Source: an uncultured Acidobacteriota bacterium (GTDB lineage Bacteria > Acidobacteriota > Vicinamibacteria > Vicinamibacterales > CAVVIG01). From it: a stretch of DNA of 64,000 bases. Position numbers and translations under genes: made by a program. The DNA is taken from positions 1,164,034 through 1,228,033 of the forward strand of contig CAWEDP010000002.1 of NCBI GenBank assembly GCA_963807925.1, in the 5' to 3' direction. The notes beneath the pieces are model-generated. The model was not told the DNA's origin. It saw only the letters and a program-made list of their open reading frames with translations, and searched no databases. Of the stretch, positions 1 to 64,000 are shown one piece after another. Position 1 is the first letter of the stretch; every line of letters begins with the position of its first letter.

Positions 1-139
1 CTGTCGCGTCGGTCACCGTCCCTGCAATGGATCCGACGCCCTGCGCGCCGGAGGGCGCTGCAAACCCGACGAGCATCCAGACCGTCACAACAGCCGTGCC
101 CAGCAGCGGCGTGCCGGCTCGTCTCCTTGTCCGTCTCAT
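1..139 (-). CDS. 5' end of a secreted carboxypeptidase-regulatory-like / TonB-dependent-receptor-like outer-membrane protein (gene runs off the window)
   Basis: Not in the ORF track because there is no stop in the window. Reverse-strand ATG at 139 is preceded by GGGAGGAAGG (141-150). It translates to MRRTRRRAGTPLLGTAVVTVWMLVGFAAPSGAQGVGSIAGTVTDAT: a signal peptide plus the same GxxGxVxDxxG opening as the receptors at 5834-8812 and 26394-29063. Confidence 0.5.
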   Translation of the reverse strand, partial: MRRTRRRAGTPLLGTAVVTVWMLVGFAAPSGAQGVGSIAGTVTDAT

Positions 140-204
140 TCCTTCCTCCCTTTGGGTCCCTGCACGAGGGAATCGACCGCGACCGTGCGGCTCACGGCGG
201 GGGG

Positions 205-248
205 AGTATCCCAGAACCGCGCCCGGGCGAGTGTCGCAAGTTGTCGCA
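205..248 (-). promoter_or_regulatory. Site S1: TGCGACA-ACT-TGCGACA direct repeat (248->232), 21 nt, GATACT -10-like hexamer (210->205)
   Basis: Read directly from the sequence. Same architecture as S2-S5. 65 nt upstream of ATG 139. Confidence 0.6.
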
Positions 249-297
249 GAAATCAGCGTGTCGGTTGGCGTCGGTGGCAGCCGGCCGTCCGGTCGCG

Positions 298-2487
298 TCA
301 GTCGGCGCGGCAGACCCAGCCCGCGATGCCCGGCCGCGTCTCGTGGCACGGTGCCCCGGCTGCCGGCCCGTTCAGCGAGTAGTAGACCTTGAAGTTCTGG
401 CCCGGCTGGTTGTCGAAGTCGTAGACGAGGAGCGGCGCGCGCGGTCTGGCGTCTTGCGGCGCCATCCCGTAATTCATCGAGATGGCGGCAGGCGCCGGCA
501 CGCCCTCGGCACGCGTTTCGAGCGGCTCGAAAACAGAGGCTCGCACGACGGCGCTCTTGTGCGGGACCCCTCCGCCCGCCGGATCGACGTACTCGGTCGC
601 GACGTTGATGCCGATGGTGGTCCGGAAATAGCTGTGGTCCACGGTCAGTCGCCCCTCACCGGCGGTTTCGGGGGCCTGACTGTAGAAGAACGGACTGCCC
701 ACCCCGATGCGAACGCCCTGCACGTTCGCTCCCGTAATGGCGACCTGCCGGGACGCATAGTTCCCCACCCAGACGCCGACCGGATTCTCGGCGGCGCTCG
801 TCAGGGCGCTCGCGTCGCCGCGGACCTTCAAGCGATCGACGGTGAGCGCGTCGATCGGCGTTGCGACGACTCCCTGCCGCGACGCGTGCCACACGGTGAA
901 ATCGGCGATCGTGCCGCTCCATGCCCACGAGACGCCGCTCTGCAGCGCGCCGTACGCCTCGTTGTTCGAGAACTCGGGAACCACGGCATGCGCCGTGTCG
1001 AGCGGGAGCGAATCGCTCGCAACGCTGGTATCGGCGCCCTTGAACTTCGGCGTCCGCACGACCCCGAGCGAGGTGACCGGCAGCCCGAAACCGGACTCGG
1101 CGGCGTCGGCGGCGACGTTGTTGCGAATGATGTTGTTCGGGCCTCGAAACCAGAACGCCGATCCGTCGCCGCCGGGGTTCGGCAGGACGCTGCTGTAGCC
1201 GTTGCCCGGGGCGGCGTCACGCGATCCGGCCACGCGCAGCGAAAAATTGTGCTCGAAGATGTCGAAGCTCTCGCTCCCGTCCTCGGTGACAATCCCGGCG
1301 CCGCGCGTGTTGTAGACGACGTTGTCCTGGACCAGGCCGTAATGACTGTGGTGGACCGTGACGCCCCACTTCGTGGATCCGTCCACGGCATTGCCGATGA
1401 GCGTGAACTGATAGCCGTTGGCCGGCGTCTTCGCCGGGCCGAAATCGTGATGGAAGTGGACCGCGTAGCGGCCGATCTGATTCGTGCCGATCTTCCTCAC
1501 GCGACCGCTGCTGTCGAACTCCGTGTTGTCGAGGATGCCCATCTTCGTGCGTCCCAGGTCGTCGAACTCGACGTAACGGATATCGACGTCGGCGCGCGAG
1601 ATGAAGATCGTGTGACCGCGCGTCCCCGCCGGATTCTCCGATCGCACGACGATGTTGCGCGTCAGATTGCCGAGGTGGGGCAGAAACTCCAGTTTCCCGG
1701 CGGCATCCCGGGCGCCCTTGTGGTCGTACGCCAGCGGCGCGGTCAGGGTGATGCTGGTTCCGGAGACCGACGCCACCCGCGCCTTCTCGGTCTGCGGAGA
1801 CTCGCCCCGTCCGCGTTGATTCGCCCGCAACTGCCGCGTATCGGGGACGACGACCCGGTCGCCGACCCTCCAGCCCTCCGGCGGCCGGTCGAGCACCAGC
1901 ATCGTCTGGCCGGCCAGCGGCTCCCGGCCGAGCCTCGCGAACGTCGGCGTCCTGACGGCGCCGTGCATCGTCACCTTGCCGAGCCCCACGATGCCGTGCC
2001 CGATCTGGGTCGGATCGATCTCCAGATCGAACGGGCGATCGGCGATGACGATTTCCGCCTTCGCGCTCGCGGCCACAGGTTGGGCGGCGGTGCCGATTTC
2101 CAGCACGGCCTCGGGCATCACCATGATCGTGACGACCTTCAAGCGAGTCGTCGCGCCGGTCTTGAACCTCAGAGCTCCACGGACCTCGATACAGTCGATC
2201 GTCGCGTCAGACGCGGCGTCGTAGGTCACCGAATGAGCTGTATCGATCGCGACCTTGTCGTTCGCCCCCGGCACGCGGCTGGTCGACCAGATCCTGGGAT
2301 CCGACCACACGCCGGTCGCGATGCTGGTGACCGTCGGCGTGGCGCAGAAGCGTGGAACGCCCTGCGGAACACCGCTCACGCCGGGGGTGTGGAGATGTGG
2401 TTCCTGCGCGGCGAGGGAGGCGACGCCACCGCCGGCCCAAAGAAGGACCGCAAGCGCCACCGCCCTCGGAAGTGGGGCCACGAGCAC
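298..2487 (-). CDS. Secreted G8-domain / parallel beta-helix (PbH1) repeat protein, probably glycan-active
   Basis: ORF 298..2544. Hydrophobic signal LVLVAPLPRAVALAVLLWAGGGVASLAAQE. G8-like block TGVWSDPRIWSTSRVPGANDKVAID...IEVRGALRF. Beta-helix turns NNIIRNNVAADAAESGFG and LVQDNVVYNTRGAGIV. The start is probably GTG 2487 or TTG 2490, abutting the upstream stop, rather than the first codon of the ORF at 2544. Confidence 0.7.
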   Translation of the reverse strand: MLVAPLPRAVALAVLLWAGGGVASLAAQEPHLHTPGVSGVPQGVPRFCATPTVTSIATGVWSDPRIWSTSRVPGANDKVAIDTAHSVTYDAASDATIDCIEVRGALRFKTGATTRLKVVTIMVMPEAVLEIGTAAQPVAASAKAEIVIADRPFDLEIDPTQIGHGIVGLGKVTMHGAVRTPTFARLGREPLAGQTMLVLDRPPEGWRVGDRVVVPDTRQLRANQRGRGESPQTEKARVASVSGTSITLTAPLAYDHKGARDAAGKLEFLPHLGNLTRNIVVRSENPAGTRGHTIFISRADVDIRYVEFDDLGRTKMGILDNTEFDSSGRVRKIGTNQIGRYAVHFHHDFGPAKTPANGYQFTLIGNAVDGSTKWGVTVHHSHYGLVQDNVVYNTRGAGIVTEDGSESFDIFEHNFSLRVAGSRDAAPGNGYSSVLPNPGGDGSAFWFRGPNNIIRNNVAADAAESGFGLPVTSLGVVRTPKFKGADTSVASDSLPLDTAHAVVPEFSNNEAYGALQSGVSWAWSGTIADFTVWHASRQGVVATPIDALTVDRLKVRGDASALTSAAENPVGVWVGNYASRQVAITGANVQGVRIGVGSPFFYSQAPETAGEGRLTVDHSYFRTTIGINVATEYVDPAGGGVPHKSAVVRASVFEPLETRAEGVPAPAAISMNYGMAPQDARPRAPLLVYDFDNQPGQNFKVYYSLNGPAAGAPCHETRPGIAGWVCRAD

Positions 2488-3131
2488 TAACCGCCCGATG
2501 TCGCGATCTTGTTCTGCAGCCCTCTCGGCGTGCCCGGCTTCCACGGCTCAGGAACCTTGTACTCCGAGCGATGGGGCATCTGGACCTTCGGCAGGCTCTT
2601 GGCATCCATCACGTCGTCTTCCTGGATGATGCCGTTTCGAAACAGCAGAAACGCCGTCAGCGCGTAGGCTTCGTCGGGCGTCAAGCGGCCAGGCTTGTCG
2701 TAGGGCATGGCGCGATGGATGAAGTCCCAAATCATCGTCGCGAACGGCCAGGTGACAATCGGGTAGTAGCTTTCCTCGTTGCCGCCCTTGCCGCCGATCA
2801 GGTTCGGCGCAGGGCCTTCCTTGCCGGTCGGGCCATGACAGGTGGAGCAGGCGCGCTGTGTGAAGGCCAACGCGCCCTGCGTCGCAGTGCCGCTGCCCGG
2901 CGGCAGCTCCGCACCGTCGGGGCCGATCGAGATGTCCTCCGCCGCCAGCTCCCGGGCGCTCGGCGCGCGACCGAGGCCGCTCGGCCCCTTCGCGCCGGTG
3001 GTGGGCGGTTCCGACAACCCGATGCCGCCCGAGGACCGGCCCCGCTGCTGCGCGTGCGGCGCCGAGGCCGAGATCAGACCGAAGCACACCGCGAACGCGG
3101 ACGCGTAAGCGGCACAAGCCACTGGCTTCAT
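2487..3131 (-). CDS. Mono-haem c-type cytochrome, SoxD/SorB-like partner of the adjacent molybdoenzyme
   Basis: Signal peptide MKPVACAAYASAFAVCFGLISASA. Single CXXCH (CSTCH). Distal Met context RAMPYD. Overlaps the upstream gene by 4 nt (3128-3131). Confidence 0.8.
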   Translation of the reverse strand: MKPVACAAYASAFAVCFGLISASAPHAQQRGRSSGGIGLSEPPTTGAKGPSGLGRAPSARELAAEDISIGPDGAELPPGSGTATQGALAFTQRACSTCHGPTGKEGPAPNLIGGKGGNEESYYPIVTWPFATMIWDFIHRAMPYDKPGRLTPDEAYALTAFLLFRNGIIQEDDVMDAKSLPKVQMPHRSEYKVPEPWKPGTPRGLQNKIATSGG

Positions 3132-4471
3132 CCCCGATCCCCATGCATGTCGGTAATGGTGACGGAGACTGGAGGGAGTCCGTTGGTCACCTCACCGTTT
3201 CGGTTCACCTTCCACGCCTGAATCCAGTTGCAGTGGCCGACGGTGGTATTGGACGCGCGGTACAGCTGCTGCCGGGTGAAGCCCCAGTACTTGATGAATT
3301 CCGCTTCGGAAGGCTGCACCTGATCCTTCTCGTCGATGCACCGCGACTGCAGCGTCGCGTCCTCGCCGTCCCAGTTCCACGGGTGGTAGAACTGCGTGAA
3401 CGCCCGCGGAAGCGGCCGGTCCGCCAGCCTGGCCTCCACGTAGGTCTTCCCGCCGTCGGTGGAGACCTCGACCTTGCGCACCGCCCCCCCGCCAGACCAC
3501 GCCAGGCCCCTGATCACGTACGAGCCGCGTGCAGCCAACCGGTGCGTCCCCGACGGATAGGTAATCACCGACTTGGGGCCGAACTCGTAGCTGTCGAGCT
3601 GCGTCTTCGGATCCTCGTGCAGGAATCTCGAATTCTCCTGGAACGTGAGATACGGCTGATCGACCACCTTGATGCGCCGCAGCCACTTGACCTGGTAAAT
3701 GCCTTCGAAGCCGGGAACCATCAACCGGAGCGGGAATCCCTGATCGGGACGGACCGCCTCCCCGTTCTGCGCGAACGCGACGATTACGTCGTCCAGCGCT
3801 TTCGGAAGGGGGACGCTCTTGCCGTGCTTGCCCCCCTCGGCGCCTTCGGCCACGAGCCACTTGGCGCCGTTCTTCAGCCCGGTCTCGTTGAACAGCACCG
3901 AGAGCGGCACGCCGGTCCACTCGCTGCACGCCGCGCGGCCGTGCGTATCGGCGACGGTTCGTCCCTGCGGATTCGGCCGGTTGCCGATGCATTCGATGAA
4001 GTGGATGCGCGACACGAACGGCAGGCGCTTCAGCTCGTCGACGGTGAAGCTCAGCGGACGCTCGACGAGTCCGTGAATCATCAGCCGGTGCGAGGCCGGA
4101 TCGATCGTCGGGACGCCGTAGAAATGCTGCGTCGTGTAGTGCAGCGATGACGGCGTGATGATGCCGGTCAGATCGCCGAACGGCGTCTTCGCGCCCATGC
4201 GCGACGGATTCGGCCGCGGCGGCGAGTTGTCGGGACTCATCGACCCCTCGAGCTTCCGCACGACGTTCGCGAACGGCGAGCGTCTGCCGTAGAGGACCGC
4301 ATCGATCGAGTTGATGTCGTCGACGGTCGCGTCGGTGTCGGCGGCGGCGGAAACGGCGCTCGCCGAGGGCGACCCGAGGACGGCGCTCGCGGGCGCGACC
4401 GCCAACCCCGCCAACGCAGCCCCTTTCTGCAGAAACCGCCGTCGATCCGCGCTCTTCGGCTTCGCCTTCAT
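3128..4471 (-). CDS. Tat-exported sulfite-oxidase-family molybdopterin oxidoreductase (SoxC/SorA-like sulfite dehydrogenase subunit)
   Basis: Twin-arginine signal DRRRFLQKGAALAGLAV. Mo-ligand cysteine context HFIECIGN. Sulfite-oxidase-like C-terminal dimerisation region. AAGGAG SD upstream. Confidence 0.85.
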   Translation of the reverse strand: MKAKPKSADRRRFLQKGAALAGLAVAPASAVLGSPSASAVSAAADTDATVDDINSIDAVLYGRRSPFANVVRKLEGSMSPDNSPPRPNPSRMGAKTPFGDLTGIITPSSLHYTTQHFYGVPTIDPASHRLMIHGLVERPLSFTVDELKRLPFVSRIHFIECIGNRPNPQGRTVADTHGRAACSEWTGVPLSVLFNETGLKNGAKWLVAEGAEGGKHGKSVPLPKALDDVIVAFAQNGEAVRPDQGFPLRLMVPGFEGIYQVKWLRRIKVVDQPYLTFQENSRFLHEDPKTQLDSYEFGPKSVITYPSGTHRLAARGSYVIRGLAWSGGGAVRKVEVSTDGGKTYVEARLADRPLPRAFTQFYHPWNWDGEDATLQSRCIDEKDQVQPSEAEFIKYWGFTRQQLYRASNTTVGHCNWIQAWKVNRNGEVTNGLPPVSVTITDMHGDRG

Positions 4472-4510
4472 GAATGCTCCTTGCCTCGCGCCAGGCGCAG
4501 GGCCGCGCAG

Positions 4511-4554
4511 ATGCTACACGGGAACGCCCCTTCGATATGTCGCAGATTGTCGCA
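4511..4554 (-). promoter_or_regulatory. Site S2: TGCGACA-ATC-TGCGACA (4554->4538), 21 nt, TAGCAT (4516->4511)
   Basis: Read directly. 39 nt upstream of ATG 4471. Confidence 0.6.
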
Positions 4555-4575
4555 CGCCGGGACCCCGGACCGTTC

Positions 4576-5784
4576 CTACGCTTCACCAGCCATCCGATAC
4601 GCATCGAAGATCACCGACACCGCCCGCGCACAGTCGCGCGGCGTCGCCGGCGGCGGCTCGCCGCGGCTGATCCGATCCAGGCACTCCTTGATCACGCGCG
4701 GCCAGCCGGTCAGGTACCCGTCGGGCGCCTTGATCGTCTCGTTCCGATCGCCGCCGATAATCTGCACGCCCTCCCCGCCTCCGGTCGTTGCCCTGAGAAA
4801 TGCCTTCTCGGCCGAGATCTTCCGCTCCACGTCGTTCCCGCGCGCCCCCGGGAACGTGTAGCTGGCTTCGGCGAGACACACGATGCCGCTCGGCGTCCGC
4901 ATCGTGACGTGGGCGTAGTCCTCGACCTCCCGTTTGTGGAGCCGATGGCTGGTGATGGCCGAGACGACCTCGGGCTCTTCGCCGGTGATGTGCCGGAAGA
5001 TGTCGATGCCGTGGATCCCCAGGTTCAACAGGGCGCCCCCACCGGCTTCCTTCTTCGACAGCATCCAGGGACTGCCGTTGTCGATGTACCGCTGGACGCC
5101 GGGCTGATTGAAGCGCATGAGCCCGTGCGCGATTGTCCCGAGCTCGCCTCGTTGTATCATCGAGACCGCCGTCTCGACGATCCAGCTGTAGCGGAACGGC
5201 ATCGGCGCCGCCGCCCAGGCGTTGCTGGCCTCGGCCAGCGTCGCCAGCTCGTTCACCGTCTTGTCGTCGATGCCCCACGGCTTCTCCATCAGGAACGGAA
5301 TGCCGGTGTCGACCAGGTAGCGGAATGCGGCCGGCATCGCCGCGTGGTGGCCGAGCGCGACGACGAACTCCGGCTTCGTCTCTTCAATCATCTCGCGGTA
5401 GTCGGTATAGGCCGCGCTGCCCGCTCGATCGGCGAAGGCGCCGGCCATCGCCGCATCCGGCGCGTGCGCACCCACGATCTCCACGTGTTCCCGCTGCAGC
5501 GCCGGCAGGTAGATTTGCGGCGCGTGATAGTGGTCCACGCCGATGACCGCGACGCGCTGAGGACGCTTGCGGACCGCCTGGGCGGACGCCTCGGTCCGCT
5601 CCGCGCGGTCCAGAATCGACGAGACGGTCACCCCCGCGACGGCGCACTTCGCGATCCGATCGAGAAAGCTGCGACGGCCGATCGCGCCGCGTCGATACCG
5701 GCGGGCGAGATCGAGGAGCTCCGGCGGATGCCCCGACGCGTGGTGCGGCTTGATCATGACGCCTCGCGTTGCCCCGCGCGTCAC
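4576..5784 (-). CDS. Tat-exported Gfo/Idh/MocA-family oxidoreductase, paralog 1
   Basis: RRSFLDRIAKCAVAGVTV twin-arginine signal. EKPWGID motif and GELG block of the family. About 70-75% identical by eye to 15866-17014. The start could be ATG 5757 (MIKPHH). Confidence 0.8.
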   Translation of the reverse strand: MTRGATRGVMIKPHHASGHPPELLDLARRYRRGAIGRRSFLDRIAKCAVAGVTVSSILDRAERTEASAQAVRKRPQRVAVIGVDHYHAPQIYLPALQREHVEIVGAHAPDAAMAGAFADRAGSAAYTDYREMIEETKPEFVVALGHHAAMPAAFRYLVDTGIPFLMEKPWGIDDKTVNELATLAEASNAWAAAPMPFRYSWIVETAVSMIQRGELGTIAHGLMRFNQPGVQRYIDNGSPWMLSKKEAGGGALLNLGIHGIDIFRHITGEEPEVVSAITSHRLHKREVEDYAHVTMRTPSGIVCLAEASYTFPGARGNDVERKISAEKAFLRATTGGGEGVQIIGGDRNETIKAPDGYLTGWPRVIKECLDRISRGEPPPATPRDCARAVSVIFDAYRMAGEA

Positions 5785-5833
5785 CGCCGCCCGAGGGTGC
5801 GATGGCGCGCGGCTGAGAAGGAGTGCGCGCGAC

Positions 5834-8812
5834 TCAGAAGTCCACCTGCACCCCGAGCTTGATCCATCGCGCCGTCAGAATGCTCGTCGGCCGCTGCCAC
5901 GCAGGACCGAAGGTGTTGTTGGTGGTGAGCACGTCGCTTCTGTTCAGCACGTTGAAGATGTCGGCAGTGCCGAGGATGCGACCGCGGCCGATCGTGAACG
6001 CCTTTCTGAGGCTGACGTCGAGCTCCTGCGCCCGGGCTCCGTACAACGTGGCCGGGGGGATGATCTGCAGCGTCGCCGTCCCGTTGGCGCCCGACGACAG
6101 GTTGCGATGGAGCGACGGCGCAATCTGGGCGTTGGTCGCGGTATAGCTTGCCGTGATCTGCGGTCCCGGCAGGCTCTGGAATCCGACGCCGACCTGGATC
6201 CCGAAGGGCACCGGGTAGCTGGCCAGGAACTTGATCTGCGGCTGCCACGGCGGGCGCACGTCGCACGATTCGGTGATGTTGGGTTGACCTGCCAGGCCGC
6301 TCAGGTTCGGCTGGTCGAGGACGTAGCAGTTGTTGGTGCGCAGCCGCCCCTGATCCACACCACCCTGGAGCACGCCCGACCTCGGCAACCGGATGCTCGT
6401 GGTCAGACCGTAGCCGTCCCAGACCGACTCCTGCTTCCCGAAGTTCGACGCCTGGGTGATCAGGGTGATGTTCCGGCCGAACTTGTCCGGGTTGACGTCG
6501 TAGAAGCCGCAGATCTGGTTGCCGCCGCCGCCCGGCAGCCGCGAATCGACAGGCGCGGTGATGCAGTACGACGTGTAATCGGAGGGACTGGTCGCGGTGT
6601 TCTCGGTCTGGCTGAAATTCCCGAAGGATCGCCGATAGTAGCTCGCCGTGACCGATGCGCCCTGCCACAGCTCCTTCTGCAGGCCTGCCGTGACCTCCCA
6701 GTTGTATCCGCGCTTCCCGAACCCCCGGGTGACGTCGTCAGCGTAGGTGGTCGCCAGCGGATTGGCCTTCCCGAAGTTCAGGTTCGACAGCGGCCCGCAC
6801 TCCTGGTTCGACGCCGAATTGTTGAAATCGCAGTCCACTACGTAGTTGCCGGTTCGCGGATCGCCGGGACCGAAGAAGCTGTCGTTCCACGTGCGCGTGG
6901 CGCTCGTCACCGATCGTGTGATCGGGTTGTTCGCCGTCGCGATGCTGACCGTCTGGCCGGCCACGTACCGGCCCACCGAGAACTTCACCGCCGTCTTGCC
7001 GTCGCCGAACAGGTCGTAGACCGCTCCGACCCGCGGATTCAAGTCCTTCCAGTTCGGGACATCGTCCACCGCTGGGTAGGTGGTGACCGGCACGAAGATG
7101 GGGTTGGACAGGCGGAACTGCGCCAGCAGGGCGCCTTCGTCCTGAACCGGCACCGACCCGTTGAAGTAGTCGAACCGCAGCCCGTAGTTCAGCGTGAGGC
7201 GCTTGAGCGTCCAGCGATCCTGCGCGTACAGCCCCAGATCGGCGTTCATGTTCGTGACGACGACCGACGGGGTCGCCTGCAGCGTGACCTGGTTCGGAAT
7301 GCCGTTGTTGAACCGGTAGGCCCGTGAGCCGGCCGTCTCGTTGGTCGCGATGTTGTGACCGAAGACGTCGCTGACGCCGAATTTGGCGGCGTGCGACCCG
7401 GTCACATACGTCAGCGCGAATCTCACGCTCAGCGGATTCGTCGGGTTCTGGCCGTACGTCGAGTTGGCCCGATAGGAGAAGTTCGTCGATTGTTCCGTGA
7501 CTGCGATCGTGTCCACCGCGACGCCCGGCTGCCGGTTGTACTGGAACGATCCCCAGCTCGACCCCACGCCGGCTTCCATGAGCACCCGGTTCGTCGCCGT
7601 GTACCGCCAGGTCGCCTGACCGAAATAGTTCGGCCAGAAGATGCCGATCTGCGTCGCCTCGGGCGACACCGTGGCGCTGAACCCGCGGTTGCACGTGCAG
7701 TGCGGCGCCGCGTCGAAGAAGAGGCTCACTCTGTGGTTCTTCGACGCCTGCCACGTCGTGCGCAGATTCGTGCTGACGTCCCAGACCGTGGTGCCCGCCT
7801 GATGCGCGGTGTCCGGCGTGTAGGTCCACGCGGTCGGGGTGGCGTTGAAATACAGGCCCGCCAGGTAGTCGGTTTCCGTGTTGTAGCGATACGCGTTGTA
7901 GAACCACAGCTTGTCCTTGACGATCGGCCCGCCCCACGCCGGATTGACGTCGTAGAGCTCCTTGAGCGAGTTGACCGCCGTGAGCCCGCCGGCCTTGAGA
8001 CCGTCGGTGAGGTTGTCGGCCTGCAGCTTGTGGCCGCCGCCGCCGGCGAAGAAGAACCCGCTGAAGCGATTGCCGCCGGTCTTCGGCACGATGTTGTTCC
8101 GGACGCCGCTCAGCTGCAGTTCAGCCGATTCGCCGCTGATCGACACGCTCGATTCCTGCACCGAGGCCATGTTGACGTAGTAGATGAAGCCGGCGCCGTC
8201 GGCCGCCATGCTGTTGGTCTCGAAGCCGTCGATCGCCAGTCTGGTCGAGCTGATCGCGCTGCCGTGGATCGTGAACGTGCCGCCGAACACCCCGACCTGT
8301 CCCAGGTTGCCGGTCACGCCGGGGATGAGTGGCGTGTAGTTGTTCGGATTGCGTTGCGTGGACGGCAGCCCTTCCAGCACCTGCTGCGACAGGACCTTCT
8401 GATCCTTGTTGGTCTGAACGTCCACGACCGGCGACACGCCCGAGACGGTCACCGACTCCTCAACGGCCCCGACGTGCAGCTCGGCGTTCACCGTCGCCGT
8501 GAACCCGGGCGGCAGGTCCAGCGCTTCGCGCTTGAACGTCGTGAACCCGGTCAGGGAAAACGTCACCGAGTAGATGCCGGGGCGGAGGTCGACGATCTTG
8601 TATTGCCCCTCGCCGTCGGTGACCACGGCTCTGACCTTCTCGATCAGCGCCGGACTCGAAGCTTCGACCGTGACACCCGGAACCACGGCACCCGACGCAT
8701 CCCTGACGACGCCCGCGATTCCGCTCGTTGCGGCCTGGGACCACGCCACGTCCGGCACCATCACCGATATGACGCCGGCGAAGACTGACGCAGCCAACAG
8801 CATCGAACGCAT
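5834..8812 (-). CDS. Carboxypeptidase-regulatory-like domain + TonB-dependent-receptor-like beta-barrel outer-membrane protein
   Basis: Signal peptide. GIAGVVRDASGAVVPGVTVEA...GQYKIVDLRPGIYSVTFSLTGF N-domain. Long Gly/Asn/Tyr-rich barrel. C-terminal ...GVQVDF aromatic terminus. GAGGAGGAAG SD. Confidence 0.85.
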   Translation of the reverse strand: MRSMLLAASVFAGVISVMVPDVAWSQAATSGIAGVVRDASGAVVPGVTVEASSPALIEKVRAVVTDGEGQYKIVDLRPGIYSVTFSLTGFTTFKREALDLPPGFTATVNAELHVGAVEESVTVSGVSPVVDVQTNKDQKVLSQQVLEGLPSTQRNPNNYTPLIPGVTGNLGQVGVFGGTFTIHGSAISSTRLAIDGFETNSMAADGAGFIYYVNMASVQESSVSISGESAELQLSGVRNNIVPKTGGNRFSGFFFAGGGGHKLQADNLTDGLKAGGLTAVNSLKELYDVNPAWGGPIVKDKLWFYNAYRYNTETDYLAGLYFNATPTAWTYTPDTAHQAGTTVWDVSTNLRTTWQASKNHRVSLFFDAAPHCTCNRGFSATVSPEATQIGIFWPNYFGQATWRYTATNRVLMEAGVGSSWGSFQYNRQPGVAVDTIAVTEQSTNFSYRANSTYGQNPTNPLSVRFALTYVTGSHAAKFGVSDVFGHNIATNETAGSRAYRFNNGIPNQVTLQATPSVVVTNMNADLGLYAQDRWTLKRLTLNYGLRFDYFNGSVPVQDEGALLAQFRLSNPIFVPVTTYPAVDDVPNWKDLNPRVGAVYDLFGDGKTAVKFSVGRYVAGQTVSIATANNPITRSVTSATRTWNDSFFGPGDPRTGNYVVDCDFNNSASNQECGPLSNLNFGKANPLATTYADDVTRGFGKRGYNWEVTAGLQKELWQGASVTASYYRRSFGNFSQTENTATSPSDYTSYCITAPVDSRLPGGGGNQICGFYDVNPDKFGRNITLITQASNFGKQESVWDGYGLTTSIRLPRSGVLQGGVDQGRLRTNNCYVLDQPNLSGLAGQPNITESCDVRPPWQPQIKFLASYPVPFGIQVGVGFQSLPGPQITASYTATNAQIAPSLHRNLSSGANGTATLQIIPPATLYGARAQELDVSLRKAFTIGRGRILGTADIFNVLNRSDVLTTNNTFGPAWQRPTSILTARWIKLGVQVDF

Positions 8813-8857
8813 GCTTCCTCCTCGGCAGACCCGCTCTCACGGTGAGATAACGGCGCG

Positions 8858-8902
8858 AGTATAGGAGTGAGATCCGTGGCGGAATTGTCGCAACTTGTCG
8901 CA
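8858..8902 (-). promoter_or_regulatory. Site S3: TGCGACA-AGT-TGCGACA (8902->8886), 22 nt, TATACT (8863->8858)
   Basis: Read directly. 45 nt upstream of ATG 8812. Confidence 0.6.
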
Positions 8903-8953
8903 AAACGCGGGATCGGCGCCGACGTCCGCAGGAATGGATCGCGGGCGCGCGGC

Positions 8954-9724
8954 TCAGCCGAGGAAGCGGGCGATGACGGCCGCGACGGCGTGCGGCTGCT
9001 CGATGAAGAGCATGTGCGGCGCGCCGGCGACGACCTCGAATCGGGCACCGGGAACCGCCGTCGCAATGGCCTCGACCACCGCGGGCGGCGACGAGCGATC
9101 GAGCTCTGCGGCCAGACACAGCGTCGGCACACCGATCGACGGCAGCCGCGGCGCCGTGTCGAGCGCCGCCATCGCGCGCCACGCGGCAGACCACCCGCGC
9201 ACCTGCGCGCTCGCCAACTGCCGCCGGACCTGATCGGCGCCGCCGCGCGCCAGGAACGCGTCCGTGAACCAGCGCGCGAGCGTGGCGTCGAGCGCAGCCG
9301 CCATGCCCGCGCGCTCGCCGAGCGACCCACGCTCGATGAGCGCGGCACGCAGCCCGGGGGTGAGCGTGCTCGGACACGCACTGACGACGAGGGCGTCCAC
9401 GTCGGACGGGTGGTCGAGCGCCACCAGCTGCGCGATCATGCCGCCGAAGGAAAACCCGATCACGGCGACAGGCGCGTAGTCGAGGTGCCTCAGGAGGGCG
9501 TGGACGTCTTCCGCGTAGCTCTCGAGAGTGACCGCGTCCCCGGTCATCGGCGAGCGGCCGTGTCCGCGCAGGTCCACACGAAGCACCTGATACTGCGGCG
9601 TCAGCTCGCCGGCCATGGCATCGAAGCAGGTGAGGTCGAGGCCAACGGGGTGCAACAGGAGAAGGCGGCGGCCGGAGCCCTCGAGCCGGTAATGGAGCAG
9701 CGGAGCGGCCCGACGGCCGATCAC
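8954..9724 (-). CDS. Alpha/beta-fold hydrolase (3-oxoadipate enol-lactonase-like)
   Basis: LLLLHPVGLD...RVDLRGHGRS and nucleophile elbow GFSFGG. 4-nt overlap with the upstream gene. Confidence 0.8.
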   Translation of the reverse strand: MIGRRAAPLLHYRLEGSGRRLLLLHPVGLDLTCFDAMAGELTPQYQVLRVDLRGHGRSPMTGDAVTLESYAEDVHALLRHLDYAPVAVIGFSFGGMIAQLVALDHPSDVDALVVSACPSTLTPGLRAALIERGSLGERAGMAAALDATLARWFTDAFLARGGADQVRRQLASAQVRGWSAAWRAMAALDTAPRLPSIGVPTLCLAAELDRSSPPAVVEAIATAVPGARFEVVAGAPHMLFIEQPHAVAAVIARFLG

Positions 9725-10716
9725 GGGATCAGCACGGAGCTGCCCGTCGTCCTCCGCTCCTGGAGATCGCGATGAGCGCGCGCGGCGTCAGCGAGCGCGT
9801 AGCGCTGCTGAATCGCCACTCGCACGGCGCCGCTCTTCACGACGTCGAACAGCTCGCCGGCGCGCTGCAGCAGCTCGGATCGGTCGGCCGTGTAGTCGGC
9901 GAACCCGGCGCCGGTGACGTAGAGGGATCCCATGCGGTTGAGGCGAAAGATGTCCAGCGGCGGCACCGGTCCCGACGAGGACCCGAACGAGACCGCCGTG
10001 CCGCGCCTGGCGAGGCACGCCAGGGAGAAATCGAACGTGCTCGCGCCGACCGAGTCGAACACGACGGGAACGCCCTTGCCCCCGGTCAGCTCGCGTACGC
10101 GGGCGACGACGTCCTCGGTCGTGGAGACGATCGGATGCTGACAGCCGTGATCGCGGGCGAGCGCCGCTTTCGCCAGCGAGCTCGTCGTTCCGATCACCGT
10201 CGCCCCGAGGTGGCGCGCCCATTGACACATCAGCAGCCCGACACCGCCGGCGACCGCATGGATCAGAATCGTCTGCCCGCGCTGAACCGGATACGCGCCA
10301 CGGATGAGATATTGCGCCGTGAGTCCCTTCAGGAAGACGGCCGCGGCGGTTTCGTCGTCCATCCACTCAGGCAGCCTGACCAGCCGCGCCGGGTCCATGA
10401 TCCGCAGGTCGCAGTACGCGCCCGGCGACAGACCGGGAGACGCGCCGCCGTACGCCACGCGATCGCCGACCGTCAGCTCGCGCACGTTGGCGCCGGCGCT
10501 TTCGACGACCCCGGCCGCCTCCATGCCGAGCGTGAGCGGGAAGCCGGGACCGGGATAGCGTCCGGTCCGGTGGTGGATGTCGGTGAAATTGAGGCCGATG
10601 GCCGTGTGGCGGAGGCGCACCTGGTCGGGGCTGGGCGGCCCGACCTCGATCGTGTCGAGCTGCAGCGCTTCGGGACCGCCGTTGCGGTAGATGCGAACCG
10701 CTCGGGACGTCGCCAC
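9721..10716 (-). CDS. NADPH:quinone oxidoreductase / zinc-type alcohol dehydrogenase superfamily
   Basis: MATSRAVRIYRNGGPEALQLDTIEV...GLNFTDIHHRTGRYP and AVAGGVGLL dinucleotide loop. Confidence 0.85.
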   Translation of the reverse strand: MATSRAVRIYRNGGPEALQLDTIEVGPPSPDQVRLRHTAIGLNFTDIHHRTGRYPGPGFPLTLGMEAAGVVESAGANVRELTVGDRVAYGGASPGLSPGAYCDLRIMDPARLVRLPEWMDDETAAAVFLKGLTAQYLIRGAYPVQRGQTILIHAVAGGVGLLMCQWARHLGATVIGTTSSLAKAALARDHGCQHPIVSTTEDVVARVRELTGGKGVPVVFDSVGASTFDFSLACLARRGTAVSFGSSSGPVPPLDIFRLNRMGSLYVTGAGFADYTADRSELLQRAGELFDVVKSGAVRVAIQQRYALADAARAHRDLQERRTTGSSVLIP

Positions 10717-10725
10717 GCGCGCCCC

Positions 10726-12048
10726 TCAGTCGACCGATCCGGCCATCGCGCGGGGCCGCGACACGGCCGACCCTTCGAGGCGCGGCCGGCCGTCCAGGGA
10801 CTCACCCTGCGGCATGGCCGGATCGAGGCGCGTGGTCAGGACCAACCCGACCGCGGAGGCGGCGGCGCAGATGGCGAACGCCGTCTGATAGCTGTGCGTC
10901 ACGTCGAACACGTAGCCGGCCACGATCGGGCCGAGCGCGCAGCCCAGCGTCCACCCGTTGAACGACACCCCGAAGATCAGCCCGTGCTGCCGCATGCCGA
11001 ACAGCCAGGCGACGAGCGGCGAGTGCGCGGTCGCCAGCCCGCCATAGGCCAGTCCGAACGCCCCCGCGAACAGGTACAGCGCCCAGGCCTCCTTCGCGGG
11101 CAACAACCACAACAGCGACGCCGCCATGAGCACGAAGCTGATGACGTACACGCGCTTGTTGCCGATGCGGTCGGCCAGGCCGCCCAGCAGGATCTTGCCG
11201 ACGACGCTGGCACCGCCGATGCTGGCGAGGATGGCCGCGGCGCTCGCGGTGGAAATTCCCAGGTCGGTCGCGTGCGGCGCCAGGTGCAGCATGATCGCCT
11301 GGAGTCCGAAGCCGTAGCAGAAGAACGTGACGAAGATCAGCCGGAACTGGCGCGACGCGATGGCTTCGCGGAGCGACAGCCCGCTCGCCACCGTCCTCAC
11401 CGCGTGGTGCTTGCGTCCCGCGCTGGCGTACGGCGTGCCGCCAACCTGTGCGGGGTCTCGTTTGAGCAGTTGTGCCGCGAGGACGACGCCGAACAGCACG
11501 ACGGTGCCCAGAATCGTGTAGGAGCGGCGCCAGTCGTACACGCCGATCAGCCAGTTCGAGATCGGCGGTCCCAGGAGCGCGCCGACGCCGACGCCGGCCG
11601 TGACAATCCCGGTCATGATGCCCCGGCGCGCCACGAACCATTTCGCCGTGGTCGAGGTGAGCGGGACGAAGGTGCCGCCCAGTCCGGCGCCCACGATGAC
11701 GCCGTAGAACAGGTAGAGCTCCCACACGGCGCTGATCCGCGACATCAGCATGAAGCCGACGCCGATCAGCGTCCCGCACACGGTCAGGACCATGCGCGGA
11801 CCGAAGCGGTCGTTCAATCCCCCCATGAGGATGGACACGACGCCCTGCGTCACCCAGACAAGAGAGAAGGCGCCGGCGGTGGTCGCCCTGGTCCAGCCGA
11901 AGTCGGTCAGCACCGGCTTGAAGAACACGCCAAAGGCGTAGTGCACCGCGAAGATCAGCACCATGATGAACGAGGCCGCTGCCACGATCGTGTAGCCGTA
12001 GAACGGCGTCTGAGCGCTGCTCGTGGAATCGATCCCGCTGCTCGACAT
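10726..12048 (-). CDS. MFS transporter (oxalate/formate-antiporter-like subfamily)
   Basis: 12 predicted hydrophobic segments. GGLNDRFGPR and GGLADRIGNKR loop motifs. Start taken at ATG 12048 (MSSSGIDS...) with a GAGG SD, not the ORF start at 12144. Confidence 0.8.
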   Translation of the reverse strand: MSSSGIDSTSSAQTPFYGYTIVAAASFIMVLIFAVHYAFGVFFKPVLTDFGWTRATTAGAFSLVWVTQGVVSILMGGLNDRFGPRMVLTVCGTLIGVGFMLMSRISAVWELYLFYGVIVGAGLGGTFVPLTSTTAKWFVARRGIMTGIVTAGVGVGALLGPPISNWLIGVYDWRRSYTILGTVVLFGVVLAAQLLKRDPAQVGGTPYASAGRKHHAVRTVASGLSLREAIASRQFRLIFVTFFCYGFGLQAIMLHLAPHATDLGISTASAAAILASIGGASVVGKILLGGLADRIGNKRVYVISFVLMAASLLWLLPAKEAWALYLFAGAFGLAYGGLATAHSPLVAWLFGMRQHGLIFGVSFNGWTLGCALGPIVAGYVFDVTHSYQTAFAICAAASAVGLVLTTRLDPAMPQGESLDGRPRLEGSAVSRPRAMAGSVD

Positions 12049-12090
12049 GTGCAGAACCTCGCATGTGCCTGGCCGAACCGGGCCGCGACG

Positions 12091-12134
12091 AGTGTGACAT
12101 TTCAGGTGACGGCCGGTTGTCGCAGTTTGTCGCA
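12091..12134 (-). promoter_or_regulatory. Site S4: TGCGACA-AAC-TGCGACA (12134->12118), 21 nt, CACACT (12096->12091)
   Basis: Read directly. 42 nt upstream of ATG 12048. An extra inverted half-site GCGACA lies at 12138-12143. Confidence 0.55.
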
Positions 12135-12178
12135 ACCGCGACACCGCCTGCGCCGCGCCGCGGCCATGTCGGCCGGCG

Positions 12179-12886
12179 TCATCTCGGGCGCGCGGGCAGC
12201 AGGGGCGGCGTTCCGCCCGGCGTCAGCAGGTAACCGTCGCCGTACACCGTGTGGATGAACCGCGGGTGGCGGGCGTCCGCCTCGATCTTCTTTCGAAGAC
12301 GCGCGATCGCATGGTCCACCGACCGGGTCGCCGGCACGTCGGGGTATCCCCACACTTCGCGCAGCAGTTCGTTGCGCGACACGAACCGATTCTCCCGCTC
12401 GGCGAGAAACTGGAGCAGCACGTACTCCCGGTGCGTGAGGTGGAGCGTCCGCGATCCCCTCACCGCGTGCTGCGCGCCGAAATCGATGGTGACACGGCCG
12501 AGCACCAGCCGTTCCACCATCGGACGCGAACGGCGGAGCACGGCGCGCACGCGCGCAAGGAATTCTTCCAGGTCGAACGGCTTGGTGATGTAGTCGTCGG
12601 CGCCGAGATCGAGCCCCCGGAGCTTGTCCGCCTTCTGGCCGCGCGCCGTCAGCATCACGATCGGCGTCCGCCCGCCCTGCCGCAGGAGGCCGCACAACTC
12701 GAAGCCGTCCACGTCGGGCAGCATGATGTCGAGGACGACCAGATCCGGGCCCGAGCGCTTCACCTCGCTGAGGGCCGACGCGCCGTCGGCGACCGTCGTG
12801 ACGTCGAACCCCTCGAACTGGAGGTTGTCGCGCAGCACTTTCGCGAGCGCCGGGTCGTCTTCGATGATGAGAATCCGCTTCGTCAT
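12179..12886 (-). CDS. OmpR/PhoB-family response regulator (receiver + winged-helix)
   Basis: KRILIIEDD...DLVVLDIMLPDVDG receiver. C-terminal LTHREYVLLQFL...IHTVYGDGYLL winged helix. An alternative GTG at 12952 would add a His-rich tail, MQGHHHDHDRDRPGHSGSGARE. Confidence 0.9.
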   Translation of the reverse strand: MTKRILIIEDDPALAKVLRDNLQFEGFDVTTVADGASALSEVKRSGPDLVVLDIMLPDVDGFELCGLLRQGGRTPIVMLTARGQKADKLRGLDLGADDYITKPFDLEEFLARVRAVLRRSRPMVERLVLGRVTIDFGAQHAVRGSRTLHLTHREYVLLQFLAERENRFVSRNELLREVWGYPDVPATRSVDHAIARLRKKIEADARHPRFIHTVYGDGYLLTPGGTPPLLPARPR

Positions 12887-12957
12887 CTCTCGTGCACCGC
12901 TCCCGGAGTGACCCGGGCGGTCTCGGTCGTGGTCGTGATGGTGGCCCTGCACGGCGC

Positions 12958-14628
12958 TCAGGCGCGCTCGTCGCTGGGCAGCGTCACGCTCACCGTGGTG
13001 CCCGCGCCGGCCCGGCTGGAAATCTTCAGGCGCCCGCGATGATCCTCGACGATGCGCTTCACGATCGCGAGGCCGAGGCCGCTCCCATTGGCGCCGACGT
13101 CGCGCCCGCGGAAGAACTTGCGCGTCACCTGATCGACTTCGTCCTGCGGGATGCCCCGGCCGCGGTCGGCGACCCTCAACACGACCCCGCCGTCGCCCCG
13201 GCAGGCGCTGATGTGGAGCGACCGTTCGCCTGGCGAATACCGGATGGCATTGTCCACCAGGTTGTCCAGCATCAGCCCGACCGCGATGCGATCGCCCAGG
13301 ACCGGCGGGAGGTCGGCCGGAATGTCGACGCGCGTTTCAAAGCCGGCCGCCTTCATCTGAGACTGGAAGCCCGCGAGGGTCCGCTCGACGACCCCCTCGA
13401 GCGCCAGCGGCTCGAACCAGTACACCTCCGCCACATCGGTGATCCGCGACAGCGCCAGCAGGTTGTCGATGAGGCGCGTCAGCCGTTTGGCCTCCTGCAC
13501 GACGAGCTCCGCGTACTCGCGCTGCCCTTCCTTCGAGGCGATCCGTCCCGACACGAGCGTGTCGCCCAGCGCACGAATGGTGGCAATCGGCGTCTTGAGC
13601 TCGTGCGTCACCGTCGACACGAATTCCGAGCGGAGCTCCACCAGGCGATCGCGCGCCCCGATCGCGCGCGCGGTCATCATCACGCCCAGCGCCAGCGAGC
13701 AGACGGCGACCGCGGCAATGACCAGCGTTCGATCGGCGCCGCGGACTGCTGCGGCAAGCGCCGGATCGTCGGCACCCCCGACCTGCACCGTCCATTGCTG
13801 CCGCCCCAGGTCCTTGGGTTGCGCGACGGCCAGCAGGAGCGGATCGAAGAACGTCACCGGGAACGGCCGCGTCGCCTGCCCTTCCCACGCGCCCGGCTGT
13901 GTCGACGCCACGCGAACGCCCGTCTCGTCGACGACGGCCAGCGCGAGTCCGCTGGTCGTCCCGCCGGTGCGAGCGACCTGGCTGGTCAGCTCCTGAAAAT
14001 AGTGCTGGCGGGCCCACGCCATGTTGACCATGAAGCCGAACATCCCGTCGGGATGATCGCGGAACGCGCCGAGGTAGCGGAGGTGGACGACGATCTGGTA
14101 TTCGGCTTCGTCGGTGGAGAGTCCGAAGACGGCGAATCGCCGGCCGCCCGTCGCGTCGCGTTCGACGCGCTCGACGATCGCGGAGGCGAGGCGGGGCTCC
14201 TTGAGGACGGTGACCGGGAATTGATTCGACACCGGCGCCGACCGGGACCACGGCGGCGGGCGATCCGACCGCGTGAAGAACAGCAGCGAGTCGTCGCCGA
14301 GGGTCCCCCGCGTCGCGAAGAACGCCTCCGGGTAGGGATAGCGCGCGAACGCGCTGGCAACGACGCTGGTGAGATCGTAAGGCGCTTCCTGCGGCGAGCG
14401 ATCCCACTCCGACGAGGGGAGCACCGAGCGCTGGACGGCCTGCATGTCGCGCGTCAGCGCCATCACGAGCAGGTCGGCCGTCTGCGTGGCCCGCTGCTCG
14501 GCGAGCAGCGCCGAGCTGCGCTGCCACTGACGCGTGGCGCCGTAGCCGTACCACGTCAGCAGACAGGCCGACGCGCACAGGCCGGCCGCGAGCCACGTGA
14601 CGCCGCGCCCCCTGGTCAGCTTCGGCAC
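12958..14628 (-). CDS. Sensor histidine kinase with ~290-aa periplasmic domain (HisKA + HATPase_c)
   Basis: Two TM segments flank a large extracytoplasmic region. H-box FVSTVTHELKTPIATI. N/G boxes DNLVDNAIRY and GSGLGLAIV. GTG start lies 1 nt after the TAXI gene stop. Confidence 0.9.
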   Translation of the reverse strand: MPKLTRGRGVTWLAAGLCASACLLTWYGYGATRQWQRSSALLAEQRATQTADLLVMALTRDMQAVQRSVLPSSEWDRSPQEAPYDLTSVVASAFARYPYPEAFFATRGTLGDDSLLFFTRSDRPPPWSRSAPVSNQFPVTVLKEPRLASAIVERVERDATGGRRFAVFGLSTDEAEYQIVVHLRYLGAFRDHPDGMFGFMVNMAWARQHYFQELTSQVARTGGTTSGLALAVVDETGVRVASTQPGAWEGQATRPFPVTFFDPLLLAVAQPKDLGRQQWTVQVGGADDPALAAAVRGADRTLVIAAVAVCSLALGVMMTARAIGARDRLVELRSEFVSTVTHELKTPIATIRALGDTLVSGRIASKEGQREYAELVVQEAKRLTRLIDNLLALSRITDVAEVYWFEPLALEGVVERTLAGFQSQMKAAGFETRVDIPADLPPVLGDRIAVGLMLDNLVDNAIRYSPGERSLHISACRGDGGVVLRVADRGRGIPQDEVDQVTRKFFRGRDVGANGSGLGLAIVKRIVEDHRGRLKISSRAGAGTTVSVTLPSDERA

Positions 14629-14629
14629 G

Positions 14630-15613
14630 TCACCGTCTCAGCTCCCGCTCGCGATAATATCGCGCCGCGCCCTCGTGCAGCGGAATCGGCGCGGCCGGCG
14701 CCTGCTCGACATCCATCAGCCGCAGCGACCGCTGGGAGACCGCCAGGGTCTGAAGCGCGTCGAAGAAGAGCCTGGTCAGGTCGTACACCAGCGCCTCGTC
14801 GAGATCGCGCCGGCACACCAGGACGCTGTCGACGCCGACCGTGCGAATCGAGTCGTGCACGCCCGGGTACGAGCCCGCGGGGATGGTGGTGGCCCTGAAG
14901 AAGGGATAGGTGCGGCGGAGGCGCTCGATCGGCGGCCCGACCAGCGGGATCAATCGGCCGCCCGCGCGCGTCACGGTGCGAATCGCTTCCGCCGGGTAGA
15001 TCGCGTCGTCGAACATCGCATCGAGCGTGCCGTCGACCATGTGGCGCGCGGCGACGTCGAACGGCAGCCGCTCGGCGCGGATGTCGGATTTCGAGATCCC
15101 GAGCGCGCGCAACACGAGCTCGGCGGTCAGCGCCGTGCCGCTGCCCTCGGGGCCGATGCCGACCGAGTGTCCCCGAATCTCGCGCGCCTCGGTGATGTTG
15201 GTCCCCTGGCGCACCGCCAGGTGAACCGCCGGGAGCTGCAGGACCGCCATCGCGCGCACCCAATCGTAGGGCGGGCCGGCGGGGGTCAGGCCGCCGACAA
15301 ACGCCGTGTAGGTCACGTCGGCGAACACAAACCCGAGGTCCGCGTCGCCGCGCTGGATCGCCTCGACGTTGGCGACCGCCCCGGGGCTGGGCTCGATCGT
15401 GACCGTCACCTCGGGGAGCGCGCGCTGGTAGAACTCGGCGAGACCTTCGGCGAGCGGCCGCAGCCCTCCGCCGGGCGTGCCGGTGATGACGCGGATGACC
15501 GTCCTGGGCGGCGGCGGCGGCGCCTCGCGCCGGCCACACGAGGACGCAACGGCGGCGCCCGCCGCCACCATCAGGAGCAGGGGGGCGCCACGGCGGCGAG
15601 GACGCGGGGGCAT
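14630..15613 (-). CDS. TAXI-family (TRAP-associated) periplasmic solute-binding lipoprotein
   Basis: MPPRPRRRGAPLLLMVAAGAAVASSCG lipobox. TGTPGGGLRPLAEGLAEF...GAVANVEAIQRGDADLGFV...GIGPEGSGTALTAELVLRALGI is typical of TAXI receptors. No TRAP membrane subunit in the window. Confidence 0.75.
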   Translation of the reverse strand: MPPRPRRRGAPLLLMVAAGAAVASSCGRREAPPPPPRTVIRVITGTPGGGLRPLAEGLAEFYQRALPEVTVTIEPSPGAVANVEAIQRGDADLGFVFADVTYTAFVGGLTPAGPPYDWVRAMAVLQLPAVHLAVRQGTNITEAREIRGHSVGIGPEGSGTALTAELVLRALGISKSDIRAERLPFDVAARHMVDGTLDAMFDDAIYPAEAIRTVTRAGGRLIPLVGPPIERLRRTYPFFRATTIPAGSYPGVHDSIRTVGVDSVLVCRRDLDEALVYDLTRLFFDALQTLAVSQRSLRLMDVEQAPAAPIPLHEGAARYYRERELRR

Positions 15614-15683
15614 GGGTCGTCCGACGCGGTCAATGCCGCGACTATACGCGAACCGGCGCGGCAAACGCGAGGCACTCCGACGC

Positions 15684-15727
15684 TGAGACAAGTTGCGACA
15701 TTTCGCGGCGCGGCTCCGCCCTATACT
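15684..15727 (+). promoter_or_regulatory. Site S5: TGAGACA-AGT-TGCGACA (15684-15700), 21 nt, TATACT (15722-15727)
   Basis: Read directly. Points toward the + strand gene at 15866 (138-nt leader). Lies 37 nt upstream of a reverse-strand TATAGT (15646->15641) in front of the TAXI/HK/RR operon. Confidence 0.55.
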
Positions 15728-15865
15728 GCCGTCGCCAGTCGTGGGGCTGATGAGCTGTACGACGCGCACGATGATCGCCACCGCAGTGCTCGAGCGCTTC
15801 GCCCGGCGCCGTGGAGCGTCGCAAGAGACTGCGACTCGCGAGTGTCAGCCGACGGAGAGACCCTG

Positions 15866-17014
15866 ATGGACCGAAGAGACGGAGAAATCAGCCGGCGCAC
15901 GTTTTTCGATCGCGCGGGGAAGCTCGCGGTCGGCGGCCTGGCGGTGACGGTGCTCGACGGCGTTGCCGTCCCCAACGCGGCCGCGGCCGGGCAGCAGCCC
16001 TCGACGACGGGCGCCCGTCGCCGCCCGCAGCGGGTCGCGCTCATCGGCGCCGATCACTACCACGCGACGTCCACGCCGAACTACCTGCGCATTCTGCAGA
16101 ATCAGAAGCTCGAGATCGCGGGGGTGCACGCGCCGGAGCCGCAGATCGCGGCGAAGTGGGCGCAGCAGTACGGGAGCACGCCGTACACCGATTACCGCGC
16201 GATGATCGACAAGACCAGGCCGGAGTTCGTCGTGGCGCTCGGCCATCATGCGGCGATGCCCGCGGAGTTCCGCTACCTCGTCGACACCGGCATTCCGTTC
16301 CTGATGGAAAAGCCGTGGGGGATCGACGCGAAGACGGTCAACGAGCTGGCCGACCTGGCGGAATCGCGGAAGGCCTGGGCGGCGGTGCCGATGCCCTTCC
16401 GCTACGGCTGGTTTGCGGAAACGGCTGTCGCCATGCGCGACAAGGGCGAGCTCGGCGCAATCTCGCACGGCCTCATGCGCTTCAATCAACCCGGCATTCA
16501 ACGGTACATCGACCTCGGCAGCGCCTGGATGCTGTCGAAGAAGGAAGCCGGCGGCGGCGCGCTCATCAATCTGGGAATCCACGGCTTCGATCTCTGCCGG
16601 TACATCACCGGCGAAGAACCGAACGTGGTGTCGGCGGTGACGAGCCACAACGTGCACAAGCAGGAGATCGAGGACTACGCCTTCGTCACGCTGCGCACGC
16701 CGAGCGGCGTCATCTTCCTCAATGAGGCCAGCTACACGTTTCCGGGCGCCGGCTCCGATCAGGAGCGGAAGATCTCGGCGCAGAAGGCCTTCCTGAGGGC
16801 GACGACGACGGGCGGCGAGGGAGTCCAGATCATCGGGCCCGGGAGGAACGAAGTGAGCAAGGCGCCCGAGGGATATCTGAGCGGCTGGCCGCGAGTCGTC
16901 AACGAATGCCTCGATCGGATCGGTCGCGGCGAGCCGCCGCCGGCCACCGCGCGCGACTGCGCCCGCGCCGTCCAGTTGACGTTCGACGCCTATCGCATCG
17001 CTGGGGAAGCGTAA
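15866..17014 (+). CDS. Tat-exported Gfo/Idh/MocA-family oxidoreductase, paralog 2
   Basis: Only the last 382 codons of track ORF 14597..17014 are used. MDRRDGEISRRTFFDRAGKLAVGGLAV Tat signal. EKPWGID. GGAGAG SD. Paralog of 4576-5784. Confidence 0.8.
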   Translation: MDRRDGEISRRTFFDRAGKLAVGGLAVTVLDGVAVPNAAAAGQQPSTTGARRRPQRVALIGADHYHATSTPNYLRILQNQKLEIAGVHAPEPQIAAKWAQQYGSTPYTDYRAMIDKTRPEFVVALGHHAAMPAEFRYLVDTGIPFLMEKPWGIDAKTVNELADLAESRKAWAAVPMPFRYGWFAETAVAMRDKGELGAISHGLMRFNQPGIQRYIDLGSAWMLSKKEAGGGALINLGIHGFDLCRYITGEEPNVVSAVTSHNVHKQEIEDYAFVTLRTPSGVIFLNEASYTFPGAGSDQERKISAQKAFLRATTTGGEGVQIIGPGRNEVSKAPEGYLSGWPRVVNECLDRIGRGEPPPATARDCARAVQLTFDAYRIAGEA

Positions 17015-17028
17015 CGGCACAGAGGAGG

Positions 17029-17652
17029 ATGCTCATGCGCGCTCGGCTCACCTTCGTGCTCGTGCTCGTCGCGATCGGATCGCTGGCGGCACAACAGGCC
17101 AACGCTCCGACCGCGCGCCCGCGGGCGGCCGGCGCGGGACGCGGATCGGTGTCGCCGGGTGTCGGTGGCGCCCCGCCGGGGGTGCCGGCACCCACCGCGG
17201 CCGAAGCGGCCACGATCGCCGACGTGATGGCGTTCGAGAAGAAGTGCGACGACGCGGCGGTCACAGGCGACGTGGCGTTTCTCGATCGGGCGTTGAGCCG
17301 CGACTTCATCATGACGCACGGCGACGGCTGGACCTCCGGCGGGATGCCGATCAAGGTCGACACGAAGAAGAGCTGGCTCGAGTACGTCGGCAAGCAGCCG
17401 CTGCCCTACGTGTATCGCAACCTCGACTCGATCCAGGTCGAGCTCCACGGCGACATCGCCATCACGCTCGGCCGTTATCGCTACCTGCCGCGCGCCAACA
17501 CGCCGAATCCGTCGACCGCCGGTACGCATCTGTTCGTCTGGTTCGAGCGTGTCTATGCCAGGCGCAACGGCGAGTGGCAGTTCCTCTCGCACCGGACCAC
17601 CAACGGCCCGAACCGGGAACCCGACGAACAACGCGCCGAGAATCGCCAGTAG
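17029..17652 (+). CDS. Secreted SnoaL/NTF2-like (DUF4440-like) protein
   Basis: AGGAGG at 17022-17028. Start ATG 17029 or 17035. Signal MRARLTFVLVLVAIGSLAAQQ, Pro/Gly linker, then ...CDDAAVTGDVAFLDRALSRDFIMTHGDG...WQFLSH, an NTF2-like pattern. The family name is from memory. Confidence 0.55.
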   Translation: MLMRARLTFVLVLVAIGSLAAQQANAPTARPRAAGAGRGSVSPGVGGAPPGVPAPTAAEAATIADVMAFEKKCDDAAVTGDVAFLDRALSRDFIMTHGDGWTSGGMPIKVDTKKSWLEYVGKQPLPYVYRNLDSIQVELHGDIAITLGRYRYLPRANTPNPSTAGTHLFVWFERVYARRNGEWQFLSHRTTNGPNREPDEQRAENRQ

Positions 17653-17738
17653 CGACTCGCGAGACCGTCCCGGCGCCGGGCCGATCCGCCGTGGCAGGGG
17701 GATTCGACCTCGTGTGGCGGCCTGACTTGACGCGCGGT

Positions 17739-19610
17739 CTACTCATCGGAGAACAGATCGGCCGCGTCCACCATGGCGTCGGCCAGCCGCTCCCTGGTGA
17801 TCACGCCCTTCACGCGATCGGCCGAGAGCGGCGGCGCGCCGTCGGTGACCAGGGCGACGGTCGCGCCGAGTGCGTGCATGCGGGCAATGACGTCGAAGAG
17901 AGAGTCCGACTCCTGGACGACCACGAAGCGCCGCGTGGCCAGTTGCCCGAGGGTGAGGCCCTGTTCCTTGCCGGCCAGGGCTCGGAGGGCCGCAACGCCG
18001 GGAACGAACCCCGCGATGCGCACGCCGTCCGGATCGGTGACGAGCACGCACGACGGCACCGGCTGCTCCGACAGCATGCGCGCATACCGGTCGATCGGCG
18101 CCGTCGCCGGTTCGATGCAGAAGTCCGGCTGCATCAATTCCCTGGCTCGTTTCACGTAGTGCGGGCTGGTGTGCAGCCCGTCGGGCGTGTAGTGGCCGCG
18201 ACGCCACAGCTTCTGCGTGTAGATGCTCCCTTTCGAGAGAACGGTTCTCAACCCATAGCTGATGGCCACCGTGATGGTCATGGGGACGATGACGTTGTAG
18301 TCGAGCGTCATCTCGAAGATCATCACGATGGCGGCCATGGCCGCCCCGGTCGTCCCCCCGACCATGCCGGCCATGCCCGCGACCGCGAACGCCGGGACGC
18401 TGATCCCGAGCCCGGGAACGACCTTGCCGACGAGACTGCCGTACGCCGCGCCCAGCGTGGCGCCGATATAGAGCGCGGGCGAGAAAATCCCTCCCGATGC
18501 GCCGGAGCCGAGCGTGAGCGACGTCGCCAGCAGCTTCAACCCGCACAACGCCAGGAGCAGGTACAGCGGAAGCCTGGCGCCCGTGAGCAGATCCTGCACG
18601 GTGGCATAGCCCACGCCCTCGATGTAGTAGTGCCCCCAGCCGACCATCACCACGTACATCAGCATGCCCACCAGCAGCATGCCCGTGAGATGCTGCCGGT
18701 AATAGCTGCCCCTGATCCGGAGCTCGAACAGATCCTCGAACGCGTAGATCGACCTGATGAAAGCCGCTGACATCACGCCCATGACCAGACCCAGCCCGAC
18801 GTACGCGACGAGCACCAGCGGTCCGGTCAACTGGAAGTAGGGCGTTTCCAGCGCCGGAATCACGAACGACGGATGCGATCCGAAGAACAGACGACCGATG
18901 TAGGTGGCCGTGGCGGTGGCAATCGCGACCGGAACGAGGGTTCGCGCGCTCACTTCGTGCATCATGATCTCGAGCGCGAACAGCACACCGCCGACCGGCG
19001 TGTTGAACGTCGCCGCGATGCCACTGCCCGCGCCGGCGGCGACGAGCACGATGCGCTGCCACGCGGACAGACGGAGGATTTGCGCCACGGTCGATCCGAA
19101 CGACGCGCCTATCTGGATGATGGGGCCCTCGCGTCCGACCGAGCCCCCGCTGCCGATGGATATGGCGGAGGCCAGCGACTTGACCGCCGCCACGACCGGA
19201 CGAATCCGGCCCCGCTTGTAGTAGATCGCGTCCACGACCTCGGGCACGCCGTGCCCCCGGGCTTCCGGCGCAAAGTTCTTGACGAGAAAGGCAACGCCCA
19301 GCGCGCCGACCACAGGCACGAGAATGACGAACGGACCCCAGGGACTGGGCGGGGTATGCAGGTTGGCGTCGTAGGAGACCGAGACGTGTCCGAGAAACAG
19401 CACGTTGTGGAAGAAGGCAATCAAGGCCCTGAACAGAACGGCCCCGAGCCCCCCGACGGCTCCGACCAGCGCTGACAGCAGTGACAGCTGCCATGCCGGC
19501 AGCGTGGCGGTCGGCGCGGCCTGCCTGTCCGGATTGGGCATGACGCTGGTCGCTCCGTCCGGCAACGGTCCTGTCAGACGCTCTGAGGCCTGGAATGGAG
19601 GAGCATCCAC
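17739..19610 (-). CDS. ClC-family chloride channel/antiporter with C-terminal CBS pair
   Basis: GHGVPEV, GREGPIIQIG and GIFSPALYIG selectivity motifs. C-terminal CBS-like repeats. Confidence 0.9.
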   Translation of the reverse strand: MDAPPFQASERLTGPLPDGATSVMPNPDRQAAPTATLPAWQLSLLSALVGAVGGLGAVLFRALIAFFHNVLFLGHVSVSYDANLHTPPSPWGPFVILVPVVGALGVAFLVKNFAPEARGHGVPEVVDAIYYKRGRIRPVVAAVKSLASAISIGSGGSVGREGPIIQIGASFGSTVAQILRLSAWQRIVLVAAGAGSGIAATFNTPVGGVLFALEIMMHEVSARTLVPVAIATATATYIGRLFFGSHPSFVIPALETPYFQLTGPLVLVAYVGLGLVMGVMSAAFIRSIYAFEDLFELRIRGSYYRQHLTGMLLVGMLMYVVMVGWGHYYIEGVGYATVQDLLTGARLPLYLLLALCGLKLLATSLTLGSGASGGIFSPALYIGATLGAAYGSLVGKVVPGLGISVPAFAVAGMAGMVGGTTGAAMAAIVMIFEMTLDYNVIVPMTITVAISYGLRTVLSKGSIYTQKLWRRGHYTPDGLHTSPHYVKRARELMQPDFCIEPATAPIDRYARMLSEQPVPSCVLVTDPDGVRIAGFVPGVAALRALAGKEQGLTLGQLATRRFVVVQESDSLFDVIARMHALGATVALVTDGAPPLSADRVKGVITRERLADAMVDAADLFSDE

Positions 19611-19743
19611 GATCAGCCTGGCTCCTGTTTCGCAATCGTCTCACGATCGATCGTCTGGACGGATCGATGCGGGCCCGCGTTCCCGTTCGCCGGCGGCTCG
19701 CGCGCCGGCCGCGATCGACGCCGCGAGGATCCTCGCGGGGAGG

Positions 19744-20865
19744 TCAGCCACCGAGCTGCACGCCGATAATCCGGCCGATGAGGTAGGTGATCGCACTGGC
19801 GCTCAGTCCGAACACCACCTGCCGGACGCCAGAGCTGAGGACCGAGCGGCCCGTGAAGAGCGTGATGCCCGCGCCGATTACGAACAACCCGGCGGCGCCG
19901 CACAGCACGCTCCCCACGACGGCTGACTGGCCGCCGAGGGCGACGAACGGGAGCACGGGGACGATCGCGCCGATCGCGAACATGAAGAAGGAGGTGATGG
20001 CGGCCTCCCACGCAGAGCCCCCCAGCTCGCTCGGATCGATCCCGAGCTCTTCGCGCGCCAGGGTGTCCAGCGCGCTCGAGCGGTCGCTCATGATCTCGGC
20101 GGCCAGATGGCGCGCCCGTTCCTCCTCGACGCCGCGCGATTGATAGATCAGGGCCAGCTCTTCCGCTTCTTCCTCCGGCACCGACTCAATCTCGCGCCGC
20201 TCGATGGCAAGCTGATGTTCGTAGAGCTCGCGCGAGCTCTGCACCGACAGCCATTCGCCCAGCGCCATCGACGAGGCGCCGGCCAGCAGCCCTGCCACCC
20301 CGGTGATGAGGATGCTCCGCCTGCTGAGCTCGGCGCCCGCCACACCCATCACCAGACCAAGATTCGACAGGAGGCCATCGCTCGCGCCGAGCACCGCTGC
20401 GCGGAGGGCGTTCCCGCCGGCGGCGCGGTGCCGGCCTTCGATCTGCGCGAGCGCGCTCCCTGCCACACCCTCCGAGGACGGCTGCGTGATCTGGCGCAGC
20501 AGCCGCGCATGCGAACGCTCGTCCGGCACCAGCTCCACCGCGTCTGGCTGGTCGCTGTACGCGTGGGAATCGACCTCCTCGAGGGTCGCAATGGTCGGGA
20601 GCACGGCGCCCACGCCGAGCCGTCGTGCGAGCAGGCTCAGCACCCGGGTGCGCCACGACAAGCGGAATGGAGGCAGCGACACGCCCGCGGCGCGGAGGCG
20701 GTTCGCCCAGGTTTCGGCGTGGCGATCTTCGACCGCGGCCAACCGCCGGTAGAGTTCAGCGATCTTCGGGTTGGGTTCGGCCTGGGCCATCGCGCGGTAG
20801 AGCGCGGCCCCGTTGCGTTCATCAGCGAGGTTCTCCCGGAAGCGGTCGGTCTCCTGCGAGCTCAT
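19744..20865 (-). CDS. VIT1/CCC1-family iron/manganese transporter with N-terminal ferritin-like domain
   Basis: N-terminal ERNGAALYRAMAQ...VEDRHAETW ferritin-like helices. C-terminal five-TM VIT1 region (GASDGLLSNLGLVMG...). Confidence 0.85.
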   Translation of the reverse strand: MSSQETDRFRENLADERNGAALYRAMAQAEPNPKIAELYRRLAAVEDRHAETWANRLRAAGVSLPPFRLSWRTRVLSLLARRLGVGAVLPTIATLEEVDSHAYSDQPDAVELVPDERSHARLLRQITQPSSEGVAGSALAQIEGRHRAAGGNALRAAVLGASDGLLSNLGLVMGVAGAELSRRSILITGVAGLLAGASSMALGEWLSVQSSRELYEHQLAIERREIESVPEEEAEELALIYQSRGVEEERARHLAAEIMSDRSSALDTLAREELGIDPSELGGSAWEAAITSFFMFAIGAIVPVLPFVALGGQSAVVGSVLCGAAGLFVIGAGITLFTGRSVLSSGVRQVVFGLSASAITYLIGRIIGVQLGG

Positions 20866-20934
20866 GACGGCGTCTCCGGCTGTTTCCCAATCGGGCGTTG
20901 CTGCAGGTACGCGCGAACGGCCCCGCGTCGCCCG

Positions 20935-21372
20935 TCATCGAATCGTGAGGACGGGACACGGCGCCGTGCGGACCACCCGTTCCGCCACGCTGCCCAACAC
21001 GAAGTGGGCGACGCCGGTCCGACCGTGCGTCCCCATGACGATCAGATCCACGCCCGCGCCCCGTGCGTACGCGATGATTTCGCTCGGCGCGTCGCCAATC
21101 TCGACGATGGCCTCGACCTTCAGGCGGTTCCGTACCGACTCGGTCAGGATCTCGTTCAACCGCTTGCGGGCGTCGCGCTCGAGCTCGTCCAGGAATTCCT
21201 GCGGCGGCGGCATGTAGACGTCGCTCGCAGCCGTCAGGTACGGATTGGGCACCACGTGCAGCAGCACGAGCGATGCGTCGAACCGCGTCGCCAACGTCTC
21301 CGCGTAGTCCAGCGTGCGCTCGGCAGATTCCCCAAGATCCAGCGGAACAAGGATGCGCGTGATCGTGGCCAT
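20935..21372 (-). CDS. Universal stress protein (UspA family)
   Basis: Start at ATG 21372 (MATITRILVPLDL...). C-terminal GSVAERVVRTAPCPVLTIR ATP-binding-type motif. Confidence 0.85.
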   Translation of the reverse strand: MATITRILVPLDLGESAERTLDYAETLATRFDASLVLLHVVPNPYLTAASDVYMPPPQEFLDELERDARKRLNEILTESVRNRLKVEAIVEIGDAPSEIIAYARGAGVDLIVMGTHGRTGVAHFVLGSVAERVVRTAPCPVLTIR

Positions 21373-21457
21373 GAATCCTCCATCACAAGCGATCGGGGCG
21401 ATGGGACGCCTCGCCGATGGCGCGAACCGCCCTGTTGCAGGATACCCGTCCATCGGC

Positions 21458-22891
21458 TCACGACGGTCCCCGGAAGCCGAGCGCGACGGCTCTGGCGAAC
21501 AGGGCGGCGGCCACCCAGCCGAGCACGACCGCCGCCGGAATCGTGAACGCCCTGGGCCACACCAACAGCGCGCCGGCGGCCGCAAGCAACGCCGTCGCGG
21601 CACCGGCCATGACCCGAGCTTCCGCGGGGCCGAGCACGCGACGGCTGGTGATCGCCGCGCCGACGGTGCTGCCGACGCCCAGAACGCCGGCCGCCGCGCG
21701 CCGCGCGCGCCCCGCCCTGCGGGTGTCCGACGGTGTCGGTCCTGGCGTTGTCGTGGTGCTCAGACGCACGTGTCTCCGGGCGGTGATCACGACTTCGGTC
21801 GCGTGCGTGAGGTCGTCCAGGTACATGGTCTCCATCGCCCTGGCGAACGTCTCGTCCTCGATCGCGACGTCCAGCTCCCAGTTGCTCATCCAGCTGGCCA
21901 GGTTGAGGTTCGTGGACCCCACACGGCCCCAGCGCGAGTCGGCCACGGCGGTTTTCGCGTGGAGCATCGTGCCATTCCACTCGAAGATGCGGATGCCGGT
22001 CTCGAGCAGCGGCCGATAGCTCGCACGGGAAATCGATCGGATCACGGGCACGTCGCTGGCGCCCGGGACGAGCAGGCGAACATCGACACCGTCGAGCGCC
22101 GCGGCTTTCAGCGCCTGCGTGTAGGCCGTCGTCGCCACGAAGTAGGCATCGGTCAGCCACAGCGAGCGTTGCGCGCCGGCGGCGATGAGCTGATCCAGCC
22201 GGTAGAGCTCCGCGGCGACCGGCGTGCCCGCCACCACCCGCACCGGCACCGGGCCCTCGACCGGGACGGCGGCCCGCTCCGTCAGCTCGGCGGGCGGAAG
22301 GGGCGCGCCCGCATGCGCCCACGTCTCGGCGAACGCCAGATCCAGATCCGCGACGGCCGGTCCGGCGATCGCCACGCCGACGTCACGCCACGGCTCGACG
22401 TGGCGTGACGGATCCCCGACCCACGCGCGACCGACGCACAGACCGGACACGAAGCCGACCCGCCCGTCCACGATCACGACCTTGCGGTGATCGCGGCTGA
22501 TCCACGCGAAGGGGCGATCAGGCCGGGGCGGATTGAACAAGCGGACGTCGACCCCCGCCGCCCTGAGCCGCGACCACACGCGTCGCGAACCTGCATGCAA
22601 GGACCCGAACCAGTCGCACAGGCAGCGCACGCGCACGCCGGCGCGCGCGCGCTCGGCCAGCGCGTCAGCGAACCGAACCCCGACCTCGTCGCCGTGGATA
22701 ATGTAGGTCTCGAAATGGATCGTGTCGGTCGCCGAGCCGATCGACTCGAGCCACGCGGCGTAGTTCTCGCCGTCTTTCAGAATCCGCACGGCGTTGCCGG
22801 GCACCAGCGGCGCGCCGGCAGCACGCGCGAAGGCGCGGTCGCCGAGCGCTCGGACGGAGGGCGGCGGCGGAAACGGCCCGGTATCAGGCAT
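21458..22891 (-). CDS. Phospholipase-D-family protein (cardiolipin-synthase-like) with C-terminal membrane segments
   Basis: Two HKD motifs ([20 protein letters not shown] and [20 protein letters not shown]). Start taken at ATG 22891, because the divergent gene begins at 23126. Confidence 0.8.
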
Positions 22892-23125
22892 GGCTTTGCG
22901 ACCGTCAGTGGTCGTCGCGTCGCGTCGCTGCCGACGGGCGGCAAGGCGGCGCCACGAGGGCAGGCTGCTCCACGGACGTCGCAGGTCCTGATTGTGGATC
23001 AACCCTCGCAGGGGTTCGTCGAGTACGTGTTCGGGCAACTGGTGCGATGGGGCCGGCGAGCTCTGGCCGGCGACCGACGCCGACGCGTCGGTTGCCGTAT
23101 GCTCTGATGACATTCGAGGAGAGCC

Positions 23126-23522
23126 GATGCCGACGCCATCGCCGGAGCGCCGATACGAGTTCAGTCCAGACCAGAACGCCATCTTCTCCAGGCTCGCCGG
23201 GGCGATGCGGTTTGTCGCGATCGTCATGGTGCTGGCGAGCGGGACGGTGGGCATCGCTGCAGTGTTCATCGGTCGATCGACGGTGGTCGGGGCCGCGATG
23301 GTCGCTCCGTTGGCAATCGCCGTCGCGTTCCTGGCCGCGCAGCTCTATCAGGCGGCCACCCACTTCCGGCGAATCGTGAGCACTCGGGGGAGCGACGTCG
23401 AGCACCTGATGGCGGCGCTCGACGAGATGGCGAACGCCTATCTCACGCAGCGGTGGCTGTGGATAGTCGCCGCGGTCGCGATCCTGCTGGCTCTGGCCAC
23501 GACGATGGCCGTCGGTTCGTGA
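23126..23522 (+). CDS. Small integral membrane protein, unknown function
   Basis: GAGGAG SD at 23115-23120. Three hydrophobic segments ([55 protein letters not shown]). Confidence 0.5.
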
Positions 23523-23554
23523 GCACCGTGAACCGGAGCTCCTGTTGTTACTCC

Positions 23555-25117
23555 TCAAGCCGTCAACGCAGACGGCAGTGACTCCACGAATTCGCGGACG
23601 GTTGCGATCTGGCTGTTCTCGGCGATGAACTCGAAATCCCCGGCGCCGATCGCACGGCAGCGACGCCGGGATGCGCCGATGGCTGCGTGCACCACCGGAC
23701 ACTCGTCGAGGAGCGCGCACAGGGCGGCCCAGGACGGCGCGTCCAGCATCACGATGACATCGAGCGCATGCCGAGCGCGCCACGGCGCCCGATCGGAGAT
23801 GTGGCGGCGCAGTTCGCGCCGCAGTCCGTTCAGCCGCAGTTGAATGTCGCGGTCTCTGCCGCGGATATCGGTGACGACCTCGATCAGCCGCTCCGCGGTG
23901 AAGAGGCAGACGTCGCGATGAAGGAGGGTCCAGCCGACCTGAAATGCTGCGATCAGGTCGCCATCGGGCCAGTGCCGGGGCCAGTTCTCCAGGCCAAGAT
24001 TGCCGATCGCCACGGCCGCGTCGGAGGCTTCCCGGGCCGTGAACGCCCGCGCCTGGATGGAGCATCCGGCGATCAGCGTATTGGCCAGATACGCGACTTC
24101 CTGGGCGCCCGCTCCATGAGACTCGACATACGCCTGAATCCACGCGAGGCGCGAGGTGCGCGGATCGCCGCTCTGGAGCAGCCCCCGCGGTGTTGCCGTG
24201 ACGACACCCGCCTCTCGCAGAGCCTCGACGACTTCGGCAATTGCGGCCGGCTCGACATCCGGAGCGACGTCACGACTTGATTCGCACAATGCACCGACAG
24301 GTCCGCGAGTTGCACCGCCCTCCGGCAGGAGCGTGGACCGAATCGCGCGGAAATAGGCCCGCGCGACCGGACTGAGCGGCGGCGGATCGCCGTCGAGTCG
24401 AAGCTCTCGACCGGCCCGCAGAAACGCGCGTGCCTGCGCCGGCGCAACGTATCCCTGCCTGTCGCGCCGCGCTTCGCGCGCGCACGCCAGGTCGAACATG
24501 TCCTGGTCGACCTCCTCGAGCAGGTTGTGGAACCCGTCCGGCTCGCGAGCGCCAGTCGACAATCGAACGCACCGACGCATCGCCCGGCGGAAGTACGCGG
24601 AGTGCTCCGCGTCAAGGAACACGAGCAGCTCGACGATCGCATCCCACGCGGCCGTACGCCTCGCTTTGACGACGTAGCCGCCAATCTCGCACCCGAGATC
24701 TCCGCTCGGCTCAGGGCCCCGGACCAGCGCGCCGTCCAACGTCGTAAACGACGACACCGCGGCGCAATCGAAGACCGCCGCATGGCGCGCCAGTCCGGCG
24801 GTGAAGAGCTCCAGGTCGAGCCCCATGAGCTTCTGCGCGGCAACCGCCGCGCCCGACTCCATCAGCACCTCGAGCCACGTACCGAAGCGATCGGCGTCGA
24901 ACTGCTCGGCCGCGCCTGGCGCGCGAACGCGCCACAGATCGAGATCGAGGACACGCGCGATCTGTTCAGGCGTGGCGAGCGCCACCAACTCCGCGCAGTC
25001 CTCGAGGCCGCAGACTTGAATCACGCGGTGAACGACGTCGGGCTCGAGGTGAGGAACGATCTGCGCCAGGGCGGGCGTCTTCAGCAGGCGATCGAGGAGG
25101 GGCCGCGGCTTCGTCAT
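23555..25117 (-). CDS. Conserved hypothetical protein (DUF6178-like; family name from memory)
   Basis: Start at ATG 25117 (MTKPRPLLDRLLKTPALAQIVPHLEPDVVHRVIQVCGLEDCAELVALATPEQIARVLDLDLW...). No catalytic motif recognised. Confidence 0.55.
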   Translation of the reverse strand: MTKPRPLLDRLLKTPALAQIVPHLEPDVVHRVIQVCGLEDCAELVALATPEQIARVLDLDLWRVRAPGAAEQFDADRFGTWLEVLMESGAAVAAQKLMGLDLELFTAGLARHAAVFDCAAVSSFTTLDGALVRGPEPSGDLGCEIGGYVVKARRTAAWDAIVELLVFLDAEHSAYFRRAMRRCVRLSTGAREPDGFHNLLEEVDQDMFDLACAREARRDRQGYVAPAQARAFLRAGRELRLDGDPPPLSPVARAYFRAIRSTLLPEGGATRGPVGALCESSRDVAPDVEPAAIAEVVEALREAGVVTATPRGLLQSGDPRTSRLAWIQAYVESHGAGAQEVAYLANTLIAGCSIQARAFTAREASDAAVAIGNLGLENWPRHWPDGDLIAAFQVGWTLLHRDVCLFTAERLIEVVTDIRGRDRDIQLRLNGLRRELRRHISDRAPWRARHALDVIVMLDAPSWAALCALLDECPVVHAAIGASRRRCRAIGAGDFEFIAENSQIATVREFVESLPSALTA

Positions 25118-25134
25118 GGGACTGCGGATAATAG

Positions 25135-26289
<1,155 letters not shown>

Positions 26290-26393
26290 AGGATCCACCA
26301 CGGCCATCACGAGTGGCAGAAATCGGACCTGCGCGCTCGATGGCCGTCTGCACCGCCGGCTGCTCATGGACAGCCAGTACGATCGAGCCGCGC

Positions 26394-29063
26394 TCAGAAC
26401 TGGAACTGCATGCCCACGTCCACTTTGCGCGGGTTGAAGACGAGCGTCGGCTGGCCGAAGAACGGGGAGGTCATCGTGCCGCTGTAGCCGCCGTAGTTGG
26501 CATGATTGGTGAGGTTCTGGGCGTTGACGTAGAAGCCGACGCGGAAGCGCGGCTGACCGTTGAGCGCGACCGTATCGACTTGCGGCGCCCCGTTCAGGTT
26601 GATGATGCGGATGCCGGGCGGCAGCGCCCCGCCCCGCTTGCCGAACTGGAACGAGTAGCTCGCGTTGGCGTTGAGGGTCCATTGACCGTCGGTCCGCAGG
26701 GTGTTGCGGCCGGTGTCGGCCGGCCGATCGTTGAAGATGAGATCGCCGTTGTCGTCGTGACCGGTCAGGATCGTGTACGGCGTGCCCGTCGCGAAGTTCA
26801 GGCTGGCCTGTGTCTGGAGGTTCTTCACCGTCTGGCCGATGAAGGTGACGAACATGCGGTGACGGACGTCGCCGGGAGCCGGGCCCCACTCGGTCGCGAG
26901 CGTGCCGGTCGAAGGCGGGTTGAACGGGCCGTCCGAGTTGTTGTCCAAGAGGCTGTACTGGTACTGGCCGATGAAGAAGAACCGGGACCAGTCGATCCGC
27001 GGCGCGTTGGGCGGAAGCACCGGCGGGGGCAGATTCCCGATCTGATAATTGAAGCCGATGGTGTGCTGTCGCGCGCTCCCGTCCGACACAGCCGTGACGA
27101 TGTTGCCGAACAGGGGATCGGGGCGCACGCCGTCGATCGGTGCGTTGAGGTTGGTCCCGCGGGCGATGTTCTCTCGCCGCATGTATGTGTAGAGCAGACC
27201 GAGGCGCAGCTTCGGTGTGAACGTCTGGTCGGCTGCCAGCGTCACTCTGCTCGAGCGAGGCAGCTGCCAGCCGGAGCCGAGCAGATATCGATTGACCGGC
27301 AGCACCGTGCCGACGTCGCCGGGATTCGGGTACGCGGGATCGACGATGTCGACCTCCTGCTGCCGGAAGCCGTCGACGCGCAGCGTCTGCTCATAGGTGT
27401 TCTGATCGAGCCAGTCGTAGAAGACGCCGGTGCTCGCGCGAAGCGTGGTCCGGCCGCTCCTGGAGGGCGCCCAGGTGACGGCGAAGCGCGGCCCGATCGC
27501 GGCGAAGTCGTGGACGTGCGTCTGCAGCTCGTAGCGGAGCCCCGGGCTGAGCGTCAGGCTCCGGCGGATGCGAATATCGTCCTGAACGTACCATCCGCCA
27601 CGAAGGTCCGTGTAGTCGATCACCGGATCGCCAATGCGCCGCGTATAGCTGCGGGGCGTGCCGGCCAGGTATGCGTCGGCGCTCTCGAACGTGTAGGTCC
27701 CGAGGTAGTTCGAGGTGAGATCCGAGCGGACCCATCCGCCCTCCAGGGCGATGCCGGTGCGCACGGAATGGATGCCACGGATGTAATCGAGATCGGACTG
27801 GAGATTGATCAACTTCGAATCGCGCCCGCCGGCCACCTGCGCGCCGCCGCTCGTGAACGCATCGTTCACGCGAATCGTCGGCGCTTCGAGCGCCGAGTGC
27901 TGCTCGTTGTGCAGCACGTTGACGTTCACCCGGCTGTTGACGAAGAAGCGCCGGCCGAGGGGGCCTGCCTCCTGCACCCGGACGGTGTACGACCGGTCGA
28001 GGGTCGAGAAGGCGCGCTCGGGCAAATCGTACGCGCCGACGCCGAGGTTTTCGGCCGCGTTCCGGCTCGTGTAGAAGCCGATCCGCAGCGTCTGATCCCG
28101 CGTGATCGCGTCGTCGAACTGCACCGACACGTTGACGCGGTCGCGCGGCGTCCGCAGCGTCAACGCCTCCGAGCGGACGCCGGTCGGCAGGGCGGCGTTG
28201 AGGTTCGGCGTGTCGTACCAGGTCATGCCGTCGAGCGACACCGAGAACGAGTTCTTCTGCGGCACGATGGAGCCGCCGAAATTGAACCCGTAGTTCTCCG
28301 TCTGTTCCGGCCCCTTGGTCGGCGTGAACGGACTGCGCCCGCTGAACGCGCCGTCGCGCAGGCTGAACCGGCCGGCGCCCCGTAGAGGGCCCACTCCGGG
28401 CTGCGTGATGATTTCGACGAAGATCGCGCCCGCGTTGTGATTCTCGGCCGCGAAGGTGTCGCGCGTGACGTGAATCGACTTGATCTGGGACTTGGGCGGC
28501 AGATCGCCGCCTTCGAAGCTGTCGACGCGAATCACCGCGCCGGCGCCGGCCATGTCGAGGAGCTGCTTCCTCATTTCTTCCGGGTTGTCCGACAGCGCGT
28601 CGATCTGCTCGCGCGTGAGCGCCGAGCCGAACGTCGTCTTCGCGTCGGCGGCGGCTTCCTGCTTGTCGCGGCCCACGGTCACCTCGTCGCGCAACCGGGC
28701 GATCGCCAGTACAATCGTCGCTCTGGTGTCGCCCGGTCGCACGCGGACGTCCTTGAGAACGTTCGTGTCGAACCCCGGAAAGGCGGCCTGCACCACGTAG
28801 CGGCCCGGCGCGAGGCCGGAGACGGACGCCACGCCTTGATCGGACGTGGTCACGGCCGCTGGCGAGATGGCGCGCGTGGCGGGTTCCTGGCCGTCTACCT
28901 TCACTGTCGCTCCCGGCAGCACGGCGCCGGTCTGATCCTCGACGGTGATGAGGAGCCGCCCGTCCCGCCGTGTCTGCGCATCGAGGAGGGACGGAACGAG
29001 CAGGCAAGCGGCCAGCAAGACGCTGACGAACGCCGGCGGTCGCCGATCCGCCTCGCCGCTCAT
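26394..29063 (-). CDS. Carboxypeptidase-regulatory-like domain + TonB-dependent-receptor-like outer-membrane protein (second copy)
   Basis: Signal peptide. GRLLITVEDQTGAVLPGATVKV N-domain. Long barrel. C-terminal ...VGMQFQF. Confidence 0.85.
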   Translation of the reverse strand: MSGEADRRPPAFVSVLLAACLLVPSLLDAQTRRDGRLLITVEDQTGAVLPGATVKVDGQEPATRAISPAAVTTSDQGVASVSGLAPGRYVVQAAFPGFDTNVLKDVRVRPGDTRATIVLAIARLRDEVTVGRDKQEAAADAKTTFGSALTREQIDALSDNPEEMRKQLLDMAGAGAVIRVDSFEGGDLPPKSQIKSIHVTRDTFAAENHNAGAIFVEIITQPGVGPLRGAGRFSLRDGAFSGRSPFTPTKGPEQTENYGFNFGGSIVPQKNSFSVSLDGMTWYDTPNLNAALPTGVRSEALTLRTPRDRVNVSVQFDDAITRDQTLRIGFYTSRNAAENLGVGAYDLPERAFSTLDRSYTVRVQEAGPLGRRFFVNSRVNVNVLHNEQHSALEAPTIRVNDAFTSGGAQVAGGRDSKLINLQSDLDYIRGIHSVRTGIALEGGWVRSDLTSNYLGTYTFESADAYLAGTPRSYTRRIGDPVIDYTDLRGGWYVQDDIRIRRSLTLSPGLRYELQTHVHDFAAIGPRFAVTWAPSRSGRTTLRASTGVFYDWLDQNTYEQTLRVDGFRQQEVDIVDPAYPNPGDVGTVLPVNRYLLGSGWQLPRSSRVTLAADQTFTPKLRLGLLYTYMRRENIARGTNLNAPIDGVRPDPLFGNIVTAVSDGSARQHTIGFNYQIGNLPPPVLPPNAPRIDWSRFFFIGQYQYSLLDNNSDGPFNPPSTGTLATEWGPAPGDVRHRMFVTFIGQTVKNLQTQASLNFATGTPYTILTGHDDNGDLIFNDRPADTGRNTLRTDGQWTLNANASYSFQFGKRGGALPPGIRIINLNGAPQVDTVALNGQPRFRVGFYVNAQNLTNHANYGGYSGTMTSPFFGQPTLVFNPRKVDVGMQFQF

Positions 29064-29902
29064 CGGCGGATCCCGAACCGTTTCGGGTCGATCCGCGCAT
29101 TCAGTCGGAACCGATCGAAGATGGTCTCTTCAACCGTGTCCGGGCCGATGGCGCGGCGCAGCCGGAACGGAAGCTTCACGCCGTCGACCTCCCGATAGTC
29201 CGCGAAGTAGAGGCGATTCTCCGGCGGCGGCGCATCCGCCCGGTCCGGTCCGCGCGCGGGGCCCACGCCCCGACCCCCGGCTGGCGGCGGTCCCTGCCAG
29301 GTGAGCAGCACCGGCAGGTGCGTGTCTCGAGAGACGAAAAAGCGGAGCGTGAGGTTGGGCGCGCCCTTGCCCTCCAGCACGTCCGCCATGCCCTCGGGAG
29401 CTTCGGCCTGGCCGACATAGGTGAACGCGAGCGGGTAGCTCGGAAAGGAGGTGGCAAACATTCCAAGCATCAGCCGCGCGAAATCCTGTTTGAGGCCGAC
29501 GACGCGCGCACGGTTCGCGGCCGCCAACTGCTCGGCCGTCGGCGGCGACGGTCCGCCGGGGCGCCCGGCCGGCGGTCCGGCGTTGGGCGGCTCCTGGATC
29601 GGATCGTCCCCGTTGAAGCCGAGCGTCGTCGGTCCGCTTCCCTGCGCGGGCACCTCGTCCTTCCGCGCGTATTTGGCGGGCAGCTCGATCGCGATGTCGA
29701 ATTCGATGGGAACAAGATTCTCACCGCGAATCTGGCGCGTCCGGCCGGTCGCCGTCAGCGTCCTGACGGCCGCCAGGCGCGAGTCGCCCCCGAGCGCCAT
29801 GCGCGCGCCGGCGAGCACGGCGTCGGGATTGGGGCGCGGATTCTGAGCGGGCAGCAGTGCCGTGCTGGAGACGAGGAAGATGATGGCAATGAGCCTTGAC
29901 AT
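29060..29902 (-). CDS. Secreted hypothetical protein co-transcribed with the receptor
   Basis: Start ATG 29902 (MSRLIAIIFLVSSTALLPAQNP signal). 4-nt overlap with the receptor start (29060-29063). No family recognised. Confidence 0.55.
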   Translation of the reverse strand: MSRLIAIIFLVSSTALLPAQNPRPNPDAVLAGARMALGGDSRLAAVRTLTATGRTRQIRGENLVPIEFDIAIELPAKYARKDEVPAQGSGPTTLGFNGDDPIQEPPNAGPPAGRPGGPSPPTAEQLAAANRARVVGLKQDFARLMLGMFATSFPSYPLAFTYVGQAEAPEGMADVLEGKGAPNLTLRFFVSRDTHLPVLLTWQGPPPAGGRGVGPARGPDRADAPPPENRLYFADYREVDGVKLPFRLRRAIGPDTVEETIFDRFRLNARIDPKRFGIRR

Positions 29903-30180
29903 GTTGGCTTTTAGACACCGCTGACTGTCGTTCGGCCGGACCTGGATCCCACAACGGTCACGCACAAGCACGACACCGCAACTGCGCACAACAAGTCAGA
30001 ACCCGAGTTGTTCGTGGAGTTTGCCGATCGCGTTCCCGAATGGTGCGTCGTCATTGGCCTCATCGGCACCGGACAAGAGATCCACGTCGGCTGGCTGATC
30101 GGTCAGCTTGAAGAACGTGCTCAAGAGGTGCTTATCCAGGACCTTGACGCGCCGCTTCGACCCATTTCTGGCAACGTCCC

Positions 30181-30226
30181 AAAAAACGAAAGGCCGGGAA
30201 TCCCGAAGGAAGACCGGCCCATTTTT
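30181..30226 (-). terminator. Rho-independent terminator next to the displaced tRNA 3' fragment (bidirectional hairpin)
   Basis: GGCCGG (30192-30197) and CCGGCC (30214-30219) form a stem with an inner 3-bp stem and a TTCG loop. A6 run at 30181-30186 gives a U-run on the minus strand; T5 at 30222-30226. Confidence 0.6.
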
Positions 30227-30234
30227 GCGATTTC

Positions 30235-30286
<52 letters not shown>

Positions 30287-30470
30287 TGAGCCTCACCGAT
30301 TTGCAAACGATTTCGCATCTCTCCGGACTCGGGTCGCAACCGGGTAGCGGCTCGGAAGTGCCAGCGGCCCACCTTAGCCGGCCATCGCCGACATGGTGAA
30401 CGCGAGACCCGAAGACGCAACACGCGGGCCAGCTTGTTACCCCACGCTGCGCGGTGCTACTGTGATCGCT

Positions 30471-30695
30471 ATGACATTGAAGGCTCGAGTGAAGGCCGGC
30501 CGGCTGGTCGTTGACGAACCCACAGACCTGCCCGAAGGAACGGAAATCGAGCTGCTGGCTCTCGATCCCGGAGATTGGCTCGACGAGGACGATCGTGCCG
30601 CCTTGCATCGGGCTCTGAAAGAATCCGACGAAGACATCAAGGCGGGCCGTCTCATTGACGCGGACGTGATCCTTCGCGAACTTCGATCGCGTTGA
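30471..30695 (+). CDS. Antitoxin of a ParE/RelE-type TA pair
   Basis: Start at ATG 30471 (MTLKARVKAGRLVVDEPTDLPEGTEIELL...). The N-terminus looks like an AF2212/DUF104-type antitoxin. The C-terminus (DRAALHRALKESDEDIKAGRLIDADVILRELRSR) is ParD/addiction-module-like. Its stop overlaps the toxin start (TTGA). Confidence 0.6.
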   Translation: MTLKARVKAGRLVVDEPTDLPEGTEIELLALDPGDWLDEDDRAALHRALKESDEDIKAGRLIDADVILRELRSR

Positions 30696-30991
30696 AGAAC
30701 CGCCGCGTCCGCTTCACAGCCACTGCGCAGGAACACGTTCGGCGGGAGGAGGCCTGGTGGCTGGCCAATCGCGACCACCCCGACGTGTTCGCCGAGGAAC
30801 TCCAACAAGCGCTCCAGATCATCACGGCGCTTCCGGGTGCCGGAACTCTCTACAATCAGTCGTCCTCTCCCGGCGTCCGCCGCGTCTACCTCAGGAGACT
30901 CGCCGCCCATCTCTATTACACGTTCGACGACACCAGGGTGATCGTTCGCGCTCTCTGGGGCTCGCGTCGCGAACGCGGCCCGCGGATTTGA
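30692..30991 (+). CDS. RelE/ParE-family toxin
   Basis: TTG start overlaps the antitoxin stop. ...VRRVYLRRLAAHLYYTFDDTRVIVRALWGSRR is a typical ParE C-terminus. Confidence 0.7.
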   Translation: MKNRRVRFTATAQEHVRREEAWWLANRDHPDVFAEELQQALQIITALPGAGTLYNQSSSPGVRRVYLRRLAAHLYYTFDDTRVIVRALWGSRRERGPRI

Positions 30992-31108
30992 CGTTCAACG
31001 GTGTGATGACTGCGACCATGGCGGTCCGAGCATGGCCCCGCGACGGGTTCAAGCCTGACGTTCATTGTGTGGGCGGTCACCCTCAAGTAACCTTGTTCGC
31101 ATTCCCTG

Positions 31109-34100
31109 ATGTCCGACGACAAGGATGACCTTCCTTTCGGTCTCTACGAGCGGCTTGTTACAGCCGGCCTGAAGGCGCGACTCCTCCGTTTCGATTCCAA
31201 CACCGCCCGCATCGTCAAAAGGCAGATCGATCCCACCGAGGCGTACGCCACGCTGGCCCGGCACGTCGCACACGTTGTGGCGCGTGCACTCAAAGCTCTC
31301 CCTGAACATGACCGCACCGCCGCACAATCCGAGCTGACCAATCAAGTCATCGGCTGGCTTGCCGCCCATTCAGCTGACGCCACGACTCACGAAGACCTGG
31401 TTGAAATCCCGCCCGAAGAACTTCGGGCCATTCAGGCCATCGGCCACATGCCGAATGCGGATCGGGACGTGGTCGCGCCCTTGGTCGCCCTGTCCGCGTC
31501 AGACCTCCTGGTCAACGCACGCGGCGAGCCCGGCCTCGCCCACGCGCTGGCGCACGAGATTCCGTCCGCCGACTCCATCGACCTGCTGTGCGCCTTCGTG
31601 CGATGGCATGGGTTGCGGCTACTTGAGGATCAACTCGGGGCGCATTGCCGGGCGGGCAAGCGGCTACGCGTGATCACGACCGTCTTCACCGGATCGACCG
31701 AACGCAAAGCGCTCGATTGGCTGGTGGCGCGCGGCGCGCAGGTCAAGGTCTCGTACGACACTCAGTCCACCCGCCTCCATGCGAAGGCGTGGCTCTTCCG
31801 CCGCGCCACCGGCTACTCCACCGCTTACATTGGCTCGTCAAATCTGTCGAAGTCGGCGCTCGTGGACGGTGTCGAGTGGAACGTGCGTCTGTCGCAGGTG
31901 GGCTCGCCGGACATCCTCGAGAAGTTCGATGGCACGTTCGACACGTACTGGGAAAGCCCCGAATACGAGTCTTATGAACCGAAACGGGATGCCGCTCGAT
32001 TCGATCGGGCTGTCGCGCCGCAACAAGGCGAATCGCTTGAGGCGCCGCTCCTCTTCCTTGACGTCGAACCCTGGCCACATCAGCGCGAGATGCTCGAGAA
32101 GCTCGCCGTCGAGCGCGAACGGCATCACCGCTTCAAGAATCTTGTCGTTGCCGCCACAGGCACCGGCAAGACCATCGTGGCCGCGCTGGATTACAAGCGC
32201 CTGTGCGATCAGCACGGCGATCTACGCTTGTTGTTTGTCGCGCATCGACAAGAAATCCTGAAACAGAGCCTCGGCGCGTTCCGCCAGGTCCTGCGGTCCG
32301 GGGATTTCGGCGAGCTCTACGTGGACAACCATCGGCCCGAAGAGTGGCGCCACGTGTTTGCGTCCATTCAATCGCTCGCACAGGTCGATCTCGACCTGCT
32401 CGATCCGGCCGCCTTCGACGTCGTGATTGTCGACGAATTTCATCATGCGGCGGCGCCGACGTATCGACGGCTGCTCAAACATCTCTTCGACCGCGAGGAG
32501 GCCCACTCGCTTACACAGCCGCCGAGAGTCCTTCTGGGTCTTACCGCCACGCCGGAACGCACCGACGCCGACGACATCCTTCACTACTTCGACAATCACA
32601 TCGCGGTGGAAATGCGGCTCTGGGACGCGCTCGAGCGTGAGCTGCTTTGCCCGTTCCAATATTTCGGGCTGCACGACAACACCGACTTGTCGTCGGTTCG
32701 GTGGTCCCGCAAGGGCTACGACAGGGCGGAGCTCGAGCGCCTGTACACGGGAGACGATGCGCGGGTGAGACTGGTGCTGGAGCAGGTGCGGCAGAAGCAC
32801 CGCGATGTGGGGACGATGCGCGCGCTCGGGTTCTGCGTGAGCATTGCGCACGCAGAGTTCATGGCACGGCGGTTCACCGAGGCGGGGCTTCCATCGGTGG
32901 CTGTGTCCGCTGACACCGACAGCGACAAGCGAAAGGACGCTCTGGCGTCGCTGCGGACGGGGCGGGTGCGAGCCCTCTTCGCGGTGGACCTGTTCAACGA
33001 GGGTGTCGATCTCCCGGAAGTCGACACGCTGCTCCTTCTACGGCCGACGGAGAGCGCCCTGGTGTTTCTCCAGCAGCTCGGGCGCGGGCTGCGACGCCAC
33101 GAAGGAAAAGACTGCGTCACCGTACTGGACTTCATCGGCCAGTCGCATCGGCAATTCCGCTTCGACCTGCGCTATCGCGCGGTCACGGGGACCACGCGGA
33201 CCGAAGTCGAGAAACAGGTGCAGCTCGGTTTTCCATTCCTGCCTGCGGGCTGCTCGATGCAGTTGGATCGCGTCGCCACCCAGATCGTCCTCGACAATCT
33301 GAAAAGCGCTGTCCCCTCGCGTCGTCCCGCGATGGTGCGGGAATTGAAGGCGCTCGCTGAGGCCCGTTCGGCTTCCGGACGTCGCATCACGCTTGCCGAG
33401 TTCCTTCAGGAGGCAGGGCTCGACCTGGACGACGTGTACCGCTCCGGCAGTTGGTCGGGCCTGCAACGTGACGCGGGCCTCAAGGTGCCCGCTCCGGGGC
33501 CACATGAAACGCTGATCGGCGATCGGCTGGCCGGCATTCTGCACGTGGACGATCCGCTTCGGCTCGGTGCCTATGAACACCTTGCGGCATCGGCATCGGT
33601 GAGCGCGATGTCGGACGCCGACCGCCGCCTCATGACTGGCTTTCACTTCGCCGTGATCGCTTCTAACATTGCACCCGAGACACTCGCGGAGTCGGTCGCG
33701 CTTCTTCGCGCACATCCTGCCATCGTCGAAGAGCTGCGCGAGCTGCTTCCCTTGCTCGACGAGCGGTCGGAGCATCTCACCTATCCGCTCGACCTTGCCC
33801 AGCCTGCCGGATCGCCAGTCTGCGTCCCTCTGTCCGTGCACGCGCGCCACACAGTGGACGATGTGCTCACGGCGTTCGGGATAGTGGATTTCAATAAAAC
33901 CGTGTGGAAGCAGACGGGTACCATCCGAGACGAGGGGACGAACTCGGACCTGTTCTTTGTGACACTCGAGAAGTCCGAACGCGAGTATTCGCCGTCCACG
34001 CTGTACAAGGACTATGCGATTTCTCCCACGCTGTTCCATTGGGAGTCGCAGTCGACCACCACGCAGCGGTCGAAAACGGGGCAGCGCTACATTCATCACC

Positions 34101-34294
34101 GGAACCGTGGCGGCAACATCCTGCTGTTCGTGCGTCCACGAAAGAAGAACGAGGGCCGCACGATGCCATACACGTTTCTGGGCCCTGCAGACTACGTCTC
34201 GCACAAGGGCGATCGGCCAATCAGCTTTGTGTGGAAATTGCGGAGGCCGATGCCCGCGGATTGCTTCCGGCAGGCGAAGGTGGCCAGCGGCTAA
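31109..34294 (+). CDS. PLD-like (single HKD, NucT-type) nuclease + SF2 DEAD/DEAH-box helicase + C-terminal DUF3427 domain protein
   Basis: HKD: H224-A-K226...GSSN245 (nt 31778-31843). Walker A AATGTGKT (K354, nt 32150-32173). DEFH (nt 32432-32443). TATPER. Helicase-C block FAVDLFNEGVDLPEVDTLLLLRPTES...QQLGRGLR. C-terminal ...FFVTLEKSEREYSPSTLYKDYAISPTLFHWESQS...ILLFVRPRK...YTFLGPADY matches my memory of DUF3427. Confidence 0.85.
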   Translation: MSDDKDDLPFGLYERLVTAGLKARLLRFDSNTARIVKRQIDPTEAYATLARHVAHVVARALKALPEHDRTAAQSELTNQVIGWLAAHSADATTHEDLVEIPPEELRAIQAIGHMPNADRDVVAPLVALSASDLLVNARGEPGLAHALAHEIPSADSIDLLCAFVRWHGLRLLEDQLGAHCRAGKRLRVITTVFTGSTERKALDWLVARGAQVKVSYDTQSTRLHAKAWLFRRATGYSTAYIGSSNLSKSALVDGVEWNVRLSQVGSPDILEKFDGTFDTYWESPEYESYEPKRDAARFDRAVAPQQGESLEAPLLFLDVEPWPHQREMLEKLAVERERHHRFKNLVVAATGTGKTIVAALDYKRLCDQHGDLRLLFVAHRQEILKQSLGAFRQVLRSGDFGELYVDNHRPEEWRHVFASIQSLAQVDLDLLDPAAFDVVIVDEFHHAAAPTYRRLLKHLFDREEAHSLTQPPRVLLGLTATPERTDADDILHYFDNHIAVEMRLWDALERELLCPFQYFGLHDNTDLSSVRWSRKGYDRAELERLYTGDDARVRLVLEQVRQKHRDVGTMRALGFCVSIAHAEFMARRFTEAGLPSVAVSADTDSDKRKDALASLRTGRVRALFAVDLFNEGVDLPEVDTLLLLRPTESALVFLQQLGRGLRRHEGKDCVTVLDFIGQSHRQFRFDLRYRAVTGTTRTEVEKQVQLGFPFLPAGCSMQLDRVATQIVLDNLKSAVPSRRPAMVRELKALAEARSASGRRITLAEFLQEAGLDLDDVYRSGSWSGLQRDAGLKVPAPGPHETLIGDRLAGILHVDDPLRLGAYEHLAASASVSAMSDADRRLMTGFHFAVIASNIAPETLAESVALLRAHPAIVEELRELLPLLDERSEHLTYPLDLAQPAGSPVCVPLSVHARHTVDDVLTAFGIVDFNKTVWKQTGTIRDEGTNSDLFFVTLEKSEREYSPSTLYKDYAISPTLFHWESQSTTTQRSKTGQRYIHHRNRGGNILLFVRPRKKNEGRTMPYTFLGPADYVSHKGDRPISFVWKLRRPMPADCFRQAKVASG

Positions 34295-34403
34295 CGATCT
34301 CCGCCACGTCCGCGGCGACAGCCAAGCCCGCAATCTTCGGTGGCTTACGACGCTCGGGTAGCAACGAAATCGGACAAGAGCCGGGGCACATTCGTCAGAA
34401 CTC

Positions 34404-35115
34404 TCAGTGGGCGGAAGCTCCACAGCATCTCTTGTACTTTCGCCCACTGCCGCACGGACATGGATCGTTCCGCCCGATTTTGACGCTCCGGCGTGGGGAA
34501 CGTTCGACCGCCGCTTGCTCTGCGAGCACTTGAGAAATCGATCGGCCGAAGTGCGCGTACTCCGCGACAGCATTCGGAAACACTCGGCGGATCGTCGTCG
34601 CGAGGACTTCCAACGTCTTGTCGGCGGCGCTCTCCTTGCGGAACGCTTCTGCGATGTCTCGCGACGCGAAGAAGCTCAAGGCCAACAACGTCGCCGCGAA
34701 CTGGTCATCGAGGTCTTCCGGGATGTACAGAATCCCAGACATCCTCGAGCCAGGTGTGACCACGCATGAAGCCACGCGACCATTGACTGACCGGCGCGTC
34801 GGGAGCCAGGTTGGCAAGAACATCGTCACGGAAGACACAATCAGCTGGCACAGCAGCCGTCTCGCCGATGACGCTGGCATTGACCGCGTTGTAGAGCGAC
34901 ATGAGGTCGCCCAAGACGCGTCTGGCTTCGTCGACACTCGTGTAGTCCGGTTCGGTGTCGCCAAAAACCAGCGGCATCCACTCCGACGGTGGGATTAACT
35001 CGGGCGCGCTCGCGACTGCAAGAAGAAACCCTTGAAGTTCGTGATACCGGAGCGTGTCAGCCGGCCGCGCGGGATCGTCCAGAAACGCTTTCAACGATTC
35101 GTTGCGAACCTGCAC
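34404..35115 (-). pseudogene. YecA/UPF0149-family protein with C-terminal SEC-C motif, split by one frameshift (or a sequencing error)
   Basis: The N-terminal part is in ORF 34705..35115 (GTG start; [31 protein letters not shown]). The C-terminal part is in ORF 34404..34964 (...[19 protein letters not shown]). The frames meet at the C3 run 34734-34736. Deleting one base gives ...[18 protein letters not shown]..., about 236 aa. Confidence 0.6.
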
Positions 35116-35129
35116 GGCACCGGCCCGCT

Positions 35130-35402
35130 TTACCGACTTGCGGCACGCTTCACATCGCGTGGGAGTTCTTCCCGGAGAACCCGTCGAAGAGTCGCCTCGA
35201 GCGGTTCGCGTTTCACCTGAACGTACTCGCGTAGAGCCGCATTGATCAGGGTCTGATAACTTCCTCCGCCGGCCGCGTGCACCTGTTTCCGGAACCAGTG
35301 GAGCAGATCATCGTCGATGCGGATCGTGATCCGAGTCTTCCCCGGCGGAGTCTTCAACACCGCGCCGCGCCTTCCATGGCTGAAGTCGTAGTGTGTCTTC
35401 AT
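35130..35402 (-). CDS. brnA: BrnA-type antitoxin (ribbon-helix-helix)
   Basis: Start ATG 35402 (MKTHYDFSHGRRGAV...ITIRIDDDLLHWFRKQ...YQTLINAALREYV). ATGA overlap with brnT. Confidence 0.75.
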   Translation of the reverse strand: MKTHYDFSHGRRGAVLKTPPGKTRITIRIDDDLLHWFRKQVHAAGGGSYQTLINAALREYVQVKREPLEATLRRVLREELPRDVKRAASR

Positions 35403-35674
35403 GCTTTGCTTCCGTACTGTTCGCGTTCTTTCGGCTCGGCTTTTCGAGCGGATATCAGCCGCGGCCGATCGCCCCGCCATGTGTACACGACGACGACCAC
35501 GTTTCCGAGGGCGTCCATGCCGACGGTGATGTAGCGTTCCTCACCTTCAGCATCCTCTCGAATGGTAACGGCGTGCTCGTCATGCAGTACCGTGGCCGCA
35601 TCGGCGAAATCGACGCCGTGCTTCTTGAGGTTCGCGGCCGCCTTCCGAGGGTCCCACTCGGCATCGTCGCCCAT
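35399..35674 (-). CDS. brnT: BrnT-type toxin (DUF497 ribonuclease)
   Basis: EWDPRKAAANLKKHGVDFADAATVLHDEHAVTIREDAEGEERYITVG...ISARKAEPKERE is the typical BrnT pattern. Confidence 0.8.
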   Translation of the reverse strand: MGDDAEWDPRKAAANLKKHGVDFADAATVLHDEHAVTIREDAEGEERYITVGMDALGNVVVVVYTWRGDRPRLISARKAEPKEREQYGSKA

Positions 35675-35685
35675 TCCCTCTGTTG

Positions 35686-35714
35686 AGTATATGCACAGTT
35701 GTGCATACAGTCAA
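35686..35714 (-). promoter_or_regulatory. brnTA promoter with operator-like inverted repeat in the spacer
   Basis: Minus strand: TTGACT (35714->35709), 17-nt spacer, TATACT (35691->35686), then 11 nt to ATG 35674. The 8-2-8 inverted repeat TATGCACA-GT-TGTGCATA (35690-35707) fills the spacer. Confidence 0.6.
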
Positions 35715-35894
35715 CCTCACGACCGCTCCGTCGGGTAGCGTCAGGGTAGTACGGACCACTGTGTCCAACCCGATCAGTGCTGTGGCTCGAGCGGCCTGGA
35801 ACGCCCGTGATGGTGCAGACGGACCGGATTTGGACTTCAGGTCACTCGGTCAGAAACCAAGTGACCGGCACACTTAACGGAAAATCGCCGCTCG

Positions 35895-35935
35895 AAAAAG
35901 CAAAGAGGTCAGATTTCCTAGGGAATCTGACCTCT
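35895..35935 (-). terminator. Rho-independent terminator downstream of tRNA-Pro
   Basis: Perfect 12-bp stem AGAGGTCAGATT (35904-35915) / AATCTGACCTCT (35924-35935). The minus strand is followed by TTTGCTTTTTCG. Confidence 0.75.
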
Positions 35936-35949
35936 CGTCGCTTTGAAAA

Positions 35950-36027
<78 letters not shown>

Positions 36028-36042
36028 ACACTTAGTGGTCCC

Positions 36043-36801
36043 CTATCTTACCTTAGCTTCCAGCTCCAGCGATAGCCGCTCCACCGCCCCGAGCGCCCGG
36101 TGCGCCGTCAGATCGGGATGCAGCGGCGTCAGCGACACGAACCCGTCGCGCACGGCCTGGTAGTCCGACCGATCGTGCGGCTCCCACTGATCCTCCCCTT
36201 CCTCGATCCAGTAGTACGGCCGCCCCTTCGGATCGTGCCGCTCGGCCACCGACGTCACGTGGTTCCGCTTCGCCTGCACCGTCACCCGAAAGCCCCGCGG
36301 CTGCCCTCCCGGCACGTTGATGTTGAGAAACGTGCGCGCCGGCAGCGGATGCCGCAGGATTGCCTCCGCCATCGCCGCCGCCGCCCCCGCCGACGGCCCG
36401 AAGTCGTACTCGCCCCGCGTGAAGCGCAGCGAGACGGCAATCCCCTGCACCCCGAGCAGCGCCGCCTCGAGCGCCCCCGCCACCGTCCCGGAGTACGTCA
36501 CGTCGTCGCCGAGATTCCACCCCTTGTTGATGCCGGAGACCACGAGATCCGGCAGCCCGTGAAAGATCTGCGTGACGGCGATGTTGACGCAATCGGTTGG
36601 CGTCCCGTCGACCGCGAACAGCCGATCCGCGATCTTGTCGAGCCGCAGCGGATAGCGCAGCGTCAGCGCGTGGCCGATCGCGCTCGCTTCCTCCACCGGC
36701 GCGACGATGGTCACCTCGCCGAACGGCGTCAGCACCTCGGCCAGCGCGTGGATCCCGGGCGATCGATACCCATCGTCGTTGGTGACCAGAATGCGTCGCA
36801 T
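36043..36801 (-). CDS. surE: 5'/3'-nucleotidase SurE
   Basis: [24 protein letters not shown]...[25 protein letters not shown]. Confidence 0.9.
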
Positions 36802-36813
36802 CGGCAGCAATCA

Positions 36814-38061
36814 TTATAGGATGACGAACAATGCGGCCGTGGCGACGAGCGCAATCGACGCGCCGACGCCGAACGCCGCCGGCGCCCCGTACGCGCGCCA
36901 GATCAGTCCGAAGACGATGCTGGCCGTGAGCGCGCCGATCCCGCTCACCGCGTTGTAATAGCCGAACGCGGTACCGCGACGCGCCGCGGGCGCCAGGTCC
37001 GCGACGAGCGCTTTCTCGACGCCCTCGGCGAATCCGTAATAGCAGCCGTACACCATGAACCACGTCAGCAGCGCCGGCAGCGTCGCGCTGATCGCGAACC
37101 CGGCGTACACGGCGGCATACACGAGCCACCCGATCGCAATCACGGTTCGACGCCCCACGCGATCCGACCAGGCGCCCGCCGCCAGCGACACGACCGTCTT
37201 GACGACGTGGATGCCCGCCCACATGAGCGGCACGTAGCGAGGACTCCCCGCAGCATCGGTGAGCCGGAGCAGCAGAAACGCGTCCGTCGAGTTGCCGAGC
37301 ATGAAGAAGCTCAGCACGCCGATAAACGCGTAGAAGCGTCGCGGCAGGCGCTCGGCGCCGGCGTCCGACTGGACGCGGGCGCTGACTCCCAGCGGCGAGG
37401 AGGCCCCACCTCCGCCCGCGACAACAGGCCTGATTGACGGAGGGCCCGCGGGCGCGGCCGGAGCCGGCGCGGCCGCATCGCCCCGCGGCGCCGCTTCCCC
37501 GCGTTCGGGCACCAGCAGGATCAGCAGCACGGCGACCGCGCCCGGGACGATCGTCAGCGCGAACAGCGTGCGATAGCGATCCGGATACAGGATCAGGAAC
37601 AGCGTCGCCAGCGCCGGCCCGATGACGGCGCCGAGGTTGTCCATCCCCTGGTGGAACCCGTACACGAGGCCGCGCGTCGCCGGCGTCGCCCACGCCGCCA
37701 GCATCGCGTCGCGCGGCGCGGTGCGCACGCCCTTCCCAATCCGGTCGGCGACGCGCACCGTGAACACGTGCGTCCATGTCGTCGCCAGCGCAATCAGCGG
37801 ACGAACGGCCGACGACACGCTGTACCCGAGCAGCACGAGCGGGCGCTTGGCCGGCGACCGATCGGCCATGCGGCCGGCGACGATCTTCAACAGGCTGTTG
37901 GCCGCTTCGGCCGCGCCCTCGACGATGCCGACCGAGATCGCCCCGGCGGAGAGGACGCGAGTCAGGAAGAACGGGAGCAACGGATAGATCGCCTCGCTCG
38001 CGGCGTCGGTCGCAAGACTGACGAATCCAAGCAGCCAGACAGCGCGGGGCAGATTGAACAT
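36814..38061 (-). CDS. MFS transporter
   Basis: Start ATG 38061 (MFNLPRAVWLLGFVSLATDAASEAIYPLLPFF...). GRMADRSPAKR and WSDRVGRR loop motifs. A Pro/Ala-rich central loop. Confidence 0.75.
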   Translation of the reverse strand: MFNLPRAVWLLGFVSLATDAASEAIYPLLPFFLTRVLSAGAISVGIVEGAAEAANSLLKIVAGRMADRSPAKRPLVLLGYSVSSAVRPLIALATTWTHVFTVRVADRIGKGVRTAPRDAMLAAWATPATRGLVYGFHQGMDNLGAVIGPALATLFLILYPDRYRTLFALTIVPGAVAVLLILLVPERGEAAPRGDAAAPAPAAPAGPPSIRPVVAGGGGASSPLGVSARVQSDAGAERLPRRFYAFIGVLSFFMLGNSTDAFLLLRLTDAAGSPRYVPLMWAGIHVVKTVVSLAAGAWSDRVGRRTVIAIGWLVYAAVYAGFAISATLPALLTWFMVYGCYYGFAEGVEKALVADLAPAARRGTAFGYYNAVSGIGALTASIVFGLIWRAYGAPAAFGVGASIALVATAALFVIL

Positions 38062-38149
38062 GTGAGATGCAGGCACGACCGGATTCGTTCTGGCTGGAGC
38101 CAACCGGCGTGGAGGCGCGCAGAAGGCGACGTGTGACGCCGACCGTCGA

Positions 38150-38800
38150 CTACCGCTGTTGATAGGGCGCGATGGGACCGTCGGCGGTCGAGGGCACGTA
38201 GATGGTCTTGCGGTCGCCGCCGCGACGGTACACCGGCTGCCCGTGGTACTCGCCGATCTTCGTGAACCGATCCGCCGCATACGCGACCGCCTCGCCCGCG
38301 AGGGACCACACGGATCCATTGAAAGGAATCCAGAGGCCGCGGTTCCATCGCGCGGGAATCGGGAACGGCGACGCCTCGCGCGGCCGGGACGCGACGGCGT
38401 CCGGAGGTGCTGGATTTGCTGCGTCCCGGGCCTCGCGCTGGTCGACCGCGGTCGAAGCCGCCGGCTCTCCGGTTCGCCGCCGCTCGTAGGGGCGCATGAG
38501 ACCGCGGCCGATCGGGACCAGGAGGACGCTGTTCGGCTCGATGCTCGAGTCCTGATACAGCGGCACGCCGCGCCAGTTGCCCGACAGCCCCATCACGTTG
38601 GGATCGAAGAAGACCGTGGGTCCTGCCGGATAGTACAGGCTGCCCTGGAAGAGAATCGGTTCGTTCTCGACCTGCCACCCTGCCGGGGCGGCCGTAATCG
38701 ACGGTTCGGGCGACGGCGCCTGGCACGCTTCGGCCACGGCGCCACTCGCCGCCATCAGCATCGCCGCCATCGTCCACGCAAGCGTCCGCATGGGTTCCAT
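38150..38800 (-). CDS. Secreted hypothetical protein
   Basis: Signal peptide MRTLAWTMAAMLMAASGAVAEA. Coding-like composition. No family recognised. Confidence 0.45.
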   Translation of the reverse strand: MEPMRTLAWTMAAMLMAASGAVAEACQAPSPEPSITAAPAGWQVENEPILFQGSLYYPAGPTVFFDPNVMGLSGNWRGVPLYQDSSIEPNSVLLVPIGRGLMRPYERRRTGEPAASTAVDQREARDAANPAPPDAVASRPREASPFPIPARWNRGLWIPFNGSVWSLAGEAVAYAADRFTKIGEYHGQPVYRRGGDRKTIYVPSTADGPIAPYQQR

Positions 38801-38886
38801 ATCAGCCTCGCAGCTTCCATCTCAACCGCGTGAGGGCACGGCACGCCGATCGTGCGAAGAGTACAGATCGATCCAGGGAATTGCAA

Positions 38887-40014
38887 ATGTCCAGTCTGGG
38901 CGAGGCGCTCGCCCGTCACACGGTCGACGGCGAGCTCTACGATACGCTCGCCGACGGCCGCCTGCGCTGCCACGCCTGCGGCCACTGCTGTCCGCTGCCC
39001 GAGGGGGCGATCGGCGTGTGCAAGGTCCGCTACAACGAAGGGGGCCGCCTGCGCGTGCCGTGGGGCTACGTCAGCGGCGTTCAGTGCGATCCCATTGAAA
39101 AGAAGCCGTTCTTCCACGCCTATCCCGGGGCGCTCGCCTACAGCTTCGGCATGCTCGGCTGCGACCTCCACTGCGCGTATTGCCAGAACTGGGTGACGTC
39201 GCAGGCGCTGCGCGACCCGGCCGCGGTATCGGCGCCGCTCGGCGCGTCGCCCGAGCGGCTCGTCGAGGACGCCCTCACGCAGGGCGCCTCGGTCCTCGTG
39301 AGCACCTACAACGAGCCGCTGATTACCAGCGAGTGGTCGGTCGCCGTGTTCAAGGAGGCGAAGAGGGCCGGCCTGGTGACAGGCTTCGTGTCGAACGGCA
39401 ACGGCACGCCGCAAGTGCTCGAGTACCTGCGGCCGTGGGTCGATCTCTACAAGGTCGATCTCAAGAGCTTCGACGATCGGCACTACCGCCAGCTCGGCGG
39501 ACGCCTCGAGCCGGTGCTCGACACGATTCGGCGGCTGCACGAGATGGACTTCTGGGTCGAGGTCGTGACGCTCCTGATTCCAGGCTTCAACGACTCGCCC
39601 GACGAGTTGACGCGGCTGACAACGTTCATCGCGAGCGTGTCGCCCTCGATTCCGTGGCACGTCACCGCGTTCCACGGCGACTACCGGATGAACGAGCCGG
39701 AGGACACGACGCCCGACATGCTCGTCGCCGCGGCGGCGATCGGCCGCGCCGCCGGCCTGCAGCACGTCTATGCCGGCAACCTGCCAGGCAGGGTCGGGTC
39801 GCTCGAGAATACCCGGTGCGCCTCGTGCGGCCAGGCCGTCATCGAGCGCTACGGATACGCGATTCGCGAGTACGCCGTGACGCCGGACGGCGGGTGCGGC
39901 CGGTGCGGGAGGCCGATTCCCGGCCGCTGGGCGACGTCGTTTGCAGGGCAGTTGACGTCGCGGCCACGCCCCGTGTCGCGCGACCGGCGCTGGGCGCTTT
40001 ACAATTCCCGCTGA
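38887..40014 (+). CDS. AmmeMemoRadiSam-system-type radical SAM enzyme (AmrS-like; PFL-activase-related)
   Basis: Start ATG 38887. N-terminal Cys cluster RCHACGHCCPLPEGAIGVCKVR. Radical SAM CDLHCAYCQNW (CX3CX2C). C-terminal CASCGQ...CGRCG. Confidence 0.8.
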   Translation: MSSLGEALARHTVDGELYDTLADGRLRCHACGHCCPLPEGAIGVCKVRYNEGGRLRVPWGYVSGVQCDPIEKKPFFHAYPGALAYSFGMLGCDLHCAYCQNWVTSQALRDPAAVSAPLGASPERLVEDALTQGASVLVSTYNEPLITSEWSVAVFKEAKRAGLVTGFVSNGNGTPQVLEYLRPWVDLYKVDLKSFDDRHYRQLGGRLEPVLDTIRRLHEMDFWVEVVTLLIPGFNDSPDELTRLTTFIASVSPSIPWHVTAFHGDYRMNEPEDTTPDMLVAAAAIGRAAGLQHVYAGNLPGRVGSLENTRCASCGQAVIERYGYAIREYAVTPDGGCGRCGRPIPGRWATSFAGQLTSRPRPVSRDRRWALYNSR

Positions 40015-40111
40015 TGAGTCGCGGCGAAGCCGGACAGGCCGGCAAGGGTCAGACCTGGCGGATCCCGGCGATCCTGGTCGTCGCGATCCTGTAGATTGTG
40101 AACTGTGAACT

Positions 40112-41158
40112 GTGAATCGCGAGTTTCTCCGCGTGCCGCCGGTGCTTGAGGATCGCCTGAACCGTCCGCTGCGCAACCTGCGCCTGTCGGTCACCGACCG
40201 GTGCAACATCCGCTGCGCGTACTGCATGCCGGAGGACGAGTACGTCTGGCTGCCGCGCGAGGACATGCTGCACTTCGAGGAGATCAGCGCGCTGGTGGAC
40301 ATCTTCATCGCGCTCGGCGTCGACAAGGTGCGGCTGACCGGCGGCGAGCCGCTGCTCCGCCGCGATCTCCCGACGCTCGTGCGGCTGCTCGCCGCAAAGC
40401 CGGGGCTGCGGGATCTCGCGATCACGACCAACGGCATCCTGCTCGCCGATCACATCGAGGCGCTGCAGGCCGCCGGGCTGCGACGGGTCACCGTCAGCCT
40501 GGACACGCTGCAGCGGGATCGGTTCATCGCGCTCACGCGCTTCGATCAGCTCGGCGCCGTTCGCGCCGGCATCGACGCCGCCCGTCAGGCGTACGGCACG
40601 CTCAAGCTCGACACCGTCGTCATTCGCGGCGTCAACGACGACGAGATCGTCGACCTGGTGGAGTACGCGAGGTCGGTGCAGGGGGAAGTGCGTTTCATCG
40701 AGTACATGGACGTCGGTGGCGCCACCCGCTGGTCCGCCGACCGCGTGGTCTCGCGCGCGGAGATGCTCGATGCGCTCCGGGGCCGCTACGGCACGGTCAC
40801 TCCCCTCGCGGCGAACGATTCGGCGCCCGCCGAGCGCTTTGCGCTGCCGGACGGCGCGACGGTCGGGATCATCTCGTCCACCACCGCGCCGTTCTGCCGC
40901 GACTGCGACCGCAGTCGTCTGACCGCGGACGGGATGTGGTACCTGTGCCTGTACGCGACGAGCGGGATCGATCTCCGCGCCCCGCTGCGCGCCGGCGTCA
41001 CGCCCGAGGCGCTGCGGGCGCTGATTGCGCGCGGCTGGAGCGGCCGCACCGATCGCGGCGCCGAGCAGCGGCTCCAGATCGGCGACCGGCGCACGTTCGT
41101 GCCGATGACGGATCTGCGACGCGATCCGCACCTCGAGATGCACACGCGCGGGGGGTAG
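40112..41158 (+). CDS. moaA: GTP 3',8-cyclase MoaA (molybdenum cofactor biosynthesis)
   Basis: LRLSVTDRCNIRCAYCMP, LTGGEPLLR, and C-terminal FCRDCDRSRLTADG second cluster. GTG start. Confidence 0.9.
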   Translation: MNREFLRVPPVLEDRLNRPLRNLRLSVTDRCNIRCAYCMPEDEYVWLPREDMLHFEEISALVDIFIALGVDKVRLTGGEPLLRRDLPTLVRLLAAKPGLRDLAITTNGILLADHIEALQAAGLRRVTVSLDTLQRDRFIALTRFDQLGAVRAGIDAARQAYGTLKLDTVVIRGVNDDEIVDLVEYARSVQGEVRFIEYMDVGGATRWSADRVVSRAEMLDALRGRYGTVTPLAANDSAPAERFALPDGATVGIISSTTAPFCRDCDRSRLTADGMWYLCLYATSGIDLRAPLRAGVTPEALRALIARGWSGRTDRGAEQRLQIGDRRTFVPMTDLRRDPHLEMHTRGG

Positions 41159-41182
41159 GTCCGGCTGAAGCCGGACACTACG

Positions 41183-41965
41183 CTATTTGCCGACCAGGTG
41201 CGCGAGATCCTTCTCGTTCTCGCACACGTACTCGATCAACTCCGTGTCCGGTACCAGGTTGTACGGCACGGTCGCGGTCCACGGCTTCGTGTACATCTTC
41301 GGATCGTCGATCGTGATCTGCAGATCGATGTGCCCGAAGTCCTTCCGCCGGTACCGCTCGGTGACGTGCAGCGCGTCGCTGTGCGGATGGCCGCCGTCGT
41401 CCAGCCACGTCTGATCGTTGAAGCCGGCCGATTCGACGACGAGCGCGTCGCCGTCCCAGCGGCCGACCGAATAGCCCATCCACGTCGGCTGGGGATCCTT
41501 CGGCAGCGCGCGGCCGTCGGTGAAGATCTGCCGGTAGTCGATGAACGGCTCGAAGAGCACGACGAGCTGGGCCGGCGTCTGCAGGATCTTGAACGGATAC
41601 GGCACGAGCGCGGCATCGGGAACCGCGTGCGGCAGGCATCGCTCGGTGGGACGGCCGATGCTGTTGGTTTCCTGGCGGCGTTTGTAGAGCGCCGCGCCCT
41701 CGGGCCGGAACGGGACGTCCACGCCGTCCACGGCGAGATTCCCCAGATACCTGCCGCTCGCCACCAGCCAGATGCCGCTCAGATCGGGCTTGCCGTCAGC
41801 CGTCCTCGGGGCGGGCGCGGAAAGGTTCGGCTTGCCGTCCGCGGTCCGCGGCGTGCCCGCGAGCGGAATCCGAATCCATTGGGCAGAGGCGGTCACCGCG
41901 CCTGCGGCCATCGCTCCGGCCACTGCCGCCGTGGGGATCAGCGTCCGGATGGTCCGGAAGGTCAT
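41183..41965 (-). CDS. Secreted hypothetical protein
   Basis: Only the last 260 codons of track ORF 41183..43990 are used. ATG 41965 (MTFRTIRTLIPTAAVAGAMAAGAVTASA signal). An internal near-duplicate, TADGKPNLSAPAPRTADGKPDLSG. Confidence 0.6.
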   Translation of the reverse strand: MTFRTIRTLIPTAAVAGAMAAGAVTASAQWIRIPLAGTPRTADGKPNLSAPAPRTADGKPDLSGIWLVASGRYLGNLAVDGVDVPFRPEGAALYKRRQETNSIGRPTERCLPHAVPDAALVPYPFKILQTPAQLVVLFEPFIDYRQIFTDGRALPKDPQPTWMGYSVGRWDGDALVVESAGFNDQTWLDDGGHPHSDALHVTERYRRKDFGHIDLQITIDDPKMYTKPWTATVPYNLVPDTELIEYVCENEKDLAHLVGK

Positions 41966-42051
41966 TGACGACTCCTTTGACGATTTCCGCCGACAGGCGA
42001 CGCGATTGTGGCATGACTGCCAGACGTTCAGGCATGGTATTTTGACGACCG

Positions 42052-43353
42052 CTACACCACATCGGCCAACGACGCCTCCTCGCCGGCCCGCGGGTCGCCG
42101 ACGCCGGCCAGACCGCGATCGAGGCGCCGCTCGTCCACCTGGCCGCACCATTTGCCGACCACGATGGTCGCGACGCTGTTCCCGATCAGGTTCGTCACCG
42201 CCATCGCCTCGCCCATGAAGCGATGGATCCCCAGCACGAGCGCGACACCGGCCACCGGAATCGCGCCGGTCGCCGAGAGCGTACCGGCCAGCACGATCAG
42301 CGCCGCCCCGGCCACTCCCGCCGTTCCCTTCGACGTCAGCAGCAGGATCGCGAGCAGCGCCAGTTGCCGTCCGATGCCGAGCGGCGTGTTCGTGGCCTGC
42401 GCGATGAACACCGACGCGATCGTCAGATAGATGGCGCTGCCGTCGAGGTTGAACGAGTAGCCGGCCGGGATCACGAGGCCCACCACCGAACGGTCCACCC
42501 CCAGGGTCTCGAGCTTCGCCATGATGCGCGGCAGCACTGATTCCGACGACGAGGTGCCGTAGACGATGAAGAGCTCCTCCTTGATGTGGACGACGAGGCG
42601 CCAGACGCTGAAGCCGTGGGCGCGCGCGATCGCCCCGAGCACCAGCCCGACGAACAGGACACACGTGAGATAGAAGCTGGCGATCAGCTTCCCGAGCGGC
42701 GCGAGCGTCCCGACGCCGAAAGTGCCGATCGTGAACGCCATCGCGCCGAAGGCGCCGAGCGGCGCCGTCAGCATGATGATGCCGACGATCCGGAACAGCA
42801 CGCGCGCGAGCAGCTCGACGAGCTCGAACACCGGACGCCCCGATCGGCCGAGCGCGTGAAGCGCGACGCCGAACAGGACCGAAATGAGCAGCACCTGCAG
42901 GATGTCGCCCTTGGCGAAGGCGTCCACGACGGTGCTCGGAATGATCCCCAGGACGAAGTCGGCTGCGCCCTGGGCGCCGGCCCCGGTCAGATACTGCGCC
43001 ACGGCCCTGGCGTCGAGCGTTGCGGGATCGACGTTCATCCCGGCGCCCGGCTTCACCAGGTTGACGACCGCCAGGCCGATGACGAGCGACAGCGTGCTCA
43101 CCGCCTCGAAGTACAGCAGCGCCAGCCCGCCCGCCTTGCCCACGGCTCTCGCGTCGCCGACGCCCGCAATGCCGGCGACGACCGTGCAGAAGATGATCGG
43201 GCCGATCATCATCCTGATCAGCTTGATGAAGCCGTCGCCAAGCGGTCGCATGGCCGCGCCCGTCTGCGGAAACCAGTAGCCGAGCGCGACGCCGGCGAGG
43301 GTCGCCACCAGCACCTGGCCGTAGAGGGTCGTCAGAAACGGTTTGCGGACCAT
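42052..43353 (-). CDS. dctA: Dicarboxylate/amino acid:cation symporter (DctA-like)
   Basis: [23 protein letters not shown]... and ...[11 protein letters not shown]...[12 protein letters not shown] family motifs. Confidence 0.9.
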
Positions 43354-43388
43354 CGACGGCTACGATAATAGTTCGATCGAGACGATCC

Positions 43389-43802
43389 GTGAGGGACGGG
43401 GAACCGGGCGGCGACGCTGCGGACGTTCGCCTGGACGTCTGGCTCGACGTGGCCTGCCTGTTTCGCACGCGCTCCGAGGCGCAGCGGGCGTGCCGAGGCG
43501 GCAAGGTCACGGTCAACGGCGCGTCCGGCAAACCGAACCGCGTCGTGAGGGCCGACGACCGCATCGACATCACGCGTCCGCTCGGACGCACGCAGCGCAT
43601 CATCGTCCGCACGACGAGGTCGCAGCATGTGGCCAGGGCCGATGCGCGGCTGATGTACGAGGACATCACGCCCAGGCCAACCGCGGAGGAAGTGGAGCGC
43701 CGGCGGCTCGAGCGGCTGTTCCGGGCCTCGGTGTCGCCGCCCCGCGCGCCCGACAAACGAGAACGGCGCGCGCTGCGGCGGTTGCGGGGACGGGACGACT
43801 GA
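43389..43802 (+). CDS. S4-domain RNA-binding protein (Hsp15/HslR-like)
   Basis: VRLDVWLDVACLFRTRSEAQRACRGGKVTVNGASGKPNRVVRADDRIDI. Confidence 0.75.
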   Translation: MRDGEPGGDAADVRLDVWLDVACLFRTRSEAQRACRGGKVTVNGASGKPNRVVRADDRIDITRPLGRTQRIIVRTTRSQHVARADARLMYEDITPRPTAEEVERRRLERLFRASVSPPRAPDKRERRALRRLRGRDD

Positions 43803-43826
43803 GGCTGTCGCCAGGCCGAAGCGACG

Positions 43827-45935
43827 CTACCCGGATTGAGTGCCGCTGTTCGCCAGGGAGCGCGACAGGTCAGCCGAGCGATCCGACTGTTGCCGGCGGC
43901 GGCGCTCGAGCCCGGTCCAGATCCGCAGCACCTCGGCCACGCTCCACGCCTGGGCAATGCAGCCGCGGGGGGTGTAGGGCGACTCCGCATCGAAGACTTC
44001 GCTGATCGACCCGATGCACGCTTCGTCGAGGTGGCGCTCGAATCCGCGAATCGCGTCCCGCGCGCCGGCCAGGTCCTCGGGATGCACCTTCAGCCACGCA
44101 TCGACGAACGGCCCGGCAAGCCACGCCCAGACGGTTCCCTGGTGATACGCGGCATCGCGGGTCCGGAGATCCCCGTAATAGCGCGGCTTGAACTCCGGGT
44201 CGTCCGGCGCGAGCGACCGGAGCCCGACCGGCGTCAGCAATCGGTCGCGGACGATCCGGAGGACCGGCTCCCACCGATCGCGTGACAGCACCGGATGCGG
44301 CAGCGCCATCGCGATGATCTGGTTCGGCCGGCACCTGGAATCGTCGCCGGTTTCGCCGTCGACCACGTCGTACAGATAGCCGCCGGCCGCGTACCAGAAG
44401 CGCTCGTTGAACGACCGGCACGCCCGCCCGGCCATCGCGGCGTAGTCGGGACCGTCGGCCTTCAGCTGGTCCTTCCAGGCTGCCATCAACCGGAGCGCGT
44501 TGTACCAGAGCGCGTTGATCTCGACCGGCTTGCCGCGCCGCGGCGTCACCACCCAGTCGTCCACCTTCGCGTCCATCCATGTCAGCTGATAGCTCTCGGC
44601 CCCCTCGGCGAGCAGCCCGTCCTCCGGGTCCACGTGGATCCCGAATCGCGTGCCCTGCACGTGATGGTGGACGATGTCGGCGAGCGTCGGAAACAGGAGC
44701 GTCAGCGTCAGGCTGTCGCCCGTGCGCGCGAGGTACCGCGACAACGCATGAAAGAACCACATCGTCGCGTCGGCGGTGTGGTACAAGCCCTCGTTTTCTC
44801 CCTCGGGAAACATGTTCGGGATGAGGCCGTCACGCACGTACTGACCGAAGGTGCGGAGGATGTACCCCGCTTCGGTCTCGCGGCCGGTGACGAGCGTGAG
44901 CCCTTCGAGGCTGATCATCGTGTCGCGGCCCCAATCGGTGAACCAGTGATAGCCGGCGATCACGGTGCGGATGTCGTCGCCGGCCGCGCGCGCGCGCAGC
45001 GCATCGTCGGCCCGCCCCGCCGGCGTCGCGACGAACTGATCGGCGGCGAGCACCAGCTCCGCGGCGGGGCCGACCTGCGCTTCGGGGACCGCCTGCGCGA
45101 GCAGCCGCTCGCGGCGCTCGCGCTCGCCGGCCGCTGCCTGATCCGGACCGAGCGCGTCGATGGCCTGAAACGATTCGGTGGACGCGATGAAGGTCGCGCG
45201 GCCGCCCGGGGTCAGCGTGAAGCGGAAATACCCCGGGCTCCACAGGTCGCCGCGCGCCTGATACCCGCGGCTCTCCTCGACCGGGTACAGGATGTTCGCG
45301 ATCCGCCGGCCCTTCAGGGTAAAGGTCGCCTCCTCGCCAATCAGCTTCATGCGGAGCGGCGGCAGATCGCTGCCGCTCAACCTGATCTCGTAGTCGTCCT
45401 CGCACGCGTGGAATTGGTACCGACCCCCCAGGGGCGTGCTGACCGGCAGCTCCTGCGGACGAAAATGCACCGAGGGTCGCAGCGCGAGCTCGATGGCCGC
45501 CGGGCCGCTGACGAGCTCGTAGGTCACGTGCACCGTGTTCTGGCGGTACGGCAGCAGGACGCGTCGTTCGACAACGGTGTCGTCCACGTGATACCGCCAC
45601 ACCGGCAGCCCCGCTTCGAGGCGAAATTCCTCCAGCCAGCCGGTGCCGTGCGCGTCGGCTGCATCAACGGTCCGCTCGCGTCCGCCCAGCTCCACTTTCC
45701 GGCCGCCCTCGAATCGAAGCTGTTCGGCGAGGTGACTGAGCATCACCGTGCGGCCGTGCGGCGCGCCGAGAGCGGCAATCAGCATGCCGTGGTAGCGGCG
45801 CGTCATGACGCCCGGCACCGTGCCGGAGGCATAGCCGCCAAGCCCGTTGGTGACCAGCCATTCGCGTGTGACGAGCGCGTCGGGGTCCGACCGATCCACG
45901 ACGGGCCACGCAATTCGACGCACTGGTTCGTTCAC
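43827..45935 (-). CDS. Glycogen debranching enzyme (bacterial/archaeal GDE_N + amylo-alpha-1,6-glucosidase)
   Basis: GTG start 45935. EWLVTNGLGGYASGTVPGVMTRRYHGMLIAAL...WFTDWGRDTMISL...(alpha/alpha)6 C-domain. Confidence 0.85.
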   Translation of the reverse strand: MNEPVRRIAWPVVDRSDPDALVTREWLVTNGLGGYASGTVPGVMTRRYHGMLIAALGAPHGRTVMLSHLAEQLRFEGGRKVELGGRERTVDAADAHGTGWLEEFRLEAGLPVWRYHVDDTVVERRVLLPYRQNTVHVTYELVSGPAAIELALRPSVHFRPQELPVSTPLGGRYQFHACEDDYEIRLSGSDLPPLRMKLIGEEATFTLKGRRIANILYPVEESRGYQARGDLWSPGYFRFTLTPGGRATFIASTESFQAIDALGPDQAAAGERERRERLLAQAVPEAQVGPAAELVLAADQFVATPAGRADDALRARAAGDDIRTVIAGYHWFTDWGRDTMISLEGLTLVTGRETEAGYILRTFGQYVRDGLIPNMFPEGENEGLYHTADATMWFFHALSRYLARTGDSLTLTLLFPTLADIVHHHVQGTRFGIHVDPEDGLLAEGAESYQLTWMDAKVDDWVVTPRRGKPVEINALWYNALRLMAAWKDQLKADGPDYAAMAGRACRSFNERFWYAAGGYLYDVVDGETGDDSRCRPNQIIAMALPHPVLSRDRWEPVLRIVRDRLLTPVGLRSLAPDDPEFKPRYYGDLRTRDAAYHQGTVWAWLAGPFVDAWLKVHPEDLAGARDAIRGFERHLDEACIGSISEVFDAESPYTPRGCIAQAWSVAEVLRIWTGLERRRRQQSDRSADLSRSLANSGTQSG

Positions 45936-45942
45936 GGCGGCC

Positions 45943-47889
45943 TCACGCGGTGCGGCGCGCGACCGGCGTCGGCCCGCGCTCACCGGATCGATCGCCGGGC
46001 GCCAGCACGACGGCCGAGGCGCCCGGGATCCGCCAACATCCCTCCGGCCACAGATGGCCCAGGCCCATGCCCCCGTACCGGGGATCTTCGCTGGACCACC
46101 GAACCGTCCAATCACGCCGGGCTGGTGGCGCGAGCAGCGGTTCGGCGAACGAGCCGCGCCGCAGTTCCCTGCCGAGGTTCACGACGAGCAGTCGATCGTC
46201 GGCCGCGGCCGCGGCGAAGAACCGAATCGCGAACGCGCCGGCCGCGAGCACCGCGCCGTCCACCTCACCCCGCGCCTGCCGCCTGAACGCCTCGTCCTCT
46301 GCGCGCAGGCGGAGCAGGTCGCCGTGGAGCGCGTACGCCTCGGCATGCGCCATCCGCTCGTTGAAATCGAGCCGGCACCGACGGAACGTGCCTTCGTCTG
46401 CCGGATCGTCGAGCGTCTCCCGAGCGAGGAACCCGCCGATGCTGGGGAACTGCCGGAGGAACTCGGCGCGCCCCCGCCGGACCGCTGGCGCAAGATCCGG
46501 ATTGTGATCGGCGAAGTACAGGAACGGCGCCGACGCGGCGAACTCCTGCCCCTGGAAGAGCATCGGCGTCGATGGCAAGAGCAGCAGGACCGCCGTCATC
46601 GCGCGCCATCGCCCCGGGGCGGACAGCGCGTGCGCGCGCAGCCCGCGCGCCGAGTTCGCGATCTGATCGTGGTTCTGCAGATACGCGACCAACTGCCACG
46701 GCTGCAGATCCCGTGCAGGTGTGCCGCGCGGCCGGCGCTGCCACTGGTAGCGCTGCCCCTGAAAGAGAAACCCGTACTTCGCGGCCGACACGAACTCCTG
46801 CGGCTCGCCGCGCGTGTCGCTGTAATAGGCTTCCGCGCGACCGGTCAGCGCCACCATGGCGCTGTGGTGGAAGTCGTCGTTCCACAGGCCGTCGAGCCCG
46901 AAGCCGCCCTCATCGACGCGGCGGACGAGACGCGCATCCTGCGGCTCGTTTTCCGCGATCAGGATGGTGGCGCGCGCGCCGGCCGCCTGGCGCACGGCAC
47001 GGCCGACATCGGCCAGGATGTGCACCGCCGACGCGTCGAAGATCTGCTGCGTGGCGTCGAGCCTCAGGCCGTCCATGTGGAATTCGTCGATCCAGTAGGC
47101 GGCATTCGCGACGAAGAAGGCCCGCACCGGGGCCGAATCGGGACCGTCGAAATTGACCGCATCGCCCCACTCGTTCTCGTACCGATCGGTGAAATAGGCC
47201 GGCGTGAATTCACGCAGGTAGTTGCCGCTCGGTCCGAAATGGTTGTAGACGACGTCGAGGATCACCGCAACGCCGTGGGCGTGCGCCCGGTCCACGAAGC
47301 GGCGCAGATCGTCGGGACGGCCGTAGAGGCGGGTCGGCGCCCACAGGTTCACGCCGTCGTACCCCCACCCGAACCGTCCGTCGAAATCGCCGATCGGCAT
47401 CAGCTCGACAACCGTGATTCCGATTCGCGCCAGTTCGGGCAGTTGAGCGGCCGCCCCGTCCCAGGTGCCTTCCGGCGTGAACGTGCCGACGTGCAGCTCG
47501 TACAGCACCTGCCCGGGCATCGACACGCCCCGCCACGCGCCGTCGTTCCACCGAAACGCGCGGGCATCGACGACCTCCGACCACCCGTGCGGGCCTTCCG
47601 GCTGGAACCGCGAGGCGGGATCGGGGTACCGACGTTCGCCTTCGTCGAGTTGAAACCGATAACGGCTGCCGGCGACCGCTTCGAGCACGCCGGCGAAATG
47701 GCCGTCGGGCTCCGCGGTCAGGATCCCGTCGCGTCCGTCATCGAACACGACGCGCACCCGGCGGGAGCGCGGCGCCCAGACGCGGAAGCTCGCGCAGCCT
47801 GCCTCGACGCACTCGGCGCCGACCGGAAACCGGCGAACGGCGCGAAGGTCGGAGAGGCTGGGAGACGCGCTTCCCGCGGACCGACTCAT
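45943..47889 (-). CDS. treZ: Malto-oligosyltrehalose trehalohydrolase (GH13)
   Basis: Only the last 648 codons of track ORF 45943..50118 are used. FRVWAP...YELHVGTFT...GWGYDGV...DVVYNHFGP...GLRLDA...AENE...NHDQ. Confidence 0.85.
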   Translation of the reverse strand: MSRSAGSASPSLSDLRAVRRFPVGAECVEAGCASFRVWAPRSRRVRVVFDDGRDGILTAEPDGHFAGVLEAVAGSRYRFQLDEGERRYPDPASRFQPEGPHGWSEVVDARAFRWNDGAWRGVSMPGQVLYELHVGTFTPEGTWDGAAAQLPELARIGITVVELMPIGDFDGRFGWGYDGVNLWAPTRLYGRPDDLRRFVDRAHAHGVAVILDVVYNHFGPSGNYLREFTPAYFTDRYENEWGDAVNFDGPDSAPVRAFFVANAAYWIDEFHMDGLRLDATQQIFDASAVHILADVGRAVRQAAGARATILIAENEPQDARLVRRVDEGGFGLDGLWNDDFHHSAMVALTGRAEAYYSDTRGEPQEFVSAAKYGFLFQGQRYQWQRRPRGTPARDLQPWQLVAYLQNHDQIANSARGLRAHALSAPGRWRAMTAVLLLLPSTPMLFQGQEFAASAPFLYFADHNPDLAPAVRRGRAEFLRQFPSIGGFLARETLDDPADEGTFRRCRLDFNERMAHAEAYALHGDLLRLRAEDEAFRRQARGEVDGAVLAAGAFAIRFFAAAAADDRLLVVNLGRELRRGSFAEPLLAPPARRDWTVRWSSEDPRYGGMGLGHLWPEGCWRIPGASAVVLAPGDRSGERGPTPVARRTA

Positions 47890-48005
47890 GTCGGGCCGAG
47901 GCTGCACGAACGGTGCCTGCGGTCGGCGGGGCCGCCGACGACCAACGGTCCGGCTAACGGCCGTCAGGGCGTCTCGCGCTCCGCGCAGGGCTGGAACGGG
48001 CTTCC

Positions 48006-49982
48006 TCAGCGGCGCCGGAAGATGCCGGCAATGCTGCTGCCGAGCGAGCGGAAGAAGCCTTCGACCACGCGGGCGGCGCGCTGTTTGAGCGATCCCTGAT
48101 GGATGGGGCACGTCCGGGTGGGAATCTCGTCGCCCTTCTTGAAGTACTCGTGATAGACAGGGCAGCCGTCGACCGGTCGCAGATAGGACACGCTGCACAG
48201 ATCCTCGACCGTCATGCCGTCGGGCACAGGAAATTCGTCGGCCGGAAACCGCGTCGCGGTGCGCTTCATGAAGTCGGCCCAGATCGGCAGCGCGACGCGC
48301 GCCGCGTAGGCCTCGCGACCGATGGGCGCCGGCTGATCGAAGCCCACCCAGACGCCAACCACGACTGAGGACGAAAACCCGACGAACCATGCGTCGTGAT
48401 AGTCGTCGGTCGTCCCGGTCTTGCCGCCCACAGCGCCCCGGACGCCGAGCGCCCGCGCGGCGGATCCGGTCCCGCGATCCACGACATCGCGCAGCATGCT
48501 CGTCATTTGAAACGCGACCTCCGCATCCATCACGCGCCTGCGCTCGGGCGTCTGGTCGAATACCTCGTTGCCGTCGGCGTCCAGCACCTCGAGGATGCCG
48601 ACCGGCCGCACCACTTCCCCGGCGTTCGGGAACACCGTGTAGGCGGCCGTCAGATCCAGCGGCGACACCTCGCCGGTGCCGAGCGCGAGGGAGGGCACGT
48701 CGGGAAGCCCTCCGAGTCCGGCCGCGCCGGCGACGTCCAGCACCTGGCGGACGCCCACTTGCTGCTGCAGCGAGACGGCGGCGGCGTTGTTGGACTCGAC
48801 GAGCGCCGCTCGCAGCGTCAGCTCGGATGGGCGGTCGCCTTCGGCGTTCCGGGGCTGCCAGTCCGGATCCCCCGGCGCCGAGGCCGCGTCCAGATGCGAC
48901 AGGACCGAGACGGGCGAAAATCCATGCGCGAGCGCGGCTGCGTACACGAACGGCTTGAACGCGGAGCCCGGCTGGCGACGGCTCCGCGTGGCGCGGTTGT
49001 ACGTGCTCTTGCGGTAGTCGCCGCCGCCGACCATCGCGAGCAGATGTCCGTTCGCCGGGTTGATGGCGACCAGTGCCGCCTGCAGTCCCGCACGATTCAA
49101 CCGCGCCAGCCCGCTCGCCACGGCACGTTCCGCTGCCTCCTGCACCTCGGGCAGAAAGGTCGTCTGCACCTGCCAGTCCGGCGGGTGGTCGCCGCCGAAC
49201 TGTTCGCGAAAGCGCTGGCGCAGATAATCCTTGGCCCAGGCGGCGCGCGTGTCGCCCGGCTGACGGAACGGCTGGATGCGAGGCCGCGCGATCGCCGCGG
49301 CCGCTTCCTGCGGCGCCGTGATGAACCCCTGCTGTCGCATGGCCGCCAGCACCCGCCGGCTGCGGTCGAGCGCCCCCTCGTAGTTGGTCCACGGAGAGAG
49401 CGTGGACGGCGCCTGAATCAACCCGGCAATCAGCGCCGACTCGGGCAGCGTCAGCGCCCGCGCCGACTTGCGGTAGAGGTGCTCCGACATCGCCTCGACC
49501 CCGTACACGCCTCCGCTCAGATACACGCGATTCAGGTAGAGCTCGAGGATCTGGTCCTTCGTCAGCTGCTGTTCGATGAGCAGCGCGAGCCCGGTCTCCC
49601 GGGCCTTGCGGCCGAACGTGCGGACGTTCGACAGGAACAGCGTACGGGCGAGCTGCTGGGTCAGCGTGCTGCCGCCCTGCGCGCGACGGCCCGACCTGAG
49701 GTCGCGCTCGAGCGCCCGGACAATTCCGATCGGGTCGACGCCGGGATGGTAGTAGAAGCGTCGATCCTCGATCGCGACGACCGCCTTCTGCAGATCGGGG
49801 GCGATCTCGGCCAGCGGCACGTCGTGGCGTTGTTCGTCCAGCCGGAACCACGGCTTGCCGTCGGCGCCGTAGAAGACCGTGTCGCCCACCCCGCGTGTCA
49901 GACGATGGACCGCCAGGACGTACCGGGACAGCCACCACACCGACACCCCTCCGCCCGCGATGAAGATCGCCAGGAGCGCCAT
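48006..49982 (-). CDS. Class A penicillin-binding protein (PBP1A-type transglycosylase/transpeptidase)
   Basis: Start taken at ATG 49982 (membrane anchor MALLAIFIAGGGVSVWWL). EDRRFYYHPGVDP, RKARE (GT51). SAFKP and KTGTT (transpeptidase). Confidence 0.85.
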   Translation of the reverse strand: MALLAIFIAGGGVSVWWLSRYVLAVHRLTRGVGDTVFYGADGKPWFRLDEQRHDVPLAEIAPDLQKAVVAIEDRRFYYHPGVDPIGIVRALERDLRSGRRAQGGSTLTQQLARTLFLSNVRTFGRKARETGLALLIEQQLTKDQILELYLNRVYLSGGVYGVEAMSEHLYRKSARALTLPESALIAGLIQAPSTLSPWTNYEGALDRSRRVLAAMRQQGFITAPQEAAAAIARPRIQPFRQPGDTRAAWAKDYLRQRFREQFGGDHPPDWQVQTTFLPEVQEAAERAVASGLARLNRAGLQAALVAINPANGHLLAMVGGGDYRKSTYNRATRSRRQPGSAFKPFVYAAALAHGFSPVSVLSHLDAASAPGDPDWQPRNAEGDRPSELTLRAALVESNNAAAVSLQQQVGVRQVLDVAGAAGLGGLPDVPSLALGTGEVSPLDLTAAYTVFPNAGEVVRPVGILEVLDADGNEVFDQTPERRRVMDAEVAFQMTSMLRDVVDRGTGSAARALGVRGAVGGKTGTTDDYHDAWFVGFSSSVVVGVWVGFDQPAPIGREAYAARVALPIWADFMKRTATRFPADEFPVPDGMTVEDLCSVSYLRPVDGCPVYHEYFKKGDEIPTRTCPIHQGSLKQRAARVVEGFFRSLGSSIAGIFRRR

Positions 49983-50011
49983 CGCCACCCAGTTCCAGAG
50001 GAGCCGAGGTT

Positions 50012-50761
50012 TCAGTGGGGGTGCTCCTTCTTCCTTTCGACGCGCGTGGCGGCCGCGTCGCCTGGCTCCGCGCGCGCCCGCTGCTCGAGGCGCCGCGCGT
50101 ACACCCACGCCGCTGCAAAGATGATGACGATCAACCCGAGCGAGAGCCAGCGCGGAATTTCGAACCCGATGTAGCGCTCCGAGTGCAGGAACTCGATAAT
50201 CAGCTTGACCGCGACCCACGCGATGATGACGAACGCGCCGTCCACGAGCGGCGGATACCGCTCGACCAGCGACAGCAGCTGCCCGATCACCATCCGCATC
50301 ATGGCGATGCCGAGGATGCCGCCGGCGAGTATCACCCAGAGCTTTGGCGACATCGCCACCGCCACCAGGATCGAATCGATGGCGAACACGACATCGGTGA
50401 GCTCGACCTTGACCACCGTCGCCCAGAACGCCGTCAGACCGATCCACGGCCGCGCCGGCGGCGGCGTCCGCCGGACCGCCGCGCTGTCGCCCGACGCGAA
50501 ATGCCGGTACGTGAGATAGAGCAGGTACCCGGCGCCCATCAGCTTCACGACGATCAGCTTGATGAGATAGACCGCCAGAACGGTCGCCAGCGACCGAAAC
50601 GCGAACGCGCCGCCGATGCCGTATCGAAGCGCCTTGCGCTGCTGCCGCTTGGGCAGCCCGAGGACGAGGACCGCCAGCACCATCGCGTTGTCGGCGCTGA
50701 GCAGCCCCTCCAGCGCGACGAGCAGCGCGATTGTGAGAAAGTCGGACGGCGCCACCGCCAC
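50012..50761 (-). CDS. TerC-family integral membrane protein
   Basis: LSADNAMVLAVLV and VFAIDSILVAV repeated TerC motifs. GTG start with a GGAG SD. Confidence 0.85.
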   Translation of the reverse strand: MAVAPSDFLTIALLVALEGLLSADNAMVLAVLVLGLPKRQQRKALRYGIGGAFAFRSLATVLAVYLIKLIVVKLMGAGYLLYLTYRHFASGDSAAVRRTPPPARPWIGLTAFWATVVKVELTDVVFAIDSILVAVAMSPKLWVILAGGILGIAMMRMVIGQLLSLVERYPPLVDGAFVIIAWVAVKLIIEFLHSERYIGFEIPRWLSLGLIVIIFAAAWVYARRLEQRARAEPGDAAATRVERKKEHPH

Positions 50762-50783
50762 GCGCTCCAGTATGGATCAGAGG

Positions 50784-50813
50784 GTTGACACGGTCCGTAT
50801 CAAGGCCTACACT
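50784..50813 (+). promoter_or_regulatory. hspR operon promoter with HAIR-like inverted repeat
   Basis: TTGACA (50785-50790), 17-nt spacer, TACACT (50808-50813). GTTGACA-N7-TATCAAG (50784-50804), equivalent to the 9-1-9 palindrome TTGACACGG-T-CCGTATCAA. Confidence 0.6.
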
Positions 50814-50876
50814 TGGATCGCTGCAATGTCGGCCGGACCGGCCTCGGCCTCGGAGCGTCAGCGAGAGTCACGCGGT

Positions 50877-51227
50877 ATGCCGTTCGAACAGGACGATCTC
50901 TACTTCATCAGCATGGCGGCCCGCATGCTGGGTATGCATCCGCAGACGCTGCGGAAGTACGAACGCCTGGGGCTGGTGCGTCCGTCTCGTACCATCGGCA
51001 GCATGCGGCTCTACTCGCGTGACGAGCTCGACCGGCTCAAGGTCATCAAGCGGCTGGTCGGCGACGCCGGCATCAACCTCGCGGGCATTCAGCGGTTGAT
51101 GTCGATCGCGGAGGTGGTGCAACGGATCCGCCCGCTCATGCAGGACGACACGCTGTCGGCCCGCGACGCGAAGCGGCGGCTGGCGCAGGAGTTCGACGAG
51201 CTGAGTCGGATGCTCGGTCTCGACTGA
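50877..51227 (+). CDS. hspR: MerR-family heat-shock repressor HspR
   Basis: Start ATG 50877. YFISMAARMLGMHPQTLRKYERLGLVRPSRTIGSMRLYSRDELDRLKVIKRL. Confidence 0.8.
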   Translation: MPFEQDDLYFISMAARMLGMHPQTLRKYERLGLVRPSRTIGSMRLYSRDELDRLKVIKRLVGDAGINLAGIQRLMSIAEVVQRIRPLMQDDTLSARDAKRRLAQEFDELSRMLGLD

Positions 51228-51286
51228 CACCGGCGGACGGACGGTTGACCAACCGCTGCCGACCGACTACTGATGGCTGACGACTG

Positions 51287-52291
51287 ATGGATTTCAAGGA
51301 CTACTACTCCACGCTCGGCGTCGCCAAAACGGCGACGGCCAAGGAAATCAAGCAGGCGTTCCGGAAGCTCGCGCGGGTGCATCATCCCGACGTGAACCCG
51401 GGCGACAAGGCGGCGGAATCGCGGTTCAAGGAGATCAACGAGGCGTACGAGGTCCTCGGCGATCCGGAGAAGCGGAAGAAGTACGACGAGCTCGGCGCCA
51501 ACTGGCGGATGTACGAGCAGGCGGGCCGCGGCGCCCCGGGCGGGGCGCCGGGCGGCGCCTGGAACGCCGATTTCGGCGGCGGGCCGGGCGGTCCGGGCGG
51601 CGGCTTCCGCACCATGACCGAAGAAGAGATGCACGAGATGTTCGGCGGCGGCGCCGATCCCTTCTCCGACTTCTTCCACACGTTCTTCGGCGGCGCCGGC
51701 GGCGCCCAGCCGCGGGGCGCGCGGGGCGCGCGGCGCGGACCGCGCAAGGGTCGCGACGTGGAGGACGAGATTCAGCTGCATCTCGAAGACGCGTATCACG
51801 GCACGACACGACGGCTGTCCATCCAGCAGGACGGCCACGCGCGGACCGTCGATGTCCGCATCCCGGCCGGCGTCAACGACGGGTCCCGCGTGCGCGTCGC
51901 AGGCGAAGGCGAACACGGATCGAGCGGCGCCCAGAGCGGCGACCTCTATCTCAGAATCCGTCTGGCGCCGCACCCCCGGTTCGAGCGCAAGGCCAGGGAT
52001 CTCTACACGCGGGTGCACGTGCCGCTCACGACGGCGGTCCTTGGCGGCGAAGTGGAGGTCCCGACGCTCGCCGGCAAGTCCCTGCGGCTCAAAGTGCCGG
52101 AAACGACCCAGAACGGACAGGTATTCCGGCTCAAGGGACACGGCATGCCGACGGTGGGCAAACCCGACGAGCGCGGCGACCTCTATGCCACGGTGGACGT
52201 CCAGCTGCCCGGGCAGTTGACGGCCGAGGAGCGGCGGCACTACGAGGAGCTGGCGAAGCTGGCCAAGGTGAAGACCACGTCGGTCGCGTAA
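51287..52291 (+). CDS. cbpA: DnaJ-class co-chaperone without zinc-finger domain (CbpA-type)
   Basis: J domain DYYSTLGV...HHPDVNPGD...[16 protein letters not shown]. Gly-rich linker. Two C-terminal beta domains. No CXXCXGXG repeats. Confidence 0.85.
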
Positions 52292-52349
52292 AGGCGGTCT
52301 CACGGCGCCCGGGCGATCCCGGTGCAGCGGCGGCGAAAAGGCGGATCCG

Positions 52350-54959
52350 ATGAACATCAACAAGTACACCGAAAAAGCGCGCGAGGCAGTGGCGAAGGCC
52401 ATCGAGCTGGCGTCTCAGAACAACTCTCCCCAGGTCGAGCCGGAGCACCTGCTCGTCGCGCTCGTCGAGCAGCCGGAAGGGATCGTGCCCGAGCTGCTGC
52501 GCAAGATGGGCATCGACGTGGCGCAGACGCGCAGCGCGGCGCGCGAGCTGCTCACGAAGATTCCACAGGCCTACGGGGGCGCCGAGCCGCATCTGTCCCC
52601 GCGGTTGAAGCTCGTCACCGATCGCGCGCAGGCCGAGGCCGACCGCGTGAAGGACGAGTTCGTCAGCACCGAGCACCTGTTCATCGCCATCGCGGGCGAA
52701 ACCGGCCGCTCGCCCGCCGCGCAGCTGCTCGGGGGCGCCGGCGTGACCGAGGCGGCGGTCGCGCAGGCGCTCAAGGGCATCCGCGGCTCGCAGCGGATCA
52801 CGAGCGAGAACCCCGAGAGCACCTACCAGGCGCTCGAGCGCTACGGCCGCGACCTGACCGAGCTGGGACGGCGCGGCAAGCTCGACCCGGTCATCGGGCG
52901 CGACGAGGAGATCCGGCGCGTGATCCAGGTGCTCTCGCGCCGCACCAAGAACAACCCGGTCCTCATCGGCGAGCCCGGCGTCGGCAAGACCGCCATCGTC
53001 GAGGGGCTCGCGGGCCGGATTGTCCGTGGGGACGTCCCCGAAGGGCTCAAGAACAAGCGCATCGTCGCGCTCGACATGGGCGCCCTCGTGGCCGGCGCGA
53101 AGTATCGCGGCGAATTCGAGGAGCGGCTCAAAGCCGTGCTCAAGGAGATCGTCGACGCTCAAGGGCAGGTCGTTCTGTTCATCGACGAGCTCCACACGGT
53201 GGTCGGAGCCGGCGCGGCCGAAGGATCGATCGACGCCTCCAACATGCTGAAGCCGATGCTCGCCCGCGGCGAGCTCCACACGATCGGCGCGACGACCCTC
53301 GACGAGTACCGGAAGTACATCGAGAAGGACGCGGCGCTCGAGCGCCGCTTCCAGCCGGTGATGGTCGGCGAGCCGACGGTCGAGGACACCATCAGCATCC
53401 TGCGCGGTCTGCGGGAGCGGTACCAGATTCACCACAAGGTGAACCTGAAGGACGCGGCGCTGGTGGCGGCGGCCGTGCTGTCCAACCGCTACATCTCGGA
53501 CCGGTTCCTGCCCGACAAGGCCATCGATCTCGTGGACGAAGCCGCGTCCAAGCTGCGGATGGAAATCGACTCGATGCCGGCGGAGCTCGATGAAATCCGC
53601 CGGCGGGTCATGCAGCTCGAGATCGAGCGGGAGGCGCTCAGGAAGGAAAAGGACCGCGCCTCGCAGGATCGGCTCGCGAAGCTCGACAAGGAGCTGGCCG
53701 ATCTCAAGGAGGAGCAGGGGCGGCTCGCCGTGCACTGGCAGCAGGAGAAGGACGCGATCCAGCAGGTCGCGAAGATGCAGGAGGAGCTGGAGGCGATCAA
53801 GCAGGAGGTCGAGCGCGCCCAGCGCGCCGGCGACTACCAGAAGGCGTCCGAGCTGCAGTACGGGCGGGTGCCGCAGATCGAACGGCAGATCAAGGAGATG
53901 GACGCGAAGCTGGTCAATCTGCAGAAGAGCGGGCGGATGCTCAAGCAGGAAGTCGACGAGGAGGACATCGCGGAGGTCGTCAGCAAGTGGACGCACATCC
54001 CGGTGAGCCGCTTGATGGAAGGCGAAGTCCAGAAGCTCATTCACATGGAGGAGCGGCTGCATCGGCGCGTGATCGGGCAGGACGAGGCGATCACGGCGGT
54101 GTCGAACGCGATTCGACGCGCCCGCGCCGGCCTGCAGGATCCGAATCGTCCGCTCGGCAGCTTCCTGTTCCTCGGCCCGACCGGCGTCGGCAAGACCGAG
54201 CTCGCCCGCGCGCTCGCCGAATTCCTGTTCGACGACGAGCAGGCGATGACGCGGATCGACATGTCCGAATATCAGGAAAAGCACACCGTCTCGCGGATGA
54301 TTGGCGCGCCGCCGGGGTACGTCGGCTACGAGGAAGCCGGCCAGCTGACCGAGGCGGTCCGCCGGCGGCCGTACACGGTCGTCCTGTTCGACGAGGTGGA
54401 AAAGGCGCATCCCGAGGTGCTCAACGTACTGCTCCAGCTCCTCGACGACGGGCGGCTGACCGACGGCAAAGGGCGGACGGTGGACTTCAAGAACACCGTC
54501 GTGATCATGACGTCGAACCTCGGCAGCCAGTTCCTCGCCGATCAATCGGGCGAGGGCGGGGCGGTCAGCGAGGGGGCGCGGCGGCAGGTCCTCGACGCGC
54601 TGCGTGCCCACTTCAGGCCCGAGTTCCTCAACCGGATCGACGAGATCATCTTCTTCCACGCCCTCAGCCGCGAGGACCTGAAGCGCATCATCGACATCCA
54701 GCTCGCGGGGTTGATGAAGAGGCTGGCGGAGCGCAAGATCCAGGTGCACCTCACCGAGGCGGCCAAGGATCTGCTGGTCCGCGAGGGGTACGACGCCGCC
54801 TATGGGGCGAGGCCGCTCAAGCGGACCATCCAGCGCCGCGTGCTGGATCCGCTGGCCCTTCACGTGCTCGAGGGCGACTTCGGCGAAGGCGATACGGTCG
54901 CCATCGACGCCGAAGAGGACGCCCTGAAGTTCCGGAAGGGCGAGCCCGTCAAGGCGTAA
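52350..54959 (+). CDS. clpB: ATP-dependent disaggregase ClpB
   Basis: Clp_N, two AAA+ modules (GEPGVGKT and GPTGVGKT), and a long coiled-coil middle domain. Confidence 0.95.
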
Positions 54960-55014
54960 CATGGTTCGGAGGACGACGGCAGGCCGGGGACGGTAGGCGG
55001 AGAAGAAGGACTGG

Positions 55015-56955
55015 ATGGCGACTCCCAAGGGCAAACCGCGGTTCAACCCGCGCGCCGCGGATCGGCGCGGGCAGCGCCCCATCGGGCAGCGGCCCGCATC
55101 GTCGCTCTGGTACGGCCTCGCCTTCGTCCTGCTGCTCGCGCTCGCGCAGATGTACTACCTGACGCCGGGCGGGCGTTCGATTCCCTATTCGGAGTTCAAG
55201 ACGCTCCTGAAGAACGGCGAGGTCGTCGAAGTCACGGTCGGCGATTCGGTGATCCGCGGCACGCTGAAGGAGGTGCCCGAGGGCGACAAGTCGGGCAGCA
55301 AGCAGTTCACCACGACGCGCGTCGAGGATTCCAAACTGACCGAGGAGCTCGAGGCCAAGGGCGTCAAGTACATGGGCGAGGTCGCCAGCCGGTGGCTTCC
55401 CGACCTGCTCTCCTGGATCATCCCGCTGCTCTTCTTCGTCGGCATCTGGGGCTTCTTCTTCCGCCGCATGGGCGGCGCGGAGGGCGGCGTCATGTCGTTC
55501 GCGCGCAGCCGCGCGAAGATCTATGCGGACGACGAAGTCCAGGTGCGGTTCACCGACGTGGCAGGCGTGGACGAGGCGGAAGACGAGCTGAAGGAGATCG
55601 TCGAGTTCCTGAGGAATCCGAAGAAGTACACGAACCTCGGCGGCCGCATTCCCAAGGGTGTGCTGCTCGTCGGCCCGCCCGGCACCGGCAAGACGCTGCT
55701 CGCGCGCGCGGTGGCCGGCGAGGCGCGGGTCCCCTTCTTCAGCCTGAGCGGATCGGAGTTTGTCGAGATGTTCGTCGGCGTCGGCGCGGCGCGGATCCGC
55801 GATCTGTTCCAGCAGGCCGAAGCCAAGGCGCCGTGCATCGTGTTCATCGACGAGCTCGATGCGCTCGGCAAGGTGCGCGTGCAGAGCCCGCTCGGCAGCC
55901 ACGAAGAGCGCGAGCAGACGCTGAACCAGCTGCTCGCCGAGATGGACGGCTTCGACTCGCGCAAAGGCGTCATCATCATGGGCGCCACCAACCGTCCCGA
56001 GGTGCTCGACCCGGCGCTCCTCCGGCCCGGCCGATTCGACCGCCAGGTGCTCGTGGACAAACCCGACGTGAAAGGCCGCGAAGAGATCCTGCGCATCCAC
56101 GCGAAGGGCGTGAAGCTGGCCCCCGGCATCGATTTGAAGGTCGTCGCCGCGCGCACCGCGGGGTTCGCCGGCGCCGACCTCGCGAACCTGGTGAACGAGG
56201 CGGCGCTCCTGGCGGCGCGCAGCAACAAGTCCTCCGTCGAGATGAAGGATTTCGAATCGGCGATCGACCGCCTCGTCGCCGGGCTCGAGAAGAAGCGCGT
56301 GATGAGCACCAAGGAGCGCCGGATCGTCGCGTATCACGAGTCCGGCCACGCAATCGTCGCCAGCGTGCTGCCGGGGCTGGATCCGGTGCACAAGATCTCC
56401 ATCGTGCAGCGCGGGTTCGGCGCGCTCGGGTACACGATGCAGCTGCCGCTCGAGGACCGCTATCTGATGACGCGGGGCGACCTGCTCGGCCAGCTCGCCG
56501 TGCTGCTGGGCGGGCGCACCGCGGAGGAGATTGCGCTCGGCGAAATCTCGACCGGCGCGCAAAACGACCTGCAGCGCGCGACCGACATCGCCCGCGCGAT
56601 GGTCACCGAATTCGGGATGAGCGACGCGCTCGGCGCCATCAACTACGACGGCAACAAGCGCGCGCGGTTCCTCGACTTTCCGATGCCGCAGGAACGCGGC
56701 CTCTACGGCGAGCAGACGGCCGAGAAGATCGACGCCGAGATCAAGCGGATCCTCACCGATGCGCACGCAACCGCCCGCCGGATCCTCACCGACCAGCGCG
56801 ACAAGCTCGAGACGATCACGCAGCGGCTGCTCGCCATCGAGGTGATGGAGGGCGACGAACTGCGTCAGATCCTCGACCTGCCGCCGACAAGCGAGCCGGC
56901 GGCCACGCCGGCCGCGTGGCCGCCGCCAGGCCCCGGAACGGCCACGTCCGCCTGA
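55015..56955 (+). CDS. ftsH: ATP-dependent zinc metalloprotease FtsH
   Basis: [11 protein letters not shown] region, HESGHA zinc motif, two N-terminal TM segments. Confidence 0.95.
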
Positions 56956-57032
56956 CGCCGCGCTGACGACCTCGTCGCGCGTCGGTCTCGCCCCCGCCGG
57001 CGGCCGGCGCCAGCGGGCCAGAGCCCTTCATG

Positions 57033-57061
57033 TTGACCCTGGCAGTGGGCGTCGATAGGAT
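57033..57061 (+). promoter_or_regulatory. Possible sigma-70 promoter of the GT-C gene
   Basis: TTGACC (57033-57038), 17 nt, TAGGAT (57056-57061), 15 nt before GTG 57077. Confidence 0.35.
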
Positions 57062-57076
57062 GACCTCACATCCCGC

Positions 57077-58788
57077 GTGCGCAAGGCCCTCTCCGTCGGC
57101 GCGACGCTCTCTGGCGTCTGGGCGGTCGTCATCCTCGTCACGGGCGGCATCGACTGGTCGACCGCCACCTTCTGTTTCACGTCCCGCGATCCCTTTCGTC
57201 CCGCCGTCGTGGCCGTCGTCCTGCTGGTGCTCTACTGGCGCCTGACGCCCGGGGCGATGCGCCAGGCGTCGCGCCGCCTCGACGCGGCCGTCTCCCGGGC
57301 CCCGCTCGTGGCGGCCGGCGTCAGCGTCGTCGTCGCGATGCTGGCGTTCGGGTGGGGCACGGCGAACGCCGGCGGGGCGGATCCGTACGGATACCTCAGC
57401 GAGGCGGATCTGTGGCGCAGCGGACACCTGACGATCGATCAGCACGCGTTCGATCCGTGGCCGTTCGACGACTGGACGCTCACGCCGCTCGGGTACCGTC
57501 CCGGTCTGACGCCCCGGACGATTGTCCCGATCTACTCGCCGGGCCTCCCGCTCCTGGTCGCCAGCGCCGATCTCCTCGGCGGCCCCTACGGGCGGCGGAC
57601 GGTCCTCCCGCTCCTGGCCGCCCTCGCCGTCTGGCTCGCGTTCCGACTGGGCGCGCGACTGGTGGACACCGCAACCGGTTTGTGGGCCTGCGTCCTTCTC
57701 GCCGCCAGCCCCGCCTTTCTCTATCACGCGATGTTTCCGATGAGCGACGTGCCGGCGGCCGCGGCGTGGACCCTCGCTCTCGTGCTCGCCCTCGGCGGCC
57801 GGCCGCTTTCAGCCGGCCTCGCGTCGAGTGCTGCCGTCCTCGTACGGCCCAATCTCGTGTTTCTCGTCGTTCCGGTCGCGCTTCTCCTTCCCAACGCGAG
57901 CGGCGTGCGCCCTTCGCGTCGCGACGCGTGGCCATCGCTCGCGCGGTTCGGCCTGGCCGTGCTGCCGGGCATTGTCGCCGTGGCCGCCATCAACGCGCGT
58001 CTGTACGGGCTCCCGTGGCTGTCGGGCTACGGACCGACGGCGAATCTGTACCACTGGCGTAACGTCTGGCCGAACGCCGTGTCGTACACCCGCTGGCTCC
58101 TCCAGACGCAATCGGTGTTCGTGCTGCTTGCGGTCCCCGCCCTCCTCGTCCGGCGAGTGACGCCGGCCGGCACGTTGTGGGAGCGGGGACGCGTGCGTCT
58201 AGGTCTCGGGATCTTCGTGGCGTCGCTGGCAGGCTCCTATCTCCTCTACGAGCACTTCGACAACTGGACGTACCTCCGCTTCCTGCTTCCCGCCTACCCG
58301 GTCGTCCTCGTGGGGGCGGTCGCCGTCGCGCGATGGACCGCCGCGCGCGCAGCGCCCTCGGCCGGGCCGGCGGCCCTCGGGCTGGCGATGGTGACCGTGC
58401 TGGCGTGGCAGCTCGGCACCACCCAGACGCGCGACGCGATGGCCGTCGCCACCGACGAGGACCGCTACGCCGCCGTCGCGTCGGATGTGAGCACCCTGAC
58501 ACCCTCGGGGAGCGTCATCCTGGCGATGCAGCATTCCGGCACTCTGCGGGTACTACGCCAATCGCATGACCGTCCGGTACCGACCTCGTGCCGTCGCTCC
58601 CGACGGCGGTGGACGCGCTCGAAGCGCGGGGGGCCCACCCGTACCTGCTGCTCGACGGGTGGGAACTCGAGCGGTTCCGGCGACGGTTCGCCGCCAGCGC
58701 ACAGGCCCGGCTCGATTGGCCGCCGGTCAGGTCGTGGACATTCCCGGGAGGAACCAGGGTATTCCTGTACGACCTGCGACGACGGTGA
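57077..58788 (+). pseudogene. Polytopic GT-C-fold (ArnT/PMT-like, GT39-type) glycosyltransferase-like membrane protein. The C-terminus is recoverable only across frame changes, from a frameshift or sequence errors
   Basis: About 11 hydrophobic segments (…YSPGLPLLVA…LAASPAFLYHAMFPMSDVPAAAAWTL…). After ...AMQHSGTLR the plausible continuation YYANRMTVRY is in the +1 frame (58551-58580). DLVPSLPTAVDALEARGAHPYLLLDGWELERFRRRF...LYDLRRR* is in the +2 frame (58582-58788). Track ORF 57077..60037 reads through junk into the next gene. Confidence 0.5.
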
Positions 58789-58861
58789 GAGCGTCGAGGC
58801 CGAGCGCCCGCCCCGAGGTTTGCCTGTTTGCCTTCGGACCCCGCCCTTATATAGTTGGCGG

Positions 58862-60037
58862 ATGCCGCGCACGATTCCCGTCATTCTCGCCGTGCTCTTG
58901 TCGGCCGGCCTCACAGGCGGCGCCGCTGATGCGCCCAACGGGCGCGCCGGGCATTTCGCCCCGCACGAGGTGGCGACCGGGCTTCGCGGGGGCTACCAGG
59001 TGGTCATCGCCGACCTGAATCGCGACGGCCGGCCGGATCTGCTGGCCGTCGCCTCGCAGCTCCCCGATCTGCTGTGGTTCGAGAATCCCATGTGGACCAG
59101 GCACGTCATTGCGGGCAGCTTCACCCAGATGATCAACGCCGCGCCGTACGACATCGATGGCGACGGCATTCCCGAGATTGCGCTGGCGCACGGGTTCTCG
59201 ATGAACCCGGCGACGAGCGCCGGCGTGATCACGCTGCTCACGCATCTGGGCGATCCGGCCAATCCCTGGATCGCCAAAGAGATCGACCGCCTGCCCACCA
59301 CGCACCGGATCCGGTGGGCCGATATCGACGGCAGCGGCCGGAAGGTGCTCGTCGATCAGCCGCTCCTCGGCCCAGGCGCGACGGCGCCGGATTATCACGG
59401 CCAGACGCCGCTCGTGATCTACCGTCCGGGCGGGTGGAAGCGCGAACAGATCGCGCAGACCGAGGGCCTCGTGCATGGGATCCTCATCGAGGACTTCACC
59501 CATCGCGGGCGCGACAGCATCCTCACCGCGGGCTTCGGCGGCGCCACGATCGACGAGTACAACGCCGGCTCGTGGATGCGCACCGTGCTGACGGCCGGGG
59601 ATCCCGAGCCGTGGCCCAAGAGCGGCGTCAGCGACATCGCCGTCGTGCATCTCGGCAGCCAGCGGCTGCTGGCGACCATCGAGCCGTGGCACGGCAACGA
59701 GGTCGCCGTCTACCGGATGGAGCACGGCGCCTGGACGCGCCACGTGATCGATCGCGAGATCACCGATGGTCACACGCTCGTCACCGGCGACCTCGACGGC
59801 AGCGGCCGCGACGCCATCGTTGTCGGCGAGCGCCAGGGCAAGCGGAGCGTGTACATCTATTCCGCGCGCGACGAGAACGGCGCCGACTGGACCAAAGACG
59901 TCCTCGACGATGGCGGCATGGCGGCCGCCGGATGCGCGACGGGCGACCTCAATGGGGACAAGCGGCTCGACATCGCGTGCATCGGGACCGCGACGGCCAA
60001 TCTGAAGTGGTACGAGAACGTGGCCGCGAGCCGTTGA
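58862..60037 (+). CDS. Secreted FG-GAP/VCBS-repeat (beta-propeller) protein
   Basis: ATG 58862. Signal MPRTIPVILAVLLSAGLTGGAA. Repeats ADLNRDGRPDLLAV, YDIDGDGIPEIAL, ADIDGSGRKVLV, TGDLDGSGRDAIVV, TGDLNGDKRLDIACIG. Confidence 0.8.
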   Translation: MPRTIPVILAVLLSAGLTGGAADAPNGRAGHFAPHEVATGLRGGYQVVIADLNRDGRPDLLAVASQLPDLLWFENPMWTRHVIAGSFTQMINAAPYDIDGDGIPEIALAHGFSMNPATSAGVITLLTHLGDPANPWIAKEIDRLPTTHRIRWADIDGSGRKVLVDQPLLGPGATAPDYHGQTPLVIYRPGGWKREQIAQTEGLVHGILIEDFTHRGRDSILTAGFGGATIDEYNAGSWMRTVLTAGDPEPWPKSGVSDIAVVHLGSQRLLATIEPWHGNEVAVYRMEHGAWTRHVIDREITDGHTLVTGDLDGSGRDAIVVGERQGKRSVYIYSARDENGADWTKDVLDDGGMAAAGCATGDLNGDKRLDIACIGTATANLKWYENVAASR

Positions 60038-60092
60038 CCGCCGGTCGTTGGTCGTCCATCGCGCGTGTTCGCGCGATGGACGCCCCGACTGA

Positions 60093-61296
60093 CTACGATC
60101 CGGTCGCCGCCGGCCAGTCCGGCAGCCGATCGGGCCTCGTCCAGAACTTCCAGGCGATCGCCAGCATCGCCGCTTCGACCGACAGCACGAACCCGACGCA
60201 CGCCGGCCAGCCGCCCCGGTCCCACAGCACCGCGGGCACGGTCCCGCCCACGCTTCCGCCCACGTCAGTACGCGGTCGCGTAGATGCCGACGGCGACCGC
60301 ACGATCGTGCTCCGCATGATGCGCGACGTGGCTGCTCGACGCCGCCTGCCCGAAGAACACGCCGGACGCGAACAGCGCCAGCCCGACGGCGACGACCGCC
60401 AGGATCGGCACCAGCGTCAGCAGCGATCCCGCCGCGCAGAAAGCGAGCGCGGCGACGAGCACGGCGCGATGCCCGTACACGTCGATCCGCGCGCCGGCAA
60501 ACGGCGTCGCGACGGCGCCGACCAGATAGGTCAGGAAGATCGAGCCGAGCGCTGCGGTCGACAGCGAGAACGGGGGCGCGGCGAGCCTGAACGGCACGTA
60601 GGTGAACATCGCCACCTGCGTGCACAGCATGCAGAAACCCACCGCGTCGGTGGCGACGAGCTTCGGATGGCGCAGGTGCGCGTGCCACGATCCGCGGGGA
60701 GACGCCGCCGCCAGCGCGCGGTACCGCTCGGCCGGCAGCGTCCGCCAGAGCACGCCGGCGGCTCCCACTCCCATCAGCGCGAGCACGACGAACGACGAGG
60801 ACCAGTCGATCTCGGCGGCCATGATGCCGGCGATCAATCGGCCGGTGACACCGCCGACCACGGTGCCGCTGACGTACGCCGCCGTCGCCCGCCCGGTCCG
60901 CGAGGGGGGCCACTCTTCGTGGATGTACGCAATCGTGACGGCGAAGAGTCCGGGCGTCAACGCGCCCTGAACGAAGCGCCACGCGATCAGCTGACGGAGG
61001 GTGGTGGCCGAAGCCGCGAGCATCGTGGCGCCGGCAAGCCCGAACGCGGAGCCTACGATGGTGCGCCGCCGTCCCACGCGATCCGCGAGCCGGCCGACGA
61101 GCGGCGCCGCAATCGCCACCGCAATGGTCGGAGCGGTGACGGTCAGGCTCACGGCGAAGCGGCTGGCTCCGAACAGGCGAGCCAGCATCGGGAGCAGCGG
61201 CTGCGTCGAGTAGAGATCGAGAAACGCGGAGAAGCCCGCGAGCATCACGGGGAAGGTGCGCGGCGCCGGCGCCCGGGCCCCTCCGACGTCGGACAC
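60093..61296 (-). pseudogene. MFS transporter interrupted by a 1-nt frameshift near 60265 (or a sequencing error)
   Basis: ORF 60265..61296 (VGRLADRVGRRR motif, about 10 TM segments) stops at ...GIYATAY*. The +1 frame continues (D)VGGSVGGTVPAVLWDRGGWPACVGFVLSVEAAMLAIAWKFW (ORF 60093..60317), supplying the last TM segments. About 400 aa if joined. Confidence 0.55.
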
Positions 61297-61318
61297 TAGC
61301 GGAGCTGCCCGCCCGGCT

Positions 61319-61546
61319 TCACGACGCGGGCTTGTCGCCGCTGTCGGGGACGGCGGCCTCCGCGGCGGCGAAGCCGGCTCGCGAATGGGTGCCGTCGCAG
61401 AACGGCTTGGTGGTGGACCCGCCGCACCGGCACAGCGCGAACGGGCGCTTCGGAATCTGATAGGCGTTGCCGTTCCAGTCCACGAGGGTCACGTCGTCGC
61501 CCTCGACCAGATAGGGCCCGTTCAGTCGAACCTTGATGTTCGCCAT
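61319..61546 (-). CDS. CDGSH-type iron-sulfur domain protein
   Basis: CRCGGSTTKPFCDGTH signature. 75 aa. Confidence 0.85.
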   Translation of the reverse strand: MANIKVRLNGPYLVEGDDVTLVDWNGNAYQIPKRPFALCRCGGSTTKPFCDGTHSRAGFAAAEAAVPDSGDKPAS

Positions 61547-61561
61547 CGGTCTCCTTTGTCG

Positions 61562-62968
61562 CTACCCCATTTTCTGCATCGATGCCAGGAAATCGCTGTT
61601 CGACCTGGTCTTGCCCATCTTGTCGAGCAGCAACTCCATCGCCTCGACCGGCGACAGCGGATTCAGCACCTTGCGCAGTACCCAGATGCGGTTGAGGTCC
61701 TCGCGCGCCAGGAGCAGTTCCTCCTTGCGCGTGCCGCTCTTGGTGATGTCGATCGACGGGAACACGCGCTTGTCGGTGAGCTTCCGGTCGAGGTGAATCT
61801 CCATGTTGCCGGTGCCCTTGAATTCCTCGAAGATCACGTCGTCCATCCGCGACCCGGTGTCGATGAGCGCGGTGGCCATGATGGTGAGCGATCCGCCCTC
61901 TTCGATGTTGCGCGCGGCGCCGAAGAACCGCTTCGGCTTCTGGAGCGCGTTCGAATCGAGGCCGCCCGACAGCACCTTGCCGGACGGCGGAATCACCGTG
62001 TTGTAGGCGCGCGCCAGGCGCGTGATCGAGTCGAGCAGGATGAGCACGTCCTTCTTGTGCTCCACGAGCCGCTTGGCTTTCTCGATCACCATCTCCGCCA
62101 CCTGGACGTGGCGTTGCGCCGGCTCGTCGAAGGTCGAGGAGATCACCTCGCCGTCGACCGAGCGCTGCATGTCGGTGACTTCTTCGGGCCGCTCGTCGAT
62201 GAGCAGCACGATCAGATAGACCTCCGGGTGGTTGGCCGACACCGACTGCGCGATGTTCTGCAGCAGCATCGTCTTGCCGGTGCGCGGCGGCGCCACGATC
62301 AGCCCGCGCTGGCCCTTTCCGATCGGCGTCATCAGATCCATCACGCGGGCCGCCAGGTTCTCCGCCGACGTCTCGAGCCGCAGCCGCTCCTGCGGGTAGA
62401 GCGGCGTCAGGTTCTCGAAGAACAGCTTCTCGCGCGCCTGCTCGGGCGCCTCGAAGTTCACCGCCTCGACCTTGATCAGCGCGAAGTAGCGCTCGCCCTC
62501 CTTGGGCGGACGAATCTGCCCCGACACGGTGTCGCCGGTCTGCAGATCGAACTTCCGGATCTGCGACGGCGAGACGTAGATGTCGTCCGGGCCCGGCAGG
62601 TAGTTGTAGTCGGGCGCGCGCAGGAAGCCGAACCCGTCCGGCAGCACTTCCAGCACGCCTTCCGAGAAGATGAATCCGCTCTGCTCGGTCTGCGCCTTCA
62701 GGATCTGGAAAATCAGCTCCTGCTTGCGCATGCCGGTCGCCCCGGCGACGTTCAGCTCCTTGGCGATCTGCGTGAGCTTCTGGATGCTCATGTCCTTCAG
62801 ATCGGTGATCCGAAGGCCTTCGGCGCGGCGGGGCGTCTCGACCTTGACCGGCGCGGCGGGGGCGGCGACGGCGGGGTCCGGCGGGGTCTCGACGGGCGCG
62901 CTGCGGTCGGGCGACGACGGTCCGTTGGCCGGCCGTGGCGGCCCCTGGCGCTTGTGATGTGTGGGCAT
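61562..62968 (-). CDS. rho: Transcription termination factor Rho (with ~50-aa Pro/Ala-rich N-terminal extension)
   Basis: Rho_N ([18 protein letters not shown]), the CSD-like RNA-binding domain, Walker A PPRTGKT, and C-terminal ...[15 protein letters not shown]. Confidence 0.95.
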
Positions 62969-63027
62969 GGTGTTGGTTGGTGAGCTCGCGTGGTGAATCT
63001 CAGGATGTCAGAATGACATCGCCGTAC

Positions 63028-63411
63028 CTAGTATGCGTCGGGCGTCTCTCCGATGCCGATGATGCTGCACGCGACGATGGGCCGGATGTCGAGCGCGCGC
63101 GCCCGCGCGATCAACTGGTCGCTCTCGGCGCCCGGGTTCAGCCAGACTTCGGGAATGCCCTTCCGCGCGACCTCGTCGATCACCTGCTCGCCGATCTGCG
63201 GCGGCACGTAGAAGCTGGCCATGTCGATCGGGCCCTCGACGTCCAGTACGGATCGATAGGCCTTGATCCCTTCGATCTCGGCCGCATGCGGGTTGATCGG
63301 CACGACGGTGTAGCCCTGCCGCCGGAACGCGCGCACCGCCCGGTTCCCGAACTTGTGGCGATCGGTGGATGCCCCGATGATCGCCACCACTTTCGCCGTG
63401 CCTCCAGCCAC
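63028..63411 (-). CDS. CoA-binding domain protein (YccU/YneT-like)
   Basis: GTG start 63411. VVAIIGASTDRHKFGNRAVRAFRRQGYTVVPINPH...IPEVWLNPGAES. Confidence 0.8.
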   Translation of the reverse strand: MAGGTAKVVAIIGASTDRHKFGNRAVRAFRRQGYTVVPINPHAAEIEGIKAYRSVLDVEGPIDMASFYVPPQIGEQVIDEVARKGIPEVWLNPGAESDQLIARARALDIRPIVACSIIGIGETPDAY

Positions 63412-63434
63412 TGTCCGGTCCCCGCCGACCACTC

Positions 63435-64000
63435 TCAGCCGGCGACGACCGCGCGGGGCGCGTGGGCGCGAACGAACTCCACGAGACGGCGGCTGCCCTC
63501 CCGGAGATCGTCCAGCGAGGTCGCGTAGGAAATCCGGACGAAGCCGGGTGCGTCGAACGCCTCGCCGGGCGTCAGCGCCACCCGCGCCTCCTCGAGCAGC
63601 GCCTGCGCGAAATCGGCCGACGTGCGAAGGCCGTCGGGCGACAGCACGTCGCCGATGTCCACGAACATGTAGAACGCACCGGCCGGCCTGCCGCACCGAA
63701 TCCGGGAATCGGCCGTCAGCCAGCCGTGCAGCTGATCGCGGCGCCGGCGGTACTCGTCGAGCATCGCCGTCACGGGCGCCTGCGATCCGGTCAGGCCGGC
63801 CACCACCGCTTTCTGCGTGATGGAGTTGACGTTGGACGTCGAGTGGCTCTGCAGCGCGTTCTCGGCGGCAATCACGTCGGCGGGGCCGATGGCCCAGCCG
63901 CAGCGCCAGCCGGTCATCGCGTACGCTTTGGACGCGGACCCGCAGATGACCGACAGATCCCGGCAGTGACCTGTCGAGCACTGCCGGCAGATTGTGCGGC
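63435..64000 (-). CDS. Class I/II PLP-dependent aminotransferase (aspartate-aminotransferase-like), C-terminal part; 5' end outside the window
   Basis: The frame stays open to the window edge. PLP-lysine context SASKAYAMTGWRCGW. ...FVRISYATSLDDLREG. Confidence 0.8.
   Translation of the reverse strand, partial: RTICRQCSTGHCRDLSVICGSASKAYAMTGWRCGWAIGPADVIAAENALQSHSTSNVNSITQKAVVAGLTGSQAPVTAMLDEYRRRRDQLHGWLTADSRIRCGRPAGAFYMFVDIGDVLSPDGLRTSADFAQALLEEARVALTPGEAFDAPGFVRISYATSLDDLREGSRRLVEFVRAHAPRAVVAG

Follow-up and report, generated by a model that had tools for sequence, protein, structure and literature searches.

A phased direct-repeat promoter box shared by five operons around an OmpR-family sensor module in an uncultured acidobacterium

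Described tandem operators and binding-protein-linked kinases

Direct repeats phased at 10 bp are the signature of winged-helix tandem dimers, whereas IclR, MarR and LysR regulators use inverted repeats. The pho box, with the sequence CTGTCAT and an 11-bp period, lies about 10 nt from the −10 element. At ompF and ompC, the promoter-proximal OmpR site extends to about −40, and the promoter that it activates has a weak −35. TorR reads 10-nt direct repeats and belongs to the TorT–TorS–TorR system, in which, as in BctC–BctE–BctD, the genes for a kinase and an OmpR-family regulator are accompanied by one for a periplasmic binding protein. Stimulation of sensor kinases by binding proteins is an established principle (PMC8050422), and the TAXI family, whose members have been described as always paired with fused DctQM permeases (PMC5812351), is absent from that review. 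The cyanobacterial regulator RpaB, which acts on photosynthesis genes, binds HLR1, an operator made of two 8-nt direct repeats, (G/T)TTACA(T/A)(T/A), set 2 nt apart (8+2+8) with a 10-bp period. RpaB activates when its site is centred about 50 nt ahead of the transcription start, and represses when the site is close to the start (PMC6525291).

The DNA analysed here, referred to as the window, is a 64-kb stretch from an uncultured Acidobacteriota bacterium of soil type, in which five adjacent operons share one tandem box. The geometry of this box is identical to that of HLR1, the half-sites end in ACA(A/T) in both (TGCGACAA here), and one related locus uses a true GTTACA half-site, as in HLR1; the first three bases differ, being GCG here and TTT or GTT in HLR1. 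The candidate regulator has RpaB as its second-best NCBIfam match (NF045944, 211.7 bits, under the cut-off of 330) and RpaA as its best match among solved structures. Unlike RpaB, it is encoded together with a kinase of its own and a TAXI binding protein, and the genes concerned, in an acidobacterium, serve uptake and oxidation. By analogy, the box may work like HLR1, although membership of the HLR1 class is not claimed.

With PhoB and the pho box, the locus shares an OmpR/PhoB-family regulator, tandem direct repeats, promoters that lack a −35 and, here by prediction, depend on the activator, and the use of one box for several operons, but the repeat is TGCGACA, the period 10 bp and the gap to the −10 element 21 nt. 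A sequence-only reading of the window had assigned the box to the PhoB/OmpR type. The phased direct repeats and the OmpR-family regulator stand, but the position is not that of a pho box (21 rather than about 10 nt from the −10), and the geometry is that of HLR1. Assignment of the regulator to the PhoB equivalog was rejected (TIGR02154, 201 bits against a cut-off of 296.2), as was a Pho regulon, because box sequence, period and gap differ and the operons concerned encode receptors, oxidoreductases and an MFS transporter; targets of the pst or phoA type are absent from the window. The tandem head-to-tail mode of binding proposed below resembles that of OmpR on the phased sites of ompF and ompC, but OmpR sites form arrays of three and are degenerate and AT-rich, whereas those found here are single, nearly perfect and GC-rich; the OmpR equivalog was rejected as well (178 bits against 331). 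Compared with the TorT and BctC systems, the difference lies in the binding protein, which here is of the TAXI family.

The tandem box and its promoters

Scanning of the window for TGCGACANNNTGCGACA with up to 2 mismatches gave exactly five matches, given here with their −10-like hexamers and operons.

232–248 (−): S1 box TGCGACAACTTGCGACA, exact match; precedes a partial receptor-like gene (ATG 139) running off the window edge
205–210 (−): S1 −10-like hexamer GATACT, 21 nt past the box, TGg in front (extended −10)
4538–4554 (−): S2 box TGCGACAATCTGCGACA, exact match; precedes the SoxC-like/cytochrome c/G8 operon
4511–4516 (−): S2 −10-like hexamer TAGCAT, 21 nt past the box
298–4471 (−): S2 operon; SoxC-like molybdenum enzyme (3128–4471), cytochrome c (2487–3131), G8/CEMIP beta-helix protein (298 to about 2490)
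8886–8902 (−): S3 box TGCGACAAGTTGCGACA, exact match; precedes a receptor-like gene and Gfo/Idh/MocA-1
8858–8863 (−): S3 −10 hexamer TATACT, 22 nt past the box
4576–8812 (−): S3 operon; CarboxypepD_reg receptor-like outer-membrane protein (5834–8812), Gfo/Idh/MocA-1 (4576–5784)
12118–12134 (−): S4 box TGCGACAAACTGCGACA, exact match; precedes the MFS/quinone reductase/hydrolase operon
12091–12096 (−): S4 −10-like hexamer CACACT, 21 nt past the box, TGt in front (extended −10)
8954–12048 (−): S4 operon; MFS transporter of the lactate/oxalate-formate type (10802–12048), zinc-ADH/quinone reductase (9721–10716), alpha/beta-hydrolase (8954–9724)
15684–15700 (+): S5 box TGAGACAAGTTGCGACA, 1 mismatch; divergent region between the sensor operon and Gfo/Idh/MocA-2
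15722–15727 (+): S5 −10 hexamer TATACT, 21 nt past the box
15866–17652 (+): S5 operon; Gfo/Idh/MocA-2 with a twin-arginine signal (15866–17014), DUF4440/NTF2-like protein (about 17029–17652)

Four of the five copies are exact TGCGACA-N3-TGCGACA, the single mismatch of S5 making its first half-site TGAGACA, and the distances from hexamer to start codon are, from S1 to S5, 65, 39, 45, 42 and 138 nt. The five promoters of common layout described by the sequence-only reading were thereby reproduced in every coordinate, hexamer, gap and start-codon distance. Its eye scan had found no further tandem copy in the window, and an exhaustive relaxed scan of the 64 kb (up to 1 mismatch per half-site, spacers of 0–15 nt) agrees, returning no additional N3 tandem. 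At S5, the box and −10 described before are retained, and it can be added that they lie in a divergent region shared with the sensor operon, from which the box is directed away. The second gene of the S5 operon does encode an NTF2-like (DUF4440) protein, but its start is probably near 17029, not at 16906. The cytochrome c reading frame of the S2 operon (2487–3131, −) carries a CXXCH motif and has a GC3 of 0.86. The S1 operon extends beyond the left edge of the window, which makes the regulon size a lower bound.

Intergenic DNA accounts for only 5.6% of positions 1–17652, yet it holds all five boxes, each oriented toward the downstream gene. Dinucleotide shuffles of the window gave a mean of 1.05 matches, and none of 100 reached five or more. 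The single half-site TGCGACA occurs at chance level (13 found, 12.6 expected), so that the signal resides in the tandem arrangement; the 10-bp period of the 7-mers is found at 5/5 window sites and at 38 sites overall. The view that the boxes arose by chance, or were left behind by a dispersed repeat or mobile element and do nothing in regulation, has nothing in its favour beyond the fact that a sequence is repeated. This view is effectively refuted by the shuffles, by the preservation of boxes at the same gene junctions in orthologous loci, and by the unrelated flanks: information content is about zero outside the box and the −10, so the box is not a repeated element.

The promoters show a uniform anatomy. 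A TAnAnT-like hexamer, most often TATAGT (n = 12) or TATACT (n = 10), lies 20–22 nt downstream of the box in 34/36 cases, and the fixed distance to the −10 noted earlier holds, with a −10 of sigma-70 type. An extended −10 (TGn) accompanies all seven hexamers that lack the leading TA, against 2 of the 27 others (Fisher exact p ~7e-6). No recognisable −35 element was found at the box promoters, in agreement with the sequence-only reading. If the hexamer is taken as −12 to −7, the box would cover about −51 to −34, with its centre near −42, and would only touch the −35 position; transcription is predicted to start about 7 nt past the hexamers, near 198, 4504, 8851, 12084 and 15734.

Since the proximal half-site ends in GACA and any other −35 is absent, it could be argued that this repeat is itself a −35-like element (GCGACA against TTGACA, 4/6), or the target of an alternative sigma factor, and that no activator is involved. 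Sigma-70-type holoenzymes use spacers of 16–19 nt, and the spacer would here be 20–22 nt. Moreover, the −10 belongs to the housekeeping TATAnT class, with TGn making up for weak hexamers, and is not ECF-like, and the second repeat, equally conserved and one helical turn upstream, would be left unexplained, which makes this explanation highly implausible. The adjacent regulator might instead bind the box as a repressor or anti-activator of promoters that are constitutive until bound, given that members of the OmpR/PhoB family, including RpaB, repress some promoters according to site position (PMC6525291). However, the box is in every case clear of both the −10 and the predicted start and keeps its one fixed gap, promoters without a −35 have activator-dependent anatomy, and RpaB sites in this upstream range activate (PMC6525291); repression is considered unlikely.

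The sensor module and the conservation of the box

The regulator gene that had been placed in the middle of the cluster is indeed of the OmpR family, and proves to belong to a sensor module of three genes, one of them for a TAXI protein.

12179–12886 (−): OmpR/PhoB-family response regulator, 235 aa; Pfam Response_reg and Trans_reg_C, recognition helix TRSVDHAIARLRKKIE
12958–14628 (−): sensor histidine kinase, 556 aa; HisKA and HATPase_c
14630–15613 (−): TAXI-family solute-binding protein, 327 aa; TIGR02122 (226 bits), NMT1_3, PDB 1us4 and 8s4j (E ~1e-33), alignment

The regulator matches Response_reg at 6.7e-31 and Trans_reg_C at 6.4e-25, and its receiver domain holds the acidic pocket EDD, the phospho-acceptor Asp in LDIMLP and the conserved T and K (KPF). 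Its stop codon is followed, 44 nt further on, by the S4 box. The kinase has a periplasmic domain of about 270 aa between two predicted membrane segments, followed by HisKA, with the H-box HELKTP, and HATPase_c. The TAXI protein, encoded by the first gene of the sensor operon, has a signal- or lipoprotein-like N-terminus. Only 1 nt separates its stop codon from the kinase start, and the two genes overlap by 4 nt in loci L081 and L083–L085. TAXI-type binding protein, histidine kinase and regulator form a conserved three-gene module, found in metagenomic loci labelled Vicinamibacterales or Acidobacteria, with binding proteins 45–62% identical to that of the window. Neither the gene calls of the related loci nor the cluster proteins scanned in the window included a DctQM or TRAP permease.

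The expectation that the box would be conserved in orthologous loci beside the same regulator family was borne out: the 338 kb of related loci contain 35 boxes, against about 0.6 expected from a composition-based estimate, and 1.27 Mb around unrelated OmpR-family regulators contain none. The box counts cover the 64-kb window and the related loci, and thus concern boxes near the cluster. Regulators of box-bearing loci are 61–77% identical and adjoin the same binding-protein and kinase genes. A box stands directly past the regulator stop codon in 12/17 related loci, and about 14 of 42 have one ahead of the binding-protein gene and on the strand opposite to it; several related loci with sensor genes have none within 350 nt upstream of that gene. 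How the box is placed with respect to the promoter of the sensor operon itself varies among these loci. Two positions outside the search pattern are also conserved, position 8 being A in 32/38 boxes and position 10 being T in 30/38. All predictions of the sequence-only reading that lend themselves to computation hold, and what the data establish is the motif with its geometry, the conservation of the box and the linkage to this regulator.

The link between box and regulator is one of adjacency, a guilt by association, and the box could be a real cis-element read by another conserved DNA-binding protein encoded elsewhere, its targets merely clustering at this two-component system. Some related loci do encode other regulators, such as the IclR-type gene directly after the regulator in L081. 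Against this, no regulator gene other than that of the OmpR family recurs in all box-bearing loci, and the 10-bp-phased direct repeat fits winged-helix tandem dimers, not IclR, MarR or LysR proteins. Furthermore, the recognition helix does not vary among loci that keep the box, and differs where the box differs. In L115 and L117, a His-to-Leu variant of the helix occurs together with TGAGACA-ACT-TGAGGCA boxes, a type that L112 and L116 also have in front of the binding-protein gene, and a homolog with two fused, different DNA-binding domains is associated with two boxes of unlike half-sites, GTTACA and TGCGACA. This covariation gives hints of direct reading, its cases being few and TGAGACA half-sites also occurring in loci with the His-type helix. 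A different reader of the box appears improbable.

Proposed mechanism and meaning

The reading favoured here, and held to be likely on sequence grounds, is that the five boxes are operator sites of the phosphorylated OmpR/PhoB-family regulator encoded at 12179–12886. We infer that two winged-helix domains would bind head to tail on the two 10-bp-phased units of the consensus yGCGACAAnT-TGCGACAw, both on one face of the DNA helix. The regulator dimer would then bring housekeeping RNA polymerase holoenzyme to promoters without a −35 whose −10 is good or extended, activating them from the predicted starts. Its input would come from the co-operonic histidine kinase, which is proposed to sense, through its periplasmic domain, whether the TAXI-family protein of the same operon carries its ligand, probably a carboxylate or an amino-acid-like compound. 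The operons controlled, at least five in number, would form a local regulon for uptake and oxidation, with two outer-membrane proteins of receptor type, an MFS transporter, Gfo/Idh/MocA oxidoreductases of the periplasm, a SoxC-like molybdenum enzyme together with cytochrome c, a quinone reductase and a hydrolase. A tandem dimer of this family on phased direct repeats is a textbook mechanism, and the regulon is clean but conventional.

Target genes vary among the related loci, and include receptors, MFS and DctA-like transporters, a gamma-glutamyltransferase, an amidohydrolase and secreted proteins of about 770 aa that are encoded in arrays and have no Pfam match. As a tentative and rather doubtful extension, the Vicinamibacterales may harbor a widespread family of such modules (TAXI-type protein, kinase and OmpR-type regulator), in which the TAXI protein would have turned from transport to co-sensing with the kinase. 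All modules would share the invariant helix and an HLR1-like box, and a fused two-domain derivative would read boxes of two unlike half-sites. If several modules coexist in one genome, many sensors would feed one operator network.

For a little-studied acidobacterial lineage, the analysis gathers poorly annotated genes in a defined regulon, with at least five operons, a precise operator, predicted starts and a candidate regulator. It also offers the phylum an internally validated example of promoter logic, with a TATAnT −10, TGn offsetting weak hexamers and an activator box in place of the −35. The interaction of the TAXI protein with the kinase is a proposal; if true, a TAXI-family protein acting as kinase co-sensor would widen the known roles of this family.

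Tandem boxes and genes in the window

The tandem repeat TGCGACA-N3-TGCGACA (the box), which the sequence-only reading had proposed as an activator site taking the place of the -35 element in five operons, does occur five times in the 64-kb window with up to two mismatches. The average over dinucleotide-preserving shuffles is 1.05 matches, and five are reached in 0 of 100. The signal lies in the tandem arrangement, since the single 7-mer TGCGACA is not over-represented in the window (13 observed against 12.6 expected). The absence of any other tandem copy, at first noted by eye, has been extended to all 64 kb by a relaxed scan (up to one mismatch per half-site, spacers of 0–15 nt), which found no further N3 tandem. 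All five boxes, numbered S1 to S5 by their downstream operons, are intergenic, in a region (positions 1–17652) of which intergenic sequence makes up 5.6%.

Boxes and genes of the cluster (window positions, strand, feature)
232–248, minus: S1 box, exact match
4538–4554, minus: S2 box, exact match
8886–8902, minus: S3 box, exact match
12118–12134, minus: S4 box, exact match
15684–15700, plus: S5 box, one mismatch
14630–15613, minus: TAXI-family solute-binding protein (TIGR02122, 226 bits; PDB 1us4 and 8s4j at E ~1e-33)
12958–14628, minus: histidine kinase, with a periplasmic domain of ~270 aa between two predicted membrane segments
12179–12886, minus: OmpR/PhoB-family response regulator, intact phospho-acceptor site
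S4 operon, minus: MFS transporter, zinc-ADH/quinone reductase, alpha/beta-hydrolase
S3 operon, minus: CarboxypepD_reg receptor-like outer-membrane protein, Gfo/Idh/MocA-1
S2 operon, minus: SoxC-like molybdenum enzyme, cytochrome c, G8/beta-helix protein
S1 operon, minus: second receptor-like gene, running out of the window
S5 operon, plus, divergent from the sensor operon: Gfo/Idh/MocA-2, DUF4440 protein

Along the minus strand, with coordinates falling, the sensor operon (binding protein, kinase and regulator) comes first and the S4, S3, S2 and S1 operons follow. The S5 box is in the divergent region on the upstream side of the sensor operon and faces away from it. Pfam and NCBIfam searches bear out the gene list of the sequence-only reading, except for the coordinates of the cytochrome c gene in the S2 operon. 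This gene is the ORF 2487–3131(-), which has a CXXCH motif and a GC3 of 0.86, and not the overlapping ORF 2548–3144(-), whose GC3 is 0.57 and which matches nothing in Pfam or NCBIfam. The G8 gene as annotated starts at 2544 and so overlaps the cytochrome c ORF; this start is probably too far upstream. The molybdenum enzyme encoded next to this mono-haem cytochrome c (3128–4471, minus strand) reaches 419.3 bits with the SoxC sulfite-dehydrogenase model, whose cut-off is 420; a periplasmic sulfite-dehydrogenase-like pair is present within a regulon that otherwise resembles one for organic-substrate uptake. Between the operons, neither intrinsic terminators nor consensus sigma-70 promoters were found above chance level. 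The long S5 leader has no Rfam match (positions 1–18000 scanned) and its predicted folding is no more stable than that of shuffled sequence (z = 0.39).

Conservation of the box in related loci

When reference genomes were scanned with the regulator, the matches listed were generic OmpR-family genes of ~45% identity, and these 80 loci (1.27 Mb) served as the negative control. A protein search returned many metagenome regulators of 70–88% identity, some of them labelled Vicinamibacterales or Acidobacteria. On their contigs the TAXI protein, kinase and regulator genes form the same module, accompanied by syntenic genes of the MFS, zinc-ADH, hydrolase, receptor, DUF4440 and Gfo/Idh/MocA types. A further 44 related loci came from a metagenome scan that used an alignment of the binding proteins. 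With scoring over 13 positions and at most one mismatch allowed, there are 35 boxes in the 338 kb of related loci, for a composition-based chance expectation of ~0.6, and none in the control loci. The boxes also recur at the same gene junctions of orthologous loci. In 12 of 17 loci one lies directly 3' of the regulator stop codon and on the same strand, as S4 does in the window; in ~14 of 42 one lies on the strand opposite to the binding-protein gene and upstream of it, which is the position of S5.

Two positions outside the search pattern are conserved as well: 32 of 38 boxes have A at position 8 and 30 of 38 have T at position 10, so that the true unit is close to TGCGACAAnT with a 10-bp period. 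The flanks of the boxes have no information content, which rules out the box as a mobile repeat, or as a piece of any larger dispersed one.

Some related loci show composite arrangements, such as two back-to-back boxes between divergent genes for a DctA-like transporter and a receptor (L113, 8215–8262), two boxes 23 nt apart (L083, 20397–20436) and three phased half-sites (L108, 13963–13989). The first box-controlled gene often encodes a secreted protein of ~750–830 aa without Pfam match, with the N-terminus ...DPLSCNLSxYK... (L081, 4893–7154; L086, from 13436 and from 18362 onward). In locus L131 (6480–16349) a box precedes five consecutive genes without Pfam match, of ~760–785 aa, which probably belong to the same family. 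No homologs of the L081 and L086 proteins were found in the window by tblastn.

Promoter anatomy and the link to the regulator

Re-reading of the five window regions gives the same -10 hexamers as before (GATACT, TAGCAT, TATACT, CACACT and TATACT for S1 to S5), the same gaps between box and hexamer (21, 21, 22, 21 and 21 nt) and matching distances to the start codons. A TAnAnT-like hexamer follows at 20–22 nt in 34 of the 36 boxes examined (20 nt, n = 8; 21 nt, n = 17; 22 nt, n = 9), most commonly TATAGT (12 times) or TATACT (10 times). The leading TA is missing from seven hexamers (CACACT twice, GATACT, CAGACT, AACACT, GATAGT and GAGACT), and all seven are directly preceded by TGn, the extended -10 motif, against 2 of 27 TA-hexamers (Fisher exact p ~7e-6); two of these extended -10 cases are in the window (205–213 and 12091–12099) and others in L083 and L085. 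Such compensation is expected of a functional -10 recognised by a sigma factor of the housekeeping type, and it validates the proposed hexamers independently. For an acidobacterial lineage it is also a clear example of an extended -10 making up for the missing TA.

No conserved -35 was found between box and hexamer, in agreement with the earlier description of these promoters as lacking a recognisable one. With the hexamer taken as -12 to -7, the box spans ~-51 to -34, with its centre near -42. That the box is itself a -35 or ECF-type element is ruled out by the 21-nt spacer and the housekeeping-type -10. Activation rather than repression is indicated by the fixed gap to the -10, by the invariant orientation, every box facing its downstream gene, by the lack of a -35, and by the fact that the box is always clear of the -10 and of the start site. 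The fixed gap, the orientation, the missing -35 and the linkage of box and sensor module are all consistent with the class II activator site first proposed.

The box-bearing loci share a single regulatory gene, that of the OmpR-family regulator. Its recognition helix, TRSVDHAIARLRKKIE, does not vary between proteins that are otherwise only 64–77% identical, except that its His is Leu in L115 and L117, whose box upstream of the binding-protein gene reads TGAGACA-ACT-TGAGGCA. The same box type stands upstream of the binding-protein gene in L112 and L116. A second case is found in L130, where a homolog of the regulator (P0018; 10001–11014, 337 aa) combines one receiver with two tandem winged-helix domains whose recognition helices differ, and neither a kinase nor a binding-protein gene adjoins it. 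Each of the two boxes of this locus (2232–2248 and 11044–11060) has a -10-like hexamer 20 nt downstream and pairs unlike half-sites, GTTACA and TGCGACA, which suggests that a single P0018 polypeptide may read both. This covariation is supporting and not decisive, because the cases are few and TGAGACA half-sites are also found alongside the His-type helix.

In the best-supported model, the kinase would phosphorylate the regulator, which would then bind the two phased units as a head-to-tail dimer and recruit RNA polymerase to promoters that lack a -35, allowing transcription of the operons. The interpretation of the box as an activator site is supported, with refinements, by all the computational tests run.

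Sensor input and known systems

Sensing of the input probably runs through the TAXI protein, given the tight coupling of its gene to the kinase gene and the lack of a called TRAP permease gene. The two genes are 1 nt apart in the window and overlap by 4 nt in L081 and L083–L085 (TAXI gene at ~7340–8330), and no TRAP/DctQM permease gene was called in the related loci or among the cluster proteins scanned in the window. TAXI proteins have been described as always paired with fused DctQM permeases (PMC5812351), whereas no such permease is called here, and the window protein therefore looks, from gene content, like one recruited as a co-sensor of the kinase. The ligands of those TAXI proteins that have been studied are glutamate or glutamine and carboxylates (PMC5812351), and box-controlled genes of related loci encode DctA-like dicarboxylate symporters, gamma-glutamyltransferase, amidohydrolase and monocarboxylate-type MFS transporters; on these grounds a carboxylate or amino-acid-like ligand is the best guess, and only a guess. 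The sensor operon has a candidate -10 of its own (TATAGT, 15644–15649, minus strand), without a -35 and 34 nt from the inverted S5 box. As the distance from inverted box to -10-like hexamer varies widely among loci, autoregulation through S5 does not follow.

The design is of the OmpR/PhoB class, and the regulator falls below every equivalog cut-off tested (MtrA, 216 bits against 300; RpaB, 212 against 330; PhoB, 201 against 296; OmpR, 178 against 331). The pho box differs in sequence, in its 11-bp rather than 10-bp period and in lying ~10 rather than 21 nt from the -10, and is ruled out as an identity for the box. The HLR1 element of RpaB, in contrast, has exactly the geometry seen here: it consists of two 8-nt repeats, (G/T)TTACA(T/A)(T/A), separated by 2 nt, and its sites activate when centred upstream and repress near the start site (PMC6525291). 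A literature search for TGCGACA as a response-regulator motif returned nothing relevant. On the sensor side the module resembles the binding-protein-dependent kinases reviewed in PMC8050422, but its binding protein is of the TAXI family, which that review does not mention.

The finding is thus a clean regulon, open to experimental testing, of a kind that is already well known. Less familiar, though unproven, side leads are the putative TAXI co-sensor, the box that diverged sensor modules appear to have in common, and the homolog with two DNA-binding domains.

Follow-up and report, generated by a model that had tools for sequence, protein, structure and literature searches.

The window analysed here, a 64 kb stretch of DNA from an Acidobacteriota bacterium, contains three adjacent genes on the reverse strand that encode a TAXI-family solute-binding lipoprotein, a sensor histidine kinase, and an OmpR/PhoB-family response regulator (Table 1). 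The host is a soil-type, Vicinamibacterales-like organism. TAXI proteins are normally the solute receptors of TRAP transporters; they are the least understood of the TRAP binding proteins and are treated as transport subunits. In this locus a single base (14629) lies between the TAXI stop codon and the kinase GTG, exactly as given in a preliminary description of this DNA. Around the three genes are five copies of a putative regulator box and the genes behind them.

Table 1. Genes and candidate regulatory sites of the TAXI-kinase-regulator locus (positions in the window)
Feature	Position	Strand	Basis or detail
TAXI-family solute-binding lipoprotein, 327 aa	14630..15613 (ATG 15613; TGA 14632-14630)	(-)	Profile matches, AF2 model
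Sensor histidine kinase, 556 aa	12958..14628 (GTG 14628; TGA 12960-12958)	(-)	Pfam, NCBIfam, AF2
OmpR/PhoB-family response regulator, 235 aa from ATG 12886	12179..12886	(-)	PF00072, PF00486
Box 5 (S5)	15685..15700	(+)	Plus strand reads GAGACAAGTTGCGACA; 21 nt upstream of TATACT 15722-15727
Tat-signal GFO/IDH/MocA oxidoreductase, probable box 5 target	15866..17014	(+)	Pfam, NCBIfam, promoter geometry
Box 4	12118..12133	(-)	Minus strand reads GCGACAAACTGCGACA; 70 nt before ATG 12048
Target unit 4	8954..12048	(-)	MFS, quinone reductase-like, and hydrolase genes
MFS transporter, oxalate/formate-monocarboxylate type	12048-10726	(-)	Target unit 4
NADPH:quinone reductase-like	10716-9721	(-)	Target unit 4
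PcaD-like alpha/beta hydrolase	9724-8954	(-)	Target unit 4
Box 3	8886..8901	(-)	Minus strand reads GCGACAAGTTGCGACA; 22 nt before TATACT 8863-8858
Target unit 3	4576..8812	(-)	Receptor-like and oxidoreductase genes
TonB-dependent-receptor-like outer-membrane protein	8812-5834	(-)	Target unit 3
Second Tat-signal GFO/IDH/MocA oxidoreductase	5784-4576	(-)	Target unit 3
Box 2	4538..4553	(-)	Minus strand reads GCGACAATCTGCGACA; 21 nt before TAGCAT 4516-4511
Target unit 2	298..4471	(-)	SoxC-like, cytochrome c, and G8/beta-helix genes
SoxC-like molybdoenzyme	4471-3128	(-)	Target unit 2
Cytochrome c	3131-2487	(-)	Target unit 2
G8/beta-helix protein	2544-298	(-)	Target unit 2
Box 1	232..247	(-)	Minus strand reads GCGACAACTTGCGACA; 21 nt before GATACT 210-205
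Second receptor-like gene, behind box 1	ATG 139, runs off the window	(-)	

The membership of the first gene product in the TAXI family is firm. It scores 226 bits against TIGR02122 (cutoff 84.35) and 190.8 bits against PF16868 (cutoff 27; E 5e-56), and its signal peptide carries a lipobox (VASS-C26) whose Cys26 is unchanged in 44 homologues. The AF2 model (pLDDT 90.6) has the two-lobed venus-flytrap fold of solved TAXI structures, and its seven top matches in the PDB (1us4, 8u79, 9ibo, 9ibp_A/B, 8s4j, and 4ddd; TM 0.79-0.89) are all TAXI proteins. When the key ligand residues of VcGluP were mapped by hand from a HMMER alignment, Y45, Q93, S75, and E125 aligned with L51, F97, A79, and P128; the glutamate-binding signature of the VcGluP/TtGluBP type is absent from this protein. 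The predicted ligand-pocket positions are hypervariable from cassette to cassette and are grouped in sub-clade signatures.

The kinase has a HisKA domain (PF00512, residues 333-397), with the phospho-acceptor His342 in the motif THELKTP, and a HATPase_c domain (PF02518, 445-553); no HAMP domain was found in the Pfam and NCBIfam searches. Between its two transmembrane helices (TM1, ~11-30; TM2, ~300-320) lies a periplasmic domain at ~31-298, which at about 268 aa is shorter than the ~290 aa first estimated. Pfam gives no match to residues 31-300, either here or in 120 homologues. In the AF2 model (pLDDT 83, pTM 0.75), a long N-terminal helix is followed by two PAS-like alpha/beta modules. Foldseek matches of this part include McpU, PctD, KinD, CqsR, TlpQ, and LuxQ (E 4e-7 to 8e-4), with probability 1.0 for the dCache/double-PDC domains of McpU, PctD, KinD, TlpQ, TlpC, and LuxQ; inclusion of the transmembrane helices in the model keeps the TM scores modest (0.3-0.57). 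The periplasmic part is thus predicted to be a double-PDC (dCache-like) domain invisible to Pfam, and its kinship with dCache is one of fold alone, since the Pfam dCache and sCache models give no match. Twelve residues of the sensor are 100% invariant across 53 cassettes. In the distal PDC module Y99, R120, R123, W127, and Q178 are invariant, and presumably they are located roughly where dCache sensors bind carboxylates; with this Arg/Arg/Trp/Tyr set the kinase could itself bind a ligand. The set was overlooked in the preliminary description.

The third gene product consists of a Response_reg receiver and a winged-helix Trans_reg_C domain, and forms a two-component system with the HisKA kinase. 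A GTG at 12952, 5 nt after the kinase stop, had been offered as an alternative start that would give the regulator a His-rich N-terminal tail. The codon exists but is unlikely to serve as the start, because 40 of the 71 orthologous regulator ORFs compared have space for five or fewer extra N-terminal residues. All 40 start at the conserved M-x-K-R-I-L-V-V-E-D-D, which corresponds to ATG 12886 here, and the tail is not conserved.

The survey of homologous TAXI genes that the preliminary description called for was made on 80 related loci, nearly all from Vicinamibacterales. A kinase gene is linked to the TAXI gene in 74 of them (92%; directly downstream in 69 and nearby in 5), and the order TAXI-kinase-regulator is held in 69. 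Linked cassettes are found at TAXI identities as low as 35%, and several genomes have at least two cassettes. The TAXI stop and the kinase start overlap (RTGA) at 56 of 69 scored junctions. Sampling from the kinase side also shows the link, as an NMT1_3 gene immediately precedes the kinase gene in five of six distant representatives; P0358, a distant kinase with the same sensor, has no TAXI gene adjoining it. Because 74 of 80 loci pair the same kinase with a TAXI gene, this adjacency is not due to chance, and the binding-protein and kinase genes are genetically coupled in the manner of the LuxPQ, TorTS, and DctBS type. In a mirror-tree comparison the TAXI protein, kinase sensor, kinase core, and regulator co-diverge (r 0.74-0.81; partial correlations 0.12-0.37). 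Co-divergence so nearly equal among the four parts indicates that the cassette is inherited as such and does not single out a contact between TAXI and the sensor. Three apparent natural TAXI-kinase fusions (P0283, P0291, and P0351) were rejected as artefacts, because in each the N-terminal part comes from the upstream TAXI gene translated out of frame or across a frameshift.

The candidate box, GCGACAAnTTGCGACA, is a direct repeat of TGTCGC half-sites 10 bp apart and is placed 20-22 nt ahead of a TAnnnT -10 hexamer. Five boxes with at most one mismatch occur in the window, where 0.02 would be expected. Of the 43 boxes across the loci, 32 are followed by TAnnnT at a distance of 20-24 nt (mode 21-22), compared with a background of 1.1%. 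This spacing puts the centre of the box near -41.5, and by sequence the boxes appear to fit the class II activator-dependent promoters of OmpR/PhoB-type regulators. In many loci the boxes flank the cassettes, and this co-location makes the repeat a probable site of the OmpR-type regulator described here. The boxed promoters of the window face genes for outer-membrane receptors, the MFS transporter, and periplasmic oxidoreductases, box 4 being situated after the regulator stop and ahead of the MFS gene. Box 5 had been read, as site S5, as a possible means of autoregulation. Both S5 (15700-15685) and a reverse-strand TATAGT (15646-15641) are present, 38 nt apart, but autoregulation is not kept as the primary reading: S5 matches the geometry of the other four boxes only when it faces the divergent oxidoreductase gene starting at 15866, and it is therefore read as the activator site of that gene. 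The TAXI operons of related loci have no correctly oriented box upstream, palindromic variants excepted. Enrichment of TonB receptors was also considered by presence alone, and 48 of 80 loci have one; this count is weak because the window has about one such gene per 32 kb, and only box-preceded genes count.

No DctQ or DctM is encoded with the binding protein within the window, as had been stated before. All multi-TM ORFs were assigned to other families, and a six-frame phmmer search with a DctQM permease of Vicinamibacterales (from locus L041) found nothing in the window at E<=0.01. In the same search of the 80 loci, a TRAP permease (DctM) is found only in L041, which has a canonical TAXI-DUF1850-DctM operon; the other 79 are without one within ~7 kb. 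The inner-membrane carriers beside the cassettes differ (SDF/DctA, MFS, DASS, CitMHS, or none); the pairing of TAXI and kinase is constant. In the closest relatives, an SDF/DctA gene with a box comes right after the regulator or TAXI gene (L002, L004, L005, L009, L019, L025, and L032), and in L009 and L032 some TAXI paralogues adjoin DctA without a kinase. The MFS gene downstream in the window was rejected as a conserved partner, as all 80 loci proved to lack a homologue of it.

The reading we favour, with a probability of about 0.6, is that the three genes form a sensing cassette, in which the TAXI lipoprotein has moved from TRAP transport to a role in signalling and acts, when loaded with ligand, as a co-sensor of the kinase. 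For the earlier idea that TAXI is a ligand-sensing partner of the kinase and not a transporter subunit, comparative genomics argues strongly, short of proof. As the proposed ligand-binding co-sensor, the membrane-tethered TAXI protein would capture a small periplasmic ligand, probably an organic acid and not glutamate. The closed, ligand-loaded protein would dock on the double-PDC domain of the kinase and alter autophosphorylation, and the phosphorylated regulator would bind the direct repeat near -41.5, where we infer that it activates rather than represses the flanking promoters. In the window these promoters would drive two TonB-dependent-receptor-like genes, the MFS transporter, and two Tat-exported oxidoreductases, and also the hydrolase, the quinone reductase, and a SoxCD-like enzyme pair. 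The cassette probably acts as a nutrient detector that turns on neighbouring uptake and oxidation genes.

Parts of this design are found in known systems. In LuxP-LuxQ, which senses autoinducer-2 in Vibrio, a membrane kinase has a periplasmic binding protein as its ligand receptor, and the periplasmic part of LuxQ consists of two tandem PAS/PDC-like modules. LuxQ periplasmic structures (3c30, 3c38, 1zhh_B, and 2hj9_D) are among the Foldseek neighbours of the predicted double-PDC sensor, so that the comparison with LuxP-LuxQ made earlier is an apt one. LuxP, however, is ABC-type (ribose-binding-protein-like), and LuxQ is a hybrid kinase feeding a phosphorelay, whereas the locus has a plain HisKA kinase with an OmpR-type regulator; unlike LuxQ, the sensor here keeps an invariant Arg/Trp/Tyr set that may form a pocket. 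In B. subtilis, the C4-dicarboxylate sensing genes are ordered dctB-dctS-dctR-dctA, and the kinase DctS, which is of the CitA/DcuS type, has a single PAS sensor. The TRAP-type binding protein DctB is described as a co-sensor of DctS (Graf et al. 2014, as cited in PMC12718363 and PMC6978683). DctB-DctS-DctR(-DctA) is alike in that a TRAP-family binding protein is paired with a kinase without a TRAP permease, and the closest relatives of our locus have an SDF/DctA carrier gene after the cassette. DctB belongs to the DctP family, however, with no sequence relation to TAXI, and here the co-regulated carrier of the window is an MFS protein and the regulon is dominated by outer-membrane receptors. 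In Bordetella BctC-BctE, according to PMC5812351 (citing Antoine et al. 2005), the binding protein of a secondary transporter of the TTT family takes part in two-component signalling, but BctC still serves the BctBA permease, whereas our locus has no linked permease. TAXI-GltS (Bordetella pertussis BP0403; PMC12344293) is a TAXI lipoprotein without a TRAP permease that is translationally coupled to an unexpected partner. That partner is a glutamate carrier instead of a kinase, and its TAXI protein is an elongated glutamate-binding dimer, while the one here is of normal size and has key glutamate residues replaced (VcGluP Y45 and Q93 by L51 and F97). Canonical TAXI-TRAP systems (VcGluPQM, TtGluBP; PMC11574862) share the binding-protein family and fold with our locus but differ from it in pocket residues and in having DctQM.

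The boxed SDF/DctA genes of the related loci suggest a dual role, in which TAXI would feed a non-TRAP carrier (DctA, MFS, or DASS) under cassette control and also report its occupancy to the kinase. This would resemble DctB-DctS-DctA, as the order SBP-kinase-regulator-DctA is like that of B. subtilis; the MFS gene behind box 4 could be read in the same way, and TAXI-GltS shows that TAXI proteins can pair with and serve non-TRAP carriers (PMC12344293). The adjoining carriers are, however, from unrelated families, many loci have none, and the kinase is the sole invariant partner of TAXI. We also know of no MFS carriers that use binding proteins, and we regard a dual role as unlikely. Quite unlikely, too, is a kinase that senses the ligand directly via its distal dCache-like pocket, with TAXI merely co-expressed (for scavenging/buffering or transport) and having no signalling role. 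The invariant residues of the distal module would suit such a kinase, as would the absence of a TAXI neighbour at P0358 and the fact that most structural neighbours (McpU, PctD, KinD, TlpQ, and CqsR) are direct small-molecule sensors. Overlapping stop and start codons and a linkage of 92%, kept at identities as low as 35%, would nevertheless hardly be expected of a bystander. TAXI also has no cognate permease close by that it could serve, and an invariant kinase pocket is at odds with the diversified regulons and diversified TAXI pockets.

Very little probability falls to an ordinary TRAP system that has the gene of its fused DctQM at another place in the genome and is merely regulated by the two-component system. 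In its favour, the contig measures 3.3 Mb, of which the window covers 64 kb, TRAP binding-protein genes do occur as orphans (PMC12344293), and L041 is an instance of the canonical operon in Vicinamibacterales. Yet TAXI genes usually share an operon with their permease (PMC5812351, PMC12344293), 79 of the 80 related loci have none within ~7 kb, and the repeated occurrence of cassettes within genomes also speaks against it.

A co-sensing cassette at this locus may be one of many. Tentatively, and at somewhat less than even odds, the TAXI-dCache kinase-OmpR regulator cassettes of Vicinamibacteria would be an expanded, undescribed class of binding-protein-dependent two-component sensors. A differently tuned TAXI pocket would be the specificity module of each cassette, and one shared box/promoter design would directly activate a local nutrient regulon (TonB-dependent outer-membrane transporter, periplasmic enzymes, and inner-membrane carboxylate carrier). 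Functionally, such cassettes would be to Acidobacteriota what sensor-regulated polysaccharide utilisation loci are to Bacteroidota, and may have originated from TAXI-DUF1850-DctQM operons in which the permease was swapped for a kinase.

In agreement with the preliminary description, no TAXI-kinase pair was found described in the searchable literature, and GltS, the first non-TRAP partner of TAXI, was reported only in 2025 (PMC12344293). The pairing would be a novel form of binding-protein-dependent two-component sensing. A conserved TAXI-kinase module, if true, would add a signalling role to the TAXI family, which would join ABC-type class I, TorT-like, DctP-type, and TTT proteins as the fifth binding-protein family among the kinase co-sensors. 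Being compact and modular, the cassettes are candidates for biosensor engineering. The module also gives concrete access to gene regulation in Vicinamibacteria, a group of soil Acidobacteriota that is abundant but has been little studied. Since each of its elements (sensor, regulator, DNA box, and target promoters) is readable from sequence, TAXI ligands could serve to predict the substrates to which the many TonB-dependent uptake loci of these bacteria respond.

The cassette in the window consists of three co-directional genes, encoding a TAXI-family binding lipoprotein, a sensor histidine kinase and, after it, an OmpR/PhoB-type regulator. The TAXI protein matches TIGR02122 with 226 bits (cutoff 84) and PF16868 with an E-value of 5e-56, and the top seven PDB matches of its AF2 model (pLDDT 90.6) are all solved TAXI proteins (TM 0.79-0.89). 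The protein begins with a lipoprotein signal (MPPRPRRRGAPLLLMVAAGAAVASS-C26) whose cysteine is invariant in 44 homologues. As the preliminary description stated, a single base separates the TAXI stop codon from the kinase GTG (TGAcGTG). The periplasmic domain of the kinase does lie between two hydrophobic helices (~11-30 and ~300-320), but it spans ~268 aa and not the ~290 aa first given. The regulator most likely starts at its ATG; a His-rich extension proposed from a GTG at 12952 has no counterpart in orthologues.

Features of the window and of related loci (L numbers are loci from other genomes; positions without an L number are in the window)
Feature	Position	Strand	Remarks
TAXI-family binding protein	ATG 15613 to TGA 14632-14630	-	327 aa; TIGR02122, PF16868
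Histidine kinase	start GTG 14628	-	556 aa; HisKA (His342) + HATPase_c
OmpR/PhoB-type regulator	12886-12179	-	probable start ATG 12886
Box 1	232-247		target: second receptor-like gene (start 139, minus strand, runs off window)
Box 2	4538-4553		target: SoxC-like molybdoenzyme, cytochrome c, G8/beta-helix protein
Box 3	8886-8901		target: TonB-receptor-like protein, second Tat-signal GFO/IDH/MocA oxidoreductase
Box 4	12118-12133		target: MFS transporter, quinone-reductase-like protein, PcaD-like hydrolase
Box 5 (S5)	15685-15700		probable target: divergent oxidoreductase gene
Tat-signal GFO/IDH/MocA oxidoreductase	15866-17014	+	divergent from TAXI gene
SoxC-like molybdoenzyme	3128-4471		TIGR04555, 419 bits (just below cutoff 420)
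Cytochrome c	2487-3131		
SDF/DctA-type carrier	42052-43353		27 kb from cassette, no box nearby
Low-GC stretch	30000-36030		GC 0.60-0.63 vs ~0.69
PLD-nuclease/ResIII-helicase/DUF3427 protein	31109-34294		1061 aa
tRNA gene	35954-36027	-	adjoins low-GC stretch
DUF1850 protein	L034 7591-8325		signal peptide; between TAXI and kinase genes
DUF1850 protein	L036 7946-8383		signal peptide; between TAXI and kinase genes
DUF1850 protein	L044 7756-8403		signal peptide; between TAXI and kinase genes
DUF1850 protein	L050 7831-8502		signal peptide; listed with the cassette loci
DUF1850 protein	L041 3178-3633		signal peptide; between TAXI and DctM of canonical operon
Kinase-less TAXI paralogue region	L009 91-2524		
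Kinase-less TAXI paralogue region	L032 6788-10343		order TAXI-DctA-TAXI

A survey of the neighbourhoods of TAXI homologues had been proposed earlier. A pattern scan with one genome per species gave 376 stretches that encode relatives, of which the best 80 were kept for counts; nearly all of these 80 belong to Vicinamibacterales or to Acidobacteriota MAGs without further classification. In 69 of these best 80 loci, a kinase with the same sensor domain is found directly downstream of the TAXI gene on the same strand (identified by phmmer with the sensor half only; E 1e-35 to 1e-107), and 64 of the 69 also have the regulator. Five loci have the same kinase near TAXI in another arrangement. The six with no kinase at the TAXI gene include L023, where TAXI lies at a contig end, L041, which has a canonical TAXI-DUF1850-DctM operon, and L009 and L032, where TAXI adjoins an SDF/DctA gene; the remaining two are L012 and L035. 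At 56 of the 69 junctions the TAXI stop overlaps an in-frame kinase start as RTGA, of which TGAcGTG in the window is a close variant. For at least seven genomes, two cassettes are included in the set. The family of kinases with this sensor domain is small, with 451 representatives found at E<=1e-3 in a set of 1.84 billion. Six members with 32-44% identity in the sensor were sampled; an NMT1_3 gene lies immediately upstream of five of them, but not of P0358. The TAXI-kinase pairing is a well-supported, conserved genetic module. Three proteins in public sets (P0283, P0291, and P0351) look like TAXI-kinase fusions; they were rejected as gene-calling or frameshift artefacts reading through the overlapping stop/start junction.

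In the best-supported reading, the tethered TAXI protein would serve as a ligand-specific co-sensor of a dCache-like kinase, and the regulator would activate a local uptake and oxidation regulon. This proposal builds on the observed families and folds, gene linkage and coupling, and box geometry and distribution; contact between the TAXI protein and the kinase would be part of it. Kinase residues 31-300 have no Pfam match, either in this kinase or in 120 homologues. In the AF2 model (62 sequences; pLDDT 83, pTM 0.75) the predicted order is a long helix, an alpha/beta module (~83-202), a connecting helix, a smaller second module (~228-285), and TM2. Because Foldseek matches the modelled sensor to double-PDC/dCache ligand-binding domains (probability 1.0, E 4e-7 to 8e-4), including those of McpU, PctD, KinD, CqsR, TlpQ, TlpA/C, and LuxQ, and Pfam gives none, the likeness of the sensor to dCache domains is one of fold only. 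Twelve sensor residues (D61, F94, Y99, R120, R123, W127, P138, Q178, V201, W205, Y210, and F260) are 100% invariant in 53 cassettes. The pocket positions of TAXI are highly variable across cassettes and grouped in sub-clade signatures (e.g., FYAFQTTD.I, FHSFQTTVSG, and FYSQWNTVVG), while framework residues are fixed. A variable pocket and an invariant kinase module would be expected if TAXI carries the specificity and the kinase reads TAXI. The same contrast would also be compatible with a kinase binding a moiety shared by all ligands. A rival in which the kinase senses directly and TAXI is a bystander can draw on this and on the ligand-binding fold; it has to be set against the conserved pairing.

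Ligand residues of VcGluP (PMC11574862) were transferred to this TAXI protein via HMMER alignment to 8s4j. Y45, Y46, S75, Q93, E125, Y200, and M201 correspond to L51, R52, A79, F97, P128, D202, and D203, respectively. Mutation of Y45 or Q93 lowers the affinity of VcGluP 200- to 1000-fold (PMC11574862). Because both are replaced here, glutamate is unlikely to be the ligand. Among the sub-clade signatures, FYSQWNTVVG is similar to that of VcGluP. The ligand class is probably carboxylate, given the known TAXI-family ligands and the carboxylate carriers in the regulons (SDF, DASS, CitMHS, and monocarboxylate-type MFS).

Two further rivals concern transport: TAXI may have a dual role in transport and signalling, or its permease may be encoded elsewhere. 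The reported lack of a TRAP permease in the window was borne out. The multi-TM ORFs are all accounted for by MFS (three), ClC, VIT1, SDF, TerC, and an FG-GAP protein, and a six-frame phmmer search of the window with a DctQM permease of Vicinamibacterales gave no match. A DUF1850 gene adjoins TAXI in the L041 operon as well as in L034, L036, and L044, three of the more distant cassettes. This gene order hints at an origin of the cassettes from TAXI-TRAP operons in which the permease was replaced. The DUF1850 protein, of which no mention was found in the literature searched, may be a relic of that origin or a TAXI accessory protein. In L009 and L032 the kinase-less TAXI paralogues are directly followed by a regulator box and the SDF/DctA gene. 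These pairs may be DctA carriers assisted by a binding protein; alternatively, the paralogues may be additional co-sensors under control in trans.

Signalling from binding proteins to kinases is established in LuxP-LuxQ and TorT-TorS (PMC8050422). It is likewise established for BctC-BctE (PMC5812351) and for Bacillus subtilis DctB, a TRAP DctP-type protein that signals with DctS (PMC12718363, PMC6978683). For TAXI proteins, the only partners in the literature searched are TRAP and, since 2025, GltS (PMC5812351, PMC11574862, PMC12344293). In agreement with the preliminary description, no TAXI-kinase pair was found described in the searchable literature.

A direct repeat, TGTCGCAAnTTGTCGC, is common to regions upstream of TAXI genes. 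The window has five copies at <=1 mismatch, against 0.02 expected, and all are intergenic. Read as GCGACAAnTTGCGACA, each copy has a -10-like hexamer 20-22 nt downstream (TATACT, TATACT, TAGCAT, GATACT, and (T)CACACT). When the boxes of the window and loci are pooled, 32 of 43 are followed by TAnnnT at a distance of 20-24 nt (mode 21-22); the background is 1.1%. With this spacing the centre of the box falls near -41.5, which is the classic position of a class II activator, and the direction of transcription is set. The box would be bound by the regulator of the cassette, presumably as an activator. In the loci, boxes occur either downstream of the regulator gene or within the divergent region that precedes TAXI, and they always point towards the flanking gene. 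S5 had been suggested as a possible autoregulatory site of the TAXI operon, an effect that is not supported: in that direction it is inverted and 38 nt from TATAGT. Because of the box/-10 geometry and the orientation towards flanking genes, S5 is best read as an activator site of the divergent oxidoreductase gene.

The five boxes together define a contiguous regulon of ~16 kb. The first gene behind 28 sampled boxes of the loci is TonB-receptor-like (11), SDF/DctA (3), gamma-glutamyltranspeptidase, PQQ dehydrogenase or amidohydrolase (2 each), penicillin amidase (1), or TAXI (1). The molybdoenzyme and cytochrome c behind box 2 form a SoxCD-like pair, and sugar-type periplasmic oxidoreductases accompany it in the regulon. 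The substrate is possibly an oxidised or sulfur-containing organic compound. The homologue of the window's distant SDF/DctA-type carrier is box-controlled and adjoins the cassette in the closest relatives. The low-GC stretch elsewhere in the window also carries genes for a BrnA antitoxin and a SEC-C-motif protein; it is probably a small island with a defence or toxin-antitoxin function.

In more distant sub-clades of the cassette the box takes separate forms, and one of these is palindromic. Variant TTGTCATCAATTGTCATC is found in L058, L067, L070, L073, and L075 and variant TGTGACAAGTTGTCACA in L059, L063, and L069, in each case ~100-250 nt upstream of TAXI genes. Comparison of these sites suggests that box and regulator may have co-diverged. 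If so, paralogous cassettes would be insulated from each other.

What the first reader, a model, noticed from the sequence alone, without database searches (positions are those of the whole stretch)
31109..34294. TA-flanked 1061-aa PLD-nuclease / SF2-helicase / DUF3427 protein: candidate single-gene defence module
The largest island gene fuses three parts:
- a single-HKD NucT-like PLD domain (H224, K226, GSSN242-245);
- a complete SF2 helicase core (Walker A K354, DEFH, TATPER, QQLGRGLR);
- a ~180-aa C-terminal region that matches my recollection of DUF3427, whose function is unknown.

Nuclease-helicase fusions on mobile islands flanked by toxin-antitoxin pairs are a recurrent signature of anti-phage systems. 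Established analogues with other domain combinations include the PLD+helicase of type II Mokosh and helicase-nuclease proteins such as Hna. To my knowledge this exact architecture has no demonstrated function, but I cannot verify that here. The roughly 140 N-terminal residues before the PLD domain also match nothing I recognise.
Basis: partly seen in the sequence, partly recalled or inferred. Interest (0 to 1): 0.7.

Follow-up and report, generated by a model that had tools for sequence, protein, structure and literature searches.

The report
SauUSI-type methylated-DNA restriction enzyme gene
The 1061-residue gene is a relative of SauUSI, a well-studied bacterial enzyme that uses ATP to shred foreign DNA carrying methylated cytosines, so it is a real defence gene of an already known kind, with one uncharacterised extra domain at its front end.

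Summary
The architecture is not uncharacterised. It is that of SauUSI, the ATP-dependent Type IV (modification-dependent) restriction endonuclease of Staphylococcus aureus.

- PADLOC's Type IV methyl-directed REase model matches at E=2.4e-267.
- A family profile aligns end to end with the SauUSI crystal-structure sequence 7CLG (E=5e-149).
- The AlphaFold model's best PDB match is 7CLG.
- The four mutationally validated SauUSI nuclease residues and all ATPase motifs are invariant in 67 homologues.
- DUF3427 is SauUSI's SRA-like reader of 5mC/5hmC, and most of its modelled pocket is conserved.

The gene sits in a 5.7-kb low-GC islet bounded by a 52-nt repeat of the tRNA-Pro 3' half. With it are a probable ParDE pair, a SEC-C protein and BrnTA. 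No DNA methyltransferase was found nearby.

The one non-standard feature is a conserved N-terminal domain of about 125 residues. SauUSI lacks it, and it has no Pfam or PDB match. It might explain why N-terminally short constructs of the Streptomyces relative ScoA3I were inactive; I could not test this.

Verdict: new member of a known kind, low interest.

The parts
30235..30286 (.). Left islet boundary: a displaced copy of the 3' half of tRNA-Pro (att-like direct repeat)
   Evidence: It is a 52-nt direct repeat, 98% identical to 35950-36001. Related genomes carry the same fragment (L013, L022, L003).
30471..30695 (+). Candidate antitoxin (74 aa) of a ParDE-like pair
   Evidence: Its stop overlaps the start of the ParE-like ORF by 4 nt. 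It has no Pfam, NCBIfam or PADLOC match. The assignment rests on position only.
30692..30991 (+). ParE-like toxin candidate (99 aa)
   Evidence: Pfam ParE_toxin matches residues 6-93 to model positions 1-87 of 89 at E=0.0098, 16.9 bits, below the cutoff of 23. There is no PDB or NCBIfam match. In 6 related MAGs it is inherited together with the restriction gene at 84-92% nt identity.
31109..34294 (+). SauUSI-family Type IV modification-dependent restriction endonuclease, 1061 aa
   Evidence: PADLOC mREase_IV E=2.4e-267. 7CLG matches at E=3.3e-85 with the single sequence and E=5e-149 with the family profile. The Foldseek top hit is 7clg_A at E=1.1e-37. dN/dS is 0.08-0.17.
31109..31498 (+). Clade-specific N-terminal domain (aa 1-130), absent from SauUSI, function unknown
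   Evidence: It is present in all 67 full-length homologues, with G11 invariant and Y13 invariant or nearly so. It has no Pfam hit, no meaningful PDB sequence hit and no PDB fold hit (best E=5). The AF2 model of the domain alone has pLDDT 82.7. dN/dS is 0.24-0.31, the fastest-evolving part of the protein but still under purifying selection.
31499..32038 (+). Single-HKD PLD nuclease domain (aa 131-310)
   Evidence: H224, K226, N245 and E256 correspond to SauUSI H119, K121, N139 and E150 and are invariant in 67 of 67 homologues. The SauUSI residues were validated by mutagenesis (PMC3141236).
32066..33178 (+). SF2 DExH helicase-like translocase (aa 320-690)
   Evidence: Pfam ResIII and Helicase_C. 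K354, D442, E443, H445, T479, T481, Q655, R659 and R662 are invariant.
33179..33808 (+). Alpha-helical coupler (aa 691-900)
   Evidence: It is helical in the AF2 model. It aligns to the SauUSI coupler (residues 618-805) within the continuous profile match. It has no Pfam hit of its own.
33809..34291 (+). DUF3427 / SRA-like target-recognition domain (aa 901-1061)
   Evidence: Pfam DUF3427 E=1.6e-22. It aligns to the SauUSI TRD. G937, Y966, D968 and W978 are invariant and F950/V951 nearly so. SauUSI Y831 and M829 correspond to T938 and T936.
34404..34964 (-). SEC-C-motif protein (186 aa): separate cargo, not part of the conserved cassette
   Evidence: Pfam SEC-C E=1.4e-10. PADLOC candidate system PDC-S12 E=1.2e-9. 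It is absent from the related loci L013, L069 and L008.
35130..35480 (-). BrnA antitoxin
   Evidence: Pfam BrnA_antitoxin E=2e-13. The true start is probably the ATG at 35403, which overlaps the BrnT stop; this is read from the sequence.
35399..35674 (-). BrnT ribonuclease toxin
   Evidence: Pfam BrnT_toxin E=1e-27. A sigma-70-like promoter match lies at 35714-35686 on the minus strand.
35951..36027 (-). tRNA-Pro(CGG). Its 3' half (35950-36001) is the right-hand repeat and the integration site
   Evidence: ARAGORN. Rfam tRNA, 64.5 bits. Repeat family D1.

Best explanation
The gene encodes a SauUSI-family Type IV (modification-dependent) restriction endonuclease, carried as cargo of a small integrase-less islet at tRNA-Pro.

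The mechanism below is inferred by homology to SauUSI.
1. Two subunits dimerise through their single-HKD PLD domains and form one nuclease site.
2. The C-terminal SRA-like DUF3427 domain scans incoming DNA and flips a modified cytosine (most likely 5mC or 5hmC) into a pocket.
3. Recognition is passed through the helical coupler and switches on the DExH motor.
4. The motor translocates on double-stranded DNA and extrudes loops.
5. The PLD site cuts repeatedly, so the modified DNA is shredded.
6. Host DNA escapes because it lacks the modification, so no partner methyltransferase is needed.

What is shown here:
- the domain order;
- end-to-end homology and fold match to SauUSI;
- conservation of all catalytic and ATPase residues and most pocket residues;
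- purifying selection;
- the mobile context;
- the absence of a nearby methyltransferase.

What is inferred: the activity itself, the modification recognised, its sequence context, and the role of the extra N-terminal domain. My guess for that domain is a regulatory or assembly module packed against the nuclease. The flanking TA pairs most likely stabilise the islet and do not take part in restriction.
For: Family assignment:
- PADLOC mREase_IV PDLC03659 hits at E=2.4e-267 over residues 121-1054. The SauUSI-length model PDLC03658 hits at E=9.7e-82.
- phmmer against PDB sequences gives 7clg_A (SauUSI) at E=3.3e-85.
- A profile of 21 diverse homologues gives one continuous match, profile positions 126-1013 to SauUSI 29-919, at E=5e-149.
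- Foldseek of the AF2 model puts 7clg_A first at E=1.1e-37 over 955 columns. The next hit is RadD at 7e-14.

Active-site conservation:
- H224, K226, N245 and E256 correspond to the mutationally validated SauUSI H119, K121, N139 and E150 (PMC3141236).
- These four residues, the Walker A lysine, DExH, motif III and motif VI are invariant in 67 of 67 homologues.
- In the TRD, D968 (SauUSI D858) and W978 (W868) are invariant. F950 (F841) and V951 (I842) are conserved in at least 90%.

Selection and context:
- dN/dS is 0.08-0.17 against six relatives.
- No DNA methyltransferase lies within 9 kb, and no C5-methyltransferase motif IV occurs in any long ORF of the window.
- The islet is bounded by the tRNA-Pro repeat and has lower GC.
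- The cassette is 84-92% identical to related MAGs whose core flanks are only 66-80% identical.
- Homologues occur in at least six phyla in varied neighbourhoods. Neighbours include TIR, AbiEii, HNH, BrxH, DrmD, DpdF and further mREase_IV paralogues.

Mechanism of the reference enzyme: PMC3141236, PMC7913695, bioRxiv 10.1101/2025.10.16.682607.
Against: - Identity to SauUSI is low: about 30% by tblastn over the PLD-helicase region and 22% over the structural alignment.
- Two residues of the modelled SauUSI pocket are not kept. Y831, the proposed methyl contact, is T938 here and mostly V in the family. M829, the proposed intercalating residue, is T936. Those SauUSI roles come from a docking model, not from mutagenesis. 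The modification or its sequence context may therefore differ.
- The acidic residue of HxK(x)4D/E (SauUSI E126) is R231 here and varies across the family (H 25, R 23, Q 9, E 4 of 67).
- The Streptomyces relative ScoA3I gave no activity in vitro or in E. coli (PMC6765204). Activity of this branch is supported only by an in vivo report in S. lividans.
- The ~125-residue N-terminal domain has no counterpart in SauUSI, and its function is unknown.
Confidence: 0.85

Rival explanations
1. Same enzyme class but a different target. The TRD may read a modification other than 5mC/5hmC, such as another hypermodified pyrimidine, N4-methylcytosine or a glucosylated base, or it may read 5mC in a quite different sequence context from S5mCNGS.
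For: SauUSI's proposed methyl-contacting Y831 is T938 here (V in 48 of 67 homologues, R in 7). The proposed intercalating M829 is T, E or A. The loop between the conserved G937 and F949-F950 varies greatly in sequence and length across the family. Some relatives carry tandem paralogues in which a different C-terminal domain replaces DUF3427, which suggests that the reader domain diversifies.
Against: The cytosine-specific D968 and the stacking W978 are invariant, together with Y966 and G937. The relative ScoA3I was reported to restrict Dcm (5mC)-modified plasmid about 1000-fold in S. lividans (cited in PMC6765204 and PMC3874153). The other tested DUF3427 proteins bind 5mC/5hmC (PMC6765204).
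Confidence: 0.25
2. The large protein and the adjacent ParDE-like pair form one functional unit. In this reading the TA acts as a sensor or effector in a TA-coupled, abortive-infection type of defence, not as a mere neighbour.
For: The antitoxin/ParE-like pair and the restriction gene travel together at 84-92% nt identity in six related Vicinamibacterales/Acidobacteriota MAGs (L003, L008, L011, L013, L022, L069). They lie on the same strand with a 117-nt gap.
Against: More distant homologues (73-80% nt identity and below) share only the gene itself, with unrelated neighbours. No TA family appears among the 25 Pfam families most often matched by 128 immediate neighbours of 32 diverse homologues. 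SauUSI works alone both in vitro and in E. coli (PMC3141236). The ParE assignment is itself weak. The BrnTA/SEC-C segment is absent from the related cassettes.
Confidence: 0.07
3. It is a housekeeping DNA-repair or recombination helicase-nuclease (RadD- or XPB-like), not a defence enzyme.
For: The helicase core resembles RadD (PDB 6jde, E=5.8e-20; NCBIfam RadD, 102.8 bits). The family is present in more than 100 Micromonospora species at nearly constant length, which looks vertically inherited in that genus.
Against: The RadD score is far below the NCBIfam cutoff (102.8 against 720), and the match covers only the motor. RadD has neither a PLD nuclease nor an SRA-like reader. In this window the gene sits in a low-GC islet bounded by a tRNA repeat, and it is more conserved than the core flanks. 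Neighbourhoods elsewhere vary and are rich in defence genes. SauUSI is likewise widespread in staphylococci (PMC3141236) and is a restriction enzyme.
Confidence: 0.04
4. It is a decayed or inactive remnant: a nuclease-dead relic that no longer restricts.
For: The acidic residue of the HxK(x)4D/E motif is replaced by R231. ScoA3I, which has a similar change, was inactive in vitro (PMC6765204). The islet has lost its integrase. Several of the closest relatives (L003, L008, L013, L019) appear as interrupted ORFs.
Against: The 1061-codon ORF is intact. dN/dS is 0.04-0.09 in the PLD domain and 0.05-0.15 in the motor. All other catalytic and ATPase residues are invariant. The R/H/Q substitution is a trait of the whole family, not a private lesion. 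The interrupted relatives may reflect indel errors in the assemblies; the type of read is my assumption from the isolate names, not shown by a tool.
Confidence: 0.06

Closest known systems
SauUSI (Staphylococcus aureus USA300; PDB 7CLG), an ATP-dependent Type IV restriction endonuclease
   Same: It has the same single-chain order: PLD nuclease, SF2 DExH motor, helical coupler, SRA-like DUF3427 TRD. The alignment is continuous over SauUSI residues 29-919. SauUSI is the top fold match. The four catalytic residues and the ATPase motifs are identical. Neither has a cognate methyltransferase.
   Different: Identity is only about 22-30%. This protein has an extra conserved N-terminal domain of ~100-125 residues. 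SauUSI E126 is R231 here. Pocket residues Y831 and M829 are T938 and T936. The host is an Acidobacteriota bacterium (Vicinamibacterales-like) and the gene sits in a tRNA-Pro islet. In staphylococci SauUSI is widely conserved (PMC3141236).
ScoA3I (Sco2863) of Streptomyces coelicolor, a SauUSI-family member with genetic evidence only
   Same: It is listed next to SauUSI and its staphylococcal homologues among Type IV enzymes (PMC3874153, Table 1). Lutz et al. report 'strong protein homology to SauUSI' (PMC6765204). The PADLOC model that this protein hits best has 945 positions, the annotated length of Sco2863; that the model is built on ScoA3I is my inference. Both lack the Asp/Glu of HxK(x)4D. 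Actinobacterial homologues of the window protein are 45-50% identical to it.
   Different: I could not retrieve the Sco2863 sequence, so direct identity and the presence of the N-terminal domain were not tested. The ScoA3I constructs of 945 aa and 945+46 aa were inactive in vitro and in E. coli (PMC6765204).
DUF3427-PD-(D/E)XK fusions (McaZI, BwiMMI, EfaL9I, YenY4I)
   Same: They share the DUF3427 reader domain. They bind 5mC/5hmC DNA and restrict phage T4gt, and they are often found in defence islands (PMC6765204).
   Different: They have no helicase motor and no PLD domain. Their nuclease is PD-(D/E)XK, and they are not expected to depend on ATP.
McrBC and Type I / Type ISP restriction motors (EcoKMcrBC, HsdR, LlaBIII)
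   Same: The working logic is the same: an NTP-driven translocase couples recognition at one place to cleavage at another. The motor resembles HsdR and LlaBIII.
   Different: McrBC is a GTP-dependent AAA+ two-protein system. Type I and ISP enzymes carry or need a methyltransferase and cut unmodified DNA. None of them has a PLD nuclease or an SRA-like reader.
Other PLD+helicase defence proteins (Mokosh type II, PbeA, NgoAVII/CglI, 'PLD-helicase' anti-phage protein NF042964)
   Same: They combine a PLD nuclease with an SF2 ATPase.
   Different: PADLOC and NCBIfam scores are weak and cover only the shared domains: PbeA 1.7e-34 against mREase_IV 2.4e-267, PLD_Helicase 0.005, and NF042964 25.8 bits against a cutoff of 1100. 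No Mokosh or Hna model is among the 25 best PADLOC matches listed. As far as I know these proteins lack a DUF3427 reader; I did not check this with tools.

Membership tests
SauUSI-family Type IV restriction endonuclease | Single polypeptide with the order PLD nuclease, SF2 ATPase, coupler, DUF3427/SRA-like TRD | tested here: met
   Pfam domain order. Continuous profile alignment to SauUSI 29-919 at E=5e-149. Foldseek top hit 7clg_A at E=1.1e-37 over 955 columns.
SauUSI-family Type IV restriction endonuclease | PLD catalytic residues H119, K121, N139 and E150, each essential in SauUSI | tested here: met
   The corresponding H224, K226, N245 and E256 are invariant in 67 of 67 homologues. Mutagenesis data are in PMC3141236.
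SauUSI-family Type IV restriction endonuclease | Acidic residue of 119-H(X)K(X)4E-126 | tested here: not met
   The position is R231 here and varies across the family: H 25, R 23, Q 9, E 4, Y 3, D 1. This residue was not among the four mutated in SauUSI.
SauUSI-family Type IV restriction endonuclease | Intact SF2 DExH ATPase motifs (Walker A lysine, DExH, motif III, motif VI) | tested here: met
   K354, DEFH 442-445, TAT 479-481 and QQLGRGLR 655-662 are present and invariant in the family.
SauUSI-family Type IV restriction endonuclease | SRA-like pocket for a flipped 5mC (SauUSI M829, Y831, F841, I842, D858, W868, from a docking model) | tested here: inconclusive
   D968, W978, F950 and V951 are conserved. 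Y831 corresponds to T938 and M829 to T936. The residue roles in SauUSI were modelled, not mutated.
SauUSI-family Type IV restriction endonuclease | No cognate DNA methyltransferase | tested here: met
   The ten flanking genes within about 9 kb are housekeeping. The five small islet ORFs were scanned individually, and those with a match are TA or SEC-C families. No xPCQ motif occurs in any long ORF of the 64-kb window (a crude scan). The rest of the genome was not available.
SauUSI-family Type IV restriction endonuclease | ATP-dependent cleavage of modified DNA but not of unmodified DNA | not testable with these tools
   This needs biochemistry or in vivo restriction assays.
SauUSI-family Type IV restriction endonuclease | Dimerisation through the PLD domains | not tested
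   Only a monomer was modelled.
PADLOC RM Type IV (mREase_IV) | Significant full-length match to an mREase_IV model | tested here: met
   PDLC03659 at E=2.4e-267, residues 121-1054 to model positions 14-937 of 945.
Mokosh type II / Hna / PLD-helicase anti-phage protein | Match to the family's own profile | tested here: not met
   No Mokosh or Hna model is among the 25 best PADLOC matches listed. PLD_Helicase reaches E=0.005. NF042964 scores 25.8 bits against a cutoff of 1100.
RadD DNA-repair helicase | Score above the NCBIfam equivalog cutoff | tested here: not met
   102.8 bits against a cutoff of 720. The match covers residues 325-685 only.
Type I / Type III restriction R subunit | Profile match above the cutoff and a partner methyltransferase or specificity subunit | tested here: not met
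   EcoAI-type R subunit scores 77.6 bits against a cutoff of 550. No methyltransferase gene is nearby.

The most novel reading that the evidence does not exclude
The conserved N-terminal domain of about 125 residues (an invariant glycine in the GLYE motif at residues 11-14, then two long helices) may be an essential module that defines a large N-extended branch of the SauUSI family, found in Acidobacteriota, Actinomycetota, Myxococcota, Planctomycetota, Gammaproteobacteria and Bacillota.

If so, it could explain an open discrepancy in the literature. ScoA3I (Sco2863) restricted Dcm-methylated plasmid about 1000-fold when cloned in S. lividans. It was dead when expressed from a 945-aa ORF (TTG start) or from a version 46 aa longer (PMC6765204). 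By alignment to the 945-position PADLOC model, those starts would fall near residues ~108 and ~62 of this protein. Both constructs would then lack the GLYE motif and part of the domain.

On this reading the 'lost Asp' that was blamed for the inactivity is a normal trait of the family.
Probability: 0.3. Interest if true: 0.4.

Novelty: new member of a known kind. Interest (0 to 1): 0.2.

Why it matters
Mainly as a correction. The gene should be annotated as a Type IV (SauUSI-family) restriction enzyme, not as a 'DUF3427 domain-containing protein' or 'helicase', and it should not be treated as a candidate new defence system.

- It is a likely barrier to methylated DNA in soil Acidobacteriota, which matters to anyone trying to transform such organisms.
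- The small open point is the N-terminal domain. It is specific to a large, phylogenetically broad branch of the family and has no known fold relative.
- That domain suggests a concrete, cheap experiment: full-length against N-truncated constructs. The result could resolve why ScoA3I looked inactive.

Tried and rejected
1. Looking up the exact protein in the assembly index found nothing, so the source genome was identified only by relatives (Vicinamibacterales/Acidobacteriota MAGs, up to 95% identity).
2. N-terminal domain, all negative or uninformative:
   - Pfam at E<=1 gave nothing.
   - A profile against PDB sequences gave only designed helical repeats.
   - The AF2 model of residues 1-135 searched against PDB with Foldseek gave a best E of 5.
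   - The whole-library representative search gave 251 hits. Almost all lie at the N-terminus of short, probably fragmentary proteins, and no other architecture was evident.
3. I tried to retrieve Sco2863 to test the truncation idea. A search with an actinobacterial profile returned mostly Micromonospora, with some Actinoallomurus and Actinomadura, and no Streptomyces. The paper's supplements are not held.
4. A TA-coupled system was rejected as the main reading, because ParDE is linked only in close relatives and BrnTA/SEC-C is absent from the related cassettes.
5. Mokosh, Hna, PbeA, RadD and Type I/III assignments were rejected on scores.
6. The Rfam scan of the islet found only the tRNA. The promoter and terminator scan did not exceed the shuffled expectation.
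7. The neighbour survey gives family tallies, not a statistical test of enrichment.

Full report
**Observation.** The ORF is exactly as described. It runs 31109..34294 on the + strand, from ATG to TAA, and encodes 1061 aa. ATG 31109 is the first possible start after an in-frame stop at 31088. All cited motifs are at the cited residues: HAK 224-226, GSSN 242-245, GTGKT 351-355, DEFH 442-445, TATPER 479-484 and QQLGRGLR 655-662. Pfam finds PLDc_2 (173-281), ResIII (320-484), Helicase_C (570-663) and DUF3427 (908-1055). Nothing in Pfam matches residues 1-135, even at E<=1.

**What it is.** PADLOC's 'Type IV methyl-directed restriction enzyme' model PDLC03659 matches at E=2.4e-267 over residues 121-1054. 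The sister model PDLC03658, which has 953 positions (the length of SauUSI), matches at 9.7e-82. Against PDB sequences the best hit is 7clg_A, the SauUSI crystal structure, at E=3.3e-85. A profile built from 21 homologues sharing 36-71% identity (A1) aligns to SauUSI in one continuous stretch, profile 126-1013 to SauUSI 29-919, at E=5e-149. That stretch covers the nuclease, motor, coupler and TRD. An AlphaFold2 model (pLDDT 73.6) has 7clg_A and 7clg_B as its top Foldseek matches (1.1e-37, 955 aligned columns). The next match is RadD at 7e-14, on the motor only.

SauUSI cleaves 5mC- and 5hmC-containing DNA at S5mCNGS in an ATP-dependent way. It needs no methyltransferase, blocks methylated plasmids in S. 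aureus and restricts phage in E. coli (PMC3141236). Its DUF3427 region is an SRA-fold TRD joined to the motor by a helical coupler, and it dimerises through the PLD domains (PMC7913695). Single-molecule work shows 5mC-triggered directional translocation, loop extrusion and repeated cleavage (bioRxiv 10.1101/2025.10.16.682607). The architecture therefore has a demonstrated function, and DUF3427 has a known role.

**Residue-level check.**

| SauUSI residue | This protein | Conservation in 67 full-length homologues |
|---|---|---|
| H119, K121, N139, E150 (each essential by mutagenesis, PMC3141236) | H224, K226, N245, E256 | invariant |
| Walker A lysine | K354 | invariant |
| DExH | D442, E443, H445 | invariant |
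| motif III | T479, T481 | invariant |
| motif VI | Q655, R659, R662 | invariant |
| D858 (TRD pocket) | D968 | invariant |
| W868 (TRD pocket) | W978 | invariant |
| F841 / I842 (TRD pocket) | F950 / V951 | at least 90% |
| Y831 (proposed methyl contact) | T938 | V in 48 of 67 |
| M829 (proposed intercalating residue) | T936 | T, E or A |
| E126 of H(X)K(X)4E | R231 | variable: H 25, R 23, Q 9, E 4 |

G937 and Y966 in the TRD are also invariant. The SauUSI pocket roles come from a docking model, not from mutants. I therefore read the class of enzyme as secure and the exact modification and sequence context as open.

dN/dS against six relatives is 0.08-0.17 overall, so the gene is under purifying selection. 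By region it is 0.04-0.09 in the PLD domain and 0.24-0.31 in the N-terminal domain.

**Context.** The gene lies in a 5.7-kb islet.
- GC is 0.621 against 0.675 and 0.690 in the flanks.
- No ORF in the islet has host-like GC at the third codon position (GC3).
- The islet is bounded by a 52-nt direct repeat, 30235-30286 against 35950-36001, 98% identical.
- The right copy is the 3' half of tRNA-Pro(CGG) at 35951-36027.
- None of the islet ORFs scanned matches an integrase family.

The cargo, in order:
1. an antitoxin-like ORF and a weak ParE-like ORF (30471-30991);
2. the restriction gene;
3. a SEC-C-motif protein that hits PADLOC candidate PDC-S12;
4. BrnA/BrnT.

The ten flanking genes are housekeeping. 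They include SurE, an MFS transporter, radical-SAM/MoaA enzymes, an aldo-keto reductase, an outer-membrane barrel protein and a two-HKD PLD enzyme. None is a methyltransferase. A crude scan finds no C5-methyltransferase motif IV in any long ORF of the window.

Six related Acidobacteriota MAGs carry the antitoxin/ParE/restriction cassette at 84-92% nt identity. In several it sits directly next to tRNA-Pro(CGG), without the SEC-C/BrnTA segment. Their core flanks are only 66-80% identical. The cassette is thus a mobile unit, and this tRNA is a hotspot that accumulates cargo.

More distant homologues share only the gene, and their neighbours vary: TIR_2 and HTH proteins in L001, and AbiEii, DUF559 and AEP proteins in L002. 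I surveyed 128 immediate neighbours of 32 diverse homologues. Five are further mREase_IV paralogues, and others hit HNH, PDC-S01, PDC-S07, MkoA, BrxH, DrmD, DpdF and mad2 models. Ordinary metabolic genes also occur. This is a tally, not an enrichment test.

The family is very large: at least 8000 database hits. It spans at least six phyla and occurs on megaplasmids. It appears genus-wide in Micromonospora. SauUSI is similarly widespread in staphylococci.

**The N-terminal domain.** SauUSI aligns only from its residue 29 to about residue 126-132 of this protein. This branch therefore has about 100 extra residues.
- They are present in all 67 full-length homologues, down to 36% identity.
- G11 is invariant and Y13 is invariant or nearly so within a GLYE motif, followed by two long helices.
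- Modelled alone, the domain reaches pLDDT 82.7.
- In the full-length model it also shows three short strands.
- No PDB sequence or fold match exists.
- A whole-library search found the domain essentially only at protein N-termini.
- Its function is unknown. My guess is a regulatory or assembly module next to the nuclease.

**A lead from the literature.** ScoA3I (Sco2863) of S. coelicolor is listed next to SauUSI among Type IV enzymes, with in vivo evidence for 5mC restriction (PMC3874153). Lutz et al. purified a 945-aa version (TTG start) and a version 46 aa longer. Both were inactive in vitro and in E. coli, although the gene cloned in S. lividans restricted Dcm+ plasmid about 1000-fold. They blamed a missing Asp in HxKxD and left the discrepancy open (PMC6765204, section 22).

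The PADLOC model that this protein hits best has 945 positions, and its position 14 aligns to residue 121 here. If that model reflects the annotated Sco2863, both constructs lacked most of the conserved N-terminal domain. The 'missing Asp' would then be a trait of the family. I could not obtain the Sco2863 sequence, so this remains a hypothesis.

**Verdict.** It is a new member of a known kind, and standard tools already assign it to RM Type IV. Interest is low. The modest residual interest lies in the N-terminal domain and in the uncertainty over target specificity.

Noticed in passing
window 34404-34964 (-): A 186-aa protein ends in a SEC-C metal-binding motif (Pfam E=1.4e-10). Residues 87-181 match PADLOC candidate defence family PDC-S12 (E=1.2e-9). 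It lies in a 1.65-kb segment together with BrnTA. That segment is absent from related cassettes, so it may be a separate small defence or addiction cargo.
   Followed up: partly
window 35811-35862: This is a degenerate third copy (62%) of the tRNA-derived repeat. Read on the minus strand, by eye, it looks like the 3' part of a different tRNA: an anticodon-loop-like CTG and a terminal CCA. ARAGORN and Rfam do not call it. It may be the scar of an older or imported att site.
   Followed up: partly
window 30235-34312 compared with L013, L069, L008, L003, L011, L022: The ParDE-like + restriction cassette is 84-92% identical between MAGs whose flanking core genes are only 66-80% identical. This points to recent horizontal spread. 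In L003 the tRNA fragment lies downstream of the gene and about 6.9 kb of other DNA separates it from tRNA-Pro, which looks like tandem accretion at the hotspot.
   Followed up: partly
L078 4954-7962 and L080 5082-7970 (Oceanisphaera): Immediately upstream of the homologue lies a second PLD + SF2-helicase paralogue. Its C-terminus matches Peptidase_S24-like (E about 1e-5 to 1e-6) instead of DUF3427. This may be a tandem pair of SauUSI-like enzymes with different reader domains.
   Followed up: partly
L063 and L075 (same contig CAVYQC010000003.1): Two full-length family members lie about 15 kb apart in one Acidobacteriaceae MAG.
   Followed up: no
proteins P0345-P0460: The family occurs in well over 100 Micromonospora species and strains at nearly constant length (1019-1032 aa), annotated only as 'DUF3427 domain-containing protein'. 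This suggests stable, genus-wide retention of a Type IV enzyme.
   Followed up: no
window 21458-23269 (-): The host-composition flank carries a 603-aa protein with two PLD/HKD domains (PLDc_2 E=8.4e-33), which looks like cardiolipin synthase. It is a housekeeping PLD and is unrelated to the islet nuclease.
   Followed up: no
L003, L008, L013, L019: Several of the closest relatives of the gene appear split or truncated, with alignments starting at query residues 95, 178 or 287, or ending at 873. Whether this reflects assembly indel errors or real pseudogenes was not resolved.
   Followed up: no
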